A DNA stretch of 63,515 bases. Origin: Thermoplasmatota archaeon. Lineage in GTDB: Archaea; Thermoplasmatota; SW-10-69-26; JACQPN01; JAIVGT01. The notes beneath the pieces are model-generated. The model was not told the DNA's origin. It ran no database searches and saw only the letters and a program-made list of their open reading frames with translations. This document shows, piece after piece, positions 1 through 63,515 of this stretch; the stretch's first letter is position 1, and the number at the start of each line of letters is the position of its first letter. Where the stretch lies: NCBI GenBank assembly GCA_035541015.1, contig DATLFM010000035.1, positions 1 through 63,515 on the forward strand. Direction: 5' to 3'. The translations under genes were made by a program, and so were the position numbers.

Positions 1-1083
1 GCCCTTTCCGTCCTGGCGTCCTCCTCGGTCGGGGAGCTCGTCCGCGCTGCCGACGACGCCGAGCGCCGCGCGCTTCCCCAGGCCTCGCAGGTGCGCGCCC
101 ACGCGAACGAATCGCAGGAGATCCTTTCCGCCGGCTACGCCGCGCTTGCCGCCGAGCACGCGTGGAACGGGATTGCGTACGCCGAGACCGTGCGATTGCG
201 GGCGTCCGAGGGCGCGCTTGCGCCGCGGGCGATGCTCGAGCGGGCGCGCGCGGTGGCCGAGGCGACGCACGACCGCCTGGACGCCCTCCACGCACGCTTG
301 CTTGCACTCGAATCCCGTCTCACGGGCCTGGCCGCCCTCGAGTACGTCCTCTACGCCTCGCATTACGGCATGCACGCGAACTACGCCGTGGTCGCGTGGG
401 CGCGGGAAGGTTACCTGTCGGACGCTCCGACGGACGCGAGGGCGCGCGAAGCGCTTCGCCTGGCGCATCTTGCCTTCGGGCGCGCGACGTTTGCCGACGG
501 CGTCCTCAATCTCACCGAGGCCGTGGAGTCGTCCGCCGTCGTCCGCGTCGCGCCCGGCGCGCTCCTTGCCGCCGCCGTGCGACCGCCGGGCTGGGACACG
601 TCGGGCAATTGGACACGTCAGAGCCTCGCGCTTGGCAACGGCTCCGGCGCGCTGTCGCTTTCCCACACCCTGGATCTTCACCAGCAGTACATCCGCGAGC
701 TCGTCGAGTCGCGCTACGAGAGCTCCGGCGAGACGCTCGCCGGCTACGCCCGCCGCCTGGCCGCCAACCTCACCGACGACCACGTCGACGCGGCACGCGG
801 CTTGGGGGCGGCCGGCCTCGTTGCCCTCGAGGCGTACAACCACATGCGCTTTGCACTCGAATTCCTCCAGGGCGCGCCGCCGTCGACGCTCTCGCAGAGC
901 GCGGGCGACCTCTTCTCGCGCTGGGGTCGCTACGTCGTGGCGCGCGACCTGAACGACATTTTCTCCACGATGGAGACAAGGACCGCGCCCCCCGAGCCGC
1001 CAAACCTCTTGCCGCTTGTTGTCGTGGCCGCGGCGCTGGGCGCCGTCGCCGTCGTGGCCGCGTGGAGGAGGCGGGCGGCGTGA
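1..1083 (+). CDS. 5'-truncated CDS: alpha-helix-rich envelope protein with a C-terminal TM helix and RRR anchor (no family recognised)
   Basis: Frame 1 is open from nt 1 with no stop before the listed GTG at 91, so the gene probably starts upstream of the window. It ends ...LLPLVVVAAALGAVAVVAAWRRRAA*. The stop TGA 1081-1083 overlaps the GTG start of the next gene (GTGA). Confidence 0.6.
   Translation, partial: ALSVLASSSVGELVRAADDAERRALPQASQVRAHANESQEILSAGYAALAAEHAWNGIAYAETVRLRASEGALAPRAMLERARAVAEATHDRLDALHARLLALESRLTGLAALEYVLYASHYGMHANYAVVAWAREGYLSDAPTDARAREALRLAHLAFGRATFADGVLNLTEAVESSAVVRVAPGALLAAAVRPPGWDTSGNWTRQSLALGNGSGALSLSHTLDLHQQYIRELVESRYESSGETLAGYARRLAANLTDDHVDAARGLGAAGLVALEAYNHMRFALEFLQGAPPSTLSQSAGDLFSRWGRYVVARDLNDIFSTMETRTAPPEPPNLLPLVVVAAALGAVAVVAAWRRRAA
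1064..1071 (+). promoter_or_regulatory. Shine-Dalgarno-like GGAGGAGG for the 1080 cistron
   Basis: GGAGGAGG is formed by the TGG-AGG-AGG-CGG (W-R-R-R) codons of the upstream tail. It lies 8 nt before GTG 1080. Confidence 0.5.
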
Positions 1084-3560
1084 GGCGCGCGGCACTTGCG
1101 GCGACGGTCCTCCTCGTCCTCGTCACGCCTTGGGTCCCGCCCGCGGATTCGGATTTCCTTGCGTCGGGCGTCGTGAACGCCTCCAACCGCGTGCTCACCG
1201 TGGGCGGTCCGGCCGTCGCGGCCAACGCGAGCTGGACGGTCGTCGCCTGGAACGAGAACGCCTCCTTCCGCGCGTGGGACGTGCACTACCGGATCCGCGT
1301 CGACGACGGTCCCTGGGGCCGCGCGCGCAACCTCACGGCGACGGCGACAAACTCGTGGCTGCCAGCGCTTGCATTCTCGGCGGGCGCCTTGCACGCCCTC
1401 TGGATCGAGGACGTGTCGAGCGCGCGCCTGCCCGAGGTTCGCACCGCGCACACGCGAGACGGCGAGAACTGGACGGCCCCGACCGTGCTTGGCGAGGGCG
1501 TGATCCTGCGGCCGGCCCTCGTGGCCGGGCCCGAGGAGAGCCTCCACGCGGTGTGGGCCGCCGGCGACCGCGTGTGGTACGCGCGGTGGAACGGAGCGCG
1601 CTGGTTCCCTCCGGAGCCGGCCTCGGGCTCGCCGCGGGAAGGAGCGTTCTTGTCGGTGGCCCTCGCGCTCGATCGGGAGCAGCGACCCTTGGTCGCTTGG
1701 ACGTGGAAGCCCGTCGTGCGCTCCTCGGAGCCCGTCGAAACCCCGGAGGAGGCCGCGCGCGTGGAGACGGCCGTGCGATTGGCCACCGGTTGGGAAACGC
1801 CTTTCCTGCTGTCGAACCCGCAGCGCGGCTCCGCCACGGACCCGTCGCTGTGGCGCGCCAACAACGGCACCCTGTACGTGGCCTTCCACCAGGTGCTCAC
1901 CCGGGGCGTCGTCCTGTGGGCGGTTCGCGAGACCGACCAGTGGACGGTTCCCCACGTCATCGAAGGCACGCACGGGAGCGGCACGTACCCGCGCATCGCC
2001 GTGGGGGGAGGAACCGTCCGCATCGCCTTTGTCCACCGCACGAACGGATCGGCCGCCGTGCTCGCCGAGGAGCGGGGGAACTCGTGGGTGTCCGAGACGC
2101 TCGCCTACAGCGACAACCCGCTGGGCGTGGGTTTCATCGACCACATCCGCGACGCGCAGGGCCACTCGCGCGTCGTCTGGACCTACCAGCCGCCCAACCG
2201 CTCCGTCGACGTCTTCTACTACGAACGCGCCCACGATGCTCTTGTGGTCGACACCTCACCGCCTACGATCGCCGACGTGCGCCCTTCGCCCGGCTCGTTC
2301 TTGAATTCCTCGACGGTGCGCATCGAGGTCCTCTACCTCAAGATCGGCACCATGGACGCCTCCTCCCTCCGGCTGCTTGTCGACGACGTGCCGGTTACGA
2401 ACGCAACCGTCCAGGATGGTCGCGTCGCCGCCGAGGTCCGCGGCCTTGCGGAGGGGCCCCACACGGTGGACTTCTCGTTCGCCGACTTCTCCGGCAACCG
2501 CATCGAGCGGACGTGGACGTTCCACGTGGACGTGACGCCGCCTTCCACCAACCTTGTCCTCGAACCCCCGCTGTCCGCCGGCCAGTGGCACCGGGGCGGC
2601 GTGCAGCTCACCTGGCAGGGCCTCGATCCGGGCGAAGGCGCAAGCGGATACGCGGGCGTGGCCACCACGCTCTACCGCAACGGGCAACGCGCGTTTGCCT
2701 CCCAGCTTGCGCCCGGGACGCACGCGCTCTCGCAGCTGGCCTCGCGTTTCGCCTTCCCGCTCGAGGGCCATTTCGTGCTCCTCTACGCGGGCACCGACGC
2801 GGCCGGCAACGCCGAGGCGCCCCGCAACGTCACCTTCCAGGTCGACTCCATCGCGCCCACCTCGCGCGTGCTGCCGCTCCCCGCCGTCTCGAACGCCGCC
2901 GAGCTCGCCGTCGAGGTGTCGGCCACCGACCAGGGCGCGGGCATCGAGCGCCTCGAGCTTTGGGGGCGCGACATGGACGCGCGGGCGCAACTTCCCAGCG
3001 ACTGGCGGCTCCTGCAGGCCTTTGCGTCGGCCGAAGGCGCGCACCGGCTCGCGTCCCCCGACGGACGGCTGTGGGAGTTCTACACGGTCGCGCGGGACCG
3101 CGCCGGCAACGCGGAATCCGCGCCGCCTGCGGCCAGGGCCTCCCTCGTCGTCGATCGGACGGCACCCTCCGTGCGCGTGATGCAGCCGGGGGACGGAAGC
3201 ACCATCTCGACCACGACGAGCGTGATCGTCGACGCAAGCGACGCCGTTTCCGGCGTGACGCGCGTGCGCTTCCTCCTCGACGGGAACGCGTTTGCCAACG
3301 CGACCTCGCCCCCCTACGTGGCGGCCATCGACCCGCGCGAGGTTCCCGCGGGTGACCACGTCGTGACGGTGGAAGCGCTGGACGCGGCTGGAAACGTGGG
3401 CTCCGTGGCGTTCCGGCTGACGACGGTGGGAGGGCGCCCACGGGACAACGCGACGACGCCTCCGGGCGGGAGTTTCCTTCCAGGCTTCGACGTCCTCGTC
3501 GCCGTGGGCGGCCTGGTCCTTGTCGCCACGGTCCTCCGGCGGAAAATCGGGCAGCCCTGA
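1080..3560 (+). CDS. Secreted surface protein (826 aa): beta-propeller plus Ig-like modules, PGF-CTERM tail
   Basis: ORF 162..3560 only looks protein-like from GTG 1080, where VRRAALAATVLLVLVTPWVPPADS reads as a signal peptide. Repeated blade-like strings follow (ALHALWIED, SLHAVWAAGDRVWYARWNG, RPLVAWTW, GTLYVAFHQ, VRIAFVHRTNG, HSRVVWTYQ). Ig-like modules carry D-x-AGN-x-E motifs. The protein ends LPGFDVLVAVGGLVLVATVLRRKIGQP*. It is a paralog of 5318..7786. Confidence 0.8.
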   Translation: MRRAALAATVLLVLVTPWVPPADSDFLASGVVNASNRVLTVGGPAVAANASWTVVAWNENASFRAWDVHYRIRVDDGPWGRARNLTATATNSWLPALAFSAGALHALWIEDVSSARLPEVRTAHTRDGENWTAPTVLGEGVILRPALVAGPEESLHAVWAAGDRVWYARWNGARWFPPEPASGSPREGAFLSVALALDREQRPLVAWTWKPVVRSSEPVETPEEAARVETAVRLATGWETPFLLSNPQRGSATDPSLWRANNGTLYVAFHQVLTRGVVLWAVRETDQWTVPHVIEGTHGSGTYPRIAVGGGTVRIAFVHRTNGSAAVLAEERGNSWVSETLAYSDNPLGVGFIDHIRDAQGHSRVVWTYQPPNRSVDVFYYERAHDALVVDTSPPTIADVRPSPGSFLNSSTVRIEVLYLKIGTMDASSLRLLVDDVPVTNATVQDGRVAAEVRGLAEGPHTVDFSFADFSGNRIERTWTFHVDVTPPSTNLVLEPPLSAGQWHRGGVQLTWQGLDPGEGASGYAGVATTLYRNGQRAFASQLAPGTHALSQLASRFAFPLEGHFVLLYAGTDAAGNAEAPRNVTFQVDSIAPTSRVLPLPAVSNAAELAVEVSATDQGAGIERLELWGRDMDARAQLPSDWRLLQAFASAEGAHRLASPDGRLWEFYTVARDRAGNAESAPPAARASLVVDRTAPSVRVMQPGDGSTISTTTSVIVDASDAVSGVTRVRFLLDGNAFANATSPPYVAAIDPREVPAGDHVVTVEALDAAGNVGSVAFRLTTVGGRPRDNATTPPGGSFLPGFDVLVAVGGLVLVATVLRRKIGQP

Positions 3561-3663
3561 TCCGCCAGCATGCTCACTCATATGGCTTCCTCAGGAGATC
3601 GTCTGTCGAGAAGCTCCTCCGCCGACGATCCGACCGTTTGGCGAATACGCTGCCGCGAAAGGC

Positions 3664-3671
3664 TTTAAGAA
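3664..3671 (+). promoter_or_regulatory. Candidate TATA box (TTTAAGAA) for the Cys-rich protein gene
   Basis: AT-rich octamer in an otherwise GC-rich spacer, about 64 nt upstream of ATG 3728. This would give a ~35-nt leader containing the SD. Confidence 0.35.
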
Positions 3672-3700
3672 TCCGAACGAAGGTGCGGGCGTGCCCGTAA

Positions 3701-3720
3701 CGGGAGGTTATCGGGAGGTT
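3701..3720 (+). promoter_or_regulatory. Tandem CGGGAGGTT x2; the second copy is the Shine-Dalgarno site for ATG 3728
   Basis: cgggaggtta-tcgggaggtt. GGAGGT at 3714-3719 lies 8 nt upstream of ATG 3728. Confidence 0.55.
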
Positions 3721-3727
3721 TGTTTGA

Positions 3728-5176
3728 ATGAAGGCACAATTGACGATGGGCGCGGTCTTTTTGACCGCTCTGATTATGGCCGTTCCCCCGGCCACCGCCG
3801 ACATCTACGACGGCGAGTTCAACGACGACCGACTGACGGTGGGGTTGTTCTACTTCAACCCCGCCTCGCAGGTAGAGCACCGCCAGGGCGACTTTGGCAC
3901 GGGCTACTACGACCGCACCTGGACCGACATGCACGGGGACGCCAACTACAAGCCCCAGTGTGGCGAGAACGCTCCGCCCGACTGTCGCAACCGCGTCCAG
4001 GAGGACTGCAACAAGCCCGCCCAGCCCGGCGAGGCCGACTGCCGCGCCGCCTGGAACTGCCTGATCGTCCTTGGCGCAGTGCGCCCGACGGCGTTCTTCT
4101 TCCGCACGGGCTGGCTGCAGGTCCACGACGAGGGCTCGGACAACTTCGGCGGCAACGCCGACATCGACATGGGTCCCGACTGCCCGACCCCCGACCGCCG
4201 CACGGGCAACGGCAACCTTGGCCAGCCCCGCAACGGCCGCGTCCGTGAGGCCGACGAGCGCCCCATGGAAGAGGGCGGCTGCTGCGACAAGTACAGCATC
4301 TACGTCGAAGACCAGTGGGTGGACCGCTACAGCATGGCCACCGGCGGCTTCGAGTGGGGCAACATCGGTGAGCGGCCCTTCGACTACCAGTACACGGCGT
4401 ACCCGGCCGAGAACCGCACGGGCGCCTGGACCGTAAACGGCGTCGCCGAGCTCTCGGTCACGGTTGCGGTCGGATCCAAGCCCACGCAGGTCGAAGTCTG
4501 CGTCCCGGCGGCCGACCCCAACGACCCGGACGTCTGCGCCCTGTACGACCTGTTCGTGCCCAGCGAGGACGCCCTGGCGAACGACCCTGACTACGAGTGC
4601 GACGTCACGGACCCCGGCGTCGTGTCCGGCTCCGAGGGCCGCCCCGTCGGAACGCCCGGCACGCACCCCGACCCCGAGTGCCTGGCCGTGATGGAAGCCG
4701 TCTTCGAGACGTACGAGAGCAGCATCACGCTGATCCGCCTGAGCGGATACGACTTCGTGCTCTGCAACGGCGCCTCGTACGACGGCACGGGCTCCTGCGA
4801 GCTCGACAACGTGGTCCAGACCACCGAGACGGTCGACATCACGAGCGCGTTCTGCTGGGACGAGGACTTCGCCAAGGGCTGCGGCGGCAACCAGAACTTC
4901 CGCCACTTCCCCGGCTCCTCGTGGACCAGCTGGAGCGGTCTTCGCGCCACCGTGCTCGAGGACGCCAACGCCTCGCCCGGTCTGTACCTCGTGTGCGCCA
5001 ACATCGTCGAGGGCGACACGGTGCCCGCCGGCGCCGGCGTGCGGCTCATCAGCGACTACACCTGGCTGTGGTTCCAGGACGCCTCGCTGTCGCACGCGGC
5101 CGAGCTCGCAAACCCGCTCGCCTACGATGCGGCCACCGAGGAGCTGAACGGCGTCGACGGACGCTGCGGCGCCTAG
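3728..5176 (+). CDS. Orphan Cys-rich secreted protein (482 aa), no anchor
   Basis: Signal peptide MKAQLTMGAVFLTALIMAVPPATA/D. I count 18 Cys by eye (an even number), including a CC pair. There is no C-terminal TM helix. The gene has its own SD and a strong downstream terminator. No family recognised. Confidence 0.8.
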   Translation: MKAQLTMGAVFLTALIMAVPPATADIYDGEFNDDRLTVGLFYFNPASQVEHRQGDFGTGYYDRTWTDMHGDANYKPQCGENAPPDCRNRVQEDCNKPAQPGEADCRAAWNCLIVLGAVRPTAFFFRTGWLQVHDEGSDNFGGNADIDMGPDCPTPDRRTGNGNLGQPRNGRVREADERPMEEGGCCDKYSIYVEDQWVDRYSMATGGFEWGNIGERPFDYQYTAYPAENRTGAWTVNGVAELSVTVAVGSKPTQVEVCVPAADPNDPDVCALYDLFVPSEDALANDPDYECDVTDPGVVSGSEGRPVGTPGTHPDPECLAVMEAVFETYESSITLIRLSGYDFVLCNGASYDGTGSCELDNVVQTTETVDITSAFCWDEDFAKGCGGNQNFRHFPGSSWTSWSGLRATVLEDANASPGLYLVCANIVEGDTVPAGAGVRLISDYTWLWFQDASLSHAAELANPLAYDAATEELNGVDGRCGA

Positions 5177-5198
5177 GAAACGACCGAAACCGTCCGGA

Positions 5199-5240
5199 GG
5201 CAAGGCCCCGCGCGGGCCTTGCCCCTTCCTTTTTTTTTTA
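5199..5240 (+). terminator. Stem-loop plus T10 terminator
   Basis: GGCAAGGCCC (5199-5208) pairs perfectly with GGGCCTTGCC (5214-5223) around the 5-nt loop CGCGC. A T10 run follows at 5230-5239. The structure starts 23 nt after the stop at 5176. Confidence 0.7.
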
Positions 5241-5317
5241 TTCCCGCTCCGTCACGCCCAGCGTTTGCACGATCGACCGCAACCCCCAAGTAGGTCGCTT
5301 GCCTTGGACGCCCTGGC

Positions 5318-7786
5318 ATGACGCGCGTCCGGACGGTTTTCCTCGCCGCGATCTTCCTCGCCATGGCGACGCTTCCCCCGGCCGCCTCCGATTCGTTGGA
5401 CCCTTCCGCCTTCAACCTCGTCAACCGCGGCTCGGTGACCGGCGGCGTCGCCGTGGCCGGAAACGAGCACCGCAGCGTGGTCGCCTGGTCCGACCTCCTC
5501 ACGTTCCCCGCGCGCGACGTCCTCTACCGCGTGAACGACGGCTCGGGATGGAGCGCGCTGCGAAACCTCACGCGCTCGCCCACGAACTCGTCGCTTCCCG
5601 TCCTTGCCCTTTCGGGCGCCACGATCCACGCCGTCTGGCTCGAGGAGACCGCGCCGCGAACGTACGAGCTTTGGCACGCGATCTCCGCCGACGGCCGCAA
5701 CTGGTCGGCGCACCACGCGTTGGGTCTTTCGAACCAGGACCGCCCGGCGTTTCGGGTGGACGGGCCCCAGGCGCACGTGCTCTGGACGCATCGCAACAAC
5801 GTCTCGTACGCGCGCTACGACGGAAGCCGCTGGCTTCCCGCCGAGCGCGTCGCAGGCCCGCGGGGCCAGGCCTTGATCGAACCGGCGCTCACGCTGGACG
5901 CGCAGGGACGGCCCGTGGCGGCGTGGACGCACCAACCCGTCCTGCGGTCGAACGAGCCTGCGCCGATCCGAGGGCCCGAGTCGGCCGCTCGGGTCGAAGC
6001 CTCGATCCGCACGGCAACAGGCTGGCAGCCGCCGGCCGAGATCTCGAATCCGCACCGCGGACCGGCGACGTGGTCGTCCCTGGCCACCGGTTCCGACGGA
6101 AAGGTGCACATGGCGTTCACGCAGTCCGTCTCCCTCGGTTCCATCTTTTATCTCACGCACGAGAACGGCGAGTGGACCGAGCCTCGGGTGGTGGAAGGCG
6201 CTTTCGGAGCGACCTCGTATCCGAGCCTTGGCGTCTCGGGCACGGTGCCTCGGCTGGCGTTTGTCCTCCGCACGAACGGCTCGGCCGCCATGCTCGCGGA
6301 GCCACGCGGCAACGGCTGGGTCGCGCAGCAGCTTGCCTACAGCGACCATCCGACGGGCGTGGGCTTCCTCGACCAGGCCGTCGACGAAGGCGGGCGCTCG
6401 CACCTCGCGTGGACGTTCCGGCGGCCCGCCGGCGGGATCGACGCGTATTTCCTCGACCGGGCGCGGGACCAGCCCGTCGTCGACACCACGCCCCCCGCCG
6501 TGGTGGACACGCTCCCGGCGCCCGGCACCTTTGTCAACGTCACCGATCCTGCGATCGAGGTCACGTTCGTCGAGGTGGGAGGCGTCCCGGCGTCGTCCGT
6601 GGACGTGCGCGTCGACGGGGTGCGCGTGCCGCAGCCGGCCACGGTCGTGGGCAACCGCATCCTTGCGCGCGCCGCCGATCTTTCCGAGGGCCCGCACGAG
6701 ATCGAGGTCACCTTCGCCGACGCGGCAGGCAACGTCGCCCGCGCATCGTGGACGTTCCACGTTGACGTCACGCCGCCGGCGACCGCCTTCTCGCTCGAGC
6801 CGTCGCTTGCGCCGCAGGAATGGCACCGCGGCGCCCTTCAGCTCACCTGGACCGGCGACGATCCCGGCGAGGCGGCAAGCGGCTACGCCGGCGTGGCCGT
6901 GTCGCTCTATCGCAACGGCATCCGCACCTTTGCCACGCAGCTTGCGCCGCGCACGCACACGCTTTCCGAGCTTGCCCTGCGACACGCCTTCCCGCTCGAA
7001 GGCCAGTTCGTGCTTGTCTACGCCGGCGTCGACGCGGCCGGGAACCAAGAGGCCGAGCGCAACGTCTCCTTCCGGGTCGATTCGGTCCCGCCGGTGTCCC
7101 GTGTCCTGCCGCTTCCCGCCCACGTGAACGCAAGCGAGCTTGCGGTGGAGGTCGCCGCCTCGGACCCCGGTTCAGGCGTGGACCGCATCGAGCTGTGGGG
7201 CCGGGACATGGACGCGCGCGAGCAGCTCCCGGGGGAGTGGCGGCTGCTCGAGAGCTTCCGGCGCGCCGAGGGCGTGCACCGCCTGGCGGCCGAGGACGGA
7301 CGTCTGTGGGAGTTCCGCTCGACCGCCTTCGACCGCGCAGGCAACGCCGAGGCGGCGCCGCAATCGGCGACCGCGTCCGTCACGATCGACCGCTCGCCTC
7401 CCTTGCTGCGAATCTCGCAACCCGCCGAAGGGAGCACGCTTGCGAGCACGGCCAACGTCGTTGCCGAGGTCGAAGACGCACTCTCGGGCGTCGTGGTCGT
7501 GCGCTTCCGCGTCGACGGCCTGTCGCTTGGCAACGCCACGGCCGCCCCGTACGTGGCGTCTCTCGATCCCCGCGAGGTCCCGCCTGGCGAGCACGTGATC
7601 CAGTCCGAAGCGGTGGACGGAGCCGGAAACGTGGCGACCGCAACGCTGCGCATCGTCACGACGGGCGGCCGCGCCCGCGACGTCCCCCCGCCCGCCGGCA
7701 ACCCTCTGCCGGCCATGGAGGCGACCGTGGCCGCGGCCCTGCTGGCGCTCGTCGGCGCCCTTTCTCGCCGTCGCTTCCACCGATAA
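5318..7786 (+). CDS. Secreted surface protein (822 aa): beta-propeller plus Ig-like modules, PGF-CTERM-like tail (LPAME variant)
   Basis: Signal peptide MTRVRTVFLAAIFLAMATLPPAAS. It is colinear with 1080..3560, for example WTFHVDVTPPATAFSLEP...GYAGVAVSLYRNG versus WTFHVDVTPPSTNLVLEP...GYAGVATTLYRNG. It ends PLPAMEATVAAALLALVGALSRRRFHR*. Confidence 0.85.
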   Translation: MTRVRTVFLAAIFLAMATLPPAASDSLDPSAFNLVNRGSVTGGVAVAGNEHRSVVAWSDLLTFPARDVLYRVNDGSGWSALRNLTRSPTNSSLPVLALSGATIHAVWLEETAPRTYELWHAISADGRNWSAHHALGLSNQDRPAFRVDGPQAHVLWTHRNNVSYARYDGSRWLPAERVAGPRGQALIEPALTLDAQGRPVAAWTHQPVLRSNEPAPIRGPESAARVEASIRTATGWQPPAEISNPHRGPATWSSLATGSDGKVHMAFTQSVSLGSIFYLTHENGEWTEPRVVEGAFGATSYPSLGVSGTVPRLAFVLRTNGSAAMLAEPRGNGWVAQQLAYSDHPTGVGFLDQAVDEGGRSHLAWTFRRPAGGIDAYFLDRARDQPVVDTTPPAVVDTLPAPGTFVNVTDPAIEVTFVEVGGVPASSVDVRVDGVRVPQPATVVGNRILARAADLSEGPHEIEVTFADAAGNVARASWTFHVDVTPPATAFSLEPSLAPQEWHRGALQLTWTGDDPGEAASGYAGVAVSLYRNGIRTFATQLAPRTHTLSELALRHAFPLEGQFVLVYAGVDAAGNQEAERNVSFRVDSVPPVSRVLPLPAHVNASELAVEVAASDPGSGVDRIELWGRDMDAREQLPGEWRLLESFRRAEGVHRLAAEDGRLWEFRSTAFDRAGNAEAAPQSATASVTIDRSPPLLRISQPAEGSTLASTANVVAEVEDALSGVVVVRFRVDGLSLGNATAAPYVASLDPREVPPGEHVIQSEAVDGAGNVATATLRIVTTGGRARDVPPPAGNPLPAMEATVAAALLALVGALSRRRFHR

Positions 7787-7841
7787 CTCGCTTTTGAATG
7801 TGGTATTTAAGGTTTTCTCGTGAGAGCGGCGCTCGGTCGCC

Positions 7842-7849
7842 TTTATATA
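7842..7849 (+). promoter_or_regulatory. TATA box (TTTATATA) heading the giant-protein operon
   Basis: Canonical archaeal TATA octamer in an AT-rich spacer. It starts 37 nt upstream of ATG 7879, so the transcript would be nearly leaderless. A second weaker TATTTAAG lies at 7804-7811. Confidence 0.6.
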
Positions 7850-7878
7850 CTTTCCATTGCCTGCGCCCTGTGCCTCGG

Positions 7879-10800
7879 ATGGTCAAAACTTTTAATAGCG
7901 AACAGACGGAGCCTGGGGCGGCTCCGACGGAGTTGGGAGGAACTCGGTCGAAGCGGGCTGACAGGGTGGGAGTTGAGTTCCCCGTGGGGGAAGCGGTCGA
8001 AGGCACAGAACCCTTCCGAGGACACGTTGGCGTGTTCCTTCTCGTTGCGTTGGCAGCCCTCGCGCTGCTCGTCCTTCTGATCGTCGGCTCGGCGCAGGCC
8101 GGGCACGCCCCCGCCGTTTCGAACGTGACCGCCATGGAATTCCTCGTGAACCAGGCCGCGACGATGCACGTCGTCGTCACGAACGTCCAAAACGACGGCG
8201 GTGCGCCGCCGCTTGGCCTCAACGAGACGACGGTGTTCGCTCCGCCGGGCATCCACTTCAGCACGGTGGGCCAGGAGCACCAAGGACCCTCCGGCTGGAG
8301 CGTTTCGGCGCGCTCGGACCGGGTGCGGTTTTCCGCCCCCGTCGGAAGCTCGGGGCTTGCAGGCGGCCAATCGACCACGCTTGCGCTTCGTGTCGCCCAC
8401 ATCGACGCGCGCCCCCAGGACGGAACGGCCAATCTCACGATCGAGACGCAAAGCCCCGCCCTCGACCGCATCCGGTCGGACCTCCCGCTCTCGCTGCGCG
8501 TCCTTTCCGCCACCCTCTTGGTCGTCGAGCCGGCCGGTGCGCGCGACCTCGTGGCCTCCAACGGCACGACGGTGACCCTGCGTCTGGCCGTGAAGAGCCA
8601 CGCGTCCGTGGCCCTGTCCTCGGTGCAGGCGAACCTCACGGTGCGCATGAGCGACCGCTTCATCGACAACACGACGTCGCCCGTCCCCGTCGCGGCGGCG
8701 ATTGCGCCCAACGACACGGTCTTCTTCTCCTTCAACCTCAGGCTCGACCCCCGCAACGGCACGCGCGCCCTCGTGGGATCGGCCTTCCAGGGCAACGCCA
8801 CGACCGGACCCTTCAACGGCACGCTTGCGCTGCACGTCGTCTCGCCGGCCGTCCTTCGCCTTCCCGCCAACAACGCCTCCAACACGACCTGGCAGGCCAT
8901 CAGCAACGGCACGCTTCCGGACGTGCAACGGGCCACGGACCTTTGGGTCCGGCTGGAGAACCCCGGCGACGCCGACGTCGTGCTCGGGGCGCCGCGGCTT
9001 CGGCTCCTGCGCGCCGGCGCCGGCGGCAGCGAGGATCTAAGCGACCGCTTCACGATCCAGCGGATCGACACCACCGACCGCGTTGCGGGCCGGAGCAACG
9101 TCACGCTGCTCTGGAACGTGACCGCGCTGCGGACGCTTGCCTTCGAGGGCGAGATCGACGCCGAGCTGCGGGTGCCCTGGGGCGACGCAAACCTGGACCT
9201 CACGCCCAACACGCTTGCGCCCGCGCCGCTGCGCGGCGTGTTCCTCGCGGACCTCTCGCCTCCGCGCGTCACGAGCCTCTCGGTCCTGCCGTCAGGCCAG
9301 GCGTGGACCGTCGACGGCAACAACGTGACGATCTACGCCACGTTCGACGACGTGTCGCGCGACCGCGGCTTTGTCGCCTACGCCAACGTCTCGAGGACCT
9401 TCCACAACGGGACGGTCTGGGAAACGGGCCCCATGAACCGGACGGGGGACCTCTTCTGGTTCAACTTCTCCACGAACCTCACCTTCCTCAACGCGACGTT
9501 CCTGCCCTCGCGCTTTGACGCCTCGTTCCCGAACCACACGGAGTTCGTGGGCGCCTGGAACGCCCGCGTGGAGGGCGTCGACGGAGCGGGCTTCCGCGCC
9601 TTCTCGGAGATGGCAAGCTTCCACATCCAGGACGGAGTCCCGCCGCAGATCGCCAACGTCAACGTCACGCCGCGGACGCAGCCGCACGTGCCCGGCACGA
9701 CCGTCAACCTCTCGGCGGAGGTCTTCGACAACATCCGCGTCGCCGCCGTTCGCGCCACCGTCACGCGAAGCGTCCCCTCCGAGCCCGAGCCCATCGTCGT
9801 CCTCGACGACGCGCCCATGCGCCCCCTTGCGGTCGACGCAAACCAGGGCGGCACCTACACGCTCGTGGCCCCGTTCCCGCCGGGCGAGCTCACCCTTCGC
9901 GTGACCGCCGTGGACGGGTCGGGCACGTCCAACCTGAGCGCGCCCTTCTCTTTCTCGATCGTCGACACGAACCCGCCTTCGATCGGGCGCGTCCGCCTCG
10001 ACGGCGTCGAGCGCCTGGCCGCAAGCTCCACCCGCACGATCCACCTCACGGTCGAGGCCTCCGACGACGACGCCGTGCATCACGTGGACATCGTCGTTCG
10101 CGACCTCCACACGCGGCGCTCCGTGGCCGTCGACGCAAACGCGACGCTGCGCGCCGACGGCACCTACGTGACGCGGCTCTCCCGCGGCGAGGGCAGCGTC
10201 TTCGAGCGGCGCGGCCCGCTTCCGCTTCCCGAAGGAAGCTACGAGATCCAGGCGACCGCTTTCGACTGGAACCTCAACGCCCGAAGCTCCCCCCCCGCGG
10301 GCGACTGGCAACTGTTCGTCGACAACACGCCGCCGCGCCGCCCGGAGCTCATCGCGCCCGCCGACGGCGCCATTCTCACGGCGCGGCCGACCCTGTCCTG
10401 GACGCACGTGGGCGGCCTCGATCGGGAGGCAACGGACGGCTACCACGTGATGCTCGACACGACCCCCGAGGGGGGCTCGCCAAACGCCCGCCGGATGGAG
10501 GTGCGAGGCGCAACCGAGGTCGCGGTGGACCTTCCCGACGGGATCTGGCACTGGCGGGTCGTCGCCTTCGACCTCGCGGGCAACGAGAACGCGACGGGCG
10601 TGCGCTCCTTCACGATCGACTCGAGCGCGCCGGTCCTTCGCACCCGGCCGGCCTCCGGGGGCTTCGTGCGGACGGGCGGCTCGGTCGTGGTCGAGGCGCA
10701 GGACCTCACGCTCTCCCGGCTCACCGTGACAAGCGGCGGCGTCGTCCTGTACAGCGGCCAGGAGCCGCTTGTCACGGTCGACACCCTGACCTGGACCTCG

Positions 10801-11538
10801 GGCCGGCGCACGATCGAGATCGACGCGGTCGACGAGGCCGGCAACGCGGCGCGACAGGTCGCCGAGTTCCAGATCGACAACCAGCCGCCTCGCACGAGCC
10901 TGGCCACGCCGCCGCGCGCGGTCGCCTCCCCGCTTTCGATTCCGCTGACGGCCTCTGACGACCGCAGCGGCGTGCGCGCCGTGTGGGTCTCCGTGAACGG
11001 TAGCGCGTTTGCGCCCCTGGAGCTCCTGCATCTCAACCAAAGCGGCCGCTACGAGGTTTCCTACTACGCGGAGGACGGCGCCGGCAACGCCGAGGCGCCT
11101 CGCAACTTCACGGTGGTCGTCGACTTCGACGCTCCCCGTCTCGAGCCGCCCGCCGGAGGCCGGCCTTCGCGCGCGGCCGTCGGCGAGCCGTTTGCGATCG
11201 CCGTCCGCGCCACGGACCTCTCGCTGCGCGAGGTGACCGCCCGCGTGACGGTGGACGGCCGCGAGGTCGCGCGACTGGTCCTCCAACCCGAGGGCCGAAC
11301 GGGCGTGCACTCCGCCTCCTACGCGCCCACGCGCGAAGGCCTCCACCAAATCCGGCTCGAGGCGACCGACGAAGCCGGCAACGTGGGGACGCAGACCTTC
11401 GAGGTGTCCGTGGGCAACCCGCTGTGGACGCTGCTTGCCGTGGGAGCGCTTGCGGGAGCGGTCGCCATCGTGGCGCTTGCCGTCTGGGCGCGCCGGCGCC
11501 GGCTGCGCGAGGAGGAAGAGGAGGAGCTTTCCCGATGA
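7879..11538 (+). CDS. Surface glycoprotein candidate (1219 aa): Ig/Fn3-like module array, C-terminal TM, poly-Arg then poly-Glu tail
   Basis: The ATG at 7879 was chosen over the ORF-track start 7798 because of the TATA position. An N-terminal TM/signal-anchor GVFLLVALAALALLVLLIVGSAQA is present. 31 of about 55 Asn residues sit in N-x-S/T sequons (my count). There are several D-x-AGN modules. It ends LWTLLAVGALAGAVAIVALAVWARRRRLREEEEEELSR*. Confidence 0.75.
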   Translation: MVKTFNSEQTEPGAAPTELGGTRSKRADRVGVEFPVGEAVEGTEPFRGHVGVFLLVALAALALLVLLIVGSAQAGHAPAVSNVTAMEFLVNQAATMHVVVTNVQNDGGAPPLGLNETTVFAPPGIHFSTVGQEHQGPSGWSVSARSDRVRFSAPVGSSGLAGGQSTTLALRVAHIDARPQDGTANLTIETQSPALDRIRSDLPLSLRVLSATLLVVEPAGARDLVASNGTTVTLRLAVKSHASVALSSVQANLTVRMSDRFIDNTTSPVPVAAAIAPNDTVFFSFNLRLDPRNGTRALVGSAFQGNATTGPFNGTLALHVVSPAVLRLPANNASNTTWQAISNGTLPDVQRATDLWVRLENPGDADVVLGAPRLRLLRAGAGGSEDLSDRFTIQRIDTTDRVAGRSNVTLLWNVTALRTLAFEGEIDAELRVPWGDANLDLTPNTLAPAPLRGVFLADLSPPRVTSLSVLPSGQAWTVDGNNVTIYATFDDVSRDRGFVAYANVSRTFHNGTVWETGPMNRTGDLFWFNFSTNLTFLNATFLPSRFDASFPNHTEFVGAWNARVEGVDGAGFRAFSEMASFHIQDGVPPQIANVNVTPRTQPHVPGTTVNLSAEVFDNIRVAAVRATVTRSVPSEPEPIVVLDDAPMRPLAVDANQGGTYTLVAPFPPGELTLRVTAVDGSGTSNLSAPFSFSIVDTNPPSIGRVRLDGVERLAASSTRTIHLTVEASDDDAVHHVDIVVRDLHTRRSVAVDANATLRADGTYVTRLSRGEGSVFERRGPLPLPEGSYEIQATAFDWNLNARSSPPAGDWQLFVDNTPPRRPELIAPADGAILTARPTLSWTHVGGLDREATDGYHVMLDTTPEGGSPNARRMEVRGATEVAVDLPDGIWHWRVVAFDLAGNENATGVRSFTIDSSAPVLRTRPASGGFVRTGGSVVVEAQDLTLSRLTVTSGGVVLYSGQEPLVTVDTLTWTSGRRTIEIDAVDEAGNAARQVAEFQIDNQPPRTSLATPPRAVASPLSIPLTASDDRSGVRAVWVSVNGSAFAPLELLHLNQSGRYEVSYYAEDGAGNAEAPRNFTVVVDFDAPRLEPPAGGRPSRAAVGEPFAIAVRATDLSLREVTARVTVDGREVARLVLQPEGRTGVHSASYAPTREGLHQIRLEATDEAGNVGTQTFEVSVGNPLWTLLAVGALAGAVAIVALAVWARRRRLREEEEEELSR
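11518..11526 (+). promoter_or_regulatory. SD-like GAGGAGGAG for ATG 11535
   Basis: Formed by the poly-Glu (GAG) codons of the upstream tail. GGAGG at 11520-11524 lies 10 nt before the ATG. Confidence 0.45.
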
Positions 11539-14500
11539 ACCTCGTGGTCCTCGCCCCCCTCGCCCTCGCGCTTGTTCTGCTGGCGGCCGGCTGCGCGCTT
11601 GCGTCGCACGCCTCCGACGCGCGCCTCTCGAACGTCGAGGGCGCAAGGAGCACGCCCGCCGGTTGGTTCGCCGGAAACCCTGCGGCGCTTTCGCACACCT
11701 TCGTCGTGCACAACAACGCCTCCTCAACGCACGGCATCGTCCGCGTGACGATCTCCGTCCCTCGCATCCAGGGATTGCCGCCCTTGGAGATCACGGGCGC
11801 GGAAAGCGACTGGGCGGTGACCGTCTGGTCGCAGGAGTTCGACGGCCGCAACGATACGGTCCAGTTCACGGCACCCTTTGGGCTGCGCATCGCGCCGGGA
11901 GGCCACAAGAACTTCACCGTCGGGGCAACCACGCAGCGCGAAGGCGGCTTCGCCTGGTCGGTCTTCACGCGCGACGACGCACTCGACCCGGAGGAGAACG
12001 CCGCCGCCGTGCGCCTGCCGGGAACGCTCGTCTCCGGGCTCGACGTTTCGGCGCCGGCGGTCACCATCCTGCAACCGCCGCCGGGCGCCAGCGTCAACGT
12101 CGACGTGCTCAACGTTTCCGGCGTCGTGCACGACAGTCCGGGCGTGGGCGTGCAAGGTTCGGGCGTGGTCGACGCGCGGCTGCGCCTTGAGAGCGTCTCC
12201 AGCGGGGCCGTGGTCGCGGAGCGCAACCTCACGCTTGCGGCCGACGGGTCGTGGAACGTTTCCATCAACGCCACCTTCGCGCAGGGCGAGTATCGGCTTC
12301 GCGTGAACGCGACCGACGCCGTCGGCAACGCGGCGCTGCGCACGCAGGCCTGGACGCTCGACCGCGCGCGTCCCTCCTCGCGGTTCACGACGCCCGAATG
12401 GATCACGGGGAGCGAGGCCGTGCTGGCGTGGAGCGCCTCCGGAGCCGGGCCGTCGGCCACCTTCCGCCTCTTCGAGTTCCAAGGCGAGGACCCTGCGCCG
12501 CTTGCCGGCCTCGCCTGGGCCCTTTGGCGCAACGAAACCCTCGACGCCGGCAACACGAGCCGCTTCCCGACGCTTGCGATCGACGCCTTCGGACGCCCGC
12601 ATGCCGCTTGGTCCCGGCCCGAGGGTCTCCGCTACGCGCGCGACGACGGCGCCGGGTGGGTCGCGTCGCCCGTTCCCGTGGAGGGCCTGGCACGCGCGCC
12701 CCGCCTGGCCGTGGACGCGGCGGGGCGCCCCCACCTGTGCCACCGCACGGAGGAGGCGGCAGGCGGCGATCCTCGGCTTGAGTACACCCAATGGAACGGG
12801 ACGGCCTGGCGCACGGAGCGCGTGGCCGACGAGGGCGCCCGTTGCGACATCCGGCTTTCCGTCGACGGCGCGGTCACGATCCTCTTCACCAACACCAGCA
12901 GCGGCAACCTGACCGTGGCCGTCCGGGGAACCGCCGGGTGGACGCTTTCGACCCTTGATTGCTGCGACCTCACGGGCGCGCTTGCCGTGGCGCCCGACGG
13001 CACGGCGCACGTGGCCTACCGCAAGGGCGACCTTCGCCACGCCGTCGGGAACGCCTCCGGCGGGTGGGCGACCGCGCCCGTCGACGCCACCTCCGGCAAC
13101 GCGAGCCTCGCCGTGGACTCGCACGGGCGCCCGCACCTTGTCTACCGCACGCCCGACGGGATCTTGCGCCTCGCGCGCCACAACGGCACGGCCTGGACGC
13201 TCCTGACGGTCGAGCGCGACACGTCGGCGAGCCTTCGCGCCGCCATCGCGATCGACGCTCAAAACCGCCCCCACGTCGCGTTCCGCGAGGTCGTCTCGGG
13301 CGACCCGGACGCGGCACACACGGGTCTTCTGCGCTACGCGACGACCCGCGCGGACGGAACGTTCTCGGTCGGCGACGTGGAAGACGGCGCGTTTGCCAAC
13401 CTCACGCTTGCGATCGATGGGCACGGCCGCCCGCGCATCCTCGTCGTGCGCGACGCAGGTTCCCAGGGCGGGCGTGTGCAGGCCCTCGAGCCCCACGCGA
13501 CCTCGCAGACGTCGCTTCGCCTGATCGACCTTCGCCACGGGGACGACCGCCGCTTCCGCGTGATCGCCACGGACGCGGCCGGCAACGAGGAGATCAAGAG
13601 CGGACCCTTCGACCCGGCCAAGGGAGACCTCCGCCTGCGCGTCGACCAGGCCGCCCCCACGATCGAGCGCGTCACCCTCTCGCCGCTCTCGGTCCGTCCC
13701 GGCGCCACGGTCCGCCTCTCGCTTGCCGCCGGCGATTCCGGCGCGGGTCTTGCCAGCCTCGCGCTTCGCATCGTCCGCGTGGGGGCCCTGGATCGCGTGA
13801 TGCTCCAAACGCCCGTTGCCGTGGCCGCCGACGGCTCGGCAAGCCACGCGTGGAACACGACGGGCGTGCCGGAAGGCGAGTATGCGTTCGAGCTTGTCGC
13901 CCACGACCTCGCCGGAAACCGGAACGCCACGGTCGTTCCCTCCCGCGTCGACGTCGACGCGTCGGTCACGACCGCCGTGGCGCTCGATCCGCTGTACGCG
14001 GGGGGCCTGCGCGCGCTTGCCCCCGGCCGCGCGGTGCTCCTTCGCGTCGAGGCCTTCGACCGCAACGGAATCGCCTCGGTCGTCGCCAACGCCTCCGCGT
14101 TGGACCGCTCGGCCGTCGCCCTGGCGCTGCGGGACGACGGCGCGGACGACGTCCAGGCCGGCGACGGGGTCTATTCGGCGCGCGTCGTGGCCGGCCACGT
14201 GCCCGACGGGGCGTACCTCCTTCCCGTCCGCGTAACCGACGGCATGGGCAACGAGCGCACGGTCCGCGTGCGCGTCGTCGTGGCGACGACGCCGCCCTCG
14301 CTCGTCGCCCTGGGGCCCTTTGGGACCGCCGGCAGCCCCTTCGTGATCGAGCTTGCCGCCTCCTCCCCGGCGGGCATCGACGTCGCGAGCTTCTCCGTGC
14401 GCCTCGACGGCGAGGAGGCCGGGGAGAGCTTCGCCGTTCGGGTGGACGGACCAAACGTGACGTTCCGCAGCGAGCCCATCGCGCAGGCCGAGCGCATCCA

Positions 14501-15158
14501 AGTACGTGCGCAGGTCGCCGACGTGGCCGGGAACGTGGCGTATCGCAACTGGAGCTTCTTTGCGGACGGCCAGGGGCCGGATCTTTCCGTGTCCCTGCGC
14601 GGCGAGGCCGGCCGCGCGCCGTGGTGGCGCTCCGCCGTGGCCATCGACGTGGAGGCCCACGACGTTTCGGCGCCCGTCTCCGTCGAGGTGCGCGTCGGGG
14701 AGGGACCCTTCCGGCCGTACGAGGAGTCCGTCCTGCTCGAATCCGAGGGACGCCACCGCCTCGTGGCGGTCGCGACCGACGGATGGGGCAACGAGAACGC
14801 GACCACGGTCGAGATCCACGTGGACCGCTCGCCCCCGCGCGTCCTGTCGGTCCGCCGCGAAGGTGCCGAGATCGTCGCCGACCTCTCCGACGCGCTCTCC
14901 GGCGTCGTGGCCGCGCGCGGCGTCGCGCTCGTCGAAGGCCGCGAGGTCGAGTTCGCGTTCCGACCCGCGCGCGGCGTCTACGTGGCGGACGCTTCCGCGT
15001 TGCCGGCTTCCTTCTCGGGGACGATCGTGGTCCTGGACGCGGCCGGCAACGAGGCGCGCCAGGAGTTCGCAATCGGCGGCTTTTCCCTTCCGGGCCTTGA
15101 GGCCTTGGCGGCGGCAGGCGCCTTGGCGATCGCGGTGCGCCGGAGGTGGTCCGCATGA
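11535..15158 (+). CDS. Surface (lipo)protein candidate (1207 aa): 7-blade beta-propeller plus Ig-like modules, PGF-CTERM-like tail (LPGLE)
   Basis: ATG 11535 overlaps the upstream TGA (ATGA). The N-terminus MNLVVLAPLALALVLLAAGCALAS contains a lipobox-like LAAGC. Seven blades are recognisable: GRPHAAWSRPEGLRYARDDGAGW, GRPHLCHRTEE, GTAHVAYRKGDLRHA, GRPHLVYRTPDGILRLARHNGTAW, NRPHVAFREV, GRPRILVVRD and others. It ends LPGLEALAAAGALAIAVRRRWSA*. Confidence 0.8.
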   Translation: MNLVVLAPLALALVLLAAGCALASHASDARLSNVEGARSTPAGWFAGNPAALSHTFVVHNNASSTHGIVRVTISVPRIQGLPPLEITGAESDWAVTVWSQEFDGRNDTVQFTAPFGLRIAPGGHKNFTVGATTQREGGFAWSVFTRDDALDPEENAAAVRLPGTLVSGLDVSAPAVTILQPPPGASVNVDVLNVSGVVHDSPGVGVQGSGVVDARLRLESVSSGAVVAERNLTLAADGSWNVSINATFAQGEYRLRVNATDAVGNAALRTQAWTLDRARPSSRFTTPEWITGSEAVLAWSASGAGPSATFRLFEFQGEDPAPLAGLAWALWRNETLDAGNTSRFPTLAIDAFGRPHAAWSRPEGLRYARDDGAGWVASPVPVEGLARAPRLAVDAAGRPHLCHRTEEAAGGDPRLEYTQWNGTAWRTERVADEGARCDIRLSVDGAVTILFTNTSSGNLTVAVRGTAGWTLSTLDCCDLTGALAVAPDGTAHVAYRKGDLRHAVGNASGGWATAPVDATSGNASLAVDSHGRPHLVYRTPDGILRLARHNGTAWTLLTVERDTSASLRAAIAIDAQNRPHVAFREVVSGDPDAAHTGLLRYATTRADGTFSVGDVEDGAFANLTLAIDGHGRPRILVVRDAGSQGGRVQALEPHATSQTSLRLIDLRHGDDRRFRVIATDAAGNEEIKSGPFDPAKGDLRLRVDQAAPTIERVTLSPLSVRPGATVRLSLAAGDSGAGLASLALRIVRVGALDRVMLQTPVAVAADGSASHAWNTTGVPEGEYAFELVAHDLAGNRNATVVPSRVDVDASVTTAVALDPLYAGGLRALAPGRAVLLRVEAFDRNGIASVVANASALDRSAVALALRDDGADDVQAGDGVYSARVVAGHVPDGAYLLPVRVTDGMGNERTVRVRVVVATTPPSLVALGPFGTAGSPFVIELAASSPAGIDVASFSVRLDGEEAGESFAVRVDGPNVTFRSEPIAQAERIQVRAQVADVAGNVAYRNWSFFADGQGPDLSVSLRGEAGRAPWWRSAVAIDVEAHDVSAPVSVEVRVGEGPFRPYEESVLLESEGRHRLVAVATDGWGNENATTVEIHVDRSPPRVLSVRREGAEIVADLSDALSGVVAARGVALVEGREVEFAFRPARGVYVADASALPASFSGTIVVLDAAGNEARQEFAIGGFSLPGLEALAAAGALAIAVRRRWSA
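15142..15146 (+). promoter_or_regulatory. SD GGAGG for ATG 15155
   Basis: Lies inside CGG-AGG-TGG (R-R-W) of the upstream tail, 8 nt before the ATG. Confidence 0.55.
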
Positions 15159-18100
15159 GCGCGCGTCCGCCCGGGGAAGGAGCGTTCCATAACCGTATTA
15201 TAAAGAACAGGGCGGGAAAAAGGCCGTTGCACGCCCCGTCGTCCGTAGCCCGGCCCAGGCGGAAGACTCGCGGTTCCAACGGTGCCGCCCGCAGGAGCCT
15301 GGCCTTGGTGCTTCTGCTCGTCGTCCCCACCCTTCTCTCGGGTGCCCAGGGCGTTCCCGTTCCCCCATCCGCATCGCAAGCGGTCGCCGGAACGTCGCCT
15401 GCGGAGAGCGCCTTGGCGACAAGCCCGGTCGGGCAAGGCGCCCTGCCCTTCGAGGTCGGCGCGCCGGGACTTGCCGGACCGGACCTTCTCGAGCTTCTGA
15501 CGGGGCAACAGCTTCGGCTGGGCGATCTTGCCGAGCTTGAGACGCGCCTGCGCGGGCTTCCCAACCGCAAGGCGCCCACGATCGACGAGATCCTGGACGC
15601 GACGGTCCGCACCCTGGGCGTTCCCGCGGCGCCGGTGGAGCCCGTGCCGACGCCCTGCACCTCCCTTCCGCTGCGCATCGCGCTCTACGCCTACGCCGAC
15701 ACGGTGGGCCTGCCGCTTCCGCCCGAGACCGAGGCGGAACTGGCGCGCGCCGATCAGCTCCCGTTGGAGCTGCAGTGCTCGGTCGCTCAGGTGCTCGCAG
15801 CCATGGCCGAGGCGGCGCGCCTGCACGCGCGGGCCGTCGCGTGCATTCCCCCGCACGAGCAGGCCTTCCTTCGCGACCACTGGAGCGAGCTTTCCTTCGC
15901 CAGCGCCGACGCCCCGACGCCCATCCAGCAGCGCCTCCTGGCCGCCGCCGGCTGCGTGGACTTGCAATCCCTGCTGCAGGCGGCGCAAACGGTGGCCGGG
16001 GCCGCGCAGGCGGCGATCCCCGTCTTGACCCGCTACGACGCGGCGGGACTCCCCCTTCCGGACGCCGAAGCGTTGGCCGCGGGTCGCAGCGCCACGGGCC
16101 TCCTGGCCGAGCTCCTCCGGGTCGCCGGGCTTTCGATCCCGCCTCCCTTCGCGCGCGAGCTGCACCCGAGCGATCCCCTCCGCGCGGCCGCGGCGGACCT
16201 CGCCTCGGCGCTCAACGTCCCCGCCCCCTCGATGCCGCCCCAGGCCCGCGAGATCCACCGCGAGGTCGCTGCCTCGGTCGCCTTCGTCGTCCACGCGCAC
16301 GCGGACGTCGTCCGCTGCGCCACGCGCCTGTGCCCGCCCTCCGAGTTGTGGAAGGCCGCCTTCTCGCTCGCGTCGGCCGCAAGCCAGGTCAGCTCGACCC
16401 TGCGCTTCCGCAACATCGTCGAGGAGTTCCAGTTCCGGCAGGCCGAGCAGATGCGAACGGCCTCGCCCATCGCCTTCGAGCCCGTCTTCGGACAGGAGCC
16501 CCTGGTCGACGCCGTGTCGCAGTGGCTGTGCGCGACGCGCGCCTGCCCGTCGCCGGCGGAGATCGAATCCATGCGGGCGTACACGTCGGCGATGCCGCGA
16601 GACGTCGAGCTTCCCTCGGCGCGCCTCGTGCTCGCCCTCGTCGAGGCCGAGCAGCTGCGTGCGAAGGCCACCTCGTCGATCTCGCCGATGGACCTCGTGC
16701 GGCTGAGCGCGGAGACGCGGGGGACCTACGTGGCCCTACTGGCAGGCGCCCCGACCGAGAAGGTGCCGCCGTCGACGTCCTCCTCCTCCTCCTCGTCCTC
16801 CTCCTCGACGCCGCCGTCTGGAACGCCGGTGCCGTTGCGGACCGAGGACGACGTGGACGCGGCGCGCGAGATCGCGCAGATCCTCGACAAGGTCGACTGG
16901 GGCCTCCTGCACTCGGTCGCGCGCATGGTCCTGGACGAAGTCCGGCGCGCCGGCGACGCGCTCGCCGGCAAGAGCCTGTCGCCCCAGCAGGCCGGCTCGC
17001 AAGGCTCGCAGCCGTGCGGGCCGTTCTCGCAGCGCGTGGACCTCCGGCAGAATCCGGACGGATCCTGGACCTTCTGGGCGGACACGCGCATGGACTGCCG
17101 GCGCGACAACGAGGTCACGACGCCGCGGGTGCCCAAGACCGCGCAGACGGCCGACGGACGCTGGATCGTCTACGACGACCGGAACGGCAACGGCCACCCC
17201 GACGAGGGCGAGGTCCTTCTCGACACGCGCCTTGTGGCCAACCCGAACTACCTCTTCCAGCCCACGGCAAACGACGTCGTCTTCATGGACCCCACGGGCT
17301 CGATCGTCGTGACCGGCACGGGACGCTCGATCATGGCGGCGCCGTTCTTCAACGGCAACCCCCGCCAGGCGCTCGTGCTCTCCTTGGGCGGCGACGACCT
17401 GTGGCTCAACAACGCCGGGGGCAGCGCCGCGGCGCCCACGGTGACAAGCGGCGAGGTCGTCACGACCCTGGACCCGCAGGACGCCTTCATGAACGCGAGC
17501 GCCTCGCTTGCGCGGTTCAACGCCTTCTTCAGCGGCGTGGTGGGCGCGCTCGTTCCCGGCACGCGGGTCTCGTCGCAGGACGGCACTCGCCTCTCGCCGT
17601 CCGCGGGCAATCCTCTTGCCGCCAATCCCTTTGGCGCCTTCGCGGTGGCGGCCGCCGTGATGGCCGATCCTCAGCGGGTCAACCGGGGCCTCCTCGAGCT
17701 CCACCCGGCCAACGTCACGCCGCAGGTCCACTTCACGGTCGCCGTGGCGCTCGACGTGGGGGGCAACGACCGCTACCTCTCCTCCGAGCCCTTCACGCAG
17801 GGCGCCGCGGGATTCTTCAACGTCGGCGTTCTCCTCGACCGCGAAGGCAACGACCACTACGTCGCGAACAACCTCTCGCAGGGCGTCGGCGTCACGGGCG
17901 GCATCGGAATCCTGGTCGACGTCAACGGCAAGGATCGCTACGCGGCGGGCGAGGCCTCGCAGGGCTTTGGGCTCGTGGGCGGCATGGGTCTCCTCACGGA
18001 CCTCTCGCAGCAGGACCGCTACGAGATCCGCTCGTTTGGCCAGGGAACCGCCATGGGCCTTGGCTCGATCGGCGTTCTCGCCGACCTGGGAAGGGACGAG

Positions 18101-21100
18101 GGAAGCGGGCAGGCCGACGACGTCTTCCGCGCTCGCGGCCACGAGGTCCTGGGATGGGTGGGCGCGGTGCCCGCCGTGGGAGAGCAGAACGTCTCGCGGG
18201 CCGCCAACGCGTGCGCCGGCGGCGTCGCCTACCGTCTCGTTCCCCCGGACGCCCGGTGCATGCCCGCGCAGGACCCTTGCATCCAGCCGCCGACGACCGT
18301 TCGCAAGGAAGGCTGCGTCTCCTACTTCTTCATCCCGTTCGGGTTCTTCATCCCGTTCCTCCTGGGCGCCGACAGCCGCTCGTTCGCCTGCGGCTTCCTC
18401 GGGGCGCCCCAGGCTTGCGGCGCCTTCAACGCGACGCCGCCCATCTCGCTTTCGATCGACGGCAACGCGCTGTTCCTCGACGCCGGAGGCCGCAACGCGT
18501 ACGACGTGCCTCGGCATCGCGCGGCGGAGAAGAACAACAGCCTCGTGTGGTACACGAACATCACGGGCGTTGGCGTCTCGATCGGATTCGACGACGCAAA
18601 CGGCGACGGCGTGCCCAACCTGCTCTACAGCGCGCTTGGCATGGACCCCTTCGTCGCCAACCCGCTCACCCACAGCAGCGACAACGACCTCTTCCCCGAC
18701 TGGCTCAAGGGCCGCCTCACGGCTCTCTCGACGATCGTCCACGTCGTGGACGACACGAAGGATCCCTTCCTCGAAGGCGCCTTCGAGGAACTTCGCCGGC
18801 AGCTGCAGACGCCCGTCCTACCCTCCATGCCCGGCGGCTTTCCGCAGGAGGTGCGGGAGTTCTACGACGGACCCGTGCGCCAACGGTGGAGCTTCACCTT
18901 CGGCGCCGCACGGGCGGTTCTGGGAATCCTCACGGTCGTCGCAAGCCCGGGCAAGGACCTTTCGCGCTTGGGCCTCTTCGAGCCGGGGCGCGAGTCGCCC
19001 GGCCGCGTTCCCATCGAGGGCCCCGGCTTTGTCCTCGTCGTCGACTCCATCCGCGGCGAGGGGCGCAACACGACGTGGTACCGGTCCGTGAACGTCAGCG
19101 GCGGCCAGTTCACCGACGAGTGGACGCCCGAGAACGCCTGGAACCGCGTGAACGGCTCGCTGCCCGTCATGGTGAACGTCATCGTCGACATGGCCGGCGA
19201 CGACACGTACGAGCACCTCGGGGCAAGCCAAAGCGTCCTGTTCAACGGCGTCCCGACCGGGATGATTGGGTGGCTCTCCCTCGTCGTGGACGCGCAGGGC
19301 AACGACGTCCACAACGCCTCCGCCCTCGTCTTTGACCTCGGCGGCGACGACTTCTACGGCAACCGCAGCTCCTTCAAGCCCCTCATCGTGGACGTGGGCC
19401 GGGGCAACGACACCTACGACATCGTCGAGTGGCGGCAGCCGCTGCGGGTTCCCCTGGTGGTGACCAGCGGAACCTACGACGCGAACCTGGCCCCGACGGT
19501 GATCGACGACGGCGGTCGCGACCGCTACAGCAGCATGAACCGCACGCGCGCCGGGTGCGGCGTGCTGCCGCCGGTCACCGTCTTGTCCGCGGTCTCCGTC
19601 CGACCCTGCGGCGAGACGCAGGTCCGGGGGGAGCAGTACGTTGCCGGCGAGCGCGTCGTTTTCCCAGGCGTCGCCTCGCCTCTTCCCAACGACGGCAACG
19701 GCAATTTCACCGTTCCCACGCACCTCGACCTCCACAGCGGATCGGACTGGTGCGGCCAGGACCACTCGGCCCGACCGCGCGATCCTGCCGCCGACGAGTT
19801 CTGCCTCTGGCTGGACGCCGGCGCGCACGCGGCCGGCTTCAGCCCGGCGTGGCTCGACCAAGATTGGGACAACGACTGTTACGCGAACGCCGACGAGTGG
19901 ACGCACCGCACGGACGTGAACGACCCGGCCGCGCACCCCTGGGCCGCCGGAAAGGACCTGGACGGCGACTGCGTGGGCGACCTCGTCGACGCCGACGCCG
20001 ACGGCGACGGATTGTTCTGGTGGGAGGAGCAGCGCGTCGACACGATCCGCAACCAGACGCACCTGGCGCCCGGCTCGCGCCAGTTCTCCCGGCTGGCCGC
20101 CAACGGCACGTGGGTGGACGAGGGGCGCTGGGTGAACGTCTTTGGGACCCTGCACTGGCTCAACACGACGTTCACCGAATCGAGCGACCGTGCGTGGGAC
20201 AACTCGAGCAACGCCTACTCGGATCTCCACCTCATCCTCGCGGGACTTCGCGATCCACAGGGCATCCGCTTCCGGAACGCCACGCTTGTGCTCGATCCCG
20301 GAAAGACCAAGCACATCCCCGACTACAACGACGACGGCTTCCCCGATCCGCCCTGGCTTCTCTACGGGCGTGGCCCGGAGGACCTGCCGCCCAACGTGCC
20401 CTGGCCGCCGGCCCGGTGGCCGCCGCAAGGTTGGCTGGGGCCGGCACGGCCCGCAAACTACACGGGCGACCTCTGGCCGCCGCTTGACGCATGCCCGCTT
20501 GACCTCAACGAGCCCAAGAAGTCGCTGGCGACCTGGTGGCTCAACGCCAACGCGAACGGGAACGACGTTTGCGACGTCCACGACCCCCGGATCAACGGCG
20601 AGCTTCCAAACGAATACCTGCGGGATCTCCAGGACCTCATGCGCCAGGGCTGCGCCGGTTGCCGGGGTGTCCCGGCCGAGGAGATCGCCTACTGGACGGC
20701 CGAGGGATACGATCCAGTCTACGATCCCGGCGTGGGCCTGCGCGATCCGGACCAGGACGGCTACACGATCCTCTCGGAGTTCCGCTTCGCTTCGGATCCG
20801 TTGAGCGACCGAAGCTATCCTCCCGTGGCCTTTGCGATTCCCAACGCGATCGCCCTCGACGTGACCGCTTTGGCCCCCGGCGCCCGGCACGCGCGCACGA
20901 CGGTCTCCTCCGAGGTGCCCTCGACGCTGCTCAACAACCTCGTCGATCTGGCTTACGACACGATCCCCGGCGGCGTGGGCGTCGGACGGCCGCGCGCGCC
21001 GGTGCTCTCGCACGAGGTGGCCCTGCTCCACGCCCAGGCCTGCGCGCAGGCCTTGCAGGAGGAGGACGAGCGCTGGTACGAGCAGTGCTTGCGCCCCGAA

Positions 21101-24100
21101 CTTGAGGGGATCGCGCACGCGACCACCTACTGGCACAACTACAGCCTCGTCCTGGACACGCGGGGCGACGACCGATACCGCAACAACGCGGGCGGATCGT
21201 TCACGGTTCGGGAGATCGCGGGCGTGGCGCTGCCCAACTGGACCTACGTGCCCATCGCGCTCCTCGTCGACCTCGAGGGGAACAACCTGTTTGACGCGGC
21301 CGCCCCCTCGGCGCAGGCCGCGGCGACCTTCCTCGACGTCGACCGCCGCCGCTGCCTGCGCAACTCCACCTGCCCGATCGATCCGCAGGAGACCGGGCTC
21401 AACGCGATTGTCGTCAACGACATGGGCCTGCGCCCGGCCGATCTCACCCAGACGCCCCAGATCGGCGGGGTGGGCATGCTGCTGTCGCTGGGCGGCGGAA
21501 ACGACGTCTACCGCGCGCCTTCGCGCGCCCAGGCCTACGCCGGCGTGGGCGGGTTGGCCCTGCTCTACGACGCCGGCGGCAACGATCGCTACAACCCGCT
21601 GCGCCAGGCGTGCTTTGACGCATCGACGATCGACTGTTTCCAACCGGGCGGCGACGGGTCGCGCGTGAGGGGCGTCGACGTGCAGGCGCGCGCGGAGGGC
21701 GGGATCGCGATCCTCGCGTCCCCGGGCGGCGACGATTCCTTCCTCTCCTGCTCGCGCTCGCAGGCCTCCGCGAGCTTCGGCGGCCTTGCGGTCCTGTTCA
21801 ACGGAGCCGGCAACGATCGCTACCTTGCGGAGGGCTGCCTCGGAGGCGCGCCGTCGATGTCGCAAGCCCACGCCTCCATGTTCGGCATGGCGATGCTTGC
21901 CGACTGGCAGGGGCGCGACACGTACCGCGGCCGGGACGCTTCGCAGGGCTCCGGCGAAGGCGGCGTCGCGATCCTGTTCGACGCCGCCGGCCACGACCGG
22001 TACGAGGCGCTCAACCGCTCGCAGGGCTACGGCACGGCCGTCAACCAGACGCGATTCAACGCGACGCTTGCGTTCGTCAAGACCCTCACCGACGGGGGCA
22101 ACCCCGTGCTCTCGCGCCTGCCTCTGCTGCAGCCGCTGCACCAGTGCACGAACCTGATCCCGACGCCCAACAACCTCGACGTGCCCTGCCGCGATCGAGG
22201 CCTCAACACGACCGCCAACGTGTCGCGGTACCTTCGCGACGAGGTCGCCGTGGGCGTTGGCGTGCTCTTGGATCTGGACGGCGACGATCGTTTCTCCAAC
22301 CGCGACCACTCGGGCGGCTACTCCGAGCACGGCGTCAAGGCCCTGCCCTGCACGCCGCAAGCCTGTCCGCCGCCGCCAAGCGGCGCGGCGTCCGCGCGGG
22401 AGCCGCTGTGGGCCGAGCTCTTCGGCGGCGTCCTTCCGGCCTTGGACCTTGGGCTTCCAAGCCTCGACCTTCGGCCCTTGGAGCCGCTCCGATCGCTCGT
22501 GCCGCCCGGCTCGGCATCGCAGGGCGCCGAGGACGACCCCGTCCACGCCGTGGAATCGCTGCCGGACGACCTGGCGCGCGAAGCGAACGAGGAAGCCTCG
22601 AACCCCGGCGGCCTGTACGTGGGAGGCGGCTACTTCGTGAGCTTGGGCGGCGAGAACGACTACGGCGACGCGTCCGCGAGCTTTGCGCACGCCCGCCCCC
22701 GCCCCCACGACCGCACCGACGAGACGCTGTGGACTTGGCGCGCCGGCCACGGAGGCCGTGGCGTCTATTCGTCGCTTGCCGGGGCCGCGTTCCAGTTCAC
22801 GGCCGAGCAGCTGGCCCAACTCTCCGGAATCTCGATCGACATCCTGGCGATCGTGGTGGACGGCGAGGACCGCCTGGCGACCGAGCCCCCGCCGGTTCCC
22901 GTCGCAGGCGAGGTGAGCGTGCTTGCCGCCGTCGCCGACGAGACGGGCGTGCTCTCGGGGGTGGGACCGGCAGCGCGCGTGGTCCTCACGCTCGACGGCC
23001 GGCCGGTGGCCCAGACGCTGCTGCGGGACTGCGCCGTCACGGCCTTCCACGAATCGGACCGCGTTCCCCGCGCCTTCGACTGCGAGCTCTCGTTCCGTCC
23101 CCCGGAGGAGTGGCAGGACCCGCTTGAGGTCTCCAGCGTCCTGGCGGCGCTCGTGCAGGACGCCTTCGGCCGCGTGCTGGGCTACGACGCGACGGACGAC
23201 GAGGAGGTGCGGGTCGACTACGCGCCAAGCGTGGTCGCCGTCTTCCCGCTCGAGGGAGCCATCGTCGTCGGCTTGGGCGCCGAGTCGCGCGTCCTGCTTC
23301 CGGGCGGCACGACGGCCCCGCTGTCGCTTGCTTGGACGACCGCGCCGCTTGACAAGAACGGCGACCGGATCGAGGATGGCATCGAGTTCGAGATCGAGCT
23401 TTCCACCTCCGACGCGTTTGCGCCCGACGAGACGACGACGTTCTCGCAAACCGAGTTCGACTTGGATCCCGGATCGCTTGCGGAGGGACGCTGGTGGTGG
23501 CGCGTGCGCGGCGTCGACGCGCTGGGCCAGACCGGCGAATGGTCCGCGCCCTCGTCGTTCTGGTACGACGACACGTCCCCCGCGGTGCAGGGCTTCTCCC
23601 CCTGCTGGCGTTGCGTCGTGCCCAACGGCCACCCCGTCCGGGGCACGGTGGGCGACGCGGGTTCGGGCGTCGACCGCGTGATTGTGACCTTCGAGGAGAC
23701 CCCCGAGCGCCGGTTCGTGGGCGCGCCCGTCGTGAGGATTCCCGACCAGGACGGCGCGTTTGAGGTCGTCGACTACGACCTGTCCAGCGGATTCGAGGGT
23801 CGCTGGTTCGTGAACGTCACGGTCGTCGACCGCGCCTTCGACCTGCTCCAAGCGGCGGTCGCCGCGGATCCCGGATTGGAGCCTTACCTCGGGCGCCACC
23901 GAGTCACCTACGAGTTCCAGGTGGACTACGACCTGCGCCCGCCCGTGCTGCCCACGGTCGAAACGGACCTTGGCACGGTCGTCGTCCCGCAGGGGCCGCC
24001 TCGCCGCGGCGTCCACCCGGGCGGGAGCGTGCTGTTCGAGTCCCAGCTTCGGGACGACGTCTCGGGCGTTGCCGCGGCATGGGGCTTCTTGCGCGACGCC

Positions 24101-26851
24101 GCCGGAGAGCTCCTCGCGACGGTTCCGCTTGCGCTCTCCCAAGGCGATCCCTCCAACGGGACGTGGACGGGACGGTGGGCCGCGCCGGGCGACCTTGCGC
24201 TTGGCACGAACTACCGCGCCTGGATCGAGGCGGTCGACGCCATGGGCAACCGCCTGGTCGAGGATCGCGACCTCAACCCCGCGAGCGGATTCCTCGTCGC
24301 CAACGTCCCGCCGCGGGCGGGGATCGCCCTTCTGACCTACGAGCGGGGGGCCGCGGCCACGCGCGGGGAGCACGTGACGATCCTGCTCCTGGCCGAGGCC
24401 GTGACGCCAAGCCTCATCCACCAAGTAAGCGTCGAGGCCCGGCCGTTCACGGGTGAGGACGGGCGCCTGCAGTTCCGCGACGACGGTCTGGCGGGGGATC
24501 TTGTGGCCGACGACCGGATCTGGACCCTTCGCGTGGCGGTGGACCCGCCCGAAAGCGGCACGTTTAACCTGCCCGTGCTCGTCGAGGACGTGGCCGGATT
24601 CGAGGTGCCTCGCGTCGTGTCCGTGAGCTTTGACGTGCACGCTCCCGTCGTGACGGACCTCGCCATCGACCCGCTTCGCATCACCGCGGGATCCGCCGTG
24701 GTGACCGCGCGCACCGACGAGCGCGCGACCGGCGTCGTCCACTACGCGCGCAAGGCCGGCTTCAACGGGACGTTCCAGACGGTGACCCGCCCAGGGTCGG
24801 GCGCCTGCGGGTGCATCCACGAGATCACCGTGCCGGGCCTTGACCCGTCCACCACGTACCTTCTGCACTTCCAGGCGATCGACGCGAAGGACAACGGGGC
24901 GGACGTGCTCCCCGAGTTCCTCGAGTTCACGACCCGCGAGACCTCGCGCGCGCCCGAGATCCAGCTGCTCTCGCCCGCCGCCGGCGACGCCGTGGGCGGC
25001 GTCGCGGTGGTTCGCTTCCTGGCTCGCGGCGTCCCGCAGATCGGAGGCCTCGTGGAGATCGCGCTGTGCTCGCCGATGTGCGCTCCCCTGGCCGAGCTTG
25101 CCCTTTCGCTCTCGGCCGACTTCGAGGAGCACGCCTGGACCTGGAGCACGGTCGGCCTCCCCGACGGCGACGCCTACCTGTTGCGGCTGACGCTTCGCGA
25201 CGCGCAGGACCTCTGGGCCACGGATGCAAGCGGGCGTTTCGTCGTCGACAACGCGCCCCCGCAAAGTCAGCTCCCGAGCCTGGCCGGCGTCACGCGCGAG
25301 TGCCCCGAGATCGGCCACAGCGAGTGCTGGTTCATTTCGGAGGTCGGCGTGAGCCTGGCCGCCGACGACAACCTCGCTGGCGTGACCCGCCTCCAGTACC
25401 GCTTGGGCGGCGGCAACTGGACCAACTACACGCGACCCTTCCTGCTCCGCGAGCAGGGGCGCCACGAGATCGGCTTCCGGGCCGCCGACCGCGCCGGCAA
25501 CGTGGAGGCCGAGCGCACGCTGGACGTCCGCATCGATCGGGTGGAGCCCTCCGGGAGCCTCCGTATCGAGCGCGGCGCCTCCGTCACGAAGAATGCGGTC
25601 GTGCGCCTGGACCTCTTGGCCACGGACGCCACAAGCGGCGTGGCCTCCATGCGGTTCTCCAACGACGGCCTGACGTGGAGCCCGTGGGAGCCCTTCGCGC
25701 CCGTGCGGCATTGGCTCCTCGACGCGACCCGGGACGGGCGCGCGACCGTCTGGGCCGAGTTCCGCGACGCCGCGGGCCTCGAGTCGAGCTACCGCGGCGT
25801 CCTCACGAGGGCCTCGATCGAAGTCGATCCCCGGGCGCCGCTTGCCTCGCGCGTGGCCGTCGGCGACGGGTCCGGCTTCGTGCGGTCGCGCGAGGTGCGC
25901 GTGCACGTGGGCGCCGACGACGGATCGATCGCCTTCGTGCGGTTGGCCAACGAGGACGGAATCTGGAGCGCCTGGACGCCCGCCTCCTCCTTCGTGCCCT
26001 GGACGCTCTCGCCCGGCGAGGGCCGGAAGGTCGTCCTCGTCCAGACGCGGAACGCCGCCGGCAGCGTCGGCGAGACCGCGCGCGCGGAGGTCGTCCTCGA
26101 TATGACCCCGCCCTCGCAGGTCCGCCTCCTGCGGCCCGTCTACGACGGCAGCGGCGTCCTTGGCTTGGCCTGGGAGCCCGCGCGCGACGCAGGCGGCGTG
26201 GCCGGCTACCGCGTCGAGCGCTCGGTGGACGGCGTCCGGTGGGTCTTGGCGGCCGAGACGAGCGAGTCGCGCGCGAAGGACCATGGCGCGGTCGAGGGCC
26301 GCTCCTACCAGTGGCGCGTGGTCGCGATCGATCAGGCCGGCAACCGCGCGCCCGCGAGCCTCGCTTTGCGCGAGATCCCGCGGGACCTCCGGTTCGGCGA
26401 CGCGGGCGTGCTCTCGGCCGGAACGGTCGATCCGCCGGTGGGCGGACCCTCCACGCTCTTCCGCTACACGGTCGTGTGGACGGACGTGGGCGGCGAGCGC
26501 CCGTCGGAGATCCACGTCCTGATCGACGGCGAGCCCGTTCCCATGCAGCCCGCCGATCCCTTCGTCGTAGGCTGCGAGGACGGCTGTCTGTACGTGGCCC
26601 AGGCCAAGCTTGCTCCGACGACGCTCGACGTCCGGCACACCTTCGCTTTCGCGGCGCGCGACGCCCAGGGCGAAGCCCGGTTCCCCGACGGTGGCGAGCG
26701 AATCGGCCCCGCCGTCACGGCGGCCGACGCCGAGTCGCAGCAGGGGCTCGCCGGCGCCGTCGCGGGGCTTCCCGCCTTTGAGGCCGCGCTTGCCCTGCTC
26801 GCCATGGCGGGCGTGGCCACGCTCGTCGCCCGGCGGAGGTGGACGCGATGA
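15155..26851 (+). CDS. Giant secreted protein (3898 aa): helical N-domain, poly-Ser linker, three blocks of G-x-D-x-Y/SQG solenoid-like repeats, TSP3-like acidic loops, Ig/Fn3-like C-terminal array, PGF-CTERM-like tail (LPAFE)
   Basis: ATG 15155 overlaps the upstream TGA (ATGA). The signal-like segment is RRSLALVLLLVVPTLLSGAQG. The frame is uninterrupted and protein-like for 11.7 kb. It ends GLPAFEAALALLAMAGVATLVARRRWTR*. The start is uncertain; GTG 15146 and TTG 15227 are alternatives. Confidence 0.8.
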   Translation: MSARPPGEGAFHNRIIKNRAGKRPLHAPSSVARPRRKTRGSNGAARRSLALVLLLVVPTLLSGAQGVPVPPSASQAVAGTSPAESALATSPVGQGALPFEVGAPGLAGPDLLELLTGQQLRLGDLAELETRLRGLPNRKAPTIDEILDATVRTLGVPAAPVEPVPTPCTSLPLRIALYAYADTVGLPLPPETEAELARADQLPLELQCSVAQVLAAMAEAARLHARAVACIPPHEQAFLRDHWSELSFASADAPTPIQQRLLAAAGCVDLQSLLQAAQTVAGAAQAAIPVLTRYDAAGLPLPDAEALAAGRSATGLLAELLRVAGLSIPPPFARELHPSDPLRAAAADLASALNVPAPSMPPQAREIHREVAASVAFVVHAHADVVRCATRLCPPSELWKAAFSLASAASQVSSTLRFRNIVEEFQFRQAEQMRTASPIAFEPVFGQEPLVDAVSQWLCATRACPSPAEIESMRAYTSAMPRDVELPSARLVLALVEAEQLRAKATSSISPMDLVRLSAETRGTYVALLAGAPTEKVPPSTSSSSSSSSSSTPPSGTPVPLRTEDDVDAAREIAQILDKVDWGLLHSVARMVLDEVRRAGDALAGKSLSPQQAGSQGSQPCGPFSQRVDLRQNPDGSWTFWADTRMDCRRDNEVTTPRVPKTAQTADGRWIVYDDRNGNGHPDEGEVLLDTRLVANPNYLFQPTANDVVFMDPTGSIVVTGTGRSIMAAPFFNGNPRQALVLSLGGDDLWLNNAGGSAAAPTVTSGEVVTTLDPQDAFMNASASLARFNAFFSGVVGALVPGTRVSSQDGTRLSPSAGNPLAANPFGAFAVAAAVMADPQRVNRGLLELHPANVTPQVHFTVAVALDVGGNDRYLSSEPFTQGAAGFFNVGVLLDREGNDHYVANNLSQGVGVTGGIGILVDVNGKDRYAAGEASQGFGLVGGMGLLTDLSQQDRYEIRSFGQGTAMGLGSIGVLADLGRDEGSGQADDVFRARGHEVLGWVGAVPAVGEQNVSRAANACAGGVAYRLVPPDARCMPAQDPCIQPPTTVRKEGCVSYFFIPFGFFIPFLLGADSRSFACGFLGAPQACGAFNATPPISLSIDGNALFLDAGGRNAYDVPRHRAAEKNNSLVWYTNITGVGVSIGFDDANGDGVPNLLYSALGMDPFVANPLTHSSDNDLFPDWLKGRLTALSTIVHVVDDTKDPFLEGAFEELRRQLQTPVLPSMPGGFPQEVREFYDGPVRQRWSFTFGAARAVLGILTVVASPGKDLSRLGLFEPGRESPGRVPIEGPGFVLVVDSIRGEGRNTTWYRSVNVSGGQFTDEWTPENAWNRVNGSLPVMVNVIVDMAGDDTYEHLGASQSVLFNGVPTGMIGWLSLVVDAQGNDVHNASALVFDLGGDDFYGNRSSFKPLIVDVGRGNDTYDIVEWRQPLRVPLVVTSGTYDANLAPTVIDDGGRDRYSSMNRTRAGCGVLPPVTVLSAVSVRPCGETQVRGEQYVAGERVVFPGVASPLPNDGNGNFTVPTHLDLHSGSDWCGQDHSARPRDPAADEFCLWLDAGAHAAGFSPAWLDQDWDNDCYANADEWTHRTDVNDPAAHPWAAGKDLDGDCVGDLVDADADGDGLFWWEEQRVDTIRNQTHLAPGSRQFSRLAANGTWVDEGRWVNVFGTLHWLNTTFTESSDRAWDNSSNAYSDLHLILAGLRDPQGIRFRNATLVLDPGKTKHIPDYNDDGFPDPPWLLYGRGPEDLPPNVPWPPARWPPQGWLGPARPANYTGDLWPPLDACPLDLNEPKKSLATWWLNANANGNDVCDVHDPRINGELPNEYLRDLQDLMRQGCAGCRGVPAEEIAYWTAEGYDPVYDPGVGLRDPDQDGYTILSEFRFASDPLSDRSYPPVAFAIPNAIALDVTALAPGARHARTTVSSEVPSTLLNNLVDLAYDTIPGGVGVGRPRAPVLSHEVALLHAQACAQALQEEDERWYEQCLRPELEGIAHATTYWHNYSLVLDTRGDDRYRNNAGGSFTVREIAGVALPNWTYVPIALLVDLEGNNLFDAAAPSAQAAATFLDVDRRRCLRNSTCPIDPQETGLNAIVVNDMGLRPADLTQTPQIGGVGMLLSLGGGNDVYRAPSRAQAYAGVGGLALLYDAGGNDRYNPLRQACFDASTIDCFQPGGDGSRVRGVDVQARAEGGIAILASPGGDDSFLSCSRSQASASFGGLAVLFNGAGNDRYLAEGCLGGAPSMSQAHASMFGMAMLADWQGRDTYRGRDASQGSGEGGVAILFDAAGHDRYEALNRSQGYGTAVNQTRFNATLAFVKTLTDGGNPVLSRLPLLQPLHQCTNLIPTPNNLDVPCRDRGLNTTANVSRYLRDEVAVGVGVLLDLDGDDRFSNRDHSGGYSEHGVKALPCTPQACPPPPSGAASAREPLWAELFGGVLPALDLGLPSLDLRPLEPLRSLVPPGSASQGAEDDPVHAVESLPDDLAREANEEASNPGGLYVGGGYFVSLGGENDYGDASASFAHARPRPHDRTDETLWTWRAGHGGRGVYSSLAGAAFQFTAEQLAQLSGISIDILAIVVDGEDRLATEPPPVPVAGEVSVLAAVADETGVLSGVGPAARVVLTLDGRPVAQTLLRDCAVTAFHESDRVPRAFDCELSFRPPEEWQDPLEVSSVLAALVQDAFGRVLGYDATDDEEVRVDYAPSVVAVFPLEGAIVVGLGAESRVLLPGGTTAPLSLAWTTAPLDKNGDRIEDGIEFEIELSTSDAFAPDETTTFSQTEFDLDPGSLAEGRWWWRVRGVDALGQTGEWSAPSSFWYDDTSPAVQGFSPCWRCVVPNGHPVRGTVGDAGSGVDRVIVTFEETPERRFVGAPVVRIPDQDGAFEVVDYDLSSGFEGRWFVNVTVVDRAFDLLQAAVAADPGLEPYLGRHRVTYEFQVDYDLRPPVLPTVETDLGTVVVPQGPPRRGVHPGGSVLFESQLRDDVSGVAAAWGFLRDAAGELLATVPLALSQGDPSNGTWTGRWAAPGDLALGTNYRAWIEAVDAMGNRLVEDRDLNPASGFLVANVPPRAGIALLTYERGAAATRGEHVTILLLAEAVTPSLIHQVSVEARPFTGEDGRLQFRDDGLAGDLVADDRIWTLRVAVDPPESGTFNLPVLVEDVAGFEVPRVVSVSFDVHAPVVTDLAIDPLRITAGSAVVTARTDERATGVVHYARKAGFNGTFQTVTRPGSGACGCIHEITVPGLDPSTTYLLHFQAIDAKDNGADVLPEFLEFTTRETSRAPEIQLLSPAAGDAVGGVAVVRFLARGVPQIGGLVEIALCSPMCAPLAELALSLSADFEEHAWTWSTVGLPDGDAYLLRLTLRDAQDLWATDASGRFVVDNAPPQSQLPSLAGVTRECPEIGHSECWFISEVGVSLAADDNLAGVTRLQYRLGGGNWTNYTRPFLLREQGRHEIGFRAADRAGNVEAERTLDVRIDRVEPSGSLRIERGASVTKNAVVRLDLLATDATSGVASMRFSNDGLTWSPWEPFAPVRHWLLDATRDGRATVWAEFRDAAGLESSYRGVLTRASIEVDPRAPLASRVAVGDGSGFVRSREVRVHVGADDGSIAFVRLANEDGIWSAWTPASSFVPWTLSPGEGRKVVLVQTRNAAGSVGETARAEVVLDMTPPSQVRLLRPVYDGSGVLGLAWEPARDAGGVAGYRVERSVDGVRWVLAAETSESRAKDHGAVEGRSYQWRVVAIDQAGNRAPASLALREIPRDLRFGDAGVLSAGTVDPPVGGPSTLFRYTVVWTDVGGERPSEIHVLIDGEPVPMQPADPFVVGCEDGCLYVAQAKLAPTTLDVRHTFAFAARDAQGEARFPDGGERIGPAVTAADAESQQGLAGAVAGLPAFEAALALLAMAGVATLVARRRWTR
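16778..16807 (+). repeat. (TCC/TCG)10 trinucleotide tract encoding Ser10
   Basis: tcc x5, tcg, tcc x3, tcg, in frame within 15155..26851 (PPSTSSSSSSSSSSTPPSG). Confidence 0.9.
18326..18358 (+). repeat. Perfect 15-nt direct repeat TTCTTCATCCCGTTC x2 separated by GGG (encodes FFIPF-G-FFIPF)
   Basis: Copies at 18326-18340 and 18344-18358 are identical, in frame, and lie in a locally AT-richer hydrophobic patch YFFIPFGFFIPFLLG. Confidence 0.9.
26835..26839 (+). promoter_or_regulatory. SD GGAGG for ATG 26848
   Basis: Lies inside CGG-AGG-TGG (R-R-W) of the upstream tail, 8 nt before the ATG. Confidence 0.55.
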
Positions 26852-29800
26852 GCCGGAGCGCCGCCCGAAGGCTTCGCGCGGTGTTTCTCGTCCTTGTCAT
26901 GGTCGCCGGGGCCTTGCCGCCGGCCGAGGCGCAGGACCTTCCGCCCGCGCCGGATCCTCCGACCCTTCCCACCGTCCGTCAGGACGTCCCGGGCGTCGGA
27001 ACCATCCTCGTCGATCCGAACGACCTGTCCCCCGAAACGATCGTCTCGCAGCTGCCGCCGGAGGCCCAGGCGGCCCTCGACACGGTCCAGCGCGCCCTGG
27101 CCGCGCGCGCGGCCGAGGTCGCCAACCGCACGTCCGAGATCCGCGGCCTTCTGAACGGCACGGCCCGCACGACCGTCTTCCACGACGACATGAACCCGGC
27201 GAATCTCACGCTCAACCCGCCCGCGGCCACGCTGCGGCTCCAGGACTACTACGCCAACCGAAGCCGCTTGTCCACGGTCTTTGCCGCCTCGGCCGGCCTT
27301 CGCGGCGACACGATCGACGAGACGTTCCGCGCGGCCGACGGATGGCTTCACGCCTCCGTGGGCGACGACCGCTACGCGCTCGTTTCGAGCGGATTTGTCT
27401 ACGCCGAGCCGGGGGATCCGCTGCGCGAGGACGTCACGAGCTACCCCACCGACCTGTGGCACCTTCGCCCCGTCGAGGGCGCCACCGGCGCGTACGCGTG
27501 GTGGTCTGGAACCGACCGGGGCGGCGATCCACGCTACTACGGCTGGGTGCGTCCGCACGAATCCGAGCTTGTGACCCCGGCCATCGACCTGCGGGGAGCC
27601 GTCGCCGTCGACAACCGCCCCGTCCGCGAGCGCGTCGCAAACGTGCTCGATCCGGTCGAGATCGCCGGAATCGTGGGGGACCAGCTTCGCCACGTGACGT
27701 CGGGCCTCCAGACGCAGATCGTGGCCGCCGACCGCGTGCTCGATGGCCTGCTCGCGCAGATCCTCGGCTCGATCCCTCCTTCGGGCGTGCCGATCCAGGA
27801 CGAGACGATCGCCTCCATCCACCCGTACCAGAACGAGGTCTCCGCCTGGCTCAACCGCACGACCACGCCGGTGGTCGCCCAGGCGCTGGAGCGCGAGTTC
27901 CTGTCGGCCTCCCTGACGGACGTGGGCGACGCCCTCCTCCGGGTCGTGCACCGCCACGACTTCCTGCCGGGGGCCGACGGCGGCGCCGTCCAGATCTCGT
28001 GGTACGAGCCCATCTCGGGCACGTGGACGCGCTGGATGCTGCTGTCGCCCGCCGACGGCCACCGGTACAGGACGCTTGCCCCCGACGAGCAGGGCAACCT
28101 CGGGCCCGCCAGCCAGGACCGTCCCGCCGTTCCGGCGCTACGCGACGTGGCGGTGGACGCGCTGGGCCGCCCCGTGAACCCCCGGGGCCTGGGTTGGACC
28201 GGCAACTCCGAAGGCTGGGTCGAGAGCGTCTTCGACCTGTCGCAGTTTGCGGGCAAGGTCATCCGGCTCCGCTTCTTCCAGGCGATCGCGCAACGGCAGG
28301 CGGGCGTTCCCGACGACCCGCACGCCGGCTGGACGATCGACCGCGTCTCCGTGGAGGCCGTAAGCGCAAGCGTGGACGTGGGCGTCGCCCGGATCCTCGC
28401 CCCGGCCAACGCGGCCGTGGTGGACGAGGGCGCGCGGACGGCCGTCGTTGGCGTGGTCAAGAACTACGGCCGCTCGCCGGTCACGGCGGCGGTCGATTGC
28501 CGCATCCAGACGCGGCTCGCCGGCGGGACCCTCGTGAACCAGTCGTGCGGCACGCGGACCGTCGCGCTTGCACCCGGGCGCGAGACCCTGGTCACGTTCC
28601 CCGAGTGGACGGCGCGCAACGCCGTTGCCACCTACAAGATCCAGCTTGAGACGCGCTTGCAGGGAGGCCTTTCCGACGAGAACCCGGACAACGACGCGGA
28701 CGTCTCGGTGGTCCGCAGCCGCCGCATCGTCGACGTCCGGCTGGAGGACGTGCGCCTGTGCCCCGTGCCGCACGTCCGCGGCAACGGTTGCAACGTTCCC
28801 GAGGAGGCCGTCTCGCCCCTGGATGTTCCGTGGCGGGTGCTCGTGGACGTGGCCAACCAGGGCAACACCCCAGTGGTCGTGTCGCCGGAGCGCGTCCGAC
28901 TCGAGGTCCGATCGCTGTACGATGCGTCCCGCCCGCAGCTCGTGGCCACGCTCTATCCGCACGAGACGGAGGACCTGGCGATCCCCTTCGGGCCCCGGTA
29001 CGCCGGGCACGCCATCGCCGCCTCCAGCGAGCAGGCCCGCGGCCGCCTCTCGTTCACCTTCACGCCGCCGCCCGTGGCCGCCCCCTACGAGCTTCGCCTG
29101 ATCCTCGACGACCCGTCGCTTGGCGCCTCCGACCAGATCGCGCGCAACGTCAACATCCGCGCGGTCAACCTGGCGAACTTCTACGACGACCTCATGTCGG
29201 CCTGGCGCCACGACTACGAGGGCCTGCGACCGCAGGCGGGATTGCCGGCGACGCTGGGCCCGACCTTCCCGGCGGCAAGCTCGGCAGCGCGCCGGCAGGA
29301 CCTCCAATCCAAGACCCTCTTCCCGACCGTCCTCGGGGGCATTCCGCAAAGCGGCGCCTGGAGGAGTTCCGTCGACGCGGACGGGTACGCCGTCCGCACG
29401 AACGAGGTGCTCGAGATCGCGCAATACGCGCGTCACACGCTCACCGTGCCGGCCCGTCCGAACAACCTGACGATCGCCGGCGGCGGGGCGGCCACGCTGT
29501 CGTTCTCGCTGTGGCATTGGCTGCAGCCCGGCGGCGGCTTCTGGGAGTTCGAGCGCGCCTGGCGCCTCAACTTCACCGACCTGCGCAACAACCCGAACGA
29601 TCCCCACGATCCGGCGCGCAACCGCACCCTCCGGGACGCCGCCGGGTTCATCAGCAAGTCGCTGCTGCTGCGACAGGATCCGGTGCGCTTCCTCCTGCAC
29701 CACGATCTCAACGCGTCGATCCGGTTCACCGGCCCGGTCCAGGTTTCCCTCGCGCTCCAGTGGGGCGACGTGAACACGCTCACGCAGACCACTGGCATCC

Positions 29801-32800
29801 CCATCGTGCGCGCGAACGTCACGCGCATCGCGCCCGACGGCACCTCGCAGCTTCTCGCCCAGCTGTCGTACACCTTCACGCCGCATCCCACGCGCGATCG
29901 GGGCGCCTACACGACGGAGGGACGCGACGTCGTTCGCCACCTCTTGTGGAACGCGACGGGCGTGACGATTCCCGCCGGCCACCGCATCGCCATCGACCTG
30001 AGCGCGGTCAACACCACCCGCCTGAGCCTGCGCTACGACGGCTCGACCGAGAGCGCCATCTCCTACGTCGCGTTCCCCGCCCGCGAGCGCATGCACATGC
30101 CCGCGGACGCCTTCGAGGTCCTGCGCGGGTGGACGGTGTTCCTAAACCGCACGGCCCTCACCGGGGGCGTCTGCACGGCGGCGACGACGTGCACGCTCAC
30201 GGAGCAGCGAGGCCCCAGCTCGACCTTCACGAGCCTTCCCCTCACCGCGACCACGACGCCCTTTGCGGTCGCAAGCCCCCTGCGCTTTGCCCTCACGCCC
30301 TCCCTTGCGTCGGACATGCGGATCGCCACGCCCGTCAGCGTGCACCTCAACCTCACGCGCGGCCCGGGATCCTCCGAGAGCGAGAGCACGATCGGCCTTG
30401 CGCTGCGCGTCCGCTTCCTGGAGCGATTGGCCGACGGCAGCCTGCGGGAGCTTGCGCTCGTCAACCGGACGTTCACGAGCCAGGAGCGCTGGCAGGTCCT
30501 GGCGGGAGAGTCGGTTTCGTTCGGAAAGAGCGTCACGTGGGAGAACGCCACGGGAACGGTCCTGGCCGCGGGCAGCCGCCTCGAGATGGAGGTTTCGCTG
30601 TACTCGAACACGGGCCAGGCCAACCGCGTCTGGATGCTGCCCTTTGGCGCGCAATGGAACATGACGCGCGTCGAGTGGGGCGAGTCCCTCATGTGGGGCC
30701 CCGACGCCTACCGGCTCGACGGCTTCAACGACGAGGAGCTTGGCGTAAAGCCGCTGGGCTGGCGGACCGTTTCGATGCCGGTGCGCCTCTCCGACACGAG
30801 CCGCATCTTCTTCCGCCACCAGGTTCCGGCTCCCGGCTACTCGATGCCGGTGTTCCTCGACGACTTCCGGGTGACAAACGCGACGGGCGGCACGATCCTC
30901 ATCGACACCGTCGACTACAACGCTCTGGGGCCGCACAGCGCCGCCGCGACCTGGCTGCAGCCGCACCGCGCCGTGACGGGAACGACCTTCGACGCACGCC
31001 GCTCGGGCGTCGTGCTTCCCAACAACCAATCCTGGCAGCTCGTGGGCAGCCGGCTGTTTGGAAACGAGTTCGTCACGAGCAGCCATCCGTTTGCGCCCAA
31101 CAACCTCACCTTCACGGTTCCCACCGTGGACGACTGGCGCAACGACACGCGCGGAGGCGGGACGGTCCTGCGCTGGGGGCTTCCGTTCGGCGGGTACCGC
31201 CCCGACGCCTGGGGCGCCGTCTCGTCCCCCCTTGCCATCGATCTTACGGGGACAACCGACCCCAAGCTCGTGCTCCGCCACGCGTACGGCTTTGCCTACG
31301 AGCTCGACGGCGGGCTCGTGCAAGTGGCGCCGTCGGTGGGCCTTGGCGTGGGCACCTGGCGCACCGTCCATCCCCTGGGCGCCCTCAACGGGACGGTCGA
31401 CGACCATTCCGCCGTTCGCGCGCTGGGCGACCTCGGGTTCACGGGACAATCGGAGGGCATCGTGAACCACACGTTCGATCTCTCGCAGTTCAAAGGGCAG
31501 CTCGTCCGGTTCCGTCTCCTGGCGCGATCCGGGGACGGCCCGCCCGAGGGTGACGGGTGGACGATCTACGAAGCGCGCGTCGAGGACGGGCGGCGGGTCC
31601 TGTTCCAGGACGACTTCTCCCGGACGCTTGTCCTCCAGCCGCTGGGCCTACCAGCCGCCAGCTACTACCTCGGCTCGCTGCGCGTGGACGACGCGGCTTG
31701 GACGCAAGCCAACGGGACCGTCATCATCCCGGCCGCCGGCGGTGCCATGTTCCGCACGACGGGCCTGCAGCAGGCCTTCGAGCGCGCGGTCCACGAGAGC
31801 TGTCCCCTCGTCCGGGACCCGCGCGTCGAGTTCGAGGACCCGTCCCACAACCAGACCGTCACGGACGCCCACAATGCGCTCTACGGCGCGTGCTCCCTGC
31901 AGGTCGAGCCGCGCGCCAAGTCGATCTACAGCGGGAACTTCACCGGCATCCCGGTGCTGGGCGAGGCAAGCCCGCGGGCGGTCGTCCACAGCGTCCACGC
32001 AAACGTCCTCCAGCTCAACCGCACGATCGACCTTCGCTGGGAGCCGGGGGCCCGTCTCACCTTCGAACAGCAGCTGCGCATCGACGGCGAGCGCTGGGAT
32101 TGCAAGCGCTCCTGCCGCTTCTTCGACAAGGCCATCGTGCAGGTCCGCGAGGTCGGCGCCGCCAACGAGTCGCCGTGGGTGACCCTGACGACGTTCGACC
32201 AGCTGCACGCCTCGGCCTCGCCCGAGTGGCGGCCCTTTGCCCTCAACCTCGACGCCTTCGCCGGACGCCAGATCGAGCTTCGGTTCGTGGCGCAGCGGTC
32301 GCCGTTTGCCATGCGCGACCCCGCCACGCTTGGCGTGCCGCAGCACCCGCTCATGCCCGGGCAGCTGCGCGACACGATCAACGCCACCGACGACACCGTG
32401 CGCGGCAGCAAGGTGTTCACCGCCGCGGACCACCACTTCGAGTGGCTGCTCGACAACGTCGTCATCGCGGCGGGCGACGGCACCACGCTTCTCGCCGATC
32501 CCGAGGGCGCGGGCGATTGGATTCGTTCGGATCCGGTCTGGGACGAGGAGTGGGAAACCCTGCCTCGCCACGTCCTCAAATCCCACCCGACCGAGGTCGC
32601 GCCCGAGCACCAGGGCACGCTCTGGCACCGGACGCAGGCCCGTCACGCGCGCGGAACGGCCGCCTGGCATTTCGGCGTCGAGACCCCGATGGGAACCTAC
32701 GTGCCCGCGGGCCAGCTCGTTCACTGCACCCACGCGAACCTGACGCCGCTTGACGTCGGCCGTTGCCCAAGCGGCGCTCGCCCCAACCAGCCGATGCAGC

Positions 32801-35800
32801 GGCTGGTGTCGCCGATCCTGGATCTTGCCGGGCTTCTGGAGCCCTCGCTCACCTTCCAGCACCGCCACTCGCTGAGCTTCACGCCCTTGGGCAGCGGGCA
32901 GAACGATCCGTTTTGCGGGGCCACGGGCGTGAGCAACCCTCGACCCTGCACGCTTGCCGGCCTCGTCGAGGTGCGGGCGCTGCGCGCGACGGGCGTGTGG
33001 ACCGACTGGCAGCTGCTTGGCCCCAACCCCGGCGTGTCGAACCTGCGGTTCGCGTTCGTGCACGACAGCGGCGGTTGGGTCCAGCAGGGCCCCATTCCGC
33101 TCGAGAACGTCTACGCCCTGTTCACGGACGAGTCGGGCAAGCCCCTCCAGCGGCGGGACCTCCTCACGACGAAGATTCAGCTCGCCTTCAAGGCCATCAA
33201 TCCGAGCGGGCACCTGGGCATCGCCTTTGGCAACGGCACGGGCCTTGACCGAAGCACGAATTCGACCATGGACGGCGGCTGGTGGATCGACGCCATCACG
33301 ATCAGCGAGCGCAACTTCGTGAACGACGTGGCGATCGCGCGGGCGCGCGTCGAGGCCGACGGCGGGCCCGTCCAGGAGGGCGAGGCCATGCTCGTCCCGC
33401 CGGGACGCCGCGCGGGCATCGAGGTCACCGTCCGCAACCTCGGCACGGAGACGCAGTCGCCGGTCCTCACGTGGAGGATCTCCGGCCGCTCCCAGGAGCC
33501 AAACCCGGTCTCGGACGGACGCCAGCAGACGCAGCTGAGCCTCTTGCTTCCGCTGCTCGACGACGGCAGCCTCGATCCCCGAGGGTTCGTCACGGGCCGC
33601 CTCGAGACCGTCGCGCAGGAGCCGGAGCCCCTGCCGGGCGCGGAGGTCTCCCTCGTCGTCGACCTTCACCCGACGGAGGCCGCCACGACCGACGTGTTCG
33701 GGGAGTTCGCCATCCCCGCGCCAAGCTTCGTCGGCGGCATCCACACGATCGGCGTCCGATTCGGCGGCAACGAGACCTACGCGCCGACGAACGCCACGGA
33801 GGTGTGGGGGCCCGTCACGAGCCTTGCGGGCCTGCCCTCGATCACGGCCGCCGGGCGAAGCCAGGAGACGGCCCGGCTGTTCAACGTCAGCATCCCGCTT
33901 GTCGACAACGAGCCTTGGTGCACGCGCCAGCTGAACCTCGAGCTGGAGATCGAGGTCTCGATCCCGCCCTTTGTCGACGAGAATCCCGCCAACAACAAGG
34001 AGATCGTGAAGCTCACCGCGCGCTGCAACCCGCGCGCGCGGTTCATCGAGGAATTCGAGGTCGTGCCGGGCACGGCGCCGCCCGGCGCCAGCCGCCGGCT
34101 GGACTTCACGCTGCAGAACCACGGCAACGTTCGCTTGGACAGCGTTCTCGCCTACGCCGTCGTGACGCGTCCCGACGGCAGCATATGGCAATCCGAAGAG
34201 CAGGCGCTCGCGCCCATCCAGCCCGGGTCCTCGGCGAGCCTCCCCCAGGGAATCTTCCTGCCCGGCGACGAGCTCTCGCAGCTGGGCCGCTACGGCGTCG
34301 AGGTCAAGGTGCTCCAGCGCGTCCTCTACGACGGGACGCTCTACGAGATCGAGCTTGAGGGCCTCAACCAGCCACGCCTGGCCCGCTCGACGACGTTCCA
34401 CGCCAAGAACATCATCCAGCTGGACGGACTGTCGCCCGACTCGGCGGCGACCTGGGAGGCGGGTCCCTCGTGGGAGATTGCTGAAGTTCCGGACCTTGCA
34501 GTTTCTCCCCCCTGGCTGTGGCGGCTTGGCAACGGAAGCGTCTACGCGCCCAACCTGTCGTCCTCGCTTGTCACCTTCGAGCTCCTGCCGCACGTGGCGC
34601 GCGACGCCGACCTCGTGTTCTCCTACCTCAACAACCTGCACCGCGGCGACTCCGTCGCGATCGAGTGCTCGACGGACGACGGCCGCACCTGGCGGCCCCT
34701 CACCGAGTGCGGGACCGCCGGCCGGACGCGGGACAACGTCCTCACGGCGGCCTCGCGCGGCGGAAAGCTGCCCAAATGGATCCCCGTCACGCTGCGCAAC
34801 TTCGGCGGCCGCGTCACGACGGACGTGAACCTGCTGCCGCCCGCGCAGTTCCCCGACCCGGGGGATCTCGAGCCCAAGCGGTGGTTTGGCGTGACCACGC
34901 CCTTTGCCGGGGTCGCGCCGTGGACCGCGGCCGCTTCGCGCGTCGCGGGGTCCGGCCCGCTTGCCTCGTGGGCCTGGTCGAACAGCTCGGTGGGGCTCTT
35001 CTCGCGCCCCGGCGGGACGCACGCCTTCCTCTTTGGCCGCTACGTCGACGAGCCCCTCAACACGACGCCCGCCCTTGCACGCAACTCCCAGGCTCGCTTG
35101 GTCTCGCCCGTCGTCGACCTTCGCGGCGTGACCGAGCCGGCGACGCTGAGCTTCTGGCACTTCTACAGCTTCCTCACCGCCGGCAACGGTTGGGCCGGCG
35201 GCGGCACCGTGATGGTCTGCGTCGTCGAGGACACGGACGAATGCCGGAAGGACACGGAGGGCAAGGACGCCTGGATGCCCCTCCGGGAGCCCGAGCGCAA
35301 CCAGCCTTCCCCGTACACGGGCACGTGGGCGTCCAACTCGGGCGGCACCTTCATCCCGGTCGGGACGCCGGCGTTTGTCGCCTCGATCCCCGGCTGGCAG
35401 AGGGTTGGCCTTCGGCTCGACGTGCTCACGGGCAAGGACTGCGTGCCGGAGGGCGGCTGCTTCCTGAACGAGCGCATCCGGATCGCCTTTGTCGGCACCA
35501 CGAACGCCACGGGCGACGCAACCGGCTGGTGGATCGACGACATCCGCGTGACAGGAGGGGTCTTCGAGTCCTCGCCCACGCTCCTGCGCTTCCGCGCGAC
35601 CACCGACGAGATGTTCAACGAGGGATCGTTTGCCGTGGACGACCTCATGCTGCTGGGCCGGACCCGCGAGCACAGTGTGTCGGCTCGCATCGCGACGATC
35701 AACGGCAAGCCGTTGTCCGCCTTCCACGCGCCCGATGGCGTCCATTGGATGGCTCCGGGCTCGCCGGTGCGCGTGGGCATCGAGGTCCGCAACGACGGGC

Positions 35801-38800
35801 TCGAGCCGGCCTGCGACCTCGTCGGCTGGATCCGGGCCAACCGCTTGCCGGACAACTCGCTTCCGCCCAACGCCACGCAGCAGAGTTTTGTCGTGCCCGG
35901 CTGCCTTGGGCCCGGACAGCGCACGACCGTGTTCCGGTCGCCCTTTGCCGACGACGTGGTGGACCGTCGCATCCCGGAGATCGAGAACCAGGACTACCAG
36001 ATCATCCTGCACGTGATCCCGCTTGAGGGCGACGAGCGGACGTACGACAACACGCACGTCCTGCGCCTGCACGCCGCCACCGTCCAGCATGTCGAGCCAA
36101 AGCTGCTGCCCGAGGACGTGGCTCCTCGGACGGTCCCCGCCGACGGCGCCTTTGCCGTGTCCACGCTGTTGTCGAACTGGGGCACCCAGCGAGAGCGCGT
36201 CCGGGCGGAGGCCACGCTCGTCCGCCTGGATCCCGGCCCGCAGGGATGGGACCACAACGGCACGCTTGGCTGGGGCAACCGCACGACGTACACGGGCGCA
36301 TCGGTCGTCGTGAACGGCACGCTTGTGCCCCTGGGCCTGGACGCCCGCCACCTCACGCTCGACCACCTCGAGGAGCGGTCGGTCGTCTGGAACGTGCAGA
36401 CCCGAGGCCTGCCGCCGGGCGTCTATTCGGTGAACGTGACGGCCTCGATCCTAAACGAGACCGGAGTTCCCAAGCGCAACATGACCTCGCGCAACGTGAG
36501 CGTGCTGCTGGGACACACGGGCCTGTACCTCCACGCCGACTTCGACTTCGGCAACCGGACGGCCGTCGGCGACAACCGCACCTTCGACAACTCAAGCTAC
36601 TGCAACCCGCTCCCCGACGCCACCGGGCGCCTCCGTTGCACGGGCAACTTCACGTCCGGCGCCGGACCGTTCTGGATGCGCGACAACGGCAACTGGACGT
36701 GGGTCGACAGCGCCCGCGTCCAACACATCACGACGAACAACGGGCCGCAGCCCTTCACGCGCGACGTCGAGTACCGCAGGCCCACGAACAGCCATCCTGA
36801 CCGGGACGGGGGCGCGCGCTTCCAGTGGGACCCCGACGCAGGCCCCGGCGGCGCCGGGGACGGCGCCTGGATGTGGATCCGGCCGGAGGAGCGGATTTCC
36901 TCGACGCGCGACACCGACGACGCGCTTCTGTCGCCTGTATTCTACCTCCGCGGAGCCGACTTCAACTCCACGTTCCTCCACCTGCAGCACACGTACTCGA
37001 TGCCGCCGGACGCCGCCGGCCTCGTGGAGCTGCAGCTTGCCCGGTGGGTGCCCATGCCCTTTGGCCCGCCGCCCGGCGGCTACTGGACCTTCCACAGCAT
37101 GGAGACCGACTGGATCCCACTTGCGCCCGTCTTCGGTGGCTCCCTGGGCTACGGCAAGGACAGCACGGCCACGCTCGTGCGCGACGCCTACGACGAGCGC
37201 GCCGCTGGCGGCGCCAGCGCCAACGGGTGCGGGATGGGAGCCGCGGGAGTCGACAACCCCGACACCGGCCACTCCTCCGACGCCTACGAGCTGTGGTGCC
37301 CCGACTCGGACTCGGCGCAGGGCGACGGAGGCTCGCTGGGGCTGCCGACGATGCGCGCCAACCGCATCCCCACGAACCCGTTGGACGGCAACCGCAGCTT
37401 CGGGCTGGGAGCGGCCACCGACGGCTGGGAGACCGTCGTCTTCAACCTCTCGAACAGCAGCGTCTCGAACTACCCACTCCTCGGGCACACGCAGCGCAAC
37501 GTCCTCCTCGGTTCGGCCGCGGCGGGCGACGAATGCCGCATCGCGGACGGCCCGGCCCAGGTGTACGCCGTCTGCGACGAGGCCCGCGCCAACAACGAGT
37601 TCGACTGGCGCCCGCCCGTGCCGGCGCGGCTGCGCTTCCGGGCCGGAAGCTTCGGCCCGGCCCAGGGCCACTTCGAGTGGGTGATCGACAAGATCTCCGT
37701 CTCCGGCTACGCTCCGAGGCTTTCGTTCCTCGACGTGCCCGGCGCCGCCCGCGTGGTCTGCGGCGTGGAGCGCGTGCCGTTTGCCAACGCCTCGCGCGAG
37801 TCCGGTTGCCCGCGTCCGGCCAACCTTACCACGTTGCATTGCGGCGTCTCCGCCGACCAGGAGGGCGACCCCTGCCCGCGGCCCATCGAGCGCGTGATCG
37901 ACTCGATCGCCGAAGGCGAGCGGCACGAGTTCGAGATCGTGGTCCGCAACCCGGGCGGTCTTCCGGACCTCGTGGACCTCGCGTTCGACTTCGTGGGCGT
38001 GGCGCCGCCCGAGTGGATCGAGGCGGGCACCGGCTTTGCCACGCCCGGGGGGGTCGTCGACCGGATGCAGGTCCTCCTCCCGCCGCGCTCGTCGCGCTCG
38101 ATCGTCGTCGTCGTGACGGCCGCCGTCGGGCTCCTCGAGCCCGAGTTCAAGTACGAGTTCGAGGCGGTCGTCCGGGCCGTCTCGCAGTTCGATCCCATGG
38201 CCCAGCACTCGCTGCGCATCCTGCTCGAGCACTCGACGGCGCTTCACCCGGACGTCGTCGTCGAGGACGTGCAGACGGGCACCGAGTCCTCCCTCTTGGG
38301 CGGCCCCACGCGCTCCGTGTACGCGGGCGTGCCGACCCTCGTCACGGTGCAGATCTCCAACCGCGGCACGGCCGAGGCGCGCGACGTGATGGTGCGCCTG
38401 CTGGCCCGCTCGCCCTCCGGCGAGGAGACGGTCGTGCTCGGCCCCACGCTTGCGCCCGTCACCCGCCTGGCGTTCCTCGACGCGGGCGGTCGCACGGTGT
38501 CGCTGCCCTTCACGTGGACCCCGCGCGAAACGGGTCCGCACACGATCGTCGTGGAGGCGTTCCTCGCCAACGCGGCGACCCGGGAGATGAGCACGCGCAA
38601 CAACGAGATCCGGTTCTCGATCGACGTCGTGAGCCTGCCGCTTCCCGACCTCGTCGTTTCGTCGCTCCAAGTGCTGGAGCGTGGCAACCAGCCGGTGTGC
38701 ATCCGCGCGCTCATGCCCGCCTGCGAGGGCCCCGAGGGTCCCGTCGAGGGAAGCGTGGTCGACGTCCTCGTCCGCGTGCAAAACGCGGGCCGAGCCCCCG

Positions 38801-40392
38801 CGCGCGGCGTCCAGATCGACTTCTCGTCGGACAAGGACCGCTTCTGGATCGAGCGCGTGGCCGAGATTCCGCCGGGCGGCAGCGTCGACCTCCGGGCGCC
38901 CTGGCGCGTGGTCGTGGGGCCCGACGGCCAGGCCCGCAAGTCGCTCTCCGTGTTCGCCTTCCTCACGGGCGGGGGCCTCTACGAGCCGGACCTCGAGAAC
39001 AACCGCGTTCTCGTGCCGGTGCCGGTGCGGACGTACGACCCGCGCGTCTCGAGCGAGGGTCTGGAGACGTTCGTCGTGCGTCGGGGCAGCGTCGTGACCT
39101 TCGACGTCGTGGTCGGCGCCCGCGGCAACTCCGACGACCGTATCCTGCTCGACGTTCCCAACCTGCCCGCCGGCTGGGCCGCCATCCCGCTCCCCGAGCG
39201 GCGCATGCCGGTCAAGGTGGGCGCCGACATGGAGGCCCAGATCCTCCTTCGCCTGCCCGAGCAGACGCACGCCGGACCCTATCCGCTCACGCTCGTCGCC
39301 TCCTCCGCCTTTGCGCCGCATCGCGCCGACCGGCTCGCGTTCACGGTCGAGGTCGAGCGCGAGGAGGGCTTTGCCCTGCACGCGCCCTCGGAGGTCGTCC
39401 TCGCGCCGGGCTCGACCGCCGTGAACGTGCGCGTGGCGAACCTTGGCAACGGGCTTGGCGACATCGCCACCGTCTCCGTGCTTGGCGCCCCGGCCGGCTG
39501 GTCGGTCGCCTTGGACCGCACGAGCCTGGCCTTGGACGGCTTCTCGGTCCGGAACGTGACCTTGAACGTCACCACGCCGCCGGGCCCGCAGACGCCGCCG
39601 GGCCGCTACGAGATCGTCGTCGTGGGGCGGCTCGGGGAACTTTCCCAAACGGTTACGATCCCGGTCGTGGTCCAAGGCGTCGTGCGCGTCGGAGTCTCGA
39701 CACGCGACCTGCCGTCCACGTACCGCCCCGGCCAGTCCGTGGACGCGCGGCTCGTGCTCGTCCACGAGGGCAACGTCCCCGGAACGGTGCGCCTGGCCGC
39801 CGAGAGCGAGGTCGCCTTGGTCTCGCTTGGCGGCTCCGCGTTCGAGATGGTCCCCGGACAATCCCTGGAGGTGCCCGCGAGCCTCACGGTCCCGCTGGGA
39901 ACGCCGCCGGGCGCGCACGTTGTGCGCTGGCTCGTCCAGGCCCAGGGCCGGACCGTCGCCCACCCGACGAGCCTTCTCGTCGAAGCGCCCGATCTTGCCT
40001 TTGCGGCCGGTGAGCTTCGTCCGCGCAACCCCGCGCCGGGATCGGACGTGCGCATCACCCTCAAGGCGCAGAACCCGACGGACGTCTCCGTGGAGAGCGC
40101 CACCGTGTCCGCCTACGTGAACGGGATCCTGGTCGGGTACAAGGTCATCGACCTCGCCCCGCGGGGAAGCCGGGACGTCGAGTTCACCTGGAAGGCCCAG
40201 CCGGGCCGGCACGTCGTGACCGTGCTCCTGGACGAGGCCGGCGACCTCGTGGAGATTTCCAAGGAGAACAACGCGCTGGAGCTGTCGTTGGAGGCCGCCG
40301 ACGGAGGATTGGCCGGGTTGCCGGGCTTCGAGCCGATCCTCGTGGCGCTGTGCGCGATCGCGGCGGCGCTTGGCCGGAGGAGGAAGCCCTAG
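26848..40392 (+). CDS. Giant secreted protein (4514 aa): six MAM/jelly-roll-like modules, CARDB-like and Ig-like modules, PGF-CTERM tail (LPGFE)
   Basis: ATG 26848 overlaps the upstream TGA (ATGA). Signal peptide MSRSAARRLRAVFLVLVMVAGALPPAEA/Q. Six modules end in GW-x-[IL]-D-x-[IV] at about 28327, 31554, 32437, 33274, 35524 and 37672. CARDB-like units occur after 38.2 kb, for example ...HTIVVEAFLANAATREMSTRNNEI and the final ...HVVTVLLDEAGDLVEISKENNALEL. It ends GLPGFEPILVALCAIAAALGRRRKP*. Confidence 0.8.
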   Translation: MSRSAARRLRAVFLVLVMVAGALPPAEAQDLPPAPDPPTLPTVRQDVPGVGTILVDPNDLSPETIVSQLPPEAQAALDTVQRALAARAAEVANRTSEIRGLLNGTARTTVFHDDMNPANLTLNPPAATLRLQDYYANRSRLSTVFAASAGLRGDTIDETFRAADGWLHASVGDDRYALVSSGFVYAEPGDPLREDVTSYPTDLWHLRPVEGATGAYAWWSGTDRGGDPRYYGWVRPHESELVTPAIDLRGAVAVDNRPVRERVANVLDPVEIAGIVGDQLRHVTSGLQTQIVAADRVLDGLLAQILGSIPPSGVPIQDETIASIHPYQNEVSAWLNRTTTPVVAQALEREFLSASLTDVGDALLRVVHRHDFLPGADGGAVQISWYEPISGTWTRWMLLSPADGHRYRTLAPDEQGNLGPASQDRPAVPALRDVAVDALGRPVNPRGLGWTGNSEGWVESVFDLSQFAGKVIRLRFFQAIAQRQAGVPDDPHAGWTIDRVSVEAVSASVDVGVARILAPANAAVVDEGARTAVVGVVKNYGRSPVTAAVDCRIQTRLAGGTLVNQSCGTRTVALAPGRETLVTFPEWTARNAVATYKIQLETRLQGGLSDENPDNDADVSVVRSRRIVDVRLEDVRLCPVPHVRGNGCNVPEEAVSPLDVPWRVLVDVANQGNTPVVVSPERVRLEVRSLYDASRPQLVATLYPHETEDLAIPFGPRYAGHAIAASSEQARGRLSFTFTPPPVAAPYELRLILDDPSLGASDQIARNVNIRAVNLANFYDDLMSAWRHDYEGLRPQAGLPATLGPTFPAASSAARRQDLQSKTLFPTVLGGIPQSGAWRSSVDADGYAVRTNEVLEIAQYARHTLTVPARPNNLTIAGGGAATLSFSLWHWLQPGGGFWEFERAWRLNFTDLRNNPNDPHDPARNRTLRDAAGFISKSLLLRQDPVRFLLHHDLNASIRFTGPVQVSLALQWGDVNTLTQTTGIPIVRANVTRIAPDGTSQLLAQLSYTFTPHPTRDRGAYTTEGRDVVRHLLWNATGVTIPAGHRIAIDLSAVNTTRLSLRYDGSTESAISYVAFPARERMHMPADAFEVLRGWTVFLNRTALTGGVCTAATTCTLTEQRGPSSTFTSLPLTATTTPFAVASPLRFALTPSLASDMRIATPVSVHLNLTRGPGSSESESTIGLALRVRFLERLADGSLRELALVNRTFTSQERWQVLAGESVSFGKSVTWENATGTVLAAGSRLEMEVSLYSNTGQANRVWMLPFGAQWNMTRVEWGESLMWGPDAYRLDGFNDEELGVKPLGWRTVSMPVRLSDTSRIFFRHQVPAPGYSMPVFLDDFRVTNATGGTILIDTVDYNALGPHSAAATWLQPHRAVTGTTFDARRSGVVLPNNQSWQLVGSRLFGNEFVTSSHPFAPNNLTFTVPTVDDWRNDTRGGGTVLRWGLPFGGYRPDAWGAVSSPLAIDLTGTTDPKLVLRHAYGFAYELDGGLVQVAPSVGLGVGTWRTVHPLGALNGTVDDHSAVRALGDLGFTGQSEGIVNHTFDLSQFKGQLVRFRLLARSGDGPPEGDGWTIYEARVEDGRRVLFQDDFSRTLVLQPLGLPAASYYLGSLRVDDAAWTQANGTVIIPAAGGAMFRTTGLQQAFERAVHESCPLVRDPRVEFEDPSHNQTVTDAHNALYGACSLQVEPRAKSIYSGNFTGIPVLGEASPRAVVHSVHANVLQLNRTIDLRWEPGARLTFEQQLRIDGERWDCKRSCRFFDKAIVQVREVGAANESPWVTLTTFDQLHASASPEWRPFALNLDAFAGRQIELRFVAQRSPFAMRDPATLGVPQHPLMPGQLRDTINATDDTVRGSKVFTAADHHFEWLLDNVVIAAGDGTTLLADPEGAGDWIRSDPVWDEEWETLPRHVLKSHPTEVAPEHQGTLWHRTQARHARGTAAWHFGVETPMGTYVPAGQLVHCTHANLTPLDVGRCPSGARPNQPMQRLVSPILDLAGLLEPSLTFQHRHSLSFTPLGSGQNDPFCGATGVSNPRPCTLAGLVEVRALRATGVWTDWQLLGPNPGVSNLRFAFVHDSGGWVQQGPIPLENVYALFTDESGKPLQRRDLLTTKIQLAFKAINPSGHLGIAFGNGTGLDRSTNSTMDGGWWIDAITISERNFVNDVAIARARVEADGGPVQEGEAMLVPPGRRAGIEVTVRNLGTETQSPVLTWRISGRSQEPNPVSDGRQQTQLSLLLPLLDDGSLDPRGFVTGRLETVAQEPEPLPGAEVSLVVDLHPTEAATTDVFGEFAIPAPSFVGGIHTIGVRFGGNETYAPTNATEVWGPVTSLAGLPSITAAGRSQETARLFNVSIPLVDNEPWCTRQLNLELEIEVSIPPFVDENPANNKEIVKLTARCNPRARFIEEFEVVPGTAPPGASRRLDFTLQNHGNVRLDSVLAYAVVTRPDGSIWQSEEQALAPIQPGSSASLPQGIFLPGDELSQLGRYGVEVKVLQRVLYDGTLYEIELEGLNQPRLARSTTFHAKNIIQLDGLSPDSAATWEAGPSWEIAEVPDLAVSPPWLWRLGNGSVYAPNLSSSLVTFELLPHVARDADLVFSYLNNLHRGDSVAIECSTDDGRTWRPLTECGTAGRTRDNVLTAASRGGKLPKWIPVTLRNFGGRVTTDVNLLPPAQFPDPGDLEPKRWFGVTTPFAGVAPWTAAASRVAGSGPLASWAWSNSSVGLFSRPGGTHAFLFGRYVDEPLNTTPALARNSQARLVSPVVDLRGVTEPATLSFWHFYSFLTAGNGWAGGGTVMVCVVEDTDECRKDTEGKDAWMPLREPERNQPSPYTGTWASNSGGTFIPVGTPAFVASIPGWQRVGLRLDVLTGKDCVPEGGCFLNERIRIAFVGTTNATGDATGWWIDDIRVTGGVFESSPTLLRFRATTDEMFNEGSFAVDDLMLLGRTREHSVSARIATINGKPLSAFHAPDGVHWMAPGSPVRVGIEVRNDGLEPACDLVGWIRANRLPDNSLPPNATQQSFVVPGCLGPGQRTTVFRSPFADDVVDRRIPEIENQDYQIILHVIPLEGDERTYDNTHVLRLHAATVQHVEPKLLPEDVAPRTVPADGAFAVSTLLSNWGTQRERVRAEATLVRLDPGPQGWDHNGTLGWGNRTTYTGASVVVNGTLVPLGLDARHLTLDHLEERSVVWNVQTRGLPPGVYSVNVTASILNETGVPKRNMTSRNVSVLLGHTGLYLHADFDFGNRTAVGDNRTFDNSSYCNPLPDATGRLRCTGNFTSGAGPFWMRDNGNWTWVDSARVQHITTNNGPQPFTRDVEYRRPTNSHPDRDGGARFQWDPDAGPGGAGDGAWMWIRPEERISSTRDTDDALLSPVFYLRGADFNSTFLHLQHTYSMPPDAAGLVELQLARWVPMPFGPPPGGYWTFHSMETDWIPLAPVFGGSLGYGKDSTATLVRDAYDERAAGGASANGCGMGAAGVDNPDTGHSSDAYELWCPDSDSAQGDGGSLGLPTMRANRIPTNPLDGNRSFGLGAATDGWETVVFNLSNSSVSNYPLLGHTQRNVLLGSAAAGDECRIADGPAQVYAVCDEARANNEFDWRPPVPARLRFRAGSFGPAQGHFEWVIDKISVSGYAPRLSFLDVPGAARVVCGVERVPFANASRESGCPRPANLTTLHCGVSADQEGDPCPRPIERVIDSIAEGERHEFEIVVRNPGGLPDLVDLAFDFVGVAPPEWIEAGTGFATPGGVVDRMQVLLPPRSSRSIVVVVTAAVGLLEPEFKYEFEAVVRAVSQFDPMAQHSLRILLEHSTALHPDVVVEDVQTGTESSLLGGPTRSVYAGVPTLVTVQISNRGTAEARDVMVRLLARSPSGEETVVLGPTLAPVTRLAFLDAGGRTVSLPFTWTPRETGPHTIVVEAFLANAATREMSTRNNEIRFSIDVVSLPLPDLVVSSLQVLERGNQPVCIRALMPACEGPEGPVEGSVVDVLVRVQNAGRAPARGVQIDFSSDKDRFWIERVAEIPPGGSVDLRAPWRVVVGPDGQARKSLSVFAFLTGGGLYEPDLENNRVLVPVPVRTYDPRVSSEGLETFVVRRGSVVTFDVVVGARGNSDDRILLDVPNLPAGWAAIPLPERRMPVKVGADMEAQILLRLPEQTHAGPYPLTLVASSAFAPHRADRLAFTVEVEREEGFALHAPSEVVLAPGSTAVNVRVANLGNGLGDIATVSVLGAPAGWSVALDRTSLALDGFSVRNVTLNVTTPPGPQTPPGRYEIVVVGRLGELSQTVTIPVVVQGVVRVGVSTRDLPSTYRPGQSVDARLVLVHEGNVPGTVRLAAESEVALVSLGGSAFEMVPGQSLEVPASLTVPLGTPPGAHVVRWLVQAQGRTVAHPTSLLVEAPDLAFAAGELRPRNPAPGSDVRITLKAQNPTDVSVESATVSAYVNGILVGYKVIDLAPRGSRDVEFTWKAQPGRHVVTVLLDEAGDLVEISKENNALELSLEAADGGLAGLPGFEPILVALCAIAAALGRRRKP
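40376..40383 (+). promoter_or_regulatory. SD-like GGAGGAGG for ATG 40396
   Basis: Formed by CGG-AGG-AGG (R-R-R) of the upstream tail, 12 nt before the ATG. Confidence 0.45.
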
Positions 40393-40395
40393 GCG

Positions 40396-43300
40396 ATGCG
40401 ACGCGGGGGAGGTCGCGGTCGGCGTGCCGCAGTGGCAGCGTTGCTCGCCCTGCTCCTACCCCAGCTTGCGCTTTCGCCCGCCGCGGCGGCGGGCGAGGAG
40501 GTCTTCGACCCCGGCGGCCTTGCGACGGCGAGATGGTGGGGCCCCGAGGACGACGCGGGCTGGCACTTCCGGGTCCCCGTGGCCGTCCACCCGCGCATCA
40601 ACCTCACGCACGAGGGCCTCGAGATGGCGCCGTACCTGCCGCGCCTCGTCAACCACCCGGTCGAGGCGGAGCTTGACCTCAGCAAGCTTCTCCTCACGGC
40701 GGGATGGCTCAACGACTCGATGGGCGGGCAGCCGTTCCTGCGCAGCTTCACGCTCGACCTCGACAGCTTCCGGGTCGTCGAGTACACGGGATTCTTCGGC
40801 CGCGATCACCACCCGATCGTGAACAACCCCCAGCGCGAGGGACCCGAGCACGTGCGGGAGGAGGTCCCCTACGTCCTCAACACGGCGCTCTTTGCCCAGC
40901 GCACCCCGCGCCCGTTCGACGCGGGCACGAACCCCATCGTCACGCTCACGTGGCTTGCCAAGGACGTGCACGCGCCGCGGTTCTTCTACGTGTACTTCGA
41001 CATCCTCGAGAACGGCAGGAAGCCTGCGCCCTCGTATGCCGGGGAGGAGATGGAGCGTCTGGACGCCCTATCGGGCGCCACGCGCGCAAACGTGTTCTAC
41101 GGGGAGACGTACAACGCGAACAACTTCGACCGGAACCGGGTCGTGACCGTCGTCGCGCTCGACGCCAACACGCGCGTCCGGTTCTACGAGTACAGCACGT
41201 CGCCCGCGCGTCCCCTCCTGCAGCCCAGCCGCGAAGTCGTGCTTGGGCGCGGCGAAGCGGCCTCCTACGAGGTCGGCGCGACGCGCGCCTCCGACGGCCG
41301 GTTCAAGGTGGTCGCCGACAAGCCCGTGGTCGCCTACGCGGCGGCCCGCGGCGCGGACTCGCGCGGCCGCCCCGTCGACGTGGGCACCTTCCATCCCAGC
41401 GAGGACGGCACGCTCGTCGGCCGCAGCTTCCTTCTGTACGCCACCTCGGCGCAGTTCATGATCGTGGCGCCCAACGCCGGCGAGGAGGCTCGCGGCACGC
41501 TTTACCACGTCCATCCGGGCGGCGCCGAGGAGGAGGTCGCCCGGTTCCGGTACGAGCCGCTCACGCCCGGCTCGACGTTCCGGACGCAGTTCCTCCGCGT
41601 GAACCTCGCAGGCCACGCCGGGGCCGTGCACGGCGTGCTGCGGTACGCCGCGGACGCCGGATCGGCCCCGGTGTTTCTCGTCTCCGTTGGTCCGGGCGTC
41701 TTCCCCGCGATCACGCCCGCCGGCGGCGTGGCAGGCACGTCTGTGTTCAGCGTGGCCAAGCGGGAGGGGACCTTCCGCCTCGTGTCGCCCGTGAACGAAG
41801 CGCGCGTGGAGGTCGGAAACCTCGATCTTGCCGGCGGCGTGCTGTGCGGAGACCAGCCGGTGAGCCCCGGCCTTGCGGCCACGCTGGGGGAGACCCTGGC
41901 CCGCGCATGGGACTCCTCGGTGGGCGGCTGCATCTACAGCCACGACACCATGGCGTTGCCGGTGCCCGTCTACTTCAAGACGGGCTCGCGCTCCCCGAGC
42001 CAGCGGATTCTCGCCACGTCGACGACCACGAAGATGGACGCGCGCGAGCAGTTCGTCTACCAGACCGTGGCCGGGAAGGCCCGGCAGGAGCACGTCCTGG
42101 TGGCCAAGCTCACGGAGCAGACGGGGGGGCACGGGCGCATCACCATCTTTGCCCACCACAACGAGACGCGCGTCCAACTGCGCCACGCCGACGAGAACGC
42201 CTTTTCGTCGGTCCTCCTGGACGCCGGAGGCTACCGGGTGTTCGAGCCGCTGCACGGGGGCTACACGGTCACGTCCAACAAGCCCGTGACCGTGCTGTGG
42301 CGCATGGACCGCGGCGGCGCCTTCGGCGGCGCCCTGGGAGGTCGCCTCGTGCCGGCCGAGGCGGAGATCGGCGCGGTCGAGTGGGGAAGCTACCTCGTCC
42401 GCCTCTCGGCCGCCAAGCGCTCGGCCTTCGTCGCCCCGGGCGGCGAGACGACCTTCGATCTGGGCGTGTCGGCCATCGGCCAGCGCACCTCCGGGCGTTT
42501 CCTGCCCGACCGCATCCACCTTGCGGTCGAAGGCGTGCCGGCGGGCTGGACGGCCGAGATCCTGCCCTCGGACGCGGTGATCGAGAACCGCGTGCAGAAC
42601 CCGCAGTCGGGCGTGCTTCGCGTGAAGGCGCCCCCGGGCAACGCGAGCGACGTGCCGCCGGCGCAGGTCATCGTGCGCGCCACCTCGTTGTCGAACCCCC
42701 GCATGTCCGACAGCATCCAGTTCATCGTCGCCGTCTCGATCCACTACGAGATCCTGCTCACGTTCGACACGCACGGGCTGCGGCCCGACCCCATCCGCCA
42801 GGCCGGCGTGCGGCCGGGCAACGCCACCACATACGACCTCGCGCTTGTCAACCTCGGCGACGTGGCCGACACGGCGCGCCTGGAGGTCGTGCGCAGCTCC
42901 GACTGGAACGCCACGTTGGCCGACGCCGACGGCAACCCCGTCTCCACCGTGGCGCTGCAGCCGCGCGAGAGCCGGATCCTGCGGCTTCGCGTGGAAGCGC
43001 CGACCGAGACGGTCACCCTCACGGACTTCACAAACGTCATCGCGACGAGCACCGGGAACGCCCTGGCCTTCTCCGCCGTCACCGCCATCACCACGATCAA
43101 TCCGGAGTTCCGAATCGCCTTCTTCCTCGAGAACGCGACCCAGTACGTCGATCCGGGATCGACCGTGGAGTTTCCGCTCGTCGCCGTGAACGCGGGCGAG
43201 ATCGAGGACCAGATCGACCTCCAGGTGCAGCACGTCCCGCTCGCCGGCCGCTACGCGAACTGGACGGTGAACCTGAGCGGCGAGTCCCTCTTTGCCGGAC

Positions 43301-44481
43301 GGCTCTCCGTCAAGCCCGGCCTTCCGGAGACGGTGAGCCTAAGCGTGGGCGTCCCCGAGGGGGCCCCCGCGCTCACCATCTTCCAGGTGACCGTGCACGG
43401 CATCTCCGTCAACGACCCCACGCAGCGCGCCACCGCGGAGGCTACGGTGTTCGTGAACCCGGTGCACGCCATCCGGGCCACCGCCCGCCAGACGCAGGTG
43501 AACGTGACAGCGGAGGACCGCCTGGCCCGCTTCGACCTCACCGTTCGCAACGCGGGCAACCTCGACGACGTGGCCCGCATGGTGGTCGTGGAAGCTCCCG
43601 ACGGGTGGAACGTCACGCTGCCAGAGCCCGTGCCGCTTGCGCCCGGCGAGCGGGAATCCCAGGCGCTTCGCGTGCAGCCCCGCGCCGACGCGCTCGCGGG
43701 CGTCTACAACGTCACCGTGGGATTCCTGGCCTCCAGCGGCCCGCCCTGGCCCCTGCCGCTTGCCGTGGGCATCGCCCCCATCCGCGAGGGAAGCGTCCAG
43801 GTCGACAGCCTTGCGCTTGAGGCCGGCACGCAACGCTCGGTCCCCGTGCGCATCGTCAACACCGGCAACGTTCCGCTCTTGCTGGCGCTCGAGACGAACG
43901 CGGTCGGTTGGCTGCAGGCGCGGCTGAACGCCTCGGACGCACGCGTGCCCGCCTTCGGCGAGGCGACGCTTGCCCTCACGCTGTCGCCCCTGGAAGGCCA
44001 GCAGGGTACGGAGGAGGTGCTCCTCCGCGGCGTCACGGAGGGCGGGGAGGCGGAGATCACCGGCACCGTGCGGGTGGCCGTGGCCCGCCTGGACCTGCGC
44101 GTGGGCAACCTTTCGATCTCGCGCATCCCAACCCCGGGCCAGGACGTCCTGCTGCGGGCGGTCGTGTCCAACCCAACCCCCCTTCTCGTCGAAGGCGTCG
44201 TCGCGCGGCTCATCGTGGACGGGGTCCCGCTGGCCAACGTGACGATCGACGTCCTGCCCGGCGGGCGCGAGGTCCCCGTTCAGTTCCGCTGGATCGCGCA
44301 AGCGGGCCTCCACGAGCTTGCGATCGCGGCGCAGGCGCAGGGATCGGCGCACGAACTGGCGAGCAACGTGGCGACCCTGCAGGTGGACGTTCGCGCGTCC
44401 TTGCCGGGACCCGAAGCGGCCGCCGCGGGGCTTGCGCTTGCGGCCGCGGTGGCGATCCGCGTGCGGAGGTCGCGTGGATGA
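40396..44481 (+). CDS. Secreted protein (1361 aa): N-terminal beta-rich domains, then an array of NEW3/COG1470-like and CARDB-like Ig modules, PGF-CTERM-like tail (LPGPE)
   Basis: Signal peptide MRRGGGRGRRAAVAALLALLLPQLALSPAAAA. Repeated units have the form ...v.N.G......l.v...P.GW.a.l (VEGVPAGWTAEILPS, VVRSSDWNATLAD, VVEAPDGWNVTLPE). It ends SLPGPEAAAAGLALAAAVAIRVRRSRG*. Confidence 0.8.
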   Translation: MRRGGGRGRRAAVAALLALLLPQLALSPAAAAGEEVFDPGGLATARWWGPEDDAGWHFRVPVAVHPRINLTHEGLEMAPYLPRLVNHPVEAELDLSKLLLTAGWLNDSMGGQPFLRSFTLDLDSFRVVEYTGFFGRDHHPIVNNPQREGPEHVREEVPYVLNTALFAQRTPRPFDAGTNPIVTLTWLAKDVHAPRFFYVYFDILENGRKPAPSYAGEEMERLDALSGATRANVFYGETYNANNFDRNRVVTVVALDANTRVRFYEYSTSPARPLLQPSREVVLGRGEAASYEVGATRASDGRFKVVADKPVVAYAAARGADSRGRPVDVGTFHPSEDGTLVGRSFLLYATSAQFMIVAPNAGEEARGTLYHVHPGGAEEEVARFRYEPLTPGSTFRTQFLRVNLAGHAGAVHGVLRYAADAGSAPVFLVSVGPGVFPAITPAGGVAGTSVFSVAKREGTFRLVSPVNEARVEVGNLDLAGGVLCGDQPVSPGLAATLGETLARAWDSSVGGCIYSHDTMALPVPVYFKTGSRSPSQRILATSTTTKMDAREQFVYQTVAGKARQEHVLVAKLTEQTGGHGRITIFAHHNETRVQLRHADENAFSSVLLDAGGYRVFEPLHGGYTVTSNKPVTVLWRMDRGGAFGGALGGRLVPAEAEIGAVEWGSYLVRLSAAKRSAFVAPGGETTFDLGVSAIGQRTSGRFLPDRIHLAVEGVPAGWTAEILPSDAVIENRVQNPQSGVLRVKAPPGNASDVPPAQVIVRATSLSNPRMSDSIQFIVAVSIHYEILLTFDTHGLRPDPIRQAGVRPGNATTYDLALVNLGDVADTARLEVVRSSDWNATLADADGNPVSTVALQPRESRILRLRVEAPTETVTLTDFTNVIATSTGNALAFSAVTAITTINPEFRIAFFLENATQYVDPGSTVEFPLVAVNAGEIEDQIDLQVQHVPLAGRYANWTVNLSGESLFAGRLSVKPGLPETVSLSVGVPEGAPALTIFQVTVHGISVNDPTQRATAEATVFVNPVHAIRATARQTQVNVTAEDRLARFDLTVRNAGNLDDVARMVVVEAPDGWNVTLPEPVPLAPGERESQALRVQPRADALAGVYNVTVGFLASSGPPWPLPLAVGIAPIREGSVQVDSLALEAGTQRSVPVRIVNTGNVPLLLALETNAVGWLQARLNASDARVPAFGEATLALTLSPLEGQQGTEEVLLRGVTEGGEAEITGTVRVAVARLDLRVGNLSISRIPTPGQDVLLRAVVSNPTPLLVEGVVARLIVDGVPLANVTIDVLPGGREVPVQFRWIAQAGLHELAIAAQAQGSAHELASNVATLQVDVRASLPGPEAAAAGLALAAAVAIRVRRSRG
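44465..44469 (+). promoter_or_regulatory. SD GGAGG for ATG 44478
   Basis: Lies inside CGG-AGG-TCG (R-R-S) of the upstream tail, 8 nt before the ATG. Confidence 0.55.
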
Positions 44482-47400
44482 GGCGGGCCAAGGGCTTGGC
44501 CCTTGCCCGCCATGCGAGGAGCCTCGCGCTTGCGCTGGCGCTCTCCCTCGTCCTCACGCTGGGGGCCCTCGGCCTTGCCGCGCTGTCGGCCATGGACGCG
44601 CGGCCGGTGGCCGGCCACGATCCGGGCGTGCGCGGCGAGACCGTGATCCCGCTCGAGGACACGATCGGCGACGGTCTGGCCGACGTGGACGAGATCTTCC
44701 GCTACGGAACGAATCCGCAGCGCATCGACACGGCCGGCGACGGCATCCCCGACGGCTGGAAGGTCGCCTGGCAGGGATGCGACGCCGCGGGCTTCTGCCG
44801 CCCCGATCCCCTCCGCGCCGACGCGGGCGACCGCCTGTCGGGACCCGAGGGCATGACAAGCCTCGAGAAGTACGAGTGGACGCGGCAAAACCTCGTCGAG
44901 CCCGCGGAGGCGGCCTGCCAGTGCAAGCTGCGCGGCGAGGCTCTCATGGACCTGTTCCGCCGCGGGCTTGATCCCTGGAAGCTCTCCACGGTCGACGACG
45001 GCATCCCGGACACCTACAAGATCCGGTACGGCCTGGATCCGCTGGACCCGGAGCTTGCGGAGAAGGACCCCGTCGGCAAGGGCATGACGATCCGCGAGCA
45101 GGCCCGCCACGGCCTGGACCCCTTCCGGCTCGACACCTCCAACAACGGGCTGTCGGACTACGAGGCCATCCACGTCTACCGCACCGACCCCACGAAGTTC
45201 TCGACCGTGAACGACGGCATTCCCGACGGGTGGAAGGTCCGCTACGGGCTCGACCCGCTCGATCCGCTCCTCGCGTGGGCGGACCCCTCCGGCACGGGCG
45301 CCACGATCCTCGAGGAGTATCGCTTCAACCTGCCCCAAGGCTGGACGGAGCGCGACGGCGTCTGGTGGAACGGCACGAATCCCATGCTCGCCGACACGGG
45401 CGGCGACGGCTTGGGGGACGATTTTGCCGCCCGCTTCGGCGTTCAGCCCCGCCAGCTCGCCTGCCCGCCGCCGGCGGCGCCGCAGGCCCGCTGCCCGAAC
45501 TCCCGCTACGATCCGACGCAGCACCACCCGGGCGCCGACCCGACGGGCACGGGCCTTACGCTGAAGATCGCCTACGAGCAGAAGCTCGGGCCGTTCCGGC
45601 AGAGCGTGGACCCCTTCCGATCCGACGCCGATGGCGACGAGATCCTCACGATCGAGGAGGTCCAAGGGTACGACATCGTGGTCAACGGGCGCAGCGCGCG
45701 CGTCTTCTCGAATCCCAACGTTTTCGACACGGCCGGCGACGGCCTTGGCGACAAGCGAAAGCGCGAGCTTGGCCTCTCGCCGATCACTTCGGACACGGAC
45801 GGCGACGGGCTGCCCGACCGCCTCGAGATCGACCTTGGGACCGACGCGCTCAAGGAGGATTCCGCCGGCGATGGCCTGCTCGACGGCGAGCGGTACGAGT
45901 ACCTTCGCGTGCGGCACGCGCAGGAGATCGCCCGCCTCGAGGGCGGCAACCGGACGTTCGTCGATCGCCTGCGCGCCTTGGACGACGCGTACGCAAGCCT
46001 CGACGACCGCGGCTTGCTGGACCTGCTGGGACCCAACGCCACGCTGCGGCCCTCCGCCACGGACCGCAAGAACATGCTCGAGCCCGACTGGGACGGCGAC
46101 GGGCTCGTGAACGGGCAGGAGGTCAAGCCCGACACGGGCCTCATCCCGATTCCCCCGACCACCTGCCCGGACGCGCAGGGGCGCACGGGTCCGCGGTCCC
46201 CCATCGATCCCATGCTCTCCGACACCTCGGGCGACGGCCTTCGCGACGGATGGAAGGTCGCCAACGCCTGCTGGGTCCCGTCGCTTGGAGGCTGGGACCT
46301 CGACGCCTCGAAGTACGACAGCGACGGAAGCGGCGTCTCCGACGGGGAGAAGAACTTCATGAACGACGGGATCCACTTCTACGATCCCAACCGCGGCGCG
46401 CTCCAGTACGTTCCCTTCCACAACCTGCGCAACCAGCAGTACGGAACGAACCCGCACCTTCTGGACTCCTCGGGCGATGGCCTCTCGGACGGGTACGAGG
46501 CGCTCTGGACGGAGCGCAAGCCCGAGGGCGCGCCCGACGGATGGCGGCTCGATCCCACGAAGGCGGACACGTTTGTGGGCGATCCCCTGTACTGCCCGAC
46601 CGCGGATCCCTGCCGCGACGGCGACCGCGACTTCCTCGAGGGGATCGAACCCGTGCGGATCCACAACCGGACCGCCACGACGGCCGGCAACGTCGTGTGC
46701 GACCTCGTGTCGCTCAACGTGACCCAACGCCACGCCGCGCGGGTGAGTCCGTTCCATCCGCAGACGCTTGCCGACGGCGTGCCCGACGCCTACAAGATCG
46801 CCTACGCCCTCGATCCGCTGGACGCCGACCTCGTGCGCGCGCGGCTCGACGGCGACGCGCACGGCCTCACGCTCCTGCAGAAGTGGCAGGTCTCGCAGCT
46901 GGGGCTGGGCCCGCCAGGCTGCGGCGCCCATCCCCTCGAATCGGACACCGACGGAGGGGGCATCCCCGACGCGCTCGAGCTCTCGCTTGGCTTGAACCCG
47001 CTGGACCCGGGGGACGACGATCCCACGGGCGATCCCACGAACTCGGGCCTCACCACGCGGGCCAAGATCGCGCTTGGGCTTGATCCCTTCACTCGGGACT
47101 CGTCGGGCAACGGCCTCATCGACGGCGGCTTTGGGCGGTTTGGGTTCACCGACGAGATGATCCTCGACATCGTCGACGGCCGCGACGTCGTGATCCCCAA
47201 TCCGAACACGCGCCGTTGCCCGCAGGCGGACCCGGTCCTTTGCCCGGCCGGCTCGTACAACGACCTTGACATCAAGGACCCCTCGCAGTGGGACAGCGCC
47301 GGCGACGGCCTCCCCGACGACTGGAAGATCGCGTACGGGCTCACGCCGGTGGGCGAGCGCTATGCGCATCTCCGCGCACCCGACGGGCTCACCTACCTTC

Positions 47401-50400
47401 AGAAGTACCGCTGGGGAATGCCGGCCGACTGGAACCTCCAGCCCGACGGCACGTTCGACTACCGCAAGGACGGCACGTGGTGGGGGGGCCTCCACCCGCA
47501 GGATGCGCGCACCGACGGTCGCACGTTTGATCCCGACCAGCGCGACCTCGACCACGACGGGCTCGACGACTTCAACGGGGAGGATCCGTTTCCCGTCGAC
47601 GACCAGGACAACGACGGGACCTGGGACACCACGGCGCCCTGGGACTCCGGCGGGCCCTGGTGCTCCAACGACGCCGTCGTGAGCCGCGGCGGGAACCCGA
47701 GCGACCTCTGGACGCGGGGCATCCGCTACGGAAACTGCCTGGACCGCTACCCCAAGCGGCTCTCCTTGCACACCGACGCCGACCGAAACGGCATCCCCGA
47801 CTGGCAGGACCGCGTCGCGATGTCGGTGACCGCCACGGCGCCCGAGGGCAACCTCGTGAGCAAGGCCTCGCCCTTTGTGGTCTCGGCCCGCGTGACCTGC
47901 GCGGCCACGAACGATCGCGCGCGCCGCGAATGCGCCGCCGTCGGGGCCCCCGTCGCGGGGGTCCCCGTGCTCGTGAGCCTCGACGATCGGGCCCTGGCCG
48001 CGGGCCCGGACGCCTACGCCCCCGACGGCCGGGGGCTCACGAACCTGCTTGGCGCGGGCTTCACCGACGCCGACGGCCGCGTGCAGATCGTCGCAAGCTT
48101 CGGGCGCAACTCGGTCGTCGTGCCCGCGGGTCTCACGCTTGCCGGGCGGACGGGCGAGCTCGCCTGGACGTACGCGCGGACGATCCCCGCCGGCCCGGGG
48201 CATCATCTCCTCGTCTGGGTCCCCAACACGACGGCCGCCCCCGGCGGCCCGCCCCCTCTTTCGGGCGCGACGGCGTCCTTTGCCGTGCAGGTCCATTCGA
48301 CCTCCCACTTCCTGCTGGACTCGAGTCCGACGGTGGAGAACGAGCGTCCGCTTGTCGTGGCCGCGCGCCTCGTCGATTCGACGCAGTCGCCGCTGGCCAA
48401 CCGCAACGTGACCCTTGCGTGGATGGGAACGACCGTCGTGCGCACGACCGACGGTGCGGGCGCCTTCAACGCCACGCTGCCCACGCCCGACCGCGAGCCC
48501 GGAGCGTACCCGCTTGTCCTGAGCTTCGCCTCGAGCGAGGCCCTCCTCGTCTCGAACCAGACGGCGCAGCCGATCCGCGTGCAGTATCCAACGCGATTCT
48601 CGGGCCTGCAGGTCGTTCCCGCGCTGCCCGCCACGGGCGAGCGGATCACCGCCTCGGCCGCGCTTCTGGACTACCGCGGCGAGCCGCTTCCCGGGCGGAC
48701 GGTCGTCCTGCTGCTCGCGGGGGCCGAGGTTGCAAACGCGACGACCGACGACAACGGGACCTTCGCGCTCTCCTACGTCCTGCCCCGCACCGTGGCCGCG
48801 GGCCTGCACAACCTCACGGTGCGCTTCGCCGGCGAGCCTGCCGCCGAGGACGCGCGCCTGTACCGCGAGGTCGCCGCGTACCCGGGCTTGAGCGTTCGCC
48901 GCGCCACCGCGATGTCCCTGCGGGACTTCCACGTGTTCCGCGGCGCCGGCGCGGCCGTCGTCAACGGGACGCTCCTCGACGAGAACGGCGAGCCGTTTGC
49001 GTGCAACGTCGCGATCGTCCTCGGGGGCCTCCATCGCGCCACGGCCGAATGCGACGCGCGCGGCCAGTTCCGCGCGACGATCCCGCACAGCGCGCTTGCG
49101 CGGCAGGTCGGCGCGGTGCCTCTGGTCGCCGAGTTCGTGGGGACGCCCTTCCACCGGGAGAGCCGCGCCGTCTCCACGATGTTCATCCAGGGGCTGCCGC
49201 ACGTCGCGCTCTCCGTGGGCGACGCGCAGCGGCAGCGGCCCTACTTCCTCAACGGGACGGTCCTCGACGACGCGGGCCAGCCGATCCGCGGGCAGGCCGT
49301 CGTGGCGACCTTCGCGGGAGCGCCCCTGCCCCCCGCGCCCACCGACGCCGACGGGCGGTTCTCGATCCGCTTCCTCGTCCCCCGCGAGACGCTCCTTGGC
49401 ACGGCCGTCGTGACCGCCCGGCTCTCGCCCACGCCCGCCTACGCCGACGGCGAGATCGCCACGGCAAGCGTGCGGGTGCTTGCCGCCACGGTGCTCACCT
49501 TGCCCGAGCGGGGATTGTTCCGCGGCGACGCCGTGCTCGCCGGACGGCTCCTCGACGACCTGGGCCGGCCCGTGACGGGCGCGCGCGTGAGCCTGTTCCT
49601 CGAGAACCGCACGCACGAGGTCGCCACCGCGCTCGACGGCGGGTTCTCCCTATCGGTGAACCTCCCCTCGTCGCGCGCCGCAGGACCGCTTTCCGCGCTC
49701 GCGCGGTTCGGGGGCTTTGGCGACTACGCTTCGACCCAGGTCGCCTCCACGTACTCCGTCCTCGGGCGCGCGAGCTTTGCCGACTTTGTCGTCGGCAACC
49801 TCGCCGCCGGCCGCGAGAACCCCGTGTCCGGGCGGCTTGCGCAGGAGAACGGGGCCCCCGTCCCCGCCGGCCAAGTGCGCATCCGCGTGGACGGCGCGGA
49901 CATGGTCGCCCTGCCCGTCGCGGCTTCGGGGACCTTCGCTGGAGCGCTTGCCCTGCCCGCGTCCTTCCCCGCCGGATCGCACCTCCTGGAGGCCACCTAC
50001 GAGGGCGCGTTCATGACGGAGGCGCGCCTTGCCCGCAGCGTGCGAGTGCTCGTGCCCGTGGAGCTCTCCGCCGTGGTCGAATCCGAGTCGCTTGCGCCCG
50101 GGCAGGCGTTCCGCACGCAGATCCTCCTGCGCGAGGCGGCCTCCGGGGCGCCCGTCCAGGGCCGCGTCGGCGTCGGCTTGGCCTATCGCAACGCGACGGT
50201 GAACCTCACGGTCTTCACGGACGCCCAAGGGCGCGCCTCGTTCTCGACCGTGTTCCAGGAGGGTCTCACGCTCACGATGCGCTACGGCGGCGACGATGCG
50301 CGCGCGCCCGAGACCACCGTGGTCGCCCTGCAGCGCACCCACGCGCTCGTTCCGGGGGGGCTCACGGGCCTCGTCGCGCTCCTGGGCGCGCTTGCAGCCG

Positions 50401-50807
50401 TCCTGCTTGGCGTGGCCTACCTCGTCGCCCGTCGCGAGCGCGCGCGCGTCGAGGAGGCCCGCGCCATCGTGGAGTGGCTCGAGGGCCGCCTGCGGGCCGG
50501 CGACGAGGCCGCCGCGGTCGTCATCGCCGCCCACGCGCGGCTCGTCGAGCACTTCGCCCGCCACGGCGTGCTGGCCAAGGAGGCCGCCACGGCGCGCGAG
50601 GTCGCGCAGGCCGCCACGGAGAGCCTGGCCATCCATCCCGACCGCATGAGCGGCTTCACGGAGCTCTTCGAGCGCGCGCGGTACTCGGGCCGGCCCATCG
50701 AGGACCCGGACAAGGCGCGCGCCTTGCGGCTTCTGCGCGGCATCCTCGACGATCTCGACTTCGCGCTTGGCCGGCGGCTTGGCACCTCCGCGCGGGGGAC
50801 GCCATGA
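44478..50807 (+). CDS. Giant bitopic protein (2109 aa): signal peptide, ~22 thrombospondin-type-3-like Ca-binding repeats, ~8 CarboxypepD_reg-like beta-sandwiches, one TM helix, C-terminal DUF4129-like domain
   Basis: ATG 44478 overlaps the upstream TGA (ATGA); the ORF-track start 43908 lies inside the previous gene. TSP3-like units (DTAGDGIPDGWK, TVDDGIPDTYKIRYGLDPLDP, DTDGDGLPDRLE and others) span about 44650-47830. Units of the form G..V.v.l.g......TDa.G.f....lP span about 47830-50290. The TM helix LTGLVALLGALAAVLLGVAYLVA lies at about 50361-50432. The DUF4129-like end contains FTELFERARYSGRPIEDPD. Confidence 0.8.
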   Translation: MRRAKGLALARHARSLALALALSLVLTLGALGLAALSAMDARPVAGHDPGVRGETVIPLEDTIGDGLADVDEIFRYGTNPQRIDTAGDGIPDGWKVAWQGCDAAGFCRPDPLRADAGDRLSGPEGMTSLEKYEWTRQNLVEPAEAACQCKLRGEALMDLFRRGLDPWKLSTVDDGIPDTYKIRYGLDPLDPELAEKDPVGKGMTIREQARHGLDPFRLDTSNNGLSDYEAIHVYRTDPTKFSTVNDGIPDGWKVRYGLDPLDPLLAWADPSGTGATILEEYRFNLPQGWTERDGVWWNGTNPMLADTGGDGLGDDFAARFGVQPRQLACPPPAAPQARCPNSRYDPTQHHPGADPTGTGLTLKIAYEQKLGPFRQSVDPFRSDADGDEILTIEEVQGYDIVVNGRSARVFSNPNVFDTAGDGLGDKRKRELGLSPITSDTDGDGLPDRLEIDLGTDALKEDSAGDGLLDGERYEYLRVRHAQEIARLEGGNRTFVDRLRALDDAYASLDDRGLLDLLGPNATLRPSATDRKNMLEPDWDGDGLVNGQEVKPDTGLIPIPPTTCPDAQGRTGPRSPIDPMLSDTSGDGLRDGWKVANACWVPSLGGWDLDASKYDSDGSGVSDGEKNFMNDGIHFYDPNRGALQYVPFHNLRNQQYGTNPHLLDSSGDGLSDGYEALWTERKPEGAPDGWRLDPTKADTFVGDPLYCPTADPCRDGDRDFLEGIEPVRIHNRTATTAGNVVCDLVSLNVTQRHAARVSPFHPQTLADGVPDAYKIAYALDPLDADLVRARLDGDAHGLTLLQKWQVSQLGLGPPGCGAHPLESDTDGGGIPDALELSLGLNPLDPGDDDPTGDPTNSGLTTRAKIALGLDPFTRDSSGNGLIDGGFGRFGFTDEMILDIVDGRDVVIPNPNTRRCPQADPVLCPAGSYNDLDIKDPSQWDSAGDGLPDDWKIAYGLTPVGERYAHLRAPDGLTYLQKYRWGMPADWNLQPDGTFDYRKDGTWWGGLHPQDARTDGRTFDPDQRDLDHDGLDDFNGEDPFPVDDQDNDGTWDTTAPWDSGGPWCSNDAVVSRGGNPSDLWTRGIRYGNCLDRYPKRLSLHTDADRNGIPDWQDRVAMSVTATAPEGNLVSKASPFVVSARVTCAATNDRARRECAAVGAPVAGVPVLVSLDDRALAAGPDAYAPDGRGLTNLLGAGFTDADGRVQIVASFGRNSVVVPAGLTLAGRTGELAWTYARTIPAGPGHHLLVWVPNTTAAPGGPPPLSGATASFAVQVHSTSHFLLDSSPTVENERPLVVAARLVDSTQSPLANRNVTLAWMGTTVVRTTDGAGAFNATLPTPDREPGAYPLVLSFASSEALLVSNQTAQPIRVQYPTRFSGLQVVPALPATGERITASAALLDYRGEPLPGRTVVLLLAGAEVANATTDDNGTFALSYVLPRTVAAGLHNLTVRFAGEPAAEDARLYREVAAYPGLSVRRATAMSLRDFHVFRGAGAAVVNGTLLDENGEPFACNVAIVLGGLHRATAECDARGQFRATIPHSALARQVGAVPLVAEFVGTPFHRESRAVSTMFIQGLPHVALSVGDAQRQRPYFLNGTVLDDAGQPIRGQAVVATFAGAPLPPAPTDADGRFSIRFLVPRETLLGTAVVTARLSPTPAYADGEIATASVRVLAATVLTLPERGLFRGDAVLAGRLLDDLGRPVTGARVSLFLENRTHEVATALDGGFSLSVNLPSSRAAGPLSALARFGGFGDYASTQVASTYSVLGRASFADFVVGNLAAGRENPVSGRLAQENGAPVPAGQVRIRVDGADMVALPVAASGTFAGALALPASFPAGSHLLEATYEGAFMTEARLARSVRVLVPVELSAVVESESLAPGQAFRTQILLREAASGAPVQGRVGVGLAYRNATVNLTVFTDAQGRASFSTVFQEGLTLTMRYGGDDARAPETTVVALQRTHALVPGGLTGLVALLGALAAVLLGVAYLVARRERARVEEARAIVEWLEGRLRAGDEAAAVVIAAHARLVEHFARHGVLAKEAATAREVAQAATESLAIHPDRMSGFTELFERARYSGRPIEDPDKARALRLLRGILDDLDFALGRRLGTSARGTP

Positions 50808-52036
50808 AGCGCCCCCGCTTCGCCCGGGCGCCCGGCGGAGGCCGCTTTCCACGCGTCCCCTGGGCGGCGCTTGCCGTCGCCGTGGCGCTTGCCGCCGTCG
50901 TCTCCACGCTTGCCCTCTCGCTTGTGCCCACCTCCGGTCGCACGCCCTACGGCGACGGCTGGGACGACCTCTCGGAATTCCGCTCGGTCGTCCAGGGCGA
51001 GCAGTACGCCTTCGGCACGGTGTACGCTTCCCCGCTTCTCCTGAAGGACGTGCCCGACCCGTCGCGGACGCTCTACGTCGTCGCCGGCGCCGAGCGTTCC
51101 TACTCGGAGGAGGAGGCCCTGGCCGTGGTCGACTTCTTCCTGCGCGGCGGACGCCTGCTCGTCCTGGAGGACACGGGCAGCGCAAACCAGGTCTCGCTTC
51201 GCCTGGGCGTGCAGTTCGACGGCGTGCGCCTCTGGGACTCCGCCTTCGACGGCACGCGCGACACGGCGTACGTTCGCGTCCAGATCCGGCTCGAGAAGGG
51301 CGCGCACGACATCCTCACGAACCTTCCCACGAGCCTTCGCGTGCTCGAGCGCGCGCCCGCGGGCGTTCGGCTCGACACGATCGGGGAGAGCACGCGCCAC
51401 AGCTACATCGAGCAGGACGGGGCGGAGGGGATCACCGAGGGCGACCTTCCGGGGCCCTTTGCCGTGGCCGTCGTCCTCGAGCACGAGGCCTCCGGCGGGC
51501 GCGCGCTGTTCCTTGGCGACTCCCACGTGATCGCCAACGCCCTGCTGCTCGAGTCGAGCAACCGGCGGTTTGTGGCCGGCGTCCTCTCGGAGCTCCTTCC
51601 AAGCGGCGGAACCGTCCTCCTCGACGCCTCGCGCCTCTCGCACGGCGGGGCTGGGCTTCGCGAGCTTGTCGCAAGCGCGGTCGCTTCCGTGCGCTGGCCC
51701 GTCCTTGGGCTTGTGCCCGTGGGCGCCGCGCTTGTGGCCCTGGCCGCCTTCGCCGGCCTGCGACGGACGCAGGCCGCGCGGGACGCGCCCTTGTTCGACC
51801 ACCGATTCGCGCCCGACGCGCCGCGCAACCCGCCGGAGAGCCCTTCGGCCTTCCGTGACCGCCTCGCCCGGGCGGCCGCGGCCAAGCTCGGCTTGCCCCG
51901 GCTCCCCGACGATCCCGAGACGCTGCGCGCGGCCGTGCCCGATCCTGCGCTCGCGCGCGCGCTTGCGGCGCCCGAGGCGCCGGCGCGGGAGACCTGGCCG
52001 GACCTCGTCGATCGGCTGCGGAGGCTGCGCGGATGA
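50804..52036 (+). CDS. DUF4350-like membrane protein (410 aa)
   Basis: ATG 50804 overlaps the upstream TGA (ATGA). The architecture is an N-terminal TM (VPWAALAVAVALAAVVSTLALSLV), a ~280-aa extracytoplasmic domain, a second TM (WPVLGLVPVGAALVALAAFAGL) and a Pro/Ala-rich tail. This layout, together with its position next to DUF58 and MoxR, matches DUF4350. The family call is by architecture and context only. Confidence 0.6.
   Translation: MKRPRFARAPGGGRFPRVPWAALAVAVALAAVVSTLALSLVPTSGRTPYGDGWDDLSEFRSVVQGEQYAFGTVYASPLLLKDVPDPSRTLYVVAGAERSYSEEEALAVVDFFLRGGRLLVLEDTGSANQVSLRLGVQFDGVRLWDSAFDGTRDTAYVRVQIRLEKGAHDILTNLPTSLRVLERAPAGVRLDTIGESTRHSYIEQDGAEGITEGDLPGPFAVAVVLEHEASGGRALFLGDSHVIANALLLESSNRRFVAGVLSELLPSGGTVLLDASRLSHGGAGLRELVASAVASVRWPVLGLVPVGAALVALAAFAGLRRTQAARDAPLFDHRFAPDAPRNPPESPSAFRDRLARAAAAKLGLPRLPDDPETLRAAVPDPALARALAAPEAPARETWPDLVDRLRRLRG
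52020..52024 (+). promoter_or_regulatory. SD GGAGG for ATG 52033
   Basis: Lies inside CGG-AGG-CTG (R-R-L) of the upstream gene, 8 nt before the ATG. Confidence 0.5.
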
Positions 52037-53262
52037 TCACCGCGAAGGGACGCGCGTACCTCGCCGGGGGCGTCCTTGCGCTTCTGGCCGGCGTCGTGGC
52101 CGGCTCGGCCGCGCTTGCCGCCGCGGGCGTCCTTTTCCTCTCCGCGCTTCTCGTGGCCGGCCTGCTGCGGCGCGACCTCTCGATCTCCGTGCGACGCTCC
52201 GTCCAACCCCAGCGCCTGCGCGAGGGCGAATGGGTCGACGTGGACCTCGCGGTCGCCAACTCCGGCACGACCGCCGGCTTCCTCGAGGTGGCCGAGACGC
52301 TCTCCGAGCGGCTCGAGCTCTCCGGCAAGGCGCGCGAGATGCTCGCGCTTCGGCCCCGCGAGACGGCGGCGCTGCGCTACCGTCTGCGCGCGCACGTCAA
52401 GGGCGTGTACTCGGTGGGGCCGCTTGCCTACCGTGTCGAGGACGTCTTTGGCCTTTTCGCCGAGGACCTCCAACACCCGGAGGAGGCGTACTTCACGGCC
52501 ATCCCCGGCTCCGATGACGCGGAGGTCGAGGCCAAGAGCCGCATCCCGAAGGGATACCTTGGCGAGCACATCGTGCGGTCGCCCGGCCAGGGCATGGAGT
52601 TCTTCGGCCTTCGCGAGTACGTCCGCAGCGATCCCCTCAAGGAGGTCAACTGGAAGGCCTCCGCCCGCGCGGGCGAGCTCATCGTGAACCAGCGCGAGCG
52701 CGAGAGCATCACCGACGTGGCCGTCTTCTACGACTGCCGGGCCGCCTCCGGTCGCGGCACGGCCACCGTGAACGGCAACGTGCTTGGGGCGCGCGCCGTC
52801 GCCTCGATGCTCGAGATCCTGCTCGCCCGGCGCGACCGCATGAAGTTCGTCTCCTACGGCCCCCGCGTGGACGTCGTCCAGCCGGACACCGGCGACCGCA
52901 TGCGGCACAAGGTCCTCAACCTCCTCTCCGCGCTCGAGCCCGCGGGCGACACGCGCCTCCTCCAGGCGGTCGAGGCCGTGCTTCCCACGCTCTCGCGGCA
53001 GACCCCCGTCATCGTGGTCTCCAACCTCGAGGAGGACGCAAGCGTCGTGGAGGCCGTCTCGCGGCTTCGCGCGCGCGAGCTCAACGTCCTTGTCCTCTCG
53101 CCGCGCGCGCACTTCCCCACCGCGGACGCAAGCGTGGTCGAGCTTGCCGCCGCCGAGCGCGCGGCCGTCGTGGCGGCGCTCCGGGCCGCCGGCGCGCGCG
53201 TGCTCGACTGGGACCCGCAGGCGAGCTTCTCGATCGCCATGGCCAAGGGGGCGCTCCTGTGA
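52033..53262 (+). CDS. DUF58 family protein (409 aa)
   Basis: ATG 52033 overlaps the upstream TGA (ATGA). Two N-terminal TM helices are present. The DUF58 signature is GEHIVRSPGQGMEFFGLREYVRSDPLKEVNWKASARAGELIVNQRE. Confidence 0.8.
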   Translation: MITAKGRAYLAGGVLALLAGVVAGSAALAAAGVLFLSALLVAGLLRRDLSISVRRSVQPQRLREGEWVDVDLAVANSGTTAGFLEVAETLSERLELSGKAREMLALRPRETAALRYRLRAHVKGVYSVGPLAYRVEDVFGLFAEDLQHPEEAYFTAIPGSDDAEVEAKSRIPKGYLGEHIVRSPGQGMEFFGLREYVRSDPLKEVNWKASARAGELIVNQRERESITDVAVFYDCRAASGRGTATVNGNVLGARAVASMLEILLARRDRMKFVSYGPRVDVVQPDTGDRMRHKVLNLLSALEPAGDTRLLQAVEAVLPTLSRQTPVIVVSNLEEDASVVEAVSRLRARELNVLVLSPRAHFPTADASVVELAAAERAAVVAALRAAGARVLDWDPQASFSIAMAKGALL

Positions 53263-53771
53263 CCGTTCTCGCGTGGGGGGCGCTTCTTGCCGTGGCCGCG
53301 CTTGCGGTCCTCGACTCGCGCGTGGGCCCCCTTGCGCCCGGCGCCGCGGCGGGGGCGGCCCTTCTCCTGCACGCGCTCTCCGCCTCGCGCGCAAGCCTTC
53401 GCCTGCCGGCCATCGTGGCCGCCGCCGCCACGGGCGTCTTCCTCCTGCCGCAGGTCTCGCTGGCGGGCCTGGCGTGGGCCGCGTCGCTCTTCCTCTACGT
53501 CGAGTTCTCGACCTCCGGCGCGCGCCTGGCGCGCTGGGGCGAGGCCATCGTCGCGCGCTACCGGCGCGCGCTCGTAGGCCCCCTTGCGATGGCGTTTGCG
53601 CTTGCCCTTGCCGCCGTGCTTTTCCATCGCGCCCTCGCCTTCCTGCTGCCCCCGGCGCTTGGCGAAAGCCTCGAGCTTGCAAGCTCCTTTGGCATCGCGG
53701 CCGGGGCCATTCTCGTCCTTGGCGTGGCCTTGATCGCGGCCCGCTGGCGGGAACGGCTCCTTGCGGCCTAA
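53259..53771 (+). CDS. Small polytopic membrane protein (170 aa, about 5 TM)
   Basis: GTG 53259 overlaps the upstream TGA (GTGA). The sequence is almost entirely hydrophobic, Ala/Leu-rich helices. No family recognised. Confidence 0.6.
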   Translation: MTVLAWGALLAVAALAVLDSRVGPLAPGAAAGAALLLHALSASRASLRLPAIVAAAATGVFLLPQVSLAGLAWAASLFLYVEFSTSGARLARWGEAIVARYRRALVGPLAMAFALALAAVLFHRALAFLLPPALGESLELASSFGIAAGAILVLGVALIAARWRERLLAA

Positions 53772-53816
53772 GAGCGCCCGACGGGGCGCGAATCCGAGCC
53801 TCCCCCGCCATACGAC

Positions 53817-53823
53817 TTATATA
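53817..53823 (+). promoter_or_regulatory. TATA box (TTATATA) for the MoxR gene
   Basis: The only AT-rich element in the 81-nt spacer. It starts 36 nt upstream of ATG 53853, giving a near-leaderless start. Confidence 0.55.
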
Positions 53824-53852
53824 CGGAACGCCCCTCTTCCGACCTGACGCCG

Positions 53853-54857
53853 ATGGAGACCGACTTCAAGGTCTTGAAGGCCGCCCAGAAGGGCACCCGC
53901 TCGATCGCCAACGACGTCCAATGGGTGAGCGCCACCTGCAAGCGGCTCATCGAAGAGGTCGCCAAGGTCATCGTCGGCAAGCCGCACGTCCTCGAGCTTG
54001 TCACGGTCGACGTGCTCACGGCCGGCAACATCCTTTTCGAGGACTTCCCCGGCCTTGCAAAGTCGCTCATGGCGAGCACCTTCTCGCGCGCCTCGGGCTC
54101 CGACTTCAAGCGCATCCAGTTCACGCCGGACCTTCTGCCCGCCGACATCACGGGCATCTACATGTACAACCAACGCACGGGCGAGTTCGAGTTCCGGCCC
54201 GGCCCGGTCTTCACGAACTTCCTGCTCGCGGACGAGATCAACCGCGCGCCCCCCAAGACCCAATCGGCCCTTCTCGAGACCATGCAGGAGCGCCAGGTGA
54301 CGGTCGAAGGCAACACGCACGCGCTTGCCAAGCCCTACATCGTGCTTGCCACCCAGAACCCCGTCGAGCAGGAGGGAACCTACCCGCTCCCGGAGGCGCA
54401 GATGGACCGCTTCCTGATGAAGATGAGCGTGGGGTACCCGTCGCGCAAGGAGGAGGTCGAGATCCTCCGCCGACGCATGGTGCGCAAGAAGGACGACGTC
54501 GACGTGAAAGCCGTCACGACGCCCGAGGAGATCGTGAAGATGCAGAAGATCGTCGAGGAGATCCACACCGACGACGGCATCATGGAGTACATCGGCGAGA
54601 TCGTCTCGCGCACGCGCGAGGACCCCCGCATGGAGGTCGGCTCGTCGCCCCGCGGTTCGCTTGCCCTGTTCAAGGCGTCTCGCAGCTACGCCGCGGTGCA
54701 GGGCCGCGACTACGTCGTGCCCGACGACGTGAAGCGCATCCTCATGCCCAGCATGGCCCACCGCATGATCCTCAAGCCCGAGCCCAAGCTCAAGGGCGTG
54801 AAGACCGAGGACGTGCTGAAGAAGATCATCGACGAAGTGCCCGTGCCCAAGACGTGA
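53853..54857 (+). CDS. moxR: MoxR-family AAA+ ATPase (334 aa)
   Basis: P-loop region ILFEDFPGLAKS. Walker B FLLADEINRAPPKTQSALLETMQERQVTVEG. Also LATQNPVEQEGTYPLPEAQMDRF and the C-terminal SPRGSLALFKASRSYAAVQGRDYVVPDDVK typical of MoxR. Confidence 0.9.
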   Translation: METDFKVLKAAQKGTRSIANDVQWVSATCKRLIEEVAKVIVGKPHVLELVTVDVLTAGNILFEDFPGLAKSLMASTFSRASGSDFKRIQFTPDLLPADITGIYMYNQRTGEFEFRPGPVFTNFLLADEINRAPPKTQSALLETMQERQVTVEGNTHALAKPYIVLATQNPVEQEGTYPLPEAQMDRFLMKMSVGYPSRKEEVEILRRRMVRKKDDVDVKAVTTPEEIVKMQKIVEEIHTDDGIMEYIGEIVSRTREDPRMEVGSSPRGSLALFKASRSYAAVQGRDYVVPDDVKRILMPSMAHRMILKPEPKLKGVKTEDVLKKIIDEVPVPKT

Positions 54858-54865
54858 GGCGGGCC

Positions 54866-54900
54866 CGCAACGTCGCGCGCGACGCGTCGTCGACGTTGCG
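54866..54900 (+). terminator. Perfect 10-bp inverted repeat immediately after the moxR stop (terminator-like, no T-run)
   Basis: CGCAACGTCG (54866-54875) pairs with CGACGTTGCG (54891-54900). The loop contains the palindrome CGACGCGTCG (54880-54889). Confidence 0.4.
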
Positions 54901-55122
54901 ATGATCATTCATCGCAGACGGGTCCGTTGGAAAACGCCGCTATCGGGAATTTTTATTTCCTGCAAAATATGGTTTGCCAAAGTACTTCTCGGGCCACCGC
55001 GTTTGCGGCGATGCCCACGGAACCCATCCCCCCAGCACCCGCTTGTTTCCCCGGTTGCGTGGGCTCCAACTCCCCGCCCAAATCGAAAGGAAGAAGCCCG
55101 GCCCAGGCTAGCACGGCCTGGC

Positions 55123-56373
55123 ATGCCCCGCCGTCTGCTTGCGCTCTCCGCCATGGGCCGCGATCGCCCGGGGCTCATCGCCGACGTCTCGGGCGCCGTC
55201 ACGAAGACCGGCGGCAACATCGTGCACGTCGAGGAGTCGGCGCTTCGCGGCATGTTCAGCATGTTCATGCTCGTCGAGGTGCCCGGCGTCGCCGAGGCGC
55301 TTCCCCTCTTCGAGGCGCGCGACCGGCTGCTCGAGGCCCTGCGCGGGATCGACCTTGAGATCAACCTCGAGGTCGTCGACGAGGGGGCGCTCTCCGCGCG
55401 GAAGCGGCGCGACCTCAAGGTCATCACGATCATGGGCCAGGATACGCGCGGGGTCATGCACGGCATCACCCGTACGATCGCCGCCCACGGCGCCAACATC
55501 GAACGCATGCGGCACGTGGCAAGCGGCGACTTCATGGCCTTCGAGATCCTCGTCGACGTCACCGGGCGCGACCTTGCCGAGCTCAAGCGCGACTTGCGGG
55601 CGACCTGCGAGGCGCTTGGCGTCGACGCCATCGTGCAGCCCGACAGCATGTTCCGCACACGAAAGCGGCTCGTCGTCTTCGACGTCGACTCCACGATCGT
55701 GGAGGGCGAGATCATCGACGAGCTTGCGAAGGCGGCCGGCGTGGGCGACCGCGTGGCCGCGATCACGGAGCGCGCCATGCGCGGTGAGGTGGACTTCAAA
55801 AAGGCGCTCGAGGAGCGCGTGTCCATGCTGGCGGGCCTTCCCGTGGGCGACCTCGAGCGCATCGCGGACTCGATGAAGCTCACGCCGGGGACCGAGGAGC
55901 TCGTGTACGCCTTGAAGCGCATGGGGTTCAAGGTGGGCCTCATCAGCGGCGGGTTCACGTTCTTCACCGATCGGCTGCAGCGGGAGCTTGGCTTCGACTA
56001 CGCGTTTGCCAACGAGCTTGAGATCAAGAACGGCAAGCTCACGGGCCGCGTGAAGGGGCCCATCATCGACCGCGAGCGCAAGGGCAACATCCTCAAGCGG
56101 CTCCTCCGCAAGGAGGGCCTGCGACGCGACGAGGTCGTGGCGGTGGGCGACGGGGCCAACGACACGATCATGATCAAGAACGCGGGCCTTGGCATCGCCT
56201 TCGACGCGAAAGAGGTGCTGAAGAAGGTGGCCGACGGGTCCCTCACGCGGCGGAACCTCGAAGGCCTCCTCTATGCGCTGGGCGCCACCGATTCCGACCT
56301 GGAGGGCGTGCGCAAATCGCGCCGCAAGGGCGCCGGCTCCGGGAAGCGTCAGCGCCCCAGCGGGTCGCGGTAG
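55123..56373 (+). CDS. serB: Phosphoserine phosphatase with two N-terminal ACT domains
   Basis: ACT-like segments GRDRPGLIADVSGAVTKTGGNIVHVEE and GQDTRGVMHGITRTIAAHGANIERM. HAD motifs VVFDVDSTIVEGE and VAVGDGANDTIMIKNAGLGIAF. The start was taken at ATG 55123 (MPRRLLALSAMGRDRPG); the ORF-track start 54901 adds an implausible leader. Confidence 0.85.
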   Translation: MPRRLLALSAMGRDRPGLIADVSGAVTKTGGNIVHVEESALRGMFSMFMLVEVPGVAEALPLFEARDRLLEALRGIDLEINLEVVDEGALSARKRRDLKVITIMGQDTRGVMHGITRTIAAHGANIERMRHVASGDFMAFEILVDVTGRDLAELKRDLRATCEALGVDAIVQPDSMFRTRKRLVVFDVDSTIVEGEIIDELAKAAGVGDRVAAITERAMRGEVDFKKALEERVSMLAGLPVGDLERIADSMKLTPGTEELVYALKRMGFKVGLISGGFTFFTDRLQRELGFDYAFANELEIKNGKLTGRVKGPIIDRERKGNILKRLLRKEGLRRDEVVAVGDGANDTIMIKNAGLGIAFDAKEVLKKVADGSLTRRNLEGLLYALGATDSDLEGVRKSRRKGAGSGKRQRPSGSR

Positions 56374-56750
56374 AGGCGCCAGCCCCCGCCCATCGTCTCG
56401 AAGCCTCCATACAAGTGCGAGAGATCGGCCCATTCGTCCTTGAGCGCCCGCGCGGCAAACGCCGCGCGAGCGGCGATCGCGGCGCGCGCGGCCGAAGCCT
56501 GCAGTTCTTCCGGCAGCCGCACGCCGTACACGAGCGCCGCGCCGCTATAGACGGAGGCGCGCGGCTCCGTCACGTCGTCGAGCGCAAAGAGAAGCCGTGG
56601 AGGTACGTCGCGCGGATGCACGTCCGTGACGACGACCTCGGCCACGCCCGCCTCGATCCATTCCAAGGCCGTGGAGGCGTCGTTTCCCACGCCCACCTCC
56701 ACCACCTTGCGCGCGGAGCCGAAGCGGGAGAGGAGGCGGCGGGGCACCAC
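56349..56750 (-). CDS. UPF0146-family protein (methyltransferase-like fold, ~133 aa)
   Basis: ...KVVEVGVGNDASTALEWIEAGVAEVVVTDVHP...LFALDDVTEPRASVYSGAALVYGVRLPEELQ resembles the archaeal UPF0146 family. The start was moved to GTG 56750, which is 34 nt downstream of the minus-strand TTTATAC (56784-56778). The 3' end overlaps serB by 25 nt. Confidence 0.6.
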   Translation of the reverse strand: MVPRRLLSRFGSARKVVEVGVGNDASTALEWIEAGVAEVVVTDVHPRDVPPRLLFALDDVTEPRASVYSGAALVYGVRLPEELQASAARAAIAARAAFAARALKDEWADLSHLYGGFETMGGGWRLYRDPLGR

Positions 56751-56759
56751 GACGAGGCC

Positions 56760-56784
56760 TTTATAGTCGCCCGCCCGGTATAAA
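56760..56784. promoter_or_regulatory. Back-to-back divergent TATA boxes
   Basis: TTTATAG at 56760-56766 (+) starts 31 nt before ATG 56791. GTATAAA at 56778-56784 (TTTATAC on the - strand) starts 34 nt before GTG 56750. Each TATA box lies beyond the other gene's start codon. Confidence 0.55.
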
Positions 56785-56790
56785 CGTACG

Positions 56791-57231
56791 ATGATTCGCC
56801 TGCGGAACTTCGAGCCGGACGACCTGTTTCCGGTCCTCCGCCTGGCGAACCAGACGCTCAACGAGAACTACGAGGGCGGCCTCTTCCTGCACCTGGCCGA
56901 CCTCTATCCCGACGGCTTCATCCTGGCCGAGGAGCGAAACCGCATCGTGGGCTTCATCCTGGGCGTCGTCGAGCGCGCGTACGAAGCGCGCATCCTCATC
57001 CTGGCCGTGGACGAGGAGTTCCGCAACCGCGGCATCGGGACGCAGCTCGTGCGGCTGTTCGTCGAGCGGTTCCGCAAGGGTGGAGTGCGCAAGGTGAAGC
57101 TCGAAGTGCGCATCTCGAACACGCCGGCGATCGGGCTGTACGAGCGGTTGGGATTCGAACGGAAAAAAGTCCTCCCCGCCTACTACGCGGACGGGGAGGA
57201 TGCCTACCTCATGTCGAAAACGATCGCTTGA
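56791..57231 (+). CDS. rimI: GNAT family N-acetyltransferase (RimI/Ard1-like, 146 aa)
   Basis: Acetyl-CoA binding motif LAVDEEFRNRGIGTQLV, followed by LEVRISNTPAIGLYERLGFE. Confidence 0.75.
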   Translation: MIRLRNFEPDDLFPVLRLANQTLNENYEGGLFLHLADLYPDGFILAEERNRIVGFILGVVERAYEARILILAVDEEFRNRGIGTQLVRLFVERFRKGGVRKVKLEVRISNTPAIGLYERLGFERKKVLPAYYADGEDAYLMSKTIA

Positions 57232-57240
57232 CGGACGGGC

Positions 57241-57522
57241 TCAGTTCGCCTTGGCCCGCTCCATCTTCATGAGCATTTCGGTCATGCGGGTCGACATGCG
57301 GGCCGCGCCGTTCTCCTCGCCTGCCGACAGGCAGTCGGCGATCTCCTTCCCGAGCGTGAAGATGGCTTTCTTGTGCTCGGTCTTGCTGCGGTGCACGTGA
57401 ATCGGGCTGATGTTCATCGCCTTGTAGGTCGTGAAGGCCCCATTCATCGACCCGTTGCTTTCGATGTAGTTCTTGATTTGGCACAGCAACGTGTGCATTT
57501 GAATAAGCTCATCCTTGTGCAT
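57241..57522 (-). CDS. UPF0058-family small protein (93 aa)
   Basis: MHKDELIQMHTLLCQIKNYIESN... resembles the archaeal UPF0058 family. The start was taken at ATG 57522. On the minus strand, GGAGGGG lies 6 nt upstream and TTTAAA (57546-57551) lies about 29 nt upstream. Confidence 0.65.
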   Translation of the reverse strand: MHKDELIQMHTLLCQIKNYIESNGSMNGAFTTYKAMNISPIHVHRSKTEHKKAIFTLGKEIADCLSAGEENGAARMSTRMTEMLMKMERAKAN

Positions 57523-57698
57523 GGATCCCCTCCAGAGCACCGCCCTTTAAAGCGCGCGTGGAGCGGATAAAGGTTCCGCCGTTTCGGAGGATTTCCGCGA
57601 AAGTCCTGCTTTTTCATCCCAAGCGTCTTCGAACTCCACCGGAAACCCGAGTCGTCACATGGTTTTCCATTGCGTCCGATGCACGCGGGTGCCGCAAG

Positions 57699-58568
57699 CT
57701 ACGGCTTTTGTGCGCCCTTCTCGTCCCACGCGTAGAATCCGCGGCCGCTCTTCCGGCCGAGGTGGCCCGCCTGCACCTTCCGGACAAGGAGCGGGCAGGG
57801 CCGGTACTTGGGGTCGCCAAACCCGTCGTGGAGGACGCGCAGGATGGCAAGACACGTGTCCAGGCCGATGAAATCCGCGAGCTCCAGCGGGCCCATCGGG
57901 TGGTTCATGCCCAGCTTCATCACCGTGTCGATCTCGTCGCGCCCCGCCACGCCCTCCTGCAACGCGAAGATGGCTTCGTTGATCATGGGCATGAGCACGC
58001 GGTTGGACACGAAACCGGGATAGTCGTGGACCTCGACGGGCGTCTTTCCCATGCGGACGGCCGCGTCCATGACGGCCTTCGTCGTCGCGTCGTCGGTCGC
58101 CTCGCCGCGGATGACTTCAACGAGCTTCATGACGGGCACGGGGTTGAAGAAGTGCATGCCCACGAAGCGTTCGGGGCGGCGCGTCGCGCTGGCCAAAAGC
58201 GTGATGGAGATGCTGCTCGTGTTGGAGGCGAAGATCGCCTCGCGCTTGCAGGCTGCGTCGAGCTCGCGCCACAGCTCGCGTTTGGCCGCGACGTCCTCCA
58301 CGATGGCCTCGACGACGAGGTCGGCGTCGGCGGCGTCGCGAGGGGAAAGCGTTCCGCGGATGCGCGACAGGATCCGCGCGGATTCGCCCGCGGGAATCTT
58401 GCCCTTGGACTCGAGCTTCTCCAGGCTTCCCCGGATCGACGCGAATCCGCGGTCGACGAACTCCTGCTTCACGTCGCGCAGGACCACGTCGTAGCCGGCC
58501 GCCGCCGCCACCTGCGCGATGCCGGCGCCCATCTGGCCCGCGCCCAAAACGGCGATCCTCTGAACCAT
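57699..58568 (-). CDS. hbd: 3-hydroxyacyl-CoA / 3-hydroxybutyryl-CoA dehydrogenase (289 aa)
   Basis: Rossmann N-terminus [29 protein letters not shown]. Also [28 protein letters not shown], and the C-terminal [16 protein letters not shown]...GRKSGRGFY. Confidence 0.9.
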
Positions 58569-58591
58569 GCAATCCCCAAAGCGAAGGAAAC

Positions 58592-58597
58592 CTTAAG
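58592..58597. promoter_or_regulatory. Shared palindromic AT element (CTTAAG) between divergent hbd and bcp
   Basis: The only AT-rich element in the 59-nt spacer. It lies 24 nt from the hbd ATG (58568, -) and 31 nt from the bcp ATG (58628, +). Confidence 0.35.
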
Positions 58598-58627
58598 CTC
58601 GACGGAGCGCTGGAACGTACGATCCGC

Positions 58628-59107
58628 ATGTCCGATCCAGGTCCCTATCCGGCGGAGGGAACGAAGGCCCCGTCCTTCACGATGGTCGCCGACAACGGCG
58701 AGAAGGTGAGCCTGTCGGACTTCCGGGGCAAGAAGGTCGTGCTCTACTTCTACCCGGAGGACGACACGCCCGGATGCACGAAGGAGTCGTGCAGCTTCCG
58801 CGACCACCACGCCGAGATCCTGGCGCGCGGCGCCGTGGTGCTCGGCGTAAGCCGCGACGGGACCGAGAGCCACGTGAAGTTCAAGCGCAAGTACGGGCTG
58901 CCGTTTCTCCTGCTCACGGACGCGGACGGCGCCGTGTGCCAAGCCTACGGAGTGTGGCAGAAAAAAACGTTCATGGGCAAGACGTACATGGGTATCGCCC
59001 GCACCACGTTTGTCGTCGGTGCCGACGGAAGGATCCAGAAGGTCTTCCCGAAGGTGAACGTCGACGCGCACACGCCCGAGGTGCTGGCGGCCTTGGACGC
59101 CGCCTAG
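58628..59107 (+). CDS. bcp: Thiol peroxidase / peroxiredoxin Bcp (159 aa)
   Basis: KVVLYFYPEDDTPGCTKESCSFRD contains the peroxidatic Cys motif. GVSRDGTESHVKFKRKYGLPFLLLTD also matches. Confidence 0.9.
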   Translation: MSDPGPYPAEGTKAPSFTMVADNGEKVSLSDFRGKKVVLYFYPEDDTPGCTKESCSFRDHHAEILARGAVVLGVSRDGTESHVKFKRKYGLPFLLLTDADGAVCQAYGVWQKKTFMGKTYMGIARTTFVVGADGRIQKVFPKVNVDAHTPEVLAALDAA

Positions 59108-59152
59108 TTCCGCATGACCCGGAGGGTCTCGCGGAACGCTAGTTCCGCATGA
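59104..59152. repeat. 14-nt direct repeat CTAGTTCCGCATGA x2, 35 nt apart
   Basis: Copies at 59104-59117 and 59139-59152 are identical. Copy 1 contains the bcp stop (TAG 59105-07). Copy 2 contains the minus-strand stop (CTA 59139-41). Confidence 0.9.
59107..59137. terminator. Hairpin between convergent bcp and the small ORF
   Basis: GTTCCGC (59107-13) pairs with GCGGAAC (59131-37) and GACCC (59116-20) pairs with GGGTC (59124-28), with a 2x2 internal loop and a 3-nt loop. GCGGAAC can alternatively pair with the second GTTCCGC at 59142-48. Confidence 0.45.
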
Positions 59153-59354
59153 TCTTCATGAAGCCGCCGGACTCGTAGACGGCCAGGCGGCGGGTCTTGA
59201 GGGTCGTGGCGAAGTCGTCCCAACCGAGGATCTCGAAGTTGACGCCGCCCCTGCGCGTGAACTGCAGGACGTCGGTTCCCTTCACGCGCGCGGGCCTCAG
59301 GCGGGCCTTCGTGGCGATCTTCTGCGCCTTCTCGACCGTGATCTTCTGCATCAT
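59139..59354 (-). CDS. Small hypothetical protein (71 aa)
   Basis: MMQKITVEKAQKIATKARLRPARVKGTDVLQFTRRGGVNFEILGWDDFATTLKTRRLAVYESGGFMKIMRN. The composition is balanced. On the minus strand, GGAAGGGA lies just upstream of the ATG and TTTTTTAT lies about 56 nt upstream. The longer ORF-track extension to 59684 is Arg/Pro-rich junk. No family recognised. Confidence 0.5.
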   Translation of the reverse strand: MMQKITVEKAQKIATKARLRPARVKGTDVLQFTRRGGVNFEILGWDDFATTLKTRRLAVYESGGFMKIMRN

Positions 59355-59473
59355 GCTGCATCCCTTCCGAGCCTTGCGGCCCACCCTCCAGATTCGGAGC
59401 GTCGCATAAAAAAGCGTCGAATTGGATCGGCCCCGTCCGATACTTTGATGGAGGGCCCCTCGTTGGAAAGGCG

Positions 59474-60619
59474 ATGCGTCGGCGCGTGGCGTTGACCTGC
59501 CCGTGGTTTGCGCCCCACGTGGGTGGCGTGGAGAGCCACGTGGCTTCGCTTGCCGAGGGCCTCTCGCGCCAAGGCCACGACGTGACCGTCCTGACAACGG
59601 CGGTTCCCGGCGCACCGGCGCGCGAGGGCATGGGTCCCTACACCGTCGTGCGGGTTCCCGAACGGCTGCGGCTTTTCGCCACACCCGTCACGCCGGCGCT
59701 TGCGCCGGCGATCCGGCAGGGGGAATTCGACCTCGTGCACGCCCACACGCCGCCTCCCCTCACCTCCTGGTACGCGTCCCAAGCGGCGGCGTCCTCGGGC
59801 GTTCCCTTCGTCCTCACGTACCACTGCGACCTCGAGATCCCGCGCCCGGGCGGAGCCTTCGTCGTGCGGGCCTACGAGCGCACGCTTGGCGCGCGCACGA
59901 TCGCGCGCGCCCGCCGCGTGATCGCCACGACGCGGACCTACGCGAGGACGTCGCGGGCGCTCTGGCGCCGGGAGCCCGACGTGGTCCCCAACCCCGTGGA
60001 CGAGCGCCGGTTCCACCCGGACGTTTCGCCGGCGGCGGCGCGGGCGCGCCTTGGCTTCGAGCGCCGGCGCATCGTGCTGTTCGTCGGTCGCCTCACCCAC
60101 CACAAGGGCATCGAGGCGTTCGTGGGCGCCGCGCGGCACACGCCCGAAGACGTCGTGCACCTCGTGCTCGGTCGGGGCCCCGAGGAGGCGCGCGCCAAGC
60201 AATTGGCGCGGCCGCTTGGCGCCAAAGTGCGGTTCCTCGGCGGCATCGCCCACGAGGAGCTTCCGTCGTTCTACGCTGCCGCCGACGTGGCCGTGCTCGC
60301 TTCCGTCTCGCGGCTGGAGGCGTTTGGCATCGCGGCGCTTGAGGCCATGGCGACGGGGAAGCCGGTGATCGCAAGCGACATCCCCGGCGTCCGCGAGGTC
60401 GTCCGCGAGGGCGAGACAGGCCTCCTTGCGCGACCGCTCGACGCCGTCGACCTCGCGCAGAAGATCAACGCGGTCCTCTCGGATCCGGAGCGGGCGCGCG
60501 CGATGGGAAAGCGAGGGCGCGCGCTCGTGGAGGAGGAGTTTGCGATCGACAAGGTGGCCGCCCGGGTCGAGCGCGTGTACGAGAAGGCCCTCGAGGGACC
60601 TTCCCGCGCTACTTCTTGA
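59474..60619 (+). CDS. Glycosyltransferase family 4 (GT-B, 381 aa)
   Basis: N-terminal [29 protein letters not shown]-terminal [36 protein letters not shown] (E-x7-E type motif). Confidence 0.85.
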
Positions 60620-60833
60620 ACTCGGTGTACCCGCACGAGCCGCAGGCGAAACGGTTCTTGTGCTCGGCGAGGAAGATGCCGGGCCCGCACTTCGGGCACG
60701 CGCGTCGCAGGCGCTTGAGCGCGCCCCCCTCGAGCGCGTAGAGCCCGCGGCGGCCCACGGGGCCCGCAGGCGCCGCGGCTTTGCCGCCCTTGGCCGCGGG
60801 CTTGCCGCCCTTTCCGCCCTTCGCATCGGCCAT
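60609..60833 (-). CDS. rps27ae: 30S ribosomal protein S27ae (eS31)
   Basis: Zinc ribbon [27 protein letters not shown] preceded by a Lys/Gly-rich N-tail. The gene directly follows the eS24 gene. Confidence 0.9.
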
Positions 60834-61178
60834 CTAACGGCCTCCCTTCTTGGCCGAGGCGGCCGGCGCGGCCGCGGCCTTGGCGCGCTTCTCGCCCACG
60901 TCGAACCCGTTGCGCTTGAGGAGGTACCAGCGCTCCTGCTTCTTGGCCTCGTCCGCGTTTGCGTACACGCGGGCGTAGCCGGTCGTGGTGGCGCGACCAA
61001 AGTCGCTCTCCATCGCGTCGACGACGATGGCCTCCTTCTTCACCGACAGGAGGCCCGCCAGCTTTTCGCGCACGGCGTCGCGCTTGGGGGTGGGCTCGTT
61101 CGCGTGGCTGGCCGCAAAGCGCACTTCCGTTCGCTTGAGAAGCGCGTTTTCCTTCTTCGACACGATGCTCATGTCCAT
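60834..61178 (-). CDS. rps24e: 30S ribosomal protein S24e (eS24)
   Basis: MDMSIVSKKENALLKRTEVRFAASHANEPTPKRDAVREKLAGLL...GYARVYANADEAKKQERWYLLKRNG. The start was taken at ATG 61178; the ORF-track extension to 61397 is Arg/Gly junk. Confidence 0.9.
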   Translation of the reverse strand: MDMSIVSKKENALLKRTEVRFAASHANEPTPKRDAVREKLAGLLSVKKEAIVVDAMESDFGRATTTGYARVYANADEAKKQERWYLLKRNGFDVGEKRAKAAAAPAASAKKGGR

Positions 61179-61183
61179 GCGTC

Positions 61184-61708
61184 TCACTCCATGCGCAGGA
61201 GCAGCGACTCGACGAGCCGCTTGACCTGCGCGTCCGCCCGCACCACGACGACGCCCCGGTCCGGCGGCTGGCCGTAGACGACGGCCGCGCCCTCGGGGGC
61301 AAGCGCGAGGACCGGAAGCGCGGCGAGGTCCTCCTCCCCGTCCACCACGACAAGCGTGGGGCGGGACGAGGCCCAGGCGCGCGCGATGGCGTCCCACAGG
61401 GCGTCCGTGATGACGCCCGGGGGGTTGCGGGCCTGGCTGGTCACCACGTTCTTGTTCTTGAGCTTTTCTTCAAGGTGGAGGTCGATCTCGACGCGCTTTG
61501 TCAGGTGGTCCACGACCATGACCTGCGGCAGGTACCCGGCGTCGACGAACGTGGCCGTCGTGACGTCACCTACGGTGGCGACGGGCAGCCCGCGCGTGGC
61601 CTCGAACGCCTGCCGGGTGGACAGGACCGGGCCCAGGGGCGTCGCAAGCGCCGCTCGCATGGCGGCCGGAAGGCGGTGTCGAACCCGTAGGCCCGGCTCC
61701 GCGACCAT
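61184..61708 (-). CDS. GTP-dependent dephospho-CoA kinase (DUF359/UPF0218 family, 174 aa)
   Basis: Motifs LATPLGPVL, VATVGDVTT and VVVDGEEDLAALP. The conserved archaeal neighbourhood Rpo7-Spt4-DUF359-eS24-eS31 supports the call. The start ATG 61708 is preceded by GGAGGG on the minus strand. Confidence 0.75.
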   Translation of the reverse strand: MVAEPGLRVRHRLPAAMRAALATPLGPVLSTRQAFEATRGLPVATVGDVTTATFVDAGYLPQVMVVDHLTKRVEIDLHLEEKLKNKNVVTSQARNPPGVITDALWDAIARAWASSRPTLVVVDGEEDLAALPVLALAPEGAAVVYGQPPDRGVVVVRADAQVKRLVESLLLRME

Positions 61709-61713
61709 CCCTC

Positions 61714-61893
61714 CTAACGGACCTTGAGGGCGTACTTGCCGGGCGCGGTGATGTTCATCTTCTTTGCGATCTCGGACCGCTTGGCGTCGAGCACGACGAC
61801 GTAGCCCGTCCACTCCTTGGAGAGGTTCGTGCTCTTGCACGACGGGCAGGCGTCGGCCTCGGTGACCATGTGGCAATCGACGCAGGCGCGCAT
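61714..61893 (-). CDS. spt4: Transcription elongation factor Spt4 (RpoE''), 59 aa, not in the supplied ORF track
   Basis: My own translation is MRACVDCHMVTEADACPSCKSTNLSKEWTGYVVVLDAKRSEIAKKMNITAPGKYALKVR*. It has a C-x2-C...C-x2-C zinc ribbon followed by the NGN-binding part. Its ATG directly abuts the TAG stop of Rpo7 (TAGATG). Confidence 0.85.
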   Translation of the reverse strand: MRACVDCHMVTEADACPSCKSTNLSKEWTGYVVVLDAKRSEIAKKMNITAPGKYALKVR

Positions 61894-62559
61894 CTAGGCC
61901 CCTCCCTCGCCGGGCTTCGCCTCGGGCGCTCGCCCGCCGCGCGGCCCGCCGCGCCCGCCGCCGCCCCTGCGGGCGCCTCCGCCCTGGGGCTTCTCGGGAA
62001 GCTTTCCTTCCTTGCGCAGGCGGTCCTCCTCGATCCATTCGAGCTTGCCAAGGCCCGTCTGGCGCATGGTGAGACCGATCTTGCTCTCGCGGGGGGAGAG
62101 CTCGTTGAGCGAAACCGTGACGAGGCGCGCGCGCACCTTGTCGTTGATCGCAAGCATGCGGCCGGACTCCTTTCCGATGAGCCGCTCGTTGTCGATGTCG
62201 ACGTTGAGGTAGTCGTTCATGATCTGGCTCATGTGCAGGAGGCCGTCCAGGGGCCCAAAGCGCACGAAGGCGCCGAACTCGACGACCTCGCAGATGGTGC
62301 CCTCGACGAGCTCGCCCACCGCGGGCAGGAAGCAGACGGCGGCGTACCGGACGCGCTGGAACACCGCGCCGTCGCCGTGAATGACGCGTCCCTCGCCCAC
62401 GCGTTCGATGTTGAAGGCGGCCACGACGAGCCCGTGCTTCTTGTTGAGCCGGCCCTCGATGTTCTTGTGCACGAGCTTCTTTACGACCTCGGCCTGCTCG
62501 TAGCCAAGCTCGGTGGGCGGGATGCGGACGGTGTCTTCGAGCGAGACGATCTGGTACAT
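61894..62559 (-). CDS. rpoE: DNA-directed RNA polymerase subunit E' (Rpo7) with an RGG-rich C-terminal extension
   Basis: MYQIVSLEDTVRIPPTELG... is followed by the S1 domain GELVEGTICEVVEFGAFVRFGPLDGLLHMSQI. The tail is GGGARRGGGGRGGPRGGRAPEAKPGEGGA. Confidence 0.9.
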   Translation of the reverse strand: MYQIVSLEDTVRIPPTELGYEQAEVVKKLVHKNIEGRLNKKHGLVVAAFNIERVGEGRVIHGDGAVFQRVRYAAVCFLPAVGELVEGTICEVVEFGAFVRFGPLDGLLHMSQIMNDYLNVDIDNERLIGKESGRMLAINDKVRARLVTVSLNELSPRESKIGLTMRQTGLGKLEWIEEDRLRKEGKLPEKPQGGGARRGGGGRGGPRGGRAPEAKPGEGGA

Positions 62560-62652
62560 CGCGGGGGCCTCTGTTGGAGAAGGGCGGGTGACGCCGAGGA
62601 CCCGGCAGGCTGCCGCGACTCCTGGGGCGCAGGGGCCTGATTCGGGAGGTAG

Positions 62653-62660
62653 TATTTAAG
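62653..62660. promoter_or_regulatory. AT-rich TATA-like element (TATTTAAG / CTTAAATA) between divergent rpoE and the S8 protease gene
   Basis: The only AT-rich octamer in the 176-nt spacer. It lies 76 nt from ATG 62736 (+) and about 95 nt from ATG 62559 (-), so both genes would have leaders. Confidence 0.3.
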
Positions 62661-62735
62661 TCATTGGGCTCCAAACACGTCGGCCCGAAAAACGTTAAGG
62701 GGCCGTCCGCAGCCTTCCGGGGTCGGAGGCATCCG

Positions 62736-63515
62736 ATGCTGCACCGCTCCAGACCGTCGGCCGTCCTCGTCGTCGCGGCGCTCGTGGCGGCAGGCTGGGC
62801 GGCCGCCACCTTCGAGGTCGCCCACGCGGCGCCCATGACCGACTCGCTTGCGCAGGCCCTTGAAGCCGGGTCGACGGTCTGGATCCTCGCTCAATTCACG
62901 GACCACGGCACGGCCGCCCGTATCCTCGCCTCGCTTGGCGATCGGCCCGGGTTCGGCTACGTTTCCGTTCCCGCGCTTGCATTCGAAGCCACGCCCGCCG
63001 AGGTCCGCGCGCTCGCCCGCACCCCGGGGGTGACGTACCTTGAGCTTGGCGCCTTCGAGCCGCTGCTTCTGGACACGGCCACGGAGGCCAGCCGCGCCTT
63101 GGCCGTGTGGGGGACGGCCCATGGCGGGCCCATCGTGGATCCCGTGACGGGCGCGGCCATCGACGGCACGGGCGTGGGCATCGCGGTCGTCGATTCCGGC
63201 GTCTCCTCGTTCCACCCCGACCTCCAAGGGCAAACGATCATGAACGTGCGCACGACGCCCATAGACTCCCTGCTGGCTTGGTTCAGCTTGCCTCGAAGCG
63301 GCGTCGGGGACAGCTTCCTCTCCGCAGCCACGACCGAGGCCGCGTCCGACCACGGGACGCACGTGGCCGGCATCGCGCTGGGCGACGGAAGCGCATCCAA
63401 CGGAAAGTTCCGGGGCGCCGCTCCGGGCGCGCGCCTGTACGCCTTTGGCGCCGGCGCGGGCCAGTCCATCTTCGTGCCAGGCGCTGCCGCGGCCTTCGAT
63501 TGGGTGCTGCAGCAT
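62736..63515 (+). CDS. Subtilisin-like serine protease (peptidase S8), 3'-truncated by the window end; not in the ORF track
   Basis: My own translation gives a signal peptide MLHRSRPSAVLVVAALVAAGWAAATFEVAHA and an I9-like propeptide (WILAQFTD...FEATPAEVRALARTPGVTYLE). The catalytic Asp motif is GVGIAVVDSGV and the His motif is SDHGTHVAGIALG. The frame stays open to nt 63515. Confidence 0.85.
   Translation, partial: MLHRSRPSAVLVVAALVAAGWAAATFEVAHAAPMTDSLAQALEAGSTVWILAQFTDHGTAARILASLGDRPGFGYVSVPALAFEATPAEVRALARTPGVTYLELGAFEPLLLDTATEASRALAVWGTAHGGPIVDPVTGAAIDGTGVGIAVVDSGVSSFHPDLQGQTIMNVRTTPIDSLLAWFSLPRSGVGDSFLSAATTEAASDHGTHVAGIALGDGSASNGKFRGAAPGARLYAFGAGAGQSIFVPGAAAAFDWVLQH

Follow-up and report, generated by a model that had tools for sequence, protein, structure and literature searches.

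A 46 kb run of nine tightly joined cistrons, probably a conserved cell-envelope super-operon, in an uncultured Thermoplasmatota archaeon

The window, which is the whole 63,515-nt stretch of DNA analysed here, contains nine same-strand cistrons (c1–c9) in 46 kb (7879–53771), and this run, from an uncultured Thermoplasmatota archaeon of high GC content, is probably (probability about 0.6) a conserved cell-envelope super-operon. It is predicted to encode six giant membrane-anchored surface proteins (c1–c6), followed by a DUF4350 protein, a DUF58/vWA protein and a small polytopic protein. The archaeal host assumed in the initial annotation was borne out by an Rpb7-Spt4-DUF359-S24e-S27ae cluster downstream of the run and by the closest relatives, which are Thermoplasmatota MAGs.

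Results

Junctions of the run

All genes and promoter elements given with coordinates lie on the + strand. The run starts at the ATG of c1 (7879), and the stop codon of c9 ends at 53771. ATGA overlaps are located at 11535, 15155, 26848, 44478, 50804 and 52033 (the starts of c2, c3, c4, c6, c7 and c8) and a GTGA overlap at 53259 (c9), and the c4/c5 junction at 40390–40398 reads TAG-gcg-ATG, a spacing of +3. Each of these positions had been reported in the initial annotation and was exact in the sequence; its total of about 15,300 aa agrees with the 15,297 aa (1,633 kDa) counted, the individual lengths of c1 to c9 being 1219, 1207, 3898, 4514, 1361, 2109, 410, 409 and 170 aa. Seven of the eight junctions are −4 overlaps, a spacing found in ~14% of unidirectional pairs (354/2,511) in Haloferax volcanii, and junctions account for 6 of the 50 ATGA tetramers on the + strand of the window. 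The junction pattern of the run exceeds chance.

Predicted products

The first five products are Ig-like/CARDB/fn3 giants with an N-terminal signal or anchor and a C-terminal arrangement of PGF-like motif, TM helix and RRR; their beta-sandwich (Ig-like) domains lie mostly towards the C-terminus, and long stretches are without annotation. c1 (7879–11538) has a predicted N-terminal TM anchor together with Big_13, PKD and OmpL47-type barrel domains; its C-terminal tail is TM + RRRR, and an LPGFE-type motif is absent from it. c2 (11535–15158) combines a signal peptide with Big_13, BNR-like and OmpL47-type barrel domains, and its tail is LPGLE + TM + RRRW. c3 (15155–26851, 415 kDa) is largely Pfam-dark; Big_7, Big_13 and fn3 domains lie close to its C-terminus, which has an LPAFE + TM + RRRW tail. 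The largest product, c4 (26848–40392, 488 kDa), has a signal peptide, MAM-like domains, then CARDB, NPCBM_assoc and CARDB, and ends in LPGFE + TM + RRRK. c5 (40396–44481; orthologs P0005–P0007) starts with a signal peptide, contains choice-of-anchor-T-like and NPCBM_assoc domains and ends in LPGPE + TM + RRSRG.

c6 (44478–50807) carries an N-terminal TM and ~13 TSP3-like Ca-binding repeats (aa 60–1000); after these come Big and CarboxypepD_reg domains, then a second TM (aa 1965–1983) and a DUF4129 domain (aa 2020–2087) that is cytoplasmic in the predicted topology. c7 (50804–52036) is a GldG-like DUF4350 protein (arCOG01314) carrying one TM at the N-terminus and another at aa 300–318. c8 (52033–53262) is a DUF58 protein (Ig-like + vWA) whose N-terminal hydrophobic stretch seems long enough for two helices. 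c9 (53259–53771) is a membrane protein, polytopic and without a family match, and relatives carry a counterpart after DUF58. No catalytic or structural family was recognised in most of c3, c4 and the N-terminal part of c6, and the products of the run are not enzymes. At least eight of the nine carry a predicted signal/anchor sequence or TM segments.

Immediately downstream lies a gene for a MoxR-type AAA+ ATPase of 334 aa (53853–54857; AAA_3 + AAA_lid_2), presumed to be the partner of c8. The initial annotation was silent on the encoded products, and this gene is just beyond the range that it covered. The MoxR gene stands outside the coupled chain and has its own candidate TATA box, and in L011, L170, L171, L172 and L173 it lies within the operon. 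In Marine Group II its ortholog lies between aIF5B and MinD, in a setting unrelated to this one.

Upstream genes

The window opens with gene X (1–1083, at least 361 aa), which is 5′-truncated by the window edge, has the GC3 phase of a coding sequence and a tail with a TM helix and WRRRAA. It is joined by a GTGA overlap to up1 (1080–3560, 826 aa, a length also called in L169), a Big_13/Big_7 surface protein with an LPGFD + TM + RRK tail; at this junction the GGAGGAGG motif is encoded as AGG-AGG codons. up2 (3728–5176, 482 aa) is acidic, Cys-rich and secreted, without a family match; its start is led by a Shine-Dalgarno motif of its own, and a T10 terminator lies downstream (5230–5239). up3 (5318–7786, 822 aa) is a Big_13/Big_7/OmpL47-type-barrel surface protein with a C-terminal anchor and is paralogous to up1 (51% identity). 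Judged by the T4 tracts after the gene and a tail without AGG, up3 appears to be a separate transcription unit.

Shine-Dalgarno motifs in the preceding genes

GGAGG begins at −16 to −8 in five of the eight internal starts, as against 2.1% of background positions. It stands at −13 for c3 (15142–15146), c4 (26835–26839), c6 (44465–44469) and c8 (52020–52024) and at −15 for c2, and the c5 start is preceded by GGAGGAGG at 40376–40383. AGG is scarce among the Arg codons of gene bodies (22 of 1,163) but supplies 6 of the 25 that fall within the last ten codons (Fisher p = 1.3e-5). The pairs CGG-AGG or AGG-AGG occur in tails with a coupled cistron behind them (gene X, c2, c3, c4, c5 and c7) and are missing from those of up1, up3 and c9. 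The Shine-Dalgarno motif is under selection and is written with a rare Arg codon.

Boundaries of transcription

A candidate archaeal TATA box, TTTATATA, is located at 7842–7849, 37 nt before the ATG at 7879, and is among very few AT-rich 8-mers of the window. This assignment, already made in the initial annotation, is plausible, since the candidate box of the MoxR gene (CTTATATA, 53816–53823) also lies exactly 37 nt before its ATG. The 5′ boundary of the run is uncertain; on another assembly the gene caller placed the c1 start at GTG 8032, and GC3 is only 0.60 in codons 1–50 of c1.

Compared with synonymous shuffles, the sense strand is depleted of T4 (12 vs 29.1 ± 5.3) and of T5 (0 vs 5.1 ± 2.2), with no depletion of A-runs. 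AT-rich 8-mers are depleted as well (2 vs 7.5). On this strand no T5 or longer run was found between 5230 and 54950 and no oligo-T between c9 and the MoxR gene, downstream of which a T5 run is located at 54950–54954.

Coding reality and assembly support

The nine open reading frames are genuine coding sequence. GC3 in frame was 0.85–0.93, and the third was the highest-GC codon position in 135 of 135 sliding 600-nt windows across c1–c6. It is scarcely credible that the giant genes are metagenome assembly chimeras or products of repeat collapse, a concern raised in the initial annotation. That concern had some ground, as the ENA assembly of the organism is interrupted within c3 (between contigs that end at 18669 and begin at 18938, a gap bridged by the window contig only) and Logan contig L002 fuses c6 and c7 through an inversion and deletion at 50306–50499. 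Against it, frame and GC3 phase are undisturbed across the gap, neither internal repeats in the run nor paralogy of c3 and c4 were found, and c4 is identical in a second assembly. Independent assemblies differed by 17 SNPs, 14 of them synonymous, and one 3-nt in-frame indel. Related loci from unrelated samples hold contiguous genes of 3099–4285 aa in the same arrangement, their c3-like genes being of 3330 aa.

Related loci

Homologues of c4, c5, c6, DUF4350, (MoxR), DUF58 and c9 were present in eight related loci at 24–41% identity. Junctions were surveyed over nine loci, namely the window, L084, L164, L167, L170, L171, L172, L173 and L011; −4 overlaps made up 34 of 42, and a strong SD-like pentamer accompanied 28 of 42. 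The overlaps persist despite permuted gene order, for example in L167. In all seven sufficiently long loci, c4-, c5- and c6-like genes are linked to DUF4350, MoxR and DUF58, and c1–c3 orthologs were not detected in the related loci examined. As relatives retain both gene set and overlaps, the run would represent a conserved, unusually long operon. In L170 two opposite-strand genes separate the giants from the module, which means that function does not require a single transcript.

Discussion

A model for the run

The proposal of translational coupling made in the initial annotation is upheld to the extent that the junctions look built for termination-reinitiation, with −4 overlaps and a selected Shine-Dalgarno motif that are conserved in orthologous loci. 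Two consequences that had been attached to it are not implied. Coupling ties downstream to upstream translation and leaves ratios free, and hence does not entail fixed stoichiometry; nor does it entail co-translational assembly, since with signal, anchor or TM segments predicted in nearly every product any assembly would take place at or outside the membrane and not among cytoplasmic nascent chains.

Transcription would start from the TATA box at 7842 and proceed for ~46 kb, meeting no oligo-T terminators en route and possibly reinforced by an internal promoter at ~15.2 kb. Each of c2–c9 would be translated by termination-reinitiation at its −4 (or +3) junction, aided by a GGAGG 13 nt upstream, spelled with rare AGG where the preceding gene encodes its Arg-rich cytoplasmic tail. 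With nearly all products predicted to be exported or membrane-inserted, coupling is proposed to serve a shared membrane patch, to which a single membrane-tethered mRNA would supply all subunits. Gene linkage suggests that c1–c9 may form one large surface complex, whether a coat, an adhesion or a secretion apparatus, which the cytoplasmic MoxR-vWA pair might help to assemble or remodel.

Alternative readings

The run may instead comprise two or more transcription units, with c1–c2 transcribed from 7842 and c3–c9 also, or only, from a promoter at ~15197; c3 would then start at TTG 15227 or 15305, and the overlaps would reflect compact packing with local coupling only. This is possible, though rather unlikely. 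It draws on an AT-rich patch at 15195–15220 (CGT ATT ATA AAG AAC ... GGA AAA, c3 codons 14–22), a candidate internal TATA box, promoter or other 5′ element lying 40 nt downstream of the c2/c3 junction, inside c3. The patch is the sole AT-rich 8-mer of the run other than in the first c1 codons and contains one of just two ATA codons in 15,297. AT-rich 12-mers exceeded expectation from synonymous shuffles (2 vs 0.38; P about 0.04). On L169 the gene caller placed the c3 start at TTG 15305, behind an AGGAG motif, which would give a 146-nt c2/c3 gap containing the patch, and the composition of c3 codons 1–50 (GC1/2/3 = 0.58, 0.68, 0.74) is atypical for coding sequence; the split cluster of L170 points the same way. 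However, the c2/c3 junction has the CGG-AGG-TGG motif at −13 followed by ATGA, as at c3/c4, an oligo-T terminator is absent ahead of the patch, and AT-rich elements were not found at the seven other junctions. An internal promoter would also supplement read-through rather than substitute for it.

If the overlaps were a neutral outcome of genome compaction, with ATGA an easy stop/start, the run would hold independent adjacent adhesins or S-layer paralogs with neither a shared complex nor a functional tie to MoxR. The rank of −4 as the commonest spacing everywhere, the lack of detected c1–c3 orthologs, the permuted order in L167 and the separate candidate promoter of MoxR all fit such an origin, but it is improbable given that rare AGG is enriched specifically in tails ahead of coupled starts, that −4 overlaps prevail between loci so diverged, rearranged ones included, and that c4-, c5- and c6-like genes keep their linkage to DUF4350, MoxR and DUF58 in all seven sufficiently long loci. 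Even less probable is a MoxR-vWA conflict or defence module, or a polymorphic-toxin delivery system, with the giants as effectors. Contact-dependent systems typically involve giant secreted proteins, and the MoxR protein has a weak match to PF20030 (bpMoxR, 31 bits); its AAA_3 match (210 bits) is far above this, its ortholog is conserved throughout Poseidoniales as a single gene, PADLOC returned 0 matches for c6 (C-terminal part), c7, c8, c9 and MoxR, and toxin, peptidase or nuclease domains were not found in any cistron.

Comparison with known systems

The neighbourhood of DUF4350, MoxR, vWA and Ig-like S-layer-type proteins has been independently predicted to form an archaeal secretion or membrane-remodelling complex, the arCOG01314 system (Makarova, Galperin & Koonin 2015, PMC5898192). 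By domain content the run matches this system, whose function is itself predicted, in an enlarged form with giants; common to the two are a DUF4350 membrane protein (signal + C-terminal TM), an AAA+ ATPase of the MoxR/GvpN type, an Ig+vWA protein of the DUF58 type, and S-layer-type proteins with Ig-like domains that are membrane-bound or secreted. In contrast to that system, the Ig-like partners are giants of 1.2–4.5 thousand aa, the 2109-aa TSP3-repeat/DUF4129 protein is a constant member, and the MoxR gene is displaced to a place after c9, with a candidate promoter of its own. A pfam07760 (arCOG02884) protein was not found here, and arCOG01314 had been scored absent from Thermoplasmata (PMC5898192).

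In bacteria, DUF4350-MoxR-DUF58 clusters such as mycobacterial Rv3691–Rv3693 with their neighbours and the Bifidobacterium PFNA operon (pkb2-fn3-aaa-atp-duf58-tgm) share the MoxR + DUF58 core and membrane partners, and the PFNA operon includes a large secreted fn3 surface protein, as do the archaeal loci. The order DUF4350-MoxR-DUF58 recurs in L011, L172 and L173. Transglutaminase core, kinase, SpoIIM and RDD genes were not detected here, and the giants and C-terminal sorting-like tails are peculiar to the archaeal loci.

These tails resemble the tripartite C-terminus of PGF-CTERM/archaeosortase A substrates, such as haloarchaeal and methanogen S-layer glycoproteins, with a Pro-Gly-Phe-like motif (LPGFE, LPGFD, LPAFE, LPGLE), a hydrophobic helix and a basic cluster; large size and many N-glycosylation sequons are also shared. 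The tails scored 7.5 bits with the curated PGF-CTERM HMM TIGR04126, below its cut-off of 24.5, their best weak CTERM match was Heimdall-CTERM (17.4 vs 24), and no archaeosortase gene was visible within the window. Halomucin and the adhesin-like proteins of Methanobacteriales are likewise very large secreted Ig-like-rich archaeal envelope proteins. They are usually repeat-rich single genes, whereas the giants described here are non-repetitive, arrayed and tied to a MoxR/vWA module.

With the gene pairs of Huber et al. (2019, 2023; PMC6728339, PMC10666635) the run shares ATGA/GTGA −4 overlaps and the placing of Shine-Dalgarno motifs within the preceding coding sequence. Strict coupling was demonstrated at such overlaps in H. 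volcanii, overlapping pairs are over-represented among the genes for heteromeric-complex subunits, and −4 is the commonest spacing in archaea. The claim in the initial annotation that the arrangement is unusual for archaeal operons consequently fails for the junction type and stands for run length and cistron size. Those pairs are of ordinary-sized genes; here, as read from the genes, eight junctions follow in series through nine cistrons and 46 kb, with open reading frames of 11.7 and 13.5 kb among them, and it is this scale that distinguishes the run.

Structure of the nine-cistron run

The nine same-strand cistrons between 7879 and 53771 (c1–c9, in order) were checked against the sequence at each position, and every coordinate claimed for the run in the initial annotation was correct. 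On the forward strand, a TATA 8-mer, TTTATATA (7842-7849), is located upstream of the c1 ATG at 7879, ATGA stop/start overlaps are found at 11535, 15155, 26848, 44478, 50804 and 52033, a GTGA overlap at 53259 and a TAG-gcg-ATG junction at 40390-40398, and the last nucleotide of the final stop codon is 53771. The spacing is -4 at seven junctions and +3 at one, and the products are 1219, 1207, 3898, 4514, 1361, 2109, 410, 409 and 170 aa long, amounting to 15,297 aa and 1,633 kDa. ATGA occurs 50 times on the forward strand of the window, the junctions accounting for 6 of these 50.

In Haloferax volcanii, 354 of 2,511 unidirectional gene pairs exhibit a -4 overlap; termination-reinitiation at such overlaps has been demonstrated in both H. 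volcanii and E. coli, is lost at gaps of at least ~20 nt, and the pairs concerned are enriched among subunits of heteromeric complexes (Huber et al., PMC6728339, PMC10666635). The -4 overlap makes up 7/8 of the junctions here, and the spacing of such coupled pairs (-4, -1 or a gap of a few nucleotides) was present at all eight. The run had been described as unusual for archaeal operons; the type of junction is ordinary, and it is the scale that is noteworthy, with nine cistrons over 46 kb and single ORFs of 11.7 and 13.5 kb.

Coding capacity and assembly

As the window is ~70% GC, long spurious ORFs are plentiful on both strands. The nine cistrons had GC3 values of 0.85-0.93, and codon position 3 was the GC-richest in 135 of 135 sliding 600-nt windows across c1–c6. 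A separate ENA assembly of the same organism, covering window positions 1535-18669 (contig L169) and 18938-63262 (contigs L083/L001), showed 17 SNPs relative to the window (14 synonymous) and one in-frame 3-nt indel; the c4 protein was identical. The nine ORFs are genuine coding sequence. An NRPS/PKS cluster of a high-GC bacterium, initially suspected because of the large ORFs and the 70% GC, was discarded as no such domains were found and the context is archaeal.

The initial annotation had held that repeat collapse should be excluded and that assembly breaks inside the giant genes would count against the run. Self and cross comparison by blastp detected neither internal repeats nor paralogy between c3 and c4, and collapse was therefore excluded as a concern. 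The ENA assembly does break within c3, between 18669 and 18938; this gap is bridged only by the window contig, in which frame and GC3 phase are undisturbed across it. In related organisms, genes resembling c3 and c4 were contiguous and encoded 3099-4285 aa.

Three local differences between assemblies were recorded. The indel (16778-16780) is located in a CCT repeat of c3 (GTCCTCCTCCTCCT). Seven synonymous SNPs fall within 40 nt of c3 (20713-20752), the kilobases around them being identical in the ENA contig, and the cluster resembles a short stretch exchanged between strains by recombination or gene conversion. In L002, a Logan contig of SRR8438988, the region corresponding to 50306-50499 (8393-8478 in L002) contains the segment 50367-50451 in inverted orientation, and sequence on either side of it is deleted at short inverted repeats. 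The net loss is 134 nt and places c6 and c7 in one ORF of 2474 aa. An artefact of the assembly or library is the probable cause, a real inversion variant being less likely.

Flanking genes and host

Further anchored surface-protein genes are located upstream on the same strand, gene X and up1 being followed by up2 and up3. Gene X (1-1083) runs off the 5' edge, so the surface-protein island extends beyond the window, and it leads through a GTGA overlap, preceded by GGAGGAGG, into up1 (1080-3560). up1 in fact starts at GTG 1080 (826 aa) rather than at 162 (1132-aa ORF). Between the anchored paralogs up1 and up3, up2 (3728-5176) encodes a predicted secreted protein of 482 aa that is acidic (pI 4.2) and contains 3.7% Cys; it lacks a C-terminal anchor and matched neither Pfam nor NCBIfam. 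Downstream of the run is a gene for a MoxR-type AAA+ ATPase (53853-54857), followed by an ACT-ACT-HAD phosphoserine-phosphatase-like gene, which was called either as a 490-aa ORF from 54901 or as 406 aa from 55153 (ENA contig). The shorter model is more likely, because the sequence between the two starts (region 54858-55152) contains AT-rich elements and a T5 run at 54950. Scans for tRNAs and Rfam families gave no match.

The downstream Rpb7-Spt4-DUF359-S24e-S27ae cluster is archaeal. The closest MoxR homologs (65-75%) were from high-GC uncultured Thermoplasmatota or "Thermoplasmatales" MAGs, followed by those of Poseidoniales (~60%), and the NCBI names in the c6 family came from Thermoplasmatota/Thermoplasmata MAGs. 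A haloarchaeal origin was rejected on a pI of ~5, a D+E content of only ~11% and relatives belonging to Thermoplasmatota.

Transcription signals

AT-rich elements and oligo-T runs were scanned with synonymous shuffles as controls. A handful of AT-rich 8-mers was found in the whole window, among them TTTATATA and a candidate TATA box for MoxR, CTTATATA (53816-53823, forward strand), each exactly 37 nt before its own ATG; the latter lies in the 82-nt gap between c9 and MoxR. Neither start is preceded by a Shine-Dalgarno motif, and this, together with the identical spacing, suggests a leaderless-type (or short-leader) promoter architecture in this organism.

Oligo-T tracts act as terminators for archaeal RNA polymerase. 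Inside the run there were 12 sense T4 runs, compared with 29.1 ± 5.3 in the synonymous shuffles, and 0 T5 runs compared with 5.1 ± 2.2; A-runs were not depleted. Runs of T5 or longer were absent from 7879-53771, and from the entire interval between a T10 at 5230, after up2, and the T5 at 54950, after MoxR. This depletion fits an avoidance of termination signals and, assuming oligo-T termination as in other archaea, the run contains no internal terminators.

AT-rich 8-mers were likewise depleted inside the run (2, with 7.5 expected) and seven junctions were free of AT-rich elements. The sole exception is a patch at 15195-15220 on the forward strand (ATT ATA AAG AAC ... GGA AAA), codons 14-22 of c3, which includes one of only two ATA codons among 15,297 and may be an internal promoter. 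In-frame TTG codons follow at 15227 and 15305. Gene callers disagree on the starts of c1, c3 and c5, that of c5 being placed at 40396 or 40432; on L169, c3 was called from TTG 15305 and c1 from GTG 8032, and GC3 over the first 50 codons was atypical in both c1 (0.60) and c3 (0.74). Owing to the AT-rich patch, the alternative starts and the atypical GC3, the run is least certain at two places, its 5' boundary and the c2/c3 junction.

Shine-Dalgarno motifs within arginine-rich tails

GGAGG begins at -13 relative to the starts of c3, c4, c6 and c8, at -15 for c2 and at -20/-17 for c5, against a background of 2.1% of positions. The motifs are encoded by codons of the Arg-rich C-terminal tail of the preceding protein, as in the c2 tail, ...CGC CGG AGG TGG TCC GCA TGA (RRRWSA*). 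AGG accounted for 22 of 1,163 Arg codons (1.9%) in the bodies of the nine cistrons and 6 of 25 in their last ten codons (Fisher p = 1.3e-5 vs bodies). The tails preceding coupled starts (gene X, c2, c3, c4, c5 and c7) use CGG-AGG or AGG-AGG. An internal control was provided by the tails of up1, up3 and c9, which are as Arg-rich with no coupled gene downstream, and use CGG, CGC and CGT only. The Shine-Dalgarno motifs are under codon-level selection and are not incidental. Placed by AGG within Arg-rich anchor tails, they represent a clear case of dual-use coding, which could improve start-codon calling in high-GC archaeal MAGs.

Conservation of the run

Eight related loci were found via MoxR, a DUF58 alignment and homologs of c5 and c6. 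L084 carries c6-c7-c8-c9 with three ATGA overlaps, GGAGG preceding each. A c4-like gene followed by c5 and c6 was found in L164 (4027 aa), in L171 (3099 aa), where MoxR, DUF58 and c9 follow, and in L172 and L173 (3377 and 3628 aa respectively), where DUF4350 and MoxR follow. In L170, c4-like and c5 genes are separated by two opposite-strand genes from c6, a 310-aa product, MoxR, DUF58 and products of 147 and 915 aa. L167 is permuted, with c6, a DUF4350+DUF58 fusion, c9, c5, a c3-like (3330 aa) and a c4-like gene (4285 aa), all joined at -4. L011 contains DUF4350, MoxR, DUF58, a membrane protein and two Ig-like anchored proteins of 1.2 thousand aa.

Comparison of junctions in orthologous loci, proposed in the initial annotation, showed that the style of junction was kept: across the nine loci (window included) 34 of 42 junctions were at -4 and a strong Shine-Dalgarno-like pentamer was present at 28 of 42. 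At protein identities of only 24-41% across the loci, both the gene set and the style of junction are conserved. On the sequences compared, the conserved core is c4/c5/c6/DUF4350/(MoxR)/DUF58/c9 and c1–c3 look accessory; orthologs of c1 and c2 were absent from the available stretches of the related loci, and only the C-terminus of c3 was common to them. MoxR lies inside the chain in most relatives and outside it in the window, apparently also in L084. In Marine Group II, the MoxR ortholog is located between aIF5B and MinD and the module is absent.

Giant surface proteins

c1–c5 have N-terminal signal peptides or anchors, numerous N-glycosylation sequons and long beta-sandwich regions (Big_13, Big_7, PKD, fn3, MAM-like, CARDB, NPCBM_assoc and an OmpL47-type barrel), Ig-like or S-layer-type domains (Big_13, PKD, fn3, CARDB, NPCBM_assoc and Big_3_5) being spread across c1–c6. 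Approximately 3,000 aa of each of c3 and c4 gave no Pfam match, and a search for homologous proteins with the first 1500 aa of c4 returned no hit. PDB sequence searches with c3, c4 and the N-terminal part of c6 returned generic fn3 (titin) and CARDB matches only, or none. The C-terminal form in the c1–c5 group is LPGFE, LPAFE, LPGLE or LPGPE, followed by a hydrophobic helix and RRR; the tripartite end (motif, TM helix, basic cluster) is at the extreme C-terminus of up1, up3 and c2–c5, and the c1 tail has a TM and RRRR without the PGF-like motif.

c6 has an N-terminal TM and, after its repeats, Big and CarboxypepD_reg domains, a TM at aa 1965-1983 and a predicted cytoplasmic DUF4129 domain. Approximately 13 TSP3-like or dockerin-like Ca-binding repeats are predicted at aa 60-1000 (44650-47500), with the pattern D-[ST]-x-G-D-G-[IL]-P-D-x-W-K...L-D-P-L-D-P and the variant DxxGDG[IL]PDxWK..YGLDPLDP. 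A single-sequence AlphaFold2 model of c6 aa 51-700 had a mean pLDDT of 36.7 and was unusable. The repeat gave >10,000 matches in a representative library, many of them in other proteins of 2,000-6,500 aa.

Membrane module and MoxR

c7 is a DUF4350 protein (PF14258, 40.3 bits, cut-off 30.4) with TM segments at aa 23-41 and 300-318. c8 is a DUF58 protein with Ig and vWA domains (PF01882, 52.2 bits, cut-off 23.4), its N-terminal hydrophobic stretch apparently being long enough for two helices. The canonical vWA MIDAS motif is DxSxS; at the expected position c8 reads D-C-R-A-A, and c8 and its relatives in two alignments keep the Asp and an Arg two residues on, and nothing else. Judged from these residues, canonical metal binding may be absent from c8-type vWA domains. 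A homology search with c8 gave two distant matches only, and a metagenome scan was made with a four-sequence DUF58 alignment, most matches being generic bacterial MoxR-DUF58 pairs that are uninformative on the giants. No family was matched by c9, a small polytopic membrane protein. MoxR carries AAA_3 (210 bits) and AAA_lid_2 domains and the motifs PGLAKS and LLADE. PADLOC defence models did not match the C-terminal part of c6, c7, c8, c9 or MoxR. In L167 (7105-9363), DUF4350 and DUF58 are fused in one protein of ~750 aa, and this fusion speaks for direct physical contact of c7 with c8.

Proposed expression and assembly of the products

The anatomy of the run, the codon selection at its Shine-Dalgarno motifs, its avoidance of oligo-T and the conservation of linkage and junctions are established by these data. 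The run would be transcribed as a single ~46-kb mRNA, possibly with an auxiliary promoter at ~15.2 kb, and translated by serial termination-reinitiation. c1–c6 would be exported and anchored via their C-terminal tails, and a cytoplasmic pair of MoxR and the vWA protein c8 may target either c6, at its cytoplasmic DUF4129 tail, or c7/c9, assembling or remodelling a very large surface complex. The initial annotation had read fixed stoichiometry and co-translational assembly into the coupling. The former is not implied; a better description of the latter is insertion of the products at a common location from a single mRNA tethered to the membrane, because nearly all of them are exported or membrane-inserted.

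In its fullest form, this interpretation makes the nine products and MoxR one envelope-spanning machine of ~1.6 MDa, an uncharacterised secretion, adhesion or surface-motility apparatus specific to this Thermoplasmatota clade. All subunits would come from the single ~46-kb mRNA via eight successive termination-reinitiations, each ribosome-binding site would be deliberately placed in the Arg-rich stop-transfer tail of the subunit before it, and the mRNA would serve as an assembly scaffold at the membrane. We consider this tentative, with a probability of roughly one in four. The locus is a natural stress test of archaeal gene expression, as expression as one unit would require transcription to continue unbroken over ~46 kb and reinitiation to occur eight times in series, twice after ORFs of 11.7 and 13.5 kb.

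Comparison with known systems

A literature search found no description of DUF4129 in archaea, nor of a giant array of this kind. The C-terminal tails resemble the tripartite form of PGF-CTERM substrates and fall short of the curated model, TIGR04126, the best score being 7.5 bits (c3 tail) against a cut-off of 24.5, with no match for the other tails; no archaeosortase is encoded within the 63.5-kb contig. Bacterial counterparts are the mycobacterial cluster Rv3691 (DUF4350)-Rv3692 (MoxR)-Rv3693 (DUF58) and the Bifidobacterium PFNA operon, which includes a large fn3 surface protein. Unlike the PFNA and actinobacterial MoxR-DUF58-transglutaminase clusters, the window has no transglutaminase-core protein beside DUF58; Transglut_core gave no match, c6 having DUF4129, which usually comes after such cores, and not the core itself.

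The closest description is the arCOG01314 neighbourhood, in which DUF4350 (GldG-like) is associated with MoxR, Ig/vWA and Ig-like S-layer-type proteins; it was predicted to form a novel secretion or membrane-remodelling complex, and arCOG01314 was scored as absent from Thermoplasmata (Makarova, Galperin & Koonin 2015, PMC5898192). For its membrane protein with 2-4 TMs (arCOG02884/pfam07760) no counterpart was found here, PF07760 matching none of the cistrons. Shared are DUF4350 with two TMs, the adjacent MoxR, the Ig and vWA DUF58 protein and the Ig-like S-layer-type proteins. The run is a real feature and a variant of this known DUF4350/MoxR/DUF58 type of system, noteworthy because the coupled chain is so large, because it is conserved and because the Arg/Shine-Dalgarno tails have a dual use. 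The clade represents an extreme, conserved version, with five or six giant surface proteins in the same physical chain as the module; this arrangement points to a role in assembling or maintaining very large envelope structures, with the giants as concrete candidates for its client proteins.

Follow-up and report, generated by a model that had tools for sequence, protein, structure and literature searches.

A Thermoplasmatota MoxR-DUF58 membrane module with a giant DUF4129-tailed subunit, embedded among giant Ig-like secreted proteins

The stretch of DNA analysed here, referred to as the window, comprises 63,515 nucleotides of contig DATLFM010000035.1 from a Thermoplasmatota archaeon. On its forward strand, a series of very large genes for secreted and membrane proteins leads into genes for a set of membrane proteins and an AAA+ ATPase (Table 1). 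The DUF4129, DUF4350, DUF58 and MoxR components of this set had been recognised in the initial annotation, and Pfam searches placed all four above the curated cut-offs; the 5-TM protein proposed alongside them was likewise supported by topology prediction.

Table 1. Features of the locus (nucleotide positions in the window)
Position	Strand	Feature	Domains and evidence
5318..7786	+	822-aa secreted Big_7/Big_13/OmpL47-type protein	close paralogue of 162-3560
7798..11538	+	Ig-like secreted/membrane protein, 1246 aa as annotated	Pfam Big_13, PKD
11535..15158	+	Ig-like secreted protein, ~1207 aa	Big_13
15155..26851	+	giant secreted protein, ~3898 aa	fn3, Big_13; LPAFE-type tail
26848..40392	+	giant secreted protein, ~4514 aa	InhA-like MAM, NPCBM_assoc, CARDB; LPGFE-type tail
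40396..44481	+	secreted protein, 1361 aa	NPCBM_assoc; LPGPE-type tail
44478..50807	+	2109-aa type-I membrane giant	N-terminal signal/anchor, TSP3 repeats, Big_3_5, CarboxypepD_reg
50370-50426	+	single TM helix of the 2109-aa giant, aa 1965-1983	topology prediction
50535-50738	+	DUF4129, cytoplasmic, aa 2020-2087	Pfam, 39.4 bits vs 24.8 cut-off
50804..52036	+	DUF4350 (arCOG01314-type, GldG-like), 410 aa	Pfam, 40.3 bits vs 30.4
52033..53262	+	DUF58 protein, 409 aa	Pfam, 52.2 bits vs 23.4
53259..53771	+	polytopic membrane protein, 170 aa, about 5 TM	topology prediction
53772..53852	+	spacer, 81 nt	GC-rich inverted repeat and TATA-like box
53853..54857	+	MoxR-family AAA+ ATPase, 334 aa, cytoplasmic	Pfam AAA_3 210 bits, AAA_lid_2 82 bits

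The gene at 7798 opens a tightly packed chain. Inspection of the junctions identified ATGA start/stop overlaps at 11535/11538, 15155/15158, 26848/26851, 44478/44481, 50804/50807 and 52033/52036, a GTGA overlap at 53259/53262 and a gap of 3 nt at 40392/40396, and from 11535 to 53771 the overlapping codons are accompanied by SD-like motifs. The products encoded between 7798 and 50807 sum to about 14,335 aa, in agreement with the earlier figure of about 14,300 aa of giant proteins. The chaining of the module to these giants by overlaps, as originally proposed, extends from 11535 to 53771 but does not include MoxR, because the gene is preceded by the spacer, in which a TATA-like box, CTTATATA, lies at 53816-53823, 36 nt before the ATG. 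This spacer is probably a separate MoxR promoter. A distance of 31-37 nt between TATA-like box and start recurs in the MoxR spacer, from 7842 to 7879 and from 56760 to 56791. The second of these boxes, TTTATATA at 7842-7849, is located 37 nt 5' of an ATG at 7879, and a further one is found at about 15198; both may represent internal promoters that split the "operon", and they render the annotated starts at 7798 and 15155 uncertain. The first of these genes may actually start at ATG 7879, and the second starts at either ATG 15155 or TTG 15227. Between 5240 and 54949 the forward strand contains no run of five or more T. A hairpin followed by T10 at about 5195-5239 forms a terminator upstream of 5318..7786, and with the TATA-like box at 7842 downstream this gene is probably a transcription unit of its own, apart from the chain. 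Housekeeping genes lie directly 3' of the module.

All giants carry predicted N-terminal signals of the Sec type. The product of 7798..11538 ends in a TM helix and an acidic tail, which is not of the sorting-signal type, and that of 11535..15158 combines a lipobox-like N-terminus with a tail of LPGLE, a hydrophobic segment and RRR. The sorting-signal-like tails in general are tripartite, consisting of LP[GA]x[ED], a hydrophobic stretch and RRR. They had been labelled PGF-CTERM, an assignment that we cannot uphold: in a search with TIGR04126 none of the tails reached the threshold (best score 8.5 bits, cut-off 24.5), and several other sorting-signal models yielded sub-threshold matches only. 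The 40396..44481 product contains a sub-threshold region resembling choice-of-anchor T, and its orthologue is a 1377-aa gene in the equivalent position of a related locus, L169. Homologues of 15155..26851 are located directly 5' of MoxR in loci L164 (2819 aa) and L003 (at least 1759 aa), and in L009 and L168 a member of the 5318..7786 family follows the module.

One of the giants is a physical part of the module by virtue of its own DUF4129 tail. In an AF2 model of the 2109-aa protein's C-terminal region, the TM helix runs on into a four-helix bundle (pLDDT 89). Full-length orthologues have 2000-2300 aa. An exhaustive search with the TM helix plus DUF4129 tail returned 273 matches, and the best 150 representatives included at least 24 tail clusters of at least 1800 aa, most of which align over 1400-2085 of the 2109 residues. 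These long proteins share an N-terminal signal/anchor and one TM helix about 140 aa before the C-terminus; NCBI labels them only as 'DUF4129 domain-containing protein [Thermoplasmatota archaeon]'. Bacterial TgpA-type transglutaminases encoded after MoxR-DUF58 terminate in this tail too, as do the 300-aa polytopic proteins of compact archaeal modules, among them those of Thermococcus. The tail thus tracks the MoxR-DUF58 pair whatever the extracellular part.

The DUF4350 protein consists of an N-terminal TM or signal segment, an extracytoplasmic domain, a second TM helix at approximately aa 300-318 and some 90 residues of cytoplasmic tail, and homologues are present in L002, L009, L083, L165 and L167-169. 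In the AF2 model of the DUF58 protein, an N-terminal two-helix membrane hairpin precedes a beta-sandwich and a vWA-like domain, and flanking charges together with the hairpin predict that the vWA domain is cytoplasmic. As evidenced by alignments, the MIDAS position reads D-C-R-A-A, and the domain is MIDAS-less. Foldseek gave BatB (3ibs) as the best match, with other vWA domains also matching. The 5-TM protein belongs to no Pfam or NCBIfam family, but is conserved as the fifth component of the set and comes after DUF58 in every case, with homologues in the same position in L001, L002, L009, L083, L168 and L169 and a weak match in L167. The combination of AAA_3 and AAA_lid_2 is the signature of MoxR, and the window protein is 58-79% identical to archaeal MoxR proteins. 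The closest one from Poseidoniales, about 60% identical and of unestablished orthology, is an orphan flanked by aIF5B and a ParA-like gene, so that MoxR identity is not a tracker of the module.

The arrangement recurs in related loci, with all four components found to be homologous by local HMMs. Locus L169 is syntenic with the window, encoding a 1377-aa NPCBM/CARDB protein, a 2099-aa giant ending in DUF4129, DUF4350, MoxR, DUF58 and a 224-aa protein. In L165 a 1217-aa Big_13 protein and a 2847-aa S8/MAM/Ig giant ending in DUF4129 precede DUF4350, MoxR and DUF58, and L168 has the same order, followed by a 229-aa TM protein and one of at least 903 aa. L167 contains DUF4350, MoxR, DUF58, a 187-aa protein and a 3554-aa fn3/Big_13 giant, while the other strand encodes a 2142-aa DUF4129 giant some 9 kb upstream, and in L009 DUF4350, MoxR, DUF58 and the 5-TM protein are followed by Big_13 proteins of 1224 and 1294 aa. 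In these five other Thermoplasmatota contigs the module adjoins secreted Ig-like proteins of 800-3500 aa. Both outcomes named in the initial annotation as refuting, HMM searches that miss the families and related modules never found next to giant secreted proteins, thus failed to occur. The DUF4129 tail sits on a type-I membrane protein of about 2100-2850 aa in all four contigs that show the whole gene. The ectodomains vary, with S8/MAM in L165 and L168 and TSP3 in L169 and the window.

It is extremely unlikely that all this reflects chance, i.e. a housekeeping MoxR module that has come by accident to border a variable island of genes for giant surface proteins. Such a reading could call on the TATA-like box of MoxR itself, its differing amino-acid composition (lysine makes up 7.8%, compared with at most 2.4% in the other products encoded upstream in the operon), the housekeeping genes that come immediately after, and the orphan MoxR genes of Poseidoniales. 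However, DUF4129 is fused to a giant both here and in the at least 24 representative clusters, and additional large Ig-like proteins abut the module, in rearranged gene order, in all six DUF4350-type loci whose flanks extend far enough, counting the window itself; these loci all come from one phylum and are thus phylogenetically non-independent. Homologues of the window giants moreover adjoin MoxR in L164, L003, L169, L009 and L168. For comparison, ORFs of at least 1000 aa occur in 8 of 57 long orphan-MoxR loci (~14%), four of the eight being the close relatives L003, L163, L164 and L166, in none of nine TgpA-type loci and in two of seven compact ones. The fusion and the synteny largely refute a chance juxtaposition.

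Although the initial annotation knew of no described system of this composition, one was predicted computationally in 2015 by Makarova, Galperin and Koonin (PMC5898192) as a 'secretion or membrane remodeling complex', for which our literature search found no experimental follow-up. It shares with the window the GldG-like DUF4350 protein (arCOG01314), MoxR, an Ig-plus-vWA protein of the DUF58 type, small membrane proteins including a 5-TM one, and Ig-like secreted or membrane proteins as neighbours, and the envelope role proposed there is essentially that of the initial annotation. The kind of module is therefore not new. DUF4129 and proteins of thousands of residues are not mentioned in that description, and the DUF4129-tailed giant and the gene chain of roughly 46 kb are the new elements here; the DUF1616/pfam07760 S-layer-like components of the 2015 complex, in turn, were not found in the window. 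In the secretion model that follows from this earlier work, DUF4350, DUF58, the 5-TM protein and MoxR would form a novel translocon for very large proteins, by analogy to GldG and the type IX secretion of SprB. The match of DUF4350 to GldG by HHpred (PMC5898192), a weak ABC_transp_aux match in the window protein, the predominance of membrane and secreted proteins in the neighbourhood and the recurrent association with cargo-like giants are in line with this. Nevertheless, we consider it quite unlikely, as all giants carry Sec-type signals, neither an ABC transporter (GldA or GldF) nor a pore-forming component is present, and the membrane parts are small, amounting to a hairpin, single TM helices and one 5-TM protein. 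The vWA domain, moreover, was assumed to be extracellular in the 2015 model but is placed in the cytoplasm by the predicted topology of the window protein.

The MoxR-DUF58 pair is shared with further systems. In the co-transcribed PA2875-PA2874-tgpA operon of P. aeruginosa (PMC3507681; PMC3495828), a membrane protein with a DUF4129-like cytoplasmic tail adjoins the pair, 3' or 5', as in the window, and the functional head is the extracytoplasmic part. This head is TgpA_N plus a transglutaminase core of 650-1200 aa, in contrast to the Ig/TSP3 ectodomain of about 1950 aa without transglutaminase in the window, and DUF4350, the 5-TM gene and flanking giants are missing from the bacterial operon. 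The compact archaeal modules (for example Thermococcus sp. AM4, L170) share the core in the order DUF4129, a 2-TM protein, MoxR, DUF58 and a small polytopic membrane protein, as in relatives of the window, and the AM4 MoxR is 64% identical to that of the window. Their DUF4129 protein, however, is about 300 aa long, has 4-5 TM helices and lacks an ectodomain; DUF4350 is missing, and giants are absent from the vicinity. The usual presence of a transglutaminase asserted in the initial annotation thus holds for the bacterial loci sampled, but not for the archaeal compact loci. The Bat operon of Bacteroides (MoxR-DUF58-BatA-E, aerotolerance) likewise has the pair and membrane vWA proteins, among them the BatB matched by our DUF58 model. 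BatA/BatB-type vWA membrane proteins and TPR proteins are absent from the window, and DUF4129, DUF4350 and giants from the Bat operon.

For the related MoxR-vWA-TGL operon, Zhang and Aravind (2012, PMC3495828) predicted a degradation system, in which MoxR would unfold or extract membrane proteins recruited by DUF58 while the DUF4129-tailed protein supplies or regulates a peptidase. The Peptidase_S8 domain of the DUF4129 giant in L165 and L168 and the transglutaminase or cysteine-peptidase fold of the bacterial counterpart would fit such a function. The window giant and its L169 orthologue, however, have no recognisable peptidase or transglutaminase domain, the compact modules lack any enzyme domain, and the catalytic domains are extracytoplasmic where present (the TgpA transglutaminase is periplasmic) while MoxR is cytoplasmic. 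Membrane-proximal proteolysis or quality control is accordingly very improbable here, slightly more so than dedicated secretion.

A stronger alternative is that the giants, above all the DUF4129-tailed one, sense contact, an epibiont or a virus at the cell surface. Ligand binding would be passed inwards through the TM helix and the DUF4129 bundle, and DUF58 and MoxR would then trigger an intracellular response. The sole experimentally studied analogue is Esr of Schaalia (bioRxiv 10.64898/2026.09.08.750141), in which EsrA, a secreted filament of 14 Ig-like domains and a beta-propeller, is required for the response to Saccharibacteria. EsrA is encoded together with MoxR, with a vWA protein and with the transglutaminase by which it is kept at the surface; the large protein is the upstream sensor, not a client. 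The PFNA cluster of Bifidobacterium is laid out alike, with MoxR, vWA and transglutaminase genes beside a large filamentous Ig/FN3 surface protein (PMC8430577). Both clusters are actinobacterial, and they resemble the window in that a large Ig/FN3-repeat surface protein is encoded alongside MoxR, a vWA/DUF58 protein and a TgpA-like membrane protein. A TM helix continuous with a cytoplasmic helical bundle is also a receptor-like architecture, and the differing ectodomains among relatives fit diversifying recognition. Esr, however, is a bacterial, monoderm system and includes four components that the archaeal window lacks (Ser/Thr kinase, phosphatase, FHA protein and transglutaminase), and its large protein is a separate secreted sensor, whereas one window giant is itself the DUF4129-tailed membrane subunit. 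Kinase, phosphatase, FHA and other output domains are absent from the window locus and the related type-C loci, PADLOC found nothing, and the compact modules have no ectodomain at all. We therefore regard outside-in sensing as possible, but rather doubtful.

The locus is, with high confidence, the Thermoplasmatota version of a widespread MoxR-DUF58 membrane module. Its conserved core consists of MoxR, a hairpin-anchored, predicted cytoplasmic DUF58 protein, a membrane protein with a cytoplasmic DUF4129 bundle and a small polytopic protein. From the observed families, predicted topologies, domain fusion and recurrent synteny, the explanation that we prefer, and to which we give an even chance, is a motor docked on the tail of the giant that organises a surface-protein complex. 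As a mechanism, put forward with slightly less assurance, DUF58 would tether the MoxR hexamer at the inner face of the membrane, and its vWA domain would present the DUF4129 four-helix tail, and perhaps that of DUF4350, to the ATPase. ATP-driven remodelling of the tail would then alter the state of a platform of DUF4129 giant, DUF4350 and 5-TM protein, which would anchor, mature or organise the co-encoded giant surface proteins after their export by Sec, the whole acting as an inside-out device that assembles or remodels a surface or adhesion complex. These contacts and the direction of action are what we infer, and the upstream giants may be substrates, or 'clients' of an AAA+ chaperone, on the basis of gene linkage and one domain fusion. 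Note that the signal peptides and sorting-signal-like tails of the giants are ordinary; neither export nor anchoring of these proteins calls for a dedicated machine. The probably separate transcription of MoxR also counts against the mechanism.

As the compact and TgpA-type modules work without giants, 'giant-protein assembly' as such cannot be the core function. In this lineage the core has been extended: its DUF4129 subunit has gained an ectodomain built from Ig-like and TSP3 repeats, DUF4350 has joined as a protein with a GldG-like ectodomain, and giant secreted Ig-like proteins surround the module; the Esr and PFNA layouts provide genetic evidence for a module of this kind serving a big surface protein.

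Pfam searches recover all four families named in the initial annotation, MoxR, DUF58, DUF4350 and DUF4129, above their curated cut-offs. The fifth product has homologues that keep the same position in other loci, following DUF58 in the window and in its relatives. The MoxR gene lies 1.8 kb downstream of DUF4350 in the window and directly between DUF4350 and DUF58 in relatives. The initial annotation knew of no described system with this composition, but Makarova, Galperin and Koonin described this kind of module computationally in 2015 (PMC5898192), and the window shows the testable defining features of their predicted complex. These are a DUF4350 protein in which a large extracytoplasmic domain lies between an N-terminal signal or TM helix and a C-terminal TM helix; an adjacent COG0714/MoxR AAA+ ATPase; and, in the neighbourhood, Ig-like domains on secreted or membrane proteins. 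The DUF58 protein (52 bits), with a beta-sandwich and a vWA-like domain in its AF2 model, corresponds to the Ig-plus-vWA protein of that complex, and the 2015 description also lists an accompanying 5-TM protein (arCOG07126/arCOG11232).

Module genes and neighbouring giants in the window
Feature	Position	Strand	Evidence
Giant, ~1207 aa	11535-15158	+	
Giant, 3898 aa	15155-26851	+	
Giant, 4514 aa	26848-40392	+	
Giant, 1361 aa	40396-44481	+	
DUF4129, aa 2020-2087 of 2109-aa product	44478-50807	+	Pfam 39.4 bits, cut-off 24.8
DUF4350 (pfam14258), 410 aa	50804-52036	+	Pfam 40.3 bits, cut-off 30.4
DUF58, 409 aa	52033-53262	+	Pfam 52.2 bits, cut-off 23.4
5-TM protein	53259-53771	+	~5 hydrophobic helices; no family match
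MoxR, 334 aa	53853-54857	+	AAA_3 210 bits (cut-off 27), AAA_lid_2 82 (cut-off 22.7)

In the DUF4350 protein, TM helices at aa 23-41 and ~300-318 enclose a GldG-like domain, and a basic tail of ~90 aa is predicted to lie inside the cell. A T9SS-associated GldG gliding-motility ABC transporter does not fit the locus, as ABC_transp_aux scores 19.7 bits on this protein, below its cut-off of 34.7, and GldA/GldF-type ABC transporter genes are absent from the window.

At the N-terminus of the 2109-aa product, positive charges precede a hydrophobic signal or anchor; a single TM helix lies at aa 1965-1983. An AF2 model of its last 179 residues, built from a 40-sequence alignment (pLDDT 89), consists of a long helix, the TM segment running into the cytoplasm, and then a four-helix bundle that corresponds to the DUF4129 domain. 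The conserved core of this tail reads T-x-R/P-E-F ... L-F-E-x-A-R-Y-S. Foldseek returned no significant solved structure for the tail, only generic four-helix bundles with E of 0.13 or worse, and the giant has no sequence match in the PDB. An exhaustive HMMER search with the TM helix and DUF4129 tail as query yielded 273 proteins. The best 150 representatives include 24 proteins of 1800 aa or more and 26 of 900-1500 aa, all with the tail at their very C-terminus; for most of the former group, the alignment to the window protein spans 1400-2085 residues. NCBI labels these giants merely 'DUF4129 domain-containing protein'. Note that in a Logan assembly (L082, SRR8438988) the 194 nt corresponding to window positions 50306-50499, over the TM helix region, have given way to their own central 85 nt in reverse complement, with junctions at 11-15-nt inverted repeats; giant and DUF4350 are fused there into one 2474-aa ORF that lacks DUF4129. 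Either this is an assembly error, or it is a true structural variant.

At the start of the DUF58 protein, a Gly/Pro-rich turn links two short hydrophobic helices, with basic residues on both sides. Its AF2 model, of moderate quality (4 sequences, pLDDT 69), comprises a helical hairpin, a beta-sandwich (aa 51-157) and an alpha/beta domain (aa 228-408). In Foldseek the latter matches vWA domains (BatB 3ibs, CMG2, Rpn10, TFIIH p44), and the sandwich matches CARDB and MG-type domains. Where vWA domains carry DxSxS, the family has D-C-R-A-A; D234 does not vary among 21 sequences, nor do R236 and A237 in a closer set. We infer that DUF58 is a cytoplasmic, MIDAS-less vWA adaptor, in contrast to the vWA protein called 'likely secreted' in the 2015 description (PMC5898192). 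A cytoplasmic vWA domain speaks against the dedicated secretion system of the 2015 proposal, and so do the Sec signals carried by the giants themselves; we regard that proposal as decidedly improbable here. The family's most conserved stretch is aa 160-226 (nt ~52510-52710; PGxGxEFxxLREYxxGDxLRxVNWKASAR). It is also the sole part that AF2 cannot model (pLDDT <50), and it is a candidate partner-binding segment.

Relatives were found by scanning genome and metagenome collections for loci, annotated with locally iterated HMMs and Pfam, and through MoxR matches with context look-ups. A word-indexed protein search gave no matches for DUF4350 and 4 for DUF58, numbers to be read with the low-complexity Ala/Leu words in mind that probably saturate its candidate list. 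The scans resolve three architectures, listed below with the type-C gene orders; the type-C loci L002/L084 and L009 begin at DUF4350, with the DUF4129 gene out of view.

Architectures of MoxR-DUF58 modules and gene order in type-C loci
Type or locus	Composition	Loci	Giants
A, compact archaeal	DUF4129 protein (~300 aa, 4-5 TM), 2-TM protein (150-190 aa), MoxR, DUF58, polytopic 140-205-aa protein	L085, L089, L108, L117 and others; L170 (Thermococcus sp. AM4)	none as a rule
B, bacterial	MoxR, DUF58, TgpA (TgpA_N, transglutaminase core, DUF4129-like C-terminus)	L112, L114, L122, L135, L161	none
C, clade of the window	Giant ending in TM-DUF4129, DUF4350, (MoxR), DUF58, 5-TM protein	window, L083, L165, L167, L168, L169	yes
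L165 (C)	1217 aa, 2847-aa DUF4129 giant, DUF4350, MoxR, DUF58		
L168 (C)	822 aa, 2546-aa DUF4129 giant, DUF4350, MoxR, DUF58, 229 aa, at least 903 aa		
L169 (C)	1377 aa, 2099-aa DUF4129 giant, DUF4350, MoxR, DUF58, 224 aa		
L167 (C)	DUF4350, MoxR, DUF58, 187 aa, 3554 aa; 2142-aa DUF4129 giant ~9 kb upstream, opposite strand		
L009 (C)	DUF4350, MoxR, DUF58, 5-TM protein, 1224 aa, 1294 aa		

The DUF4129 tail thus accompanies the MoxR-DUF58 pair irrespective of the extracytoplasmic head, and nothing argues more strongly that this tail is what the pair works on. A comparison by hhalign of the type-A 2-TM protein with the TM helix and tail of DUF4350 gave a probability of 42% (E = 2.7e-4, 53 columns), and hmmsearch was insignificant. 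In Thermococcus sp. AM4 (CP002952) the compact module is situated ~1 kb from a type IV pilus-like locus with DUF515, an intein-containing T2SSE ATPase and two T2SSF genes.

Other known systems share parts of this composition. The MoxR-DUF58-TgpA operon has the C-terminal DUF4129-type cytoplasmic tail in common with the window, as detected by a locally iterated HMM on TgpA-type ORFs. TgpA_N and the transglutaminase core are present in the bacterial type-B loci; neither TgpA_N nor Transglut_core matches any window product scanned with Pfam, and with no transglutaminase the window is not a TgpA operon. The MoxR-vWA-beta-propeller ternary conflict system (Kaur et al. 2020) is ruled out by the lack of a beta-propeller, of an effector and of any PADLOC match in the window; bpMoxR scores 31 bits on the window MoxR, against 210 bits for AAA_3. 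With the Esr/PFNA cluster the window shares large secreted filamentous Ig/FN3-repeat proteins encoded alongside MoxR and a vWA protein. No Ser/Thr kinase, phosphatase or FHA protein is found among the products from 162 to 56373 or among the downstream genes annotated in L081; without a kinase, FHA protein or TGase the window does not belong to that cluster. Esr-like outside-in sensing is the sole reading with experimental precedent, but the window locus has no output domain, and we consider it somewhat unlikely.

With respect to gene organization, the window has a GC content of 70%, its proteins are not acid-rich (D+E ~0.10-0.13), and the + strand carries all its genes between 162 and 56373. 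Within the window, scans for Rfam families, tRNAs and tandem repeats returned nothing. The identical sequence is present in ENA assembly ERZ27256751 and in Logan SRR8438988. The module had been described as joined by start-stop overlaps to about 14,300 aa of giants. The size stands, the products from 7798 to 50807 summing to ~14,335 aa; the chaining holds from 11535 to 53771, but not for MoxR, which follows an 81-nt spacer. ATGA or GTGA overlaps occur at 11535, 15155, 26848, 44478, 50804, 52033 and 53259, the one exception being a 3-nt gap at 40393-40395, and SD-like GGAGG/GAGGT motifs lie 8-10 nt 5' of the chained starts. The spacer contains a GC-rich inverted repeat and CTTATATA (53816-53823), 36 nt before the MoxR ATG. 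Within this GC-rich sequence, comparable TATA-box-like AT-rich octamers are found at 7842-7849, ~15198-15206 and 56760-56765. Three of the four precede an ATG by 31-37 nt (7842 to 7879, 53816 to 53853 and 56760 to 56791), and the one at ~15198 sits just within the annotated start of the 3898-aa gene. Judged from sequence, the octamers suggest archaeal promoters with short leaders, and start codons other than those annotated for the 7798 and 15155 genes. The region has a single strong site resembling an intrinsic terminator, a perfect GC-rich hairpin (GGCAAGGCCC...GGGCCTTGCC) followed by T10 at ~5195-5239; it ends gene 3728-5176, and the + strand from 5240 to 54949 contains no T run of T5 or longer. 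Spacer, TATA-like boxes, terminator and the absence of T5 runs make it most likely that 7879-53771 forms one chain, possibly with an internal promoter at ~15200, and that MoxR has its own promoter. The MoxR gene has 64% GC vs 70-74% in its neighbours; its GC3 of 0.94 is like theirs, so that the gap reflects amino-acid composition and a foreign origin is rejected. The products ending at 15158 and 26851 both finish in ...RRRW[ST][AR]*, and their RRW codons provide the SD-like GGAGGTGG for the next, overlapping gene. One sequence therefore serves both as sorting-tail coding sequence and as translational coupling signal.

The upstream products are secreted Ig-like proteins with Big_13, Big_7, PKD, fn3, CARDB, NPCBM_assoc and InhA-like MAM domains, such domains being present in every one of them. 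The PGF-CTERM tails ascribed to the giants were not borne out: when the C-terminal 45 residues of seven products were compared with TIGR04126 (cut-off 24.5 bits), the tail of 15155-26851 scored highest with 8.5 bits, and no other tail matched. Heimdall-CTERM (18.1 vs 24) and GPS-CTERM (15.9 vs 28) also stay below threshold. By eye, the tails read LPGFD, LPGFE, LPGLE, LPAFE, LPAME or LPGPE, then ~17 hydrophobic residues and RRR, and similar tripartite tails are found on giants of related contigs; from this pattern they are probably a lineage-specific sorting signal. No archaeosortase family matched among the scanned or annotated products of the 63.5-kb window. At its 5' end, 162-3560 and 5318-7786 encode close paralogues (phmmer E ~1e-259 over ~815 aa), Big_7/Big_13/OmpL47-type secreted proteins with tails LPGFD and LPAME; the annotated N-terminus of 162-3560 resembles non-coding read-through, and its true start is probably further downstream. 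Between them, 3728-5176, which has its own terminator, encodes a secreted protein of 482 aa that contains 18 cysteines and matches no Pfam family. This protein is not related to the tandem array of four 490-aa secreted paralogues ahead of the L167 module.

The giants of the relatives differ in domain content. The DUF4129-tailed giants of L165 and L168 bear Peptidase_S8 and InhA-like MAM domains; in the window a MAM-like domain is found on the neighbouring 4514-aa giant and not on the DUF4129-tailed one, a distribution that suggests domain shuffling among co-located giants. The S8 domains would fit a function in membrane-proximal proteolysis, but no peptidase was found in the window, and we hold this reading to be more doubtful still than a dedicated secretion system.

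That module and giants might be neighbours by chance was examined in the related genomes. Every type-C locus with enough flank abuts extra large secreted Ig-like proteins, in agreement with the initial proposal of a link, and the adjacency is kept though gene order differs. In L169, the 1377-aa gene and the 2099-aa giant are the orthologues of the 1361-aa and 2109-aa genes. In L009 and L168, giants encoded downstream of the module match 5318-7786 and 162-3560, and in L164 and L003, loci in which the remaining module genes are absent, homologues of the 3898-aa giant lie immediately upstream of MoxR. The uncharacterised neighbours of MoxR in L163, L164 and L166 gave no DUF58, DUF4350, DUF4129 or 5-TM profile match even at E = 10. 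ORFs of at least 1000 aa occur in 8 of 57 long orphan-MoxR loci (4 of these 8 being close relatives, including L164 and L003), in 0 of 9 type-B and in 2 of 7 type-A loci. Note that the type-C loci are not phylogenetically independent. Nevertheless, the fusion and the rearranged but maintained synteny render a chance juxtaposition very unlikely. The closest MoxR relatives come from Thermoplasmatota and 'Methanobacteriota' MAGs (65-79% identity), followed by Poseidoniales (~60%). MoxR identity is unusable for orthology, with 64% for the Thermococcus protein and ~60% for orphan Poseidoniales proteins. In the Poseidoniales loci L010-L080, MoxR (58-62% identical to that of the window) is an orphan gene with no DUF58 match. 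In L010, the sole locus of these scanned with Pfam, it lies between aIF5B (IF-2) and a ParA/MinD-like ATPase, with the same ORF sizes in L011 and L012; in L004, a further MoxR locus, it comes after DNA ligase.

From the families, predicted topologies, fusion and conserved neighbourhood we arrive at a tentative reading, to which we assign not quite an even chance: inside-out assembly or remodelling of a surface complex. MoxR would be tethered to the membrane by DUF58, which would present the DUF4129 bundle to it. ATP-driven remodelling would then pass via the continuous TM helix to a platform of giant, DUF4350 and 5-TM protein, and this platform would anchor or organise the co-encoded, Sec-exported giants. 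A bolder version, unlikely as it stands, takes the four-helix tail for a universal docking handle that would mechanically couple an ancient MoxR-DUF58 motor, across the membrane, to whichever extracytoplasmic head a lineage provides: a transglutaminase in bacteria (TgpA, EsrD), none in compact archaeal modules, and a ~2000-aa giant adhesin-like arm in Thermoplasmatota. The locus would then encode an integrin-like, ATP-powered inside-out switch by which an archaeon that is wall-less or S-layer-poor extends, activates or releases an adhesion complex of several giants. If true, this would give one mechanism to three systems now described separately.

The locus is thus real, conserved and mechanistically suggestive, and it is not categorically new, its kind having been predicted already. 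It overturns nothing; the composition was predicted earlier, and the mechanism is inferred. A literature search found no paper on DUF4129-tailed giants or on a coupling to multi-thousand-residue proteins. MoxR-DUF58 modules rank among the most widespread function-unknown gene pairs in bacteria and archaea; P. aeruginosa cannot do without TgpA, and defence against epibionts is under the control of the Esr version. The window and its relatives contain a natural Rosetta-stone fusion, a cytoplasmic DUF4129 tail on a ~2100-aa surface protein chained to more giants, which points to this tail as the element that the ATPase/vWA pair acts on. The locus provides a concrete, testable target for the 2015 prediction of a 'novel archaeal secretion/remodelling complex', and it suggests a way in which uncultured Thermoplasmatota may build or regulate very large surface proteins.

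Follow-up and report, generated by a model that had tools for sequence, protein, structure and literature searches.

What does a very large surface protein do when its gene ends in a DUF4129 domain and opens onto a module encoding a MoxR-type ATPase? The question is raised by a 63,515-nucleotide stretch of DNA from a Thermoplasmatota archaeon (the window), in which such a module terminates a run of giant surface-protein genes ~54 kb long. An initial annotation had read the gene at the junction as a DUF4129 anchor carrying a giant ectodomain instead of a transglutaminase core, and as a plausible transducer between surface array and ATPase. Our analysis indicates a cell-surface protein with, in the predicted topology, a calcium-loop head, an eight-domain stalk, one membrane helix and a small cytoplasmic tail: a non-enzymatic envelope protein of type-I-like layout. 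Its parts are as follows.

44478..50807, + strand: gene for the 2,109-aa TSP3-like/Ig-like/TM/DUF4129 protein (open reading frame, translation, orthologs with the same Pfam set)
44478..44600, + strand: basic, hydrophobic N-terminal segment, aa 1-41 (Kyte-Doolittle scan, aa 13-41)
44649..47813, + strand: acidic TSP3-like calcium-loop region, aa ~58-1112 (PSSM loops, conserved Asp ladders, AF2, TSP3_bac in relatives)
47820..50333, + strand: ~8 Ig-like beta-sandwich domains, aa ~1115-1952 (Pfam; T-D-x-x-G-x-F recurrence)
50355..50429, + strand: single transmembrane helix, aa ~1960-1984 (hydropathy scan, AF2, K+R enrichment)
50430..50804, + strand: predicted cytoplasmic tail, a five-helix bundle, aa 1985-2109, 125 aa (DUF4129 match, AF2, invariant residues)

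The gene begins with the ATG at 44478, part of an ATGA that also contains the stop codon of the preceding gene, and its own stop is at 50807. Only two hydrophobic segments were identified by the hydropathy scan, at aa 13-41 and aa ~1960-1984. The first, common to all orthologs, is predicted to be either a signal peptide or a signal anchor that stays uncleaved; an anchor would alter the geometry of the protein. The second, at nt ~50355-50429, agrees with the single TM helix previously placed at 50361-50432, and the Pfam and hydropathy scans likewise reproduce the domain order of the initial annotation. Ten Cys pairs (20 Cys in total) and 17 N-X-S/T sequons fall in the predicted ectodomain. The C-terminus of the target does not show an archaeosortase-type sorting signal (PGF/PEF-CTERM kin), a folded 125-aa domain following the TM helix instead.

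The head region (~1,050 aa) is strongly acidic, with 13.7% Asp and a net charge of -82. A PSSM built from the target's own loops located 16 sites, compared with 0.03 expected (200 shuffles), so that repeated D-x-D-x-D-G-x-x-D-x-x-E loops exceed chance; with ~5 further degenerate loops visible, the earlier count of "about 22" is fair, whereas the strict motif offered with it matches once. The YGLDPLDP extension said to follow the loops often occurs nine times in relaxed form (G[LT][DNS]P) and twice as exact GLDPLDP. The Pfam model TSP3_bac (PF18884) remains below its cut-off in the target (20.6 vs 25 bits); it scores 99-190 bits in orthologs and relatives, is precomputed for most orthologs, and the Asp ladders of the head are invariant over 47 orthologs. 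The AF2 model of the head, with 337 residues at pLDDT of at least 90, is mostly coil with short helices every ~22 aa, and the region gives partial matches to CglD and MtsD. Calcium binding by these loops is predicted from the motif and from the precedents of thrombospondin/COMP and CglD. The eight or so sandwiches assigned to the stalk are confirmed by Pfam, with matches to CarboxypepD_reg (78.3 bits, cut-off 32.3, E 5.5e-22, three stretches) and Big_3_5 (59.4 bits, cut-off 35.5, E 5.3e-16, two stretches) as well as to Big_1 and MG4, and by the T-D-x-x-G-x-F signature, which recurs at a spacing of ~100 aa as seven regular-expression matches and one degenerate site (aa ~1814).

The C-terminal DUF4129 assignment also holds: PF13559 matches aa 2020-2087 (nt 50535-50738; profile positions 3-69 of 69) with 39.4 bits (cut-off 24.8, E 6.2e-10), within a C-terminal tail that directly follows the TM helix. 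In the AF2 model (tail pLDDT 91.6) the TM helix runs on into the tail. T2038 and Y2069 are invariant among orthologs, R2040, E2041, F2064, E2065 and R2068 are kept at 83% or more, and together they form the motifs T-x-R-E, where helix 3 begins, and F-E-x-A-R-Y, where helix 4 ends; judging from helix order in the model, these polar motifs probably sit at the membrane-proximal end of the bundle. Positive charge is concentrated after the TM helix (mean K+R 4.09, vs 0.83 before it), with the positive-inside pattern present in 47 of 47 orthologs, which agrees, as a prediction, with the earlier placement of the tail on the MoxR-module side of the membrane: the cytoplasm, together with MoxR and the body of DUF58. 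Fold and sequence searches with the tail returned no characterised relative. A profile search gave 10,011 cluster representatives; nearly all of the best 150 of these have the match at the C-terminus, and they range from ~100 to 2,650 aa, their heads being diverse.

The head might conceivably conceal an enzyme, some diverged core of transglutaminase or protease type among its TSP3 loops. Relatives in the same module have a Transglut_core that separates TSP3 region from Ig array, and a Peptidase_S8 domain is found in one relative. The evidence from the target brings this reading close to refutation, leaving it a very slight chance. Transglut_core (PF01841) gives no Pfam match at E<=0.01 in the target, hhalign of the transglutaminase region of two relatives (P0066/P0068) against the family alignment returns a probability of 0.2%, no G.C..F motif occurs in the 46 orthologs scanned, and the 47-ortholog alignment contains no Cys or His column conserved at 80% or more. 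Foldseek with the model of aa 40-1130 found no enzyme fold, and even among eight cores that relatives do possess, five have another residue (T, S, H, S or Y) at the nucleophile position. Pfam likewise detects no multi-pass TgpA_N (DUF3488) domain in the target, which has a single N-terminal hydrophobic segment. The absence of a transglutaminase triad, already noted in the initial annotation, is therefore sound, whilst its wording that the ectodomain stands "instead of" a transglutaminase core is apt in one respect only: the P0066/P0068 counterpart does have the core, but a transglutaminase head is the minority state (4 of 36 close tail relatives) and an enzyme-free Ig array the common form.

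Nor is the fusion singular. Thermoplasmatota MAGs commonly encode full-length orthologs that have the same Pfam set and 25-29% identity; at least 46 share one layout, with a tail of 112-127 aa in 45, and databases name them simply "DUF4129 domain-containing protein", so the target belongs to a large family that is conserved but unstudied. P0066/P0068 (1,701 aa) share with the target the tail, Ig stalk and TSP3 head, in the order TSP3_bac, Transglut_core, Ig array, TM, DUF4129, and are followed by DUF4350, MoxR, DUF58 and a small membrane protein. They differ in retaining a transglutaminase-like core (74 bits, with the nucleophile Cys replaced by Thr or Ser) and in being without upstream giants.

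The genes on either side of the target, all on its strand, are the following.

162..40392, + strand: seven more secreted proteins of 1132, 482, 822, 1246, 1244, 3901 and 4517 aa (Pfam, termini, ATGA overlaps)
40396..44481, + strand: 1,361-aa NPCBM_assoc/CARDB surface protein (Pfam; same position in L001, L002 and L084)
50804..52036, + strand: DUF4350 (GldG-like) protein, TM segments at each terminus, predicted ~90-aa cytoplasmic tail (Pfam 5.2e-10, hydropathy)
52033..53262, + strand: DUF58 (vWA-like) protein, TM hairpin at the N-terminus (Pfam 6.2e-14, hydropathy)
53259..53771, + strand: 170-aa membrane protein with ~4 hydrophobic segments (hydropathy scan)
53853..54857, + strand: MoxR-family AAA+ ATPase (AAA_3 210 bits, AAA_lid_2 82 bits)

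The target keeps company with DUF58 and MoxR on one strand, as TgpA does, and 4-bp ATGA start/stop overlaps couple the genes in translation. The MIDAS position of the DUF58 protein reads D-x-R-x-x in an alignment of six orthologs, a degenerate form that makes classic metal-dependent ligand capture unlikely. The 170-aa membrane protein has no Pfam or NCBIfam match; orthologous loci encode a membrane ORF of 168-242 aa after DUF58. Synteny was compared over eight contexts (the window, L001, L002, L083, L084, L085, L086 and L087), where one DUF4129 protein is just 240 aa long and almost devoid of an ectodomain, and another has a transglutaminase head. DUF4350, DUF58 and the small membrane protein, with or without MoxR, directly follow the DUF4129 gene in seven of the eight, the exception being L085, where the module lies ~7 kb away on the opposite strand; the link to the MoxR module proposed earlier has backing from gene order in all eight. 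MoxR itself belongs to the module in four contexts, namely the window, L001, L083 and L085 (between DUF4350 and DUF58 in L001 and L083); in L002, L084, L086 and L087 it does not occur within the 10 kb of downstream sequence that was read.

Upstream, Ig-like or CARDB domains abound in the majority of the seven-protein chain, and these proteins end in sorting-signal-like C-termini, tripartite in appearance, with no NCBIfam CTERM model reaching its cut-off. In P0063 and P0050 one polypeptide contains both the DUF4129 giant and the equivalent of the 1,361-aa neighbour (hhalign: E 6e-29, probability 99.8%); this neighbour is likely to be the target's extracellular partner.

Drawing on the domain layout, the predicted topology, the conservation of the family, gene order and the neighbour fusion, we tentatively propose, with a little less than even confidence, that the target is a membrane-spanning anchor or docking subunit of the DUF4350/MoxR/DUF58 module, TgpA-like but non-enzymatic. 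The eight-Ig stalk would display the ~1,050-aa acidic head outside the cell, one helix would span the membrane, and the 125-aa DUF4129 bundle would offer, in the cytoplasm, a handle for the membrane-tethered DUF58 adaptor and, via DUF58, for the MoxR AAA+ ring. Through this handle the module could reach an extracellular complex with the co-encoded giants, the 1,361-aa neighbour foremost, and ATP-driven remodelling might assemble, mature or hold that complex. Contact of the tail with DUF58/MoxR, and the direction of action, are what we infer here. Because the family stands constantly beside a MoxR-type ATPase module, the target is a good candidate for a physical link between the giant surface coat and such a module.

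The same observations admit other readings. The target might be a client of the module, i.e. a giant calcium-dependent adhesin or coat protein for which the module provides a dedicated chaperone or an insertion/quality-control device, the tail being only a biogenesis handle, with no relay after the protein has reached its place. MoxR ATPases are indeed mostly described as maturation chaperones (PMC8430577), the genes of the module come after DUF4129 genes with any type of head, the 240-aa protein included, and the target resembles the TSP3-repeat adhesins CglD and MtsD; yet an export chaperone of its own would seem superfluous for that 240-aa DUF4129 protein, with its scant ectodomain, and the neighbour fusion and conserved giant chain suggest that several proteins assemble together, not that one client is served, so that we consider this account unlikely though worth keeping in view. 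The outside-in transducer of the initial annotation, in which calcium, ligand or load would act through the TM helix and DUF4129 bundle to regulate MoxR, is plausible, being compatible with a single-pass protein whose modelled helix continues rigidly from membrane into bundle, with the conserved and putatively membrane-proximal motifs, and with synteny to the ATPase module. Set against it are the lack of any known signalling or output domain in the target, the frequent non-adjacency of MoxR, the oligomerisation usually required for single-pass signalling, and heads so varied that a shared sensed signal is improbable, and we regard it as distinctly unlikely. Finally, adjacency could reflect nothing beyond a shared neighbourhood of envelope genes around an ordinary surface protein. 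Gene order is variable, MoxR being absent or moved in several loci and the L085 module displaced, and in Poseidoniales the close homologs of MoxR occur without any of these neighbours. Nevertheless, the order DUF4129-DUF4350-DUF58 is kept over proteins of 240 to 3,274 aa with differing heads at 25-30% identity, the 4-bp overlaps couple the genes, and the bacterial counterpart is co-transcribed with MoxR and DUF58 (see below); we regard this reading as more unlikely still.

That counterpart is TgpA (PA2873) of Pseudomonas aeruginosa, which has a periplasmic head, is co-transcribed with MoxR and DUF58, and resembles the target in its ectodomain, TM helix, C-terminal DUF4129 and gene company (PMC3507681). 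Whilst TgpA-like proteins combine TgpA_N, Transglut_core and DUF4129, the target is without transglutaminase core, triad or multi-pass TgpA_N; its head consists of TSP3-like loops and eight Ig-like domains, and its module adds DUF4350 and a small membrane protein and closes the giant chain. In archaea, Makarova, Galperin and Koonin (2015) predicted a secretion/membrane-remodelling complex around arCOG01314 (DUF4350), and the part of their paper that treats it describes a neighbourhood like that of the window, with DUF4350, MoxR, vWA/DUF58, small multi-TM and Ig-like surface proteins (PMC5898192); all five component types are found at 162-54857. That these components form a physical secreting or remodelling complex is a prediction. 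The same part of the paper names no DUF4129 component and no giant TSP3/Ig protein or 1,000-4,500-aa chain, all of which the window contains, and considers the vWA protein probably secreted (PMC5898192), whereas the DUF58 body in the window would be cytoplasmic in view of its TM hairpin and pairing with MoxR.

For the head, the closest parallels are CglD of Myxococcus xanthus (bioRxiv 10.1101/2023.10.19.562135) and further TSP3/COMP-like calcium-binding adhesins of bacteria, with similarly repeated DxDxDG loops in a mostly coil-like surface domain, calcium binding by the target being predicted. The NCBIfam CglD model (NF033765) matches the target partially, in the repeat region only (71.8 bits vs a cut-off of 400). 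CglD is, in contrast, an outer-membrane lipoprotein with a vWA/beta-integrin-like domain, for which Pfam gives no equivalent in the target, and it is without TM helix or DUF4129 tail. The PFNA cluster of Bifidobacterium (pkb2, fn3, aaa-atp, duf58, tgm) resembles the window in associating a big secreted Ig-like (FN3) protein with MoxR and DUF58, but there the surface and membrane proteins are separate and a membrane transglutaminase and a kinase are present (PMC8430577); the window, with neither enzyme, unites stalk and DUF4129 anchor in one polypeptide.

The target gene (44478-50807, + strand) is a single reading frame of 2,109 codons whose start shares an ATGA with the stop of the upstream gene for the 1,361-aa neighbour, and the coordinates in the initial annotation are correct to within a few codons. 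A 1,778-aa antisense ORF overlapping it (44280-49616, - strand) was rejected as a high-GC artefact, homologs favouring the + frame, and an in-frame TTG at 43908 was likewise set aside as such an artefact; long alternative-frame ORFs are numerous across the window and are typical artefacts at 70% G+C. Just two hydrophobic segments were identified by hydropathy scan, and the layout of the protein upstream of its C-terminal tail is as follows.

Features of the target protein
aa 13-41, + strand: N-terminal signal or anchor segment (hydropathy)
aa ~58-1112, + strand: acidic loop region (13.7% Asp, net charge -82)
aa ~1115-1952, + strand: about eight Ig-like sandwiches (Pfam and the T-D-x-x-G-x-F signature)
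aa ~1960-1984 (nt ~50355-50429), + strand: TM helix (hydropathy), with RRERAR directly after it

Within the Ig-like array Pfam models CarboxypepD_reg (78 bits) and Big_3_5 (59 bits) match, as do Big_1 and MG4, and the T-D-x-x-G-x-F signature recurs at a spacing of about 100 aa, which, together with the hydropathy scan, bears out the description of some eight sandwiches followed by a single TM helix. Since the C-terminal tail scores as DUF4129 in a Pfam HMM scan (39.4 bits, cut-off 24.8) and Transglut_core has no Pfam match in the target, both parts of the original proposal, i.e. a DUF4129-like C-terminal domain and an ectodomain lacking a transglutaminase core, stand. TSP3_bac scores 20.6 bits, under its cut-off of 25. 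The acidic region had been read as about 22 loops of a strict motif, often followed by a GLDP-type sequence; a position matrix places 16 such sites (0.03 expected in shuffled sequence) besides about five degenerate ones, whilst the strict motif itself matches only once and the follow-on occurs nine times in the form G[LT][DNS]P.

Column by column, the Asp ladders of these loops do not vary across the family alignment, and the head is therefore a positionally conserved domain rather than a drifting repeat array. An AlphaFold2 model of aa 40-1130 (mean pLDDT 75.5, with 337 residues at or above 90) is mostly coil with short helices approximately every 22 residues, as would be expected for a calcium-loop "wire"; Foldseek comparison of this model with the PDB returned no significant neighbour, only a 44-column local match to a Bap B domain (E 2.3). 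Partial NCBIfam matches of the head are to CglD (71.8 bits, cut-off 400) and MtsD, both TSP3-containing adhesins, of which CglD, with its COMP-like calcium-binding domain, is required for calcium-dependent gliding (bioRxiv 10.1101/2023.10.19.562135). We infer that the target also binds calcium. Its 17 N-X-S/T sequons and paired cysteines are consistent with an extracellular head and stalk. The TSP3 region additionally contains two copies of a Trp-rich motif, W..E.DG.WW.G.NP (45336-45383 and 47430-47498; aa ~287-302 and ~985-1007); across 47 orthologs the second copy keeps Y977, P982, W985, W1001 and G1004 without exception, and W1002 in 96%. Nothing specific on giant TSP3 proteins of Thermoplasmatota or Poseidoniales emerged from literature searches.

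Lys and Arg are more frequent in the 15-residue stretch that follows the TM helix than before it (mean 4.09 vs 0.83, and higher after in 47/47 proteins), so that the tail is predicted to be cytoplasmic. In the tail model (AlphaFold2, 21-ortholog alignment, pLDDT 91.6) the TM helix extends some 22 residues into the cytoplasm and is followed by four more helices, with T-x-R-E opening helix 3 and F-E-x-A-R-Y closing helix 4; because of the helix order, both motifs should lie at the membrane-proximal end of the bundle. Two residues, T2038 and Y2069, never vary. No characterised PDB relative of the tail was identified by Foldseek or by sequence profiles: the best Foldseek match (a HEPN domain, 2hsb, E 0.028, TMq 0.47) is not significant, and the HEPN assignment was not adopted because the Rx4-6H motif is unconserved, whilst the remaining matches are generic helical bundles only. 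HEPN likeness of the DUF4129 bundle (50430-50804) is thus a weak lead, and to fold ancestry only.

Word-indexed homolog searches with the tail alignment gave three matches with the TM helix and one without; low-complexity words probably swamped the candidate list, and an exhaustive HMM search was used instead. The tail profile, without the TM helix, then matched 10,011 cluster representatives among 1.84 billion at E<=0.001. Among the best 150 of these the tail match is C-terminal in nearly all, in proteins of approximately 100 to 2,650 aa. DUF4129 scored in 35 of 36 tail relatives sampled, whose heads comprise Ig-like arrays (15-17), Transglut_core (4), TSP3_bac (3) and subtilase (1), indicating the tail to be a portable module carried by many kinds of ectodomain, with an enzyme head the exception. 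DUF4129 is seldom mentioned in the literature searched.

A search of 5.8 billion proteins recovered dozens of full-length relatives (25-29% identity, 96-100% coverage) of about 2,000-2,300 aa with a Pfam set identical to that of the target; those that bear a name are called "DUF4129 domain-containing protein". All of 46 orthologs have a hydrophobic segment at the N-terminus and a single TM helix, with an ectodomain of some 2,000 aa between the two, and in 45 of them the tail measures 112-127 aa; the family alignment contains no conserved Cys or His column. PDB sequence searches with the whole protein, the tail and DUF58 profiles and DUF4350 gave nothing significant. The family is present in public databases, yet undescribed in the literature searched.

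The suggestion that the giant ectodomain stands "instead of" a transglutaminase core proved apt, because two 1,701-aa relatives, P0066 (L083 5407-10512) and P0068, retain the core in an otherwise similar protein and module. Both contain TSP3_bac (169-190 bits), a TgpA_N fragment, Transglut_core (74 bits), an Ig array, a TM helix and DUF4129, with DUF4350, MoxR, DUF58 and a 196-aa membrane protein encoded downstream. In eight cores borne on such DUF4129 tails (including those of P0066, P0068, P0138, P0213, P0184, P0177 and P0217) the nucleophile position is occupied by T, S, H, C, S, Y, C and C, so that about half appear catalytically dead, whilst the H-x-W and Asp positions are mostly retained. 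The transglutaminase-like head thus looks like a binding module once catalysis is lost, its total absence from the target being one step further.

The genes upstream of the target form an ATGA-coupled chain for secreted proteins between 482 and 4,517 aa long, most of which are giants with many Ig-like, CARDB or NPCBM_assoc domains; among the members of the chain, only the DUF4129 protein possesses a true cytoplasmic domain. Six of the giants end in LPGF(D/E), LPAFE, LPGPE or LPAME, about 17 hydrophobic residues and RRR/RRK, a tripartite arrangement resembling sorting signals of the archaeosortase type; the NCBIfam CTERM models all stayed below their cut-offs on these proteins, the best being Heimdall-CTERM (16 bits vs 24). 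The 482-aa ORF among the giants (3728-5176) has a signal-peptide-like N-terminus and no Pfam or NCBIfam match.

Features flanking the target gene
3470-3557, 7700-7783, 15070-15155, 26760-26848, 40300-40389 and 44390-44478: tripartite tails of the upstream giants
50804-52036, + strand: DUF4350 protein, TM segments at both ends
52033-53262, + strand: DUF58 protein, N-terminal TM hairpin
53259-53771, + strand: 170-aa membrane protein, downstream of DUF58
53853-54857, + strand: MoxR AAA_3 ATPase, preceded by an 81-bp gap

ATGA overlaps occur at six junctions (11535, 15155, 26848, 44478, 50804 and 52033) and GTGA at 53259, several with a GAGG-type motif about 8 nt upstream (GAGGTG at 15155 and 26848), which together indicate translational coupling across approximately 46 kb (7798-53771). 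The DUF58 MIDAS position (aa ~234-238) reads D-x-R-x-x-(S/T) in six orthologs, in place of D-x-S-x-S, making classic metal-dependent ligand binding doubtful. G+C content is 0.65 over 54000-58000 (MoxR, SerB with two ACT domains plus HAD, and the next genes) vs 0.70-0.74 over the giant genes. The DNA is archaeal: genes for ribosomal protein S24e, an Rpb7-like subunit, DUF359 and UPF0146 are also present in the window, and its MoxR is 65-75% identical to MoxR of Thermoplasmatota MAGs. The arrangement recurs, with variation, in orthologous loci.

Gene order at orthologous loci
L001: ~4,000-aa giant, ~1,365-aa protein, DUF4129 giant, DUF4350, MoxR, DUF58, 227-aa protein
L002, L084: as L001, minus the adjacent MoxR
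L085: module about 7 kb away, on the opposite strand
L086: 240-aa DUF4129 protein, then DUF4350 and DUF58

In the MAG of L002 the MoxR gene is found on another contig (L005 3244-6388), where it immediately follows a homolog of the 3,901-aa giant. Marine Group II archaea (Poseidoniales MAGs, L012-L082) commonly encode MoxR proteins that share about 60% identity with that of the window. DUF58, DUF4350 and DUF4129 were undetected by tblastn, jackhmmer and the tail HMM in the 10-kb flanks of 80 MoxR-anchored loci, mostly of Poseidoniales; these loci are accordingly uninformative on the module, and imply that this clade of MoxR is used in more than one setting. In two 3,274-aa proteins, P0063 (L087 10001-19825) and P0050, a homolog of the 1,361-aa neighbour, an NPCBM_assoc/CARDB protein, is fused N-terminal to the TSP3/Ig/DUF4129 protein (hhalign probability 99.8%, E 6e-29, 651 columns), and L087 has no separate gene of about 1,360 aa in the usual slot. 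This Rosetta-stone fusion argues that the neighbour and the target cooperate outside the cell.

The architecture, predicted topology, synteny and neighbour fusion established here can be set beside the model that we favour, to which we give a little short of an even chance, in which the target is a membrane anchor or docking subunit of the MoxR module. Head and stalk would hold an extracellular complex in which the giants encoded alongside take part, the 1,361-aa neighbour above all; on the cytoplasmic side, the DUF4129 bundle would provide a handle for membrane-tethered DUF58 and the MoxR ring, and MoxR would assemble, mature or maintain the complex; the contacts of the tail and the direction of action are what we infer. 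The absence of an adjacent MoxR in four loci and the D-x-R-x-x of the DUF58 MIDAS position both count against this model. A narrower relation, in which the target is purely a client and the module only aids its biogenesis, seems unlikely whilst retaining some weight, and the outside-in transducer of the initial annotation is slightly less probable. Mere co-location of target and module, to be set beside both the recurrent gene order and the several contexts of the MoxR clade, we regard as improbable. A cryptic enzyme can be very nearly dismissed: the target lacks a Pfam transglutaminase match and any conserved Cys or His, and a probability of 0.2% results when profiles are compared with the P0066/P0068 transglutaminase region.

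A bolder reading, which we consider a long shot, is an archaeal integrin-like two-way coupler. Here the TSP3 head, loaded with calcium and carried on an Ig stalk, would engage giant surface proteins or substrates outside the cell, DUF58 as a membrane-tethered vWA-like adaptor and the MoxR ring would grip the DUF4129 bundle inside, and ATP hydrolysis and extracellular load or ligand would be mechanically coupled across the membrane, DUF4129 being the universal cytoplasmic docking tail of bacterial and archaeal MoxR/DUF58 modules acting on transglutaminase, protease and adhesin ectodomains. To our knowledge, these modules are among the most widespread bacterial and archaeal gene sets without known function. 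The anchor or docking model, which assigns docking of DUF58 and MoxR to the tail and retention of a surface complex to the head, is a concrete proposal that bears on their role, and on the building of surface coats by uncultured planktonic and sediment archaea. Thermoplasmatota have the module joined to a giant-surface-protein operon, and certain lineages encode one of the giants and the DUF4129 protein as a single polypeptide.

For the neighbourhood of arCOG01314 (DUF4350), Makarova, Galperin and Koonin predicted a "secretion or membrane remodelling complex" of MoxR ATPase, vWA protein, Ig-like or S-layer proteins and small membrane proteins (PMC5898192); this component set, as set out in the passages describing the complex, matches the neighbourhood of the target, although a DUF4129 component is not named in those passages. 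The Bifidobacterium PFNA cluster offers a looser parallel (PMC8430577). TgpA of Pseudomonas aeruginosa, to which the target may by analogy be likened, has DUF4129 joined by a TM helix to an ectodomain, and its gene is transcribed together with those for MoxR and DUF58 (PMC3507681). Judging by the target's family, the transglutaminase head of TgpA-like proteins is dispensable. Lacking the core, the triad and TgpA_N, the target falls outside the TgpA-type transglutaminases; it is nevertheless a bona fide DUF4129 protein.
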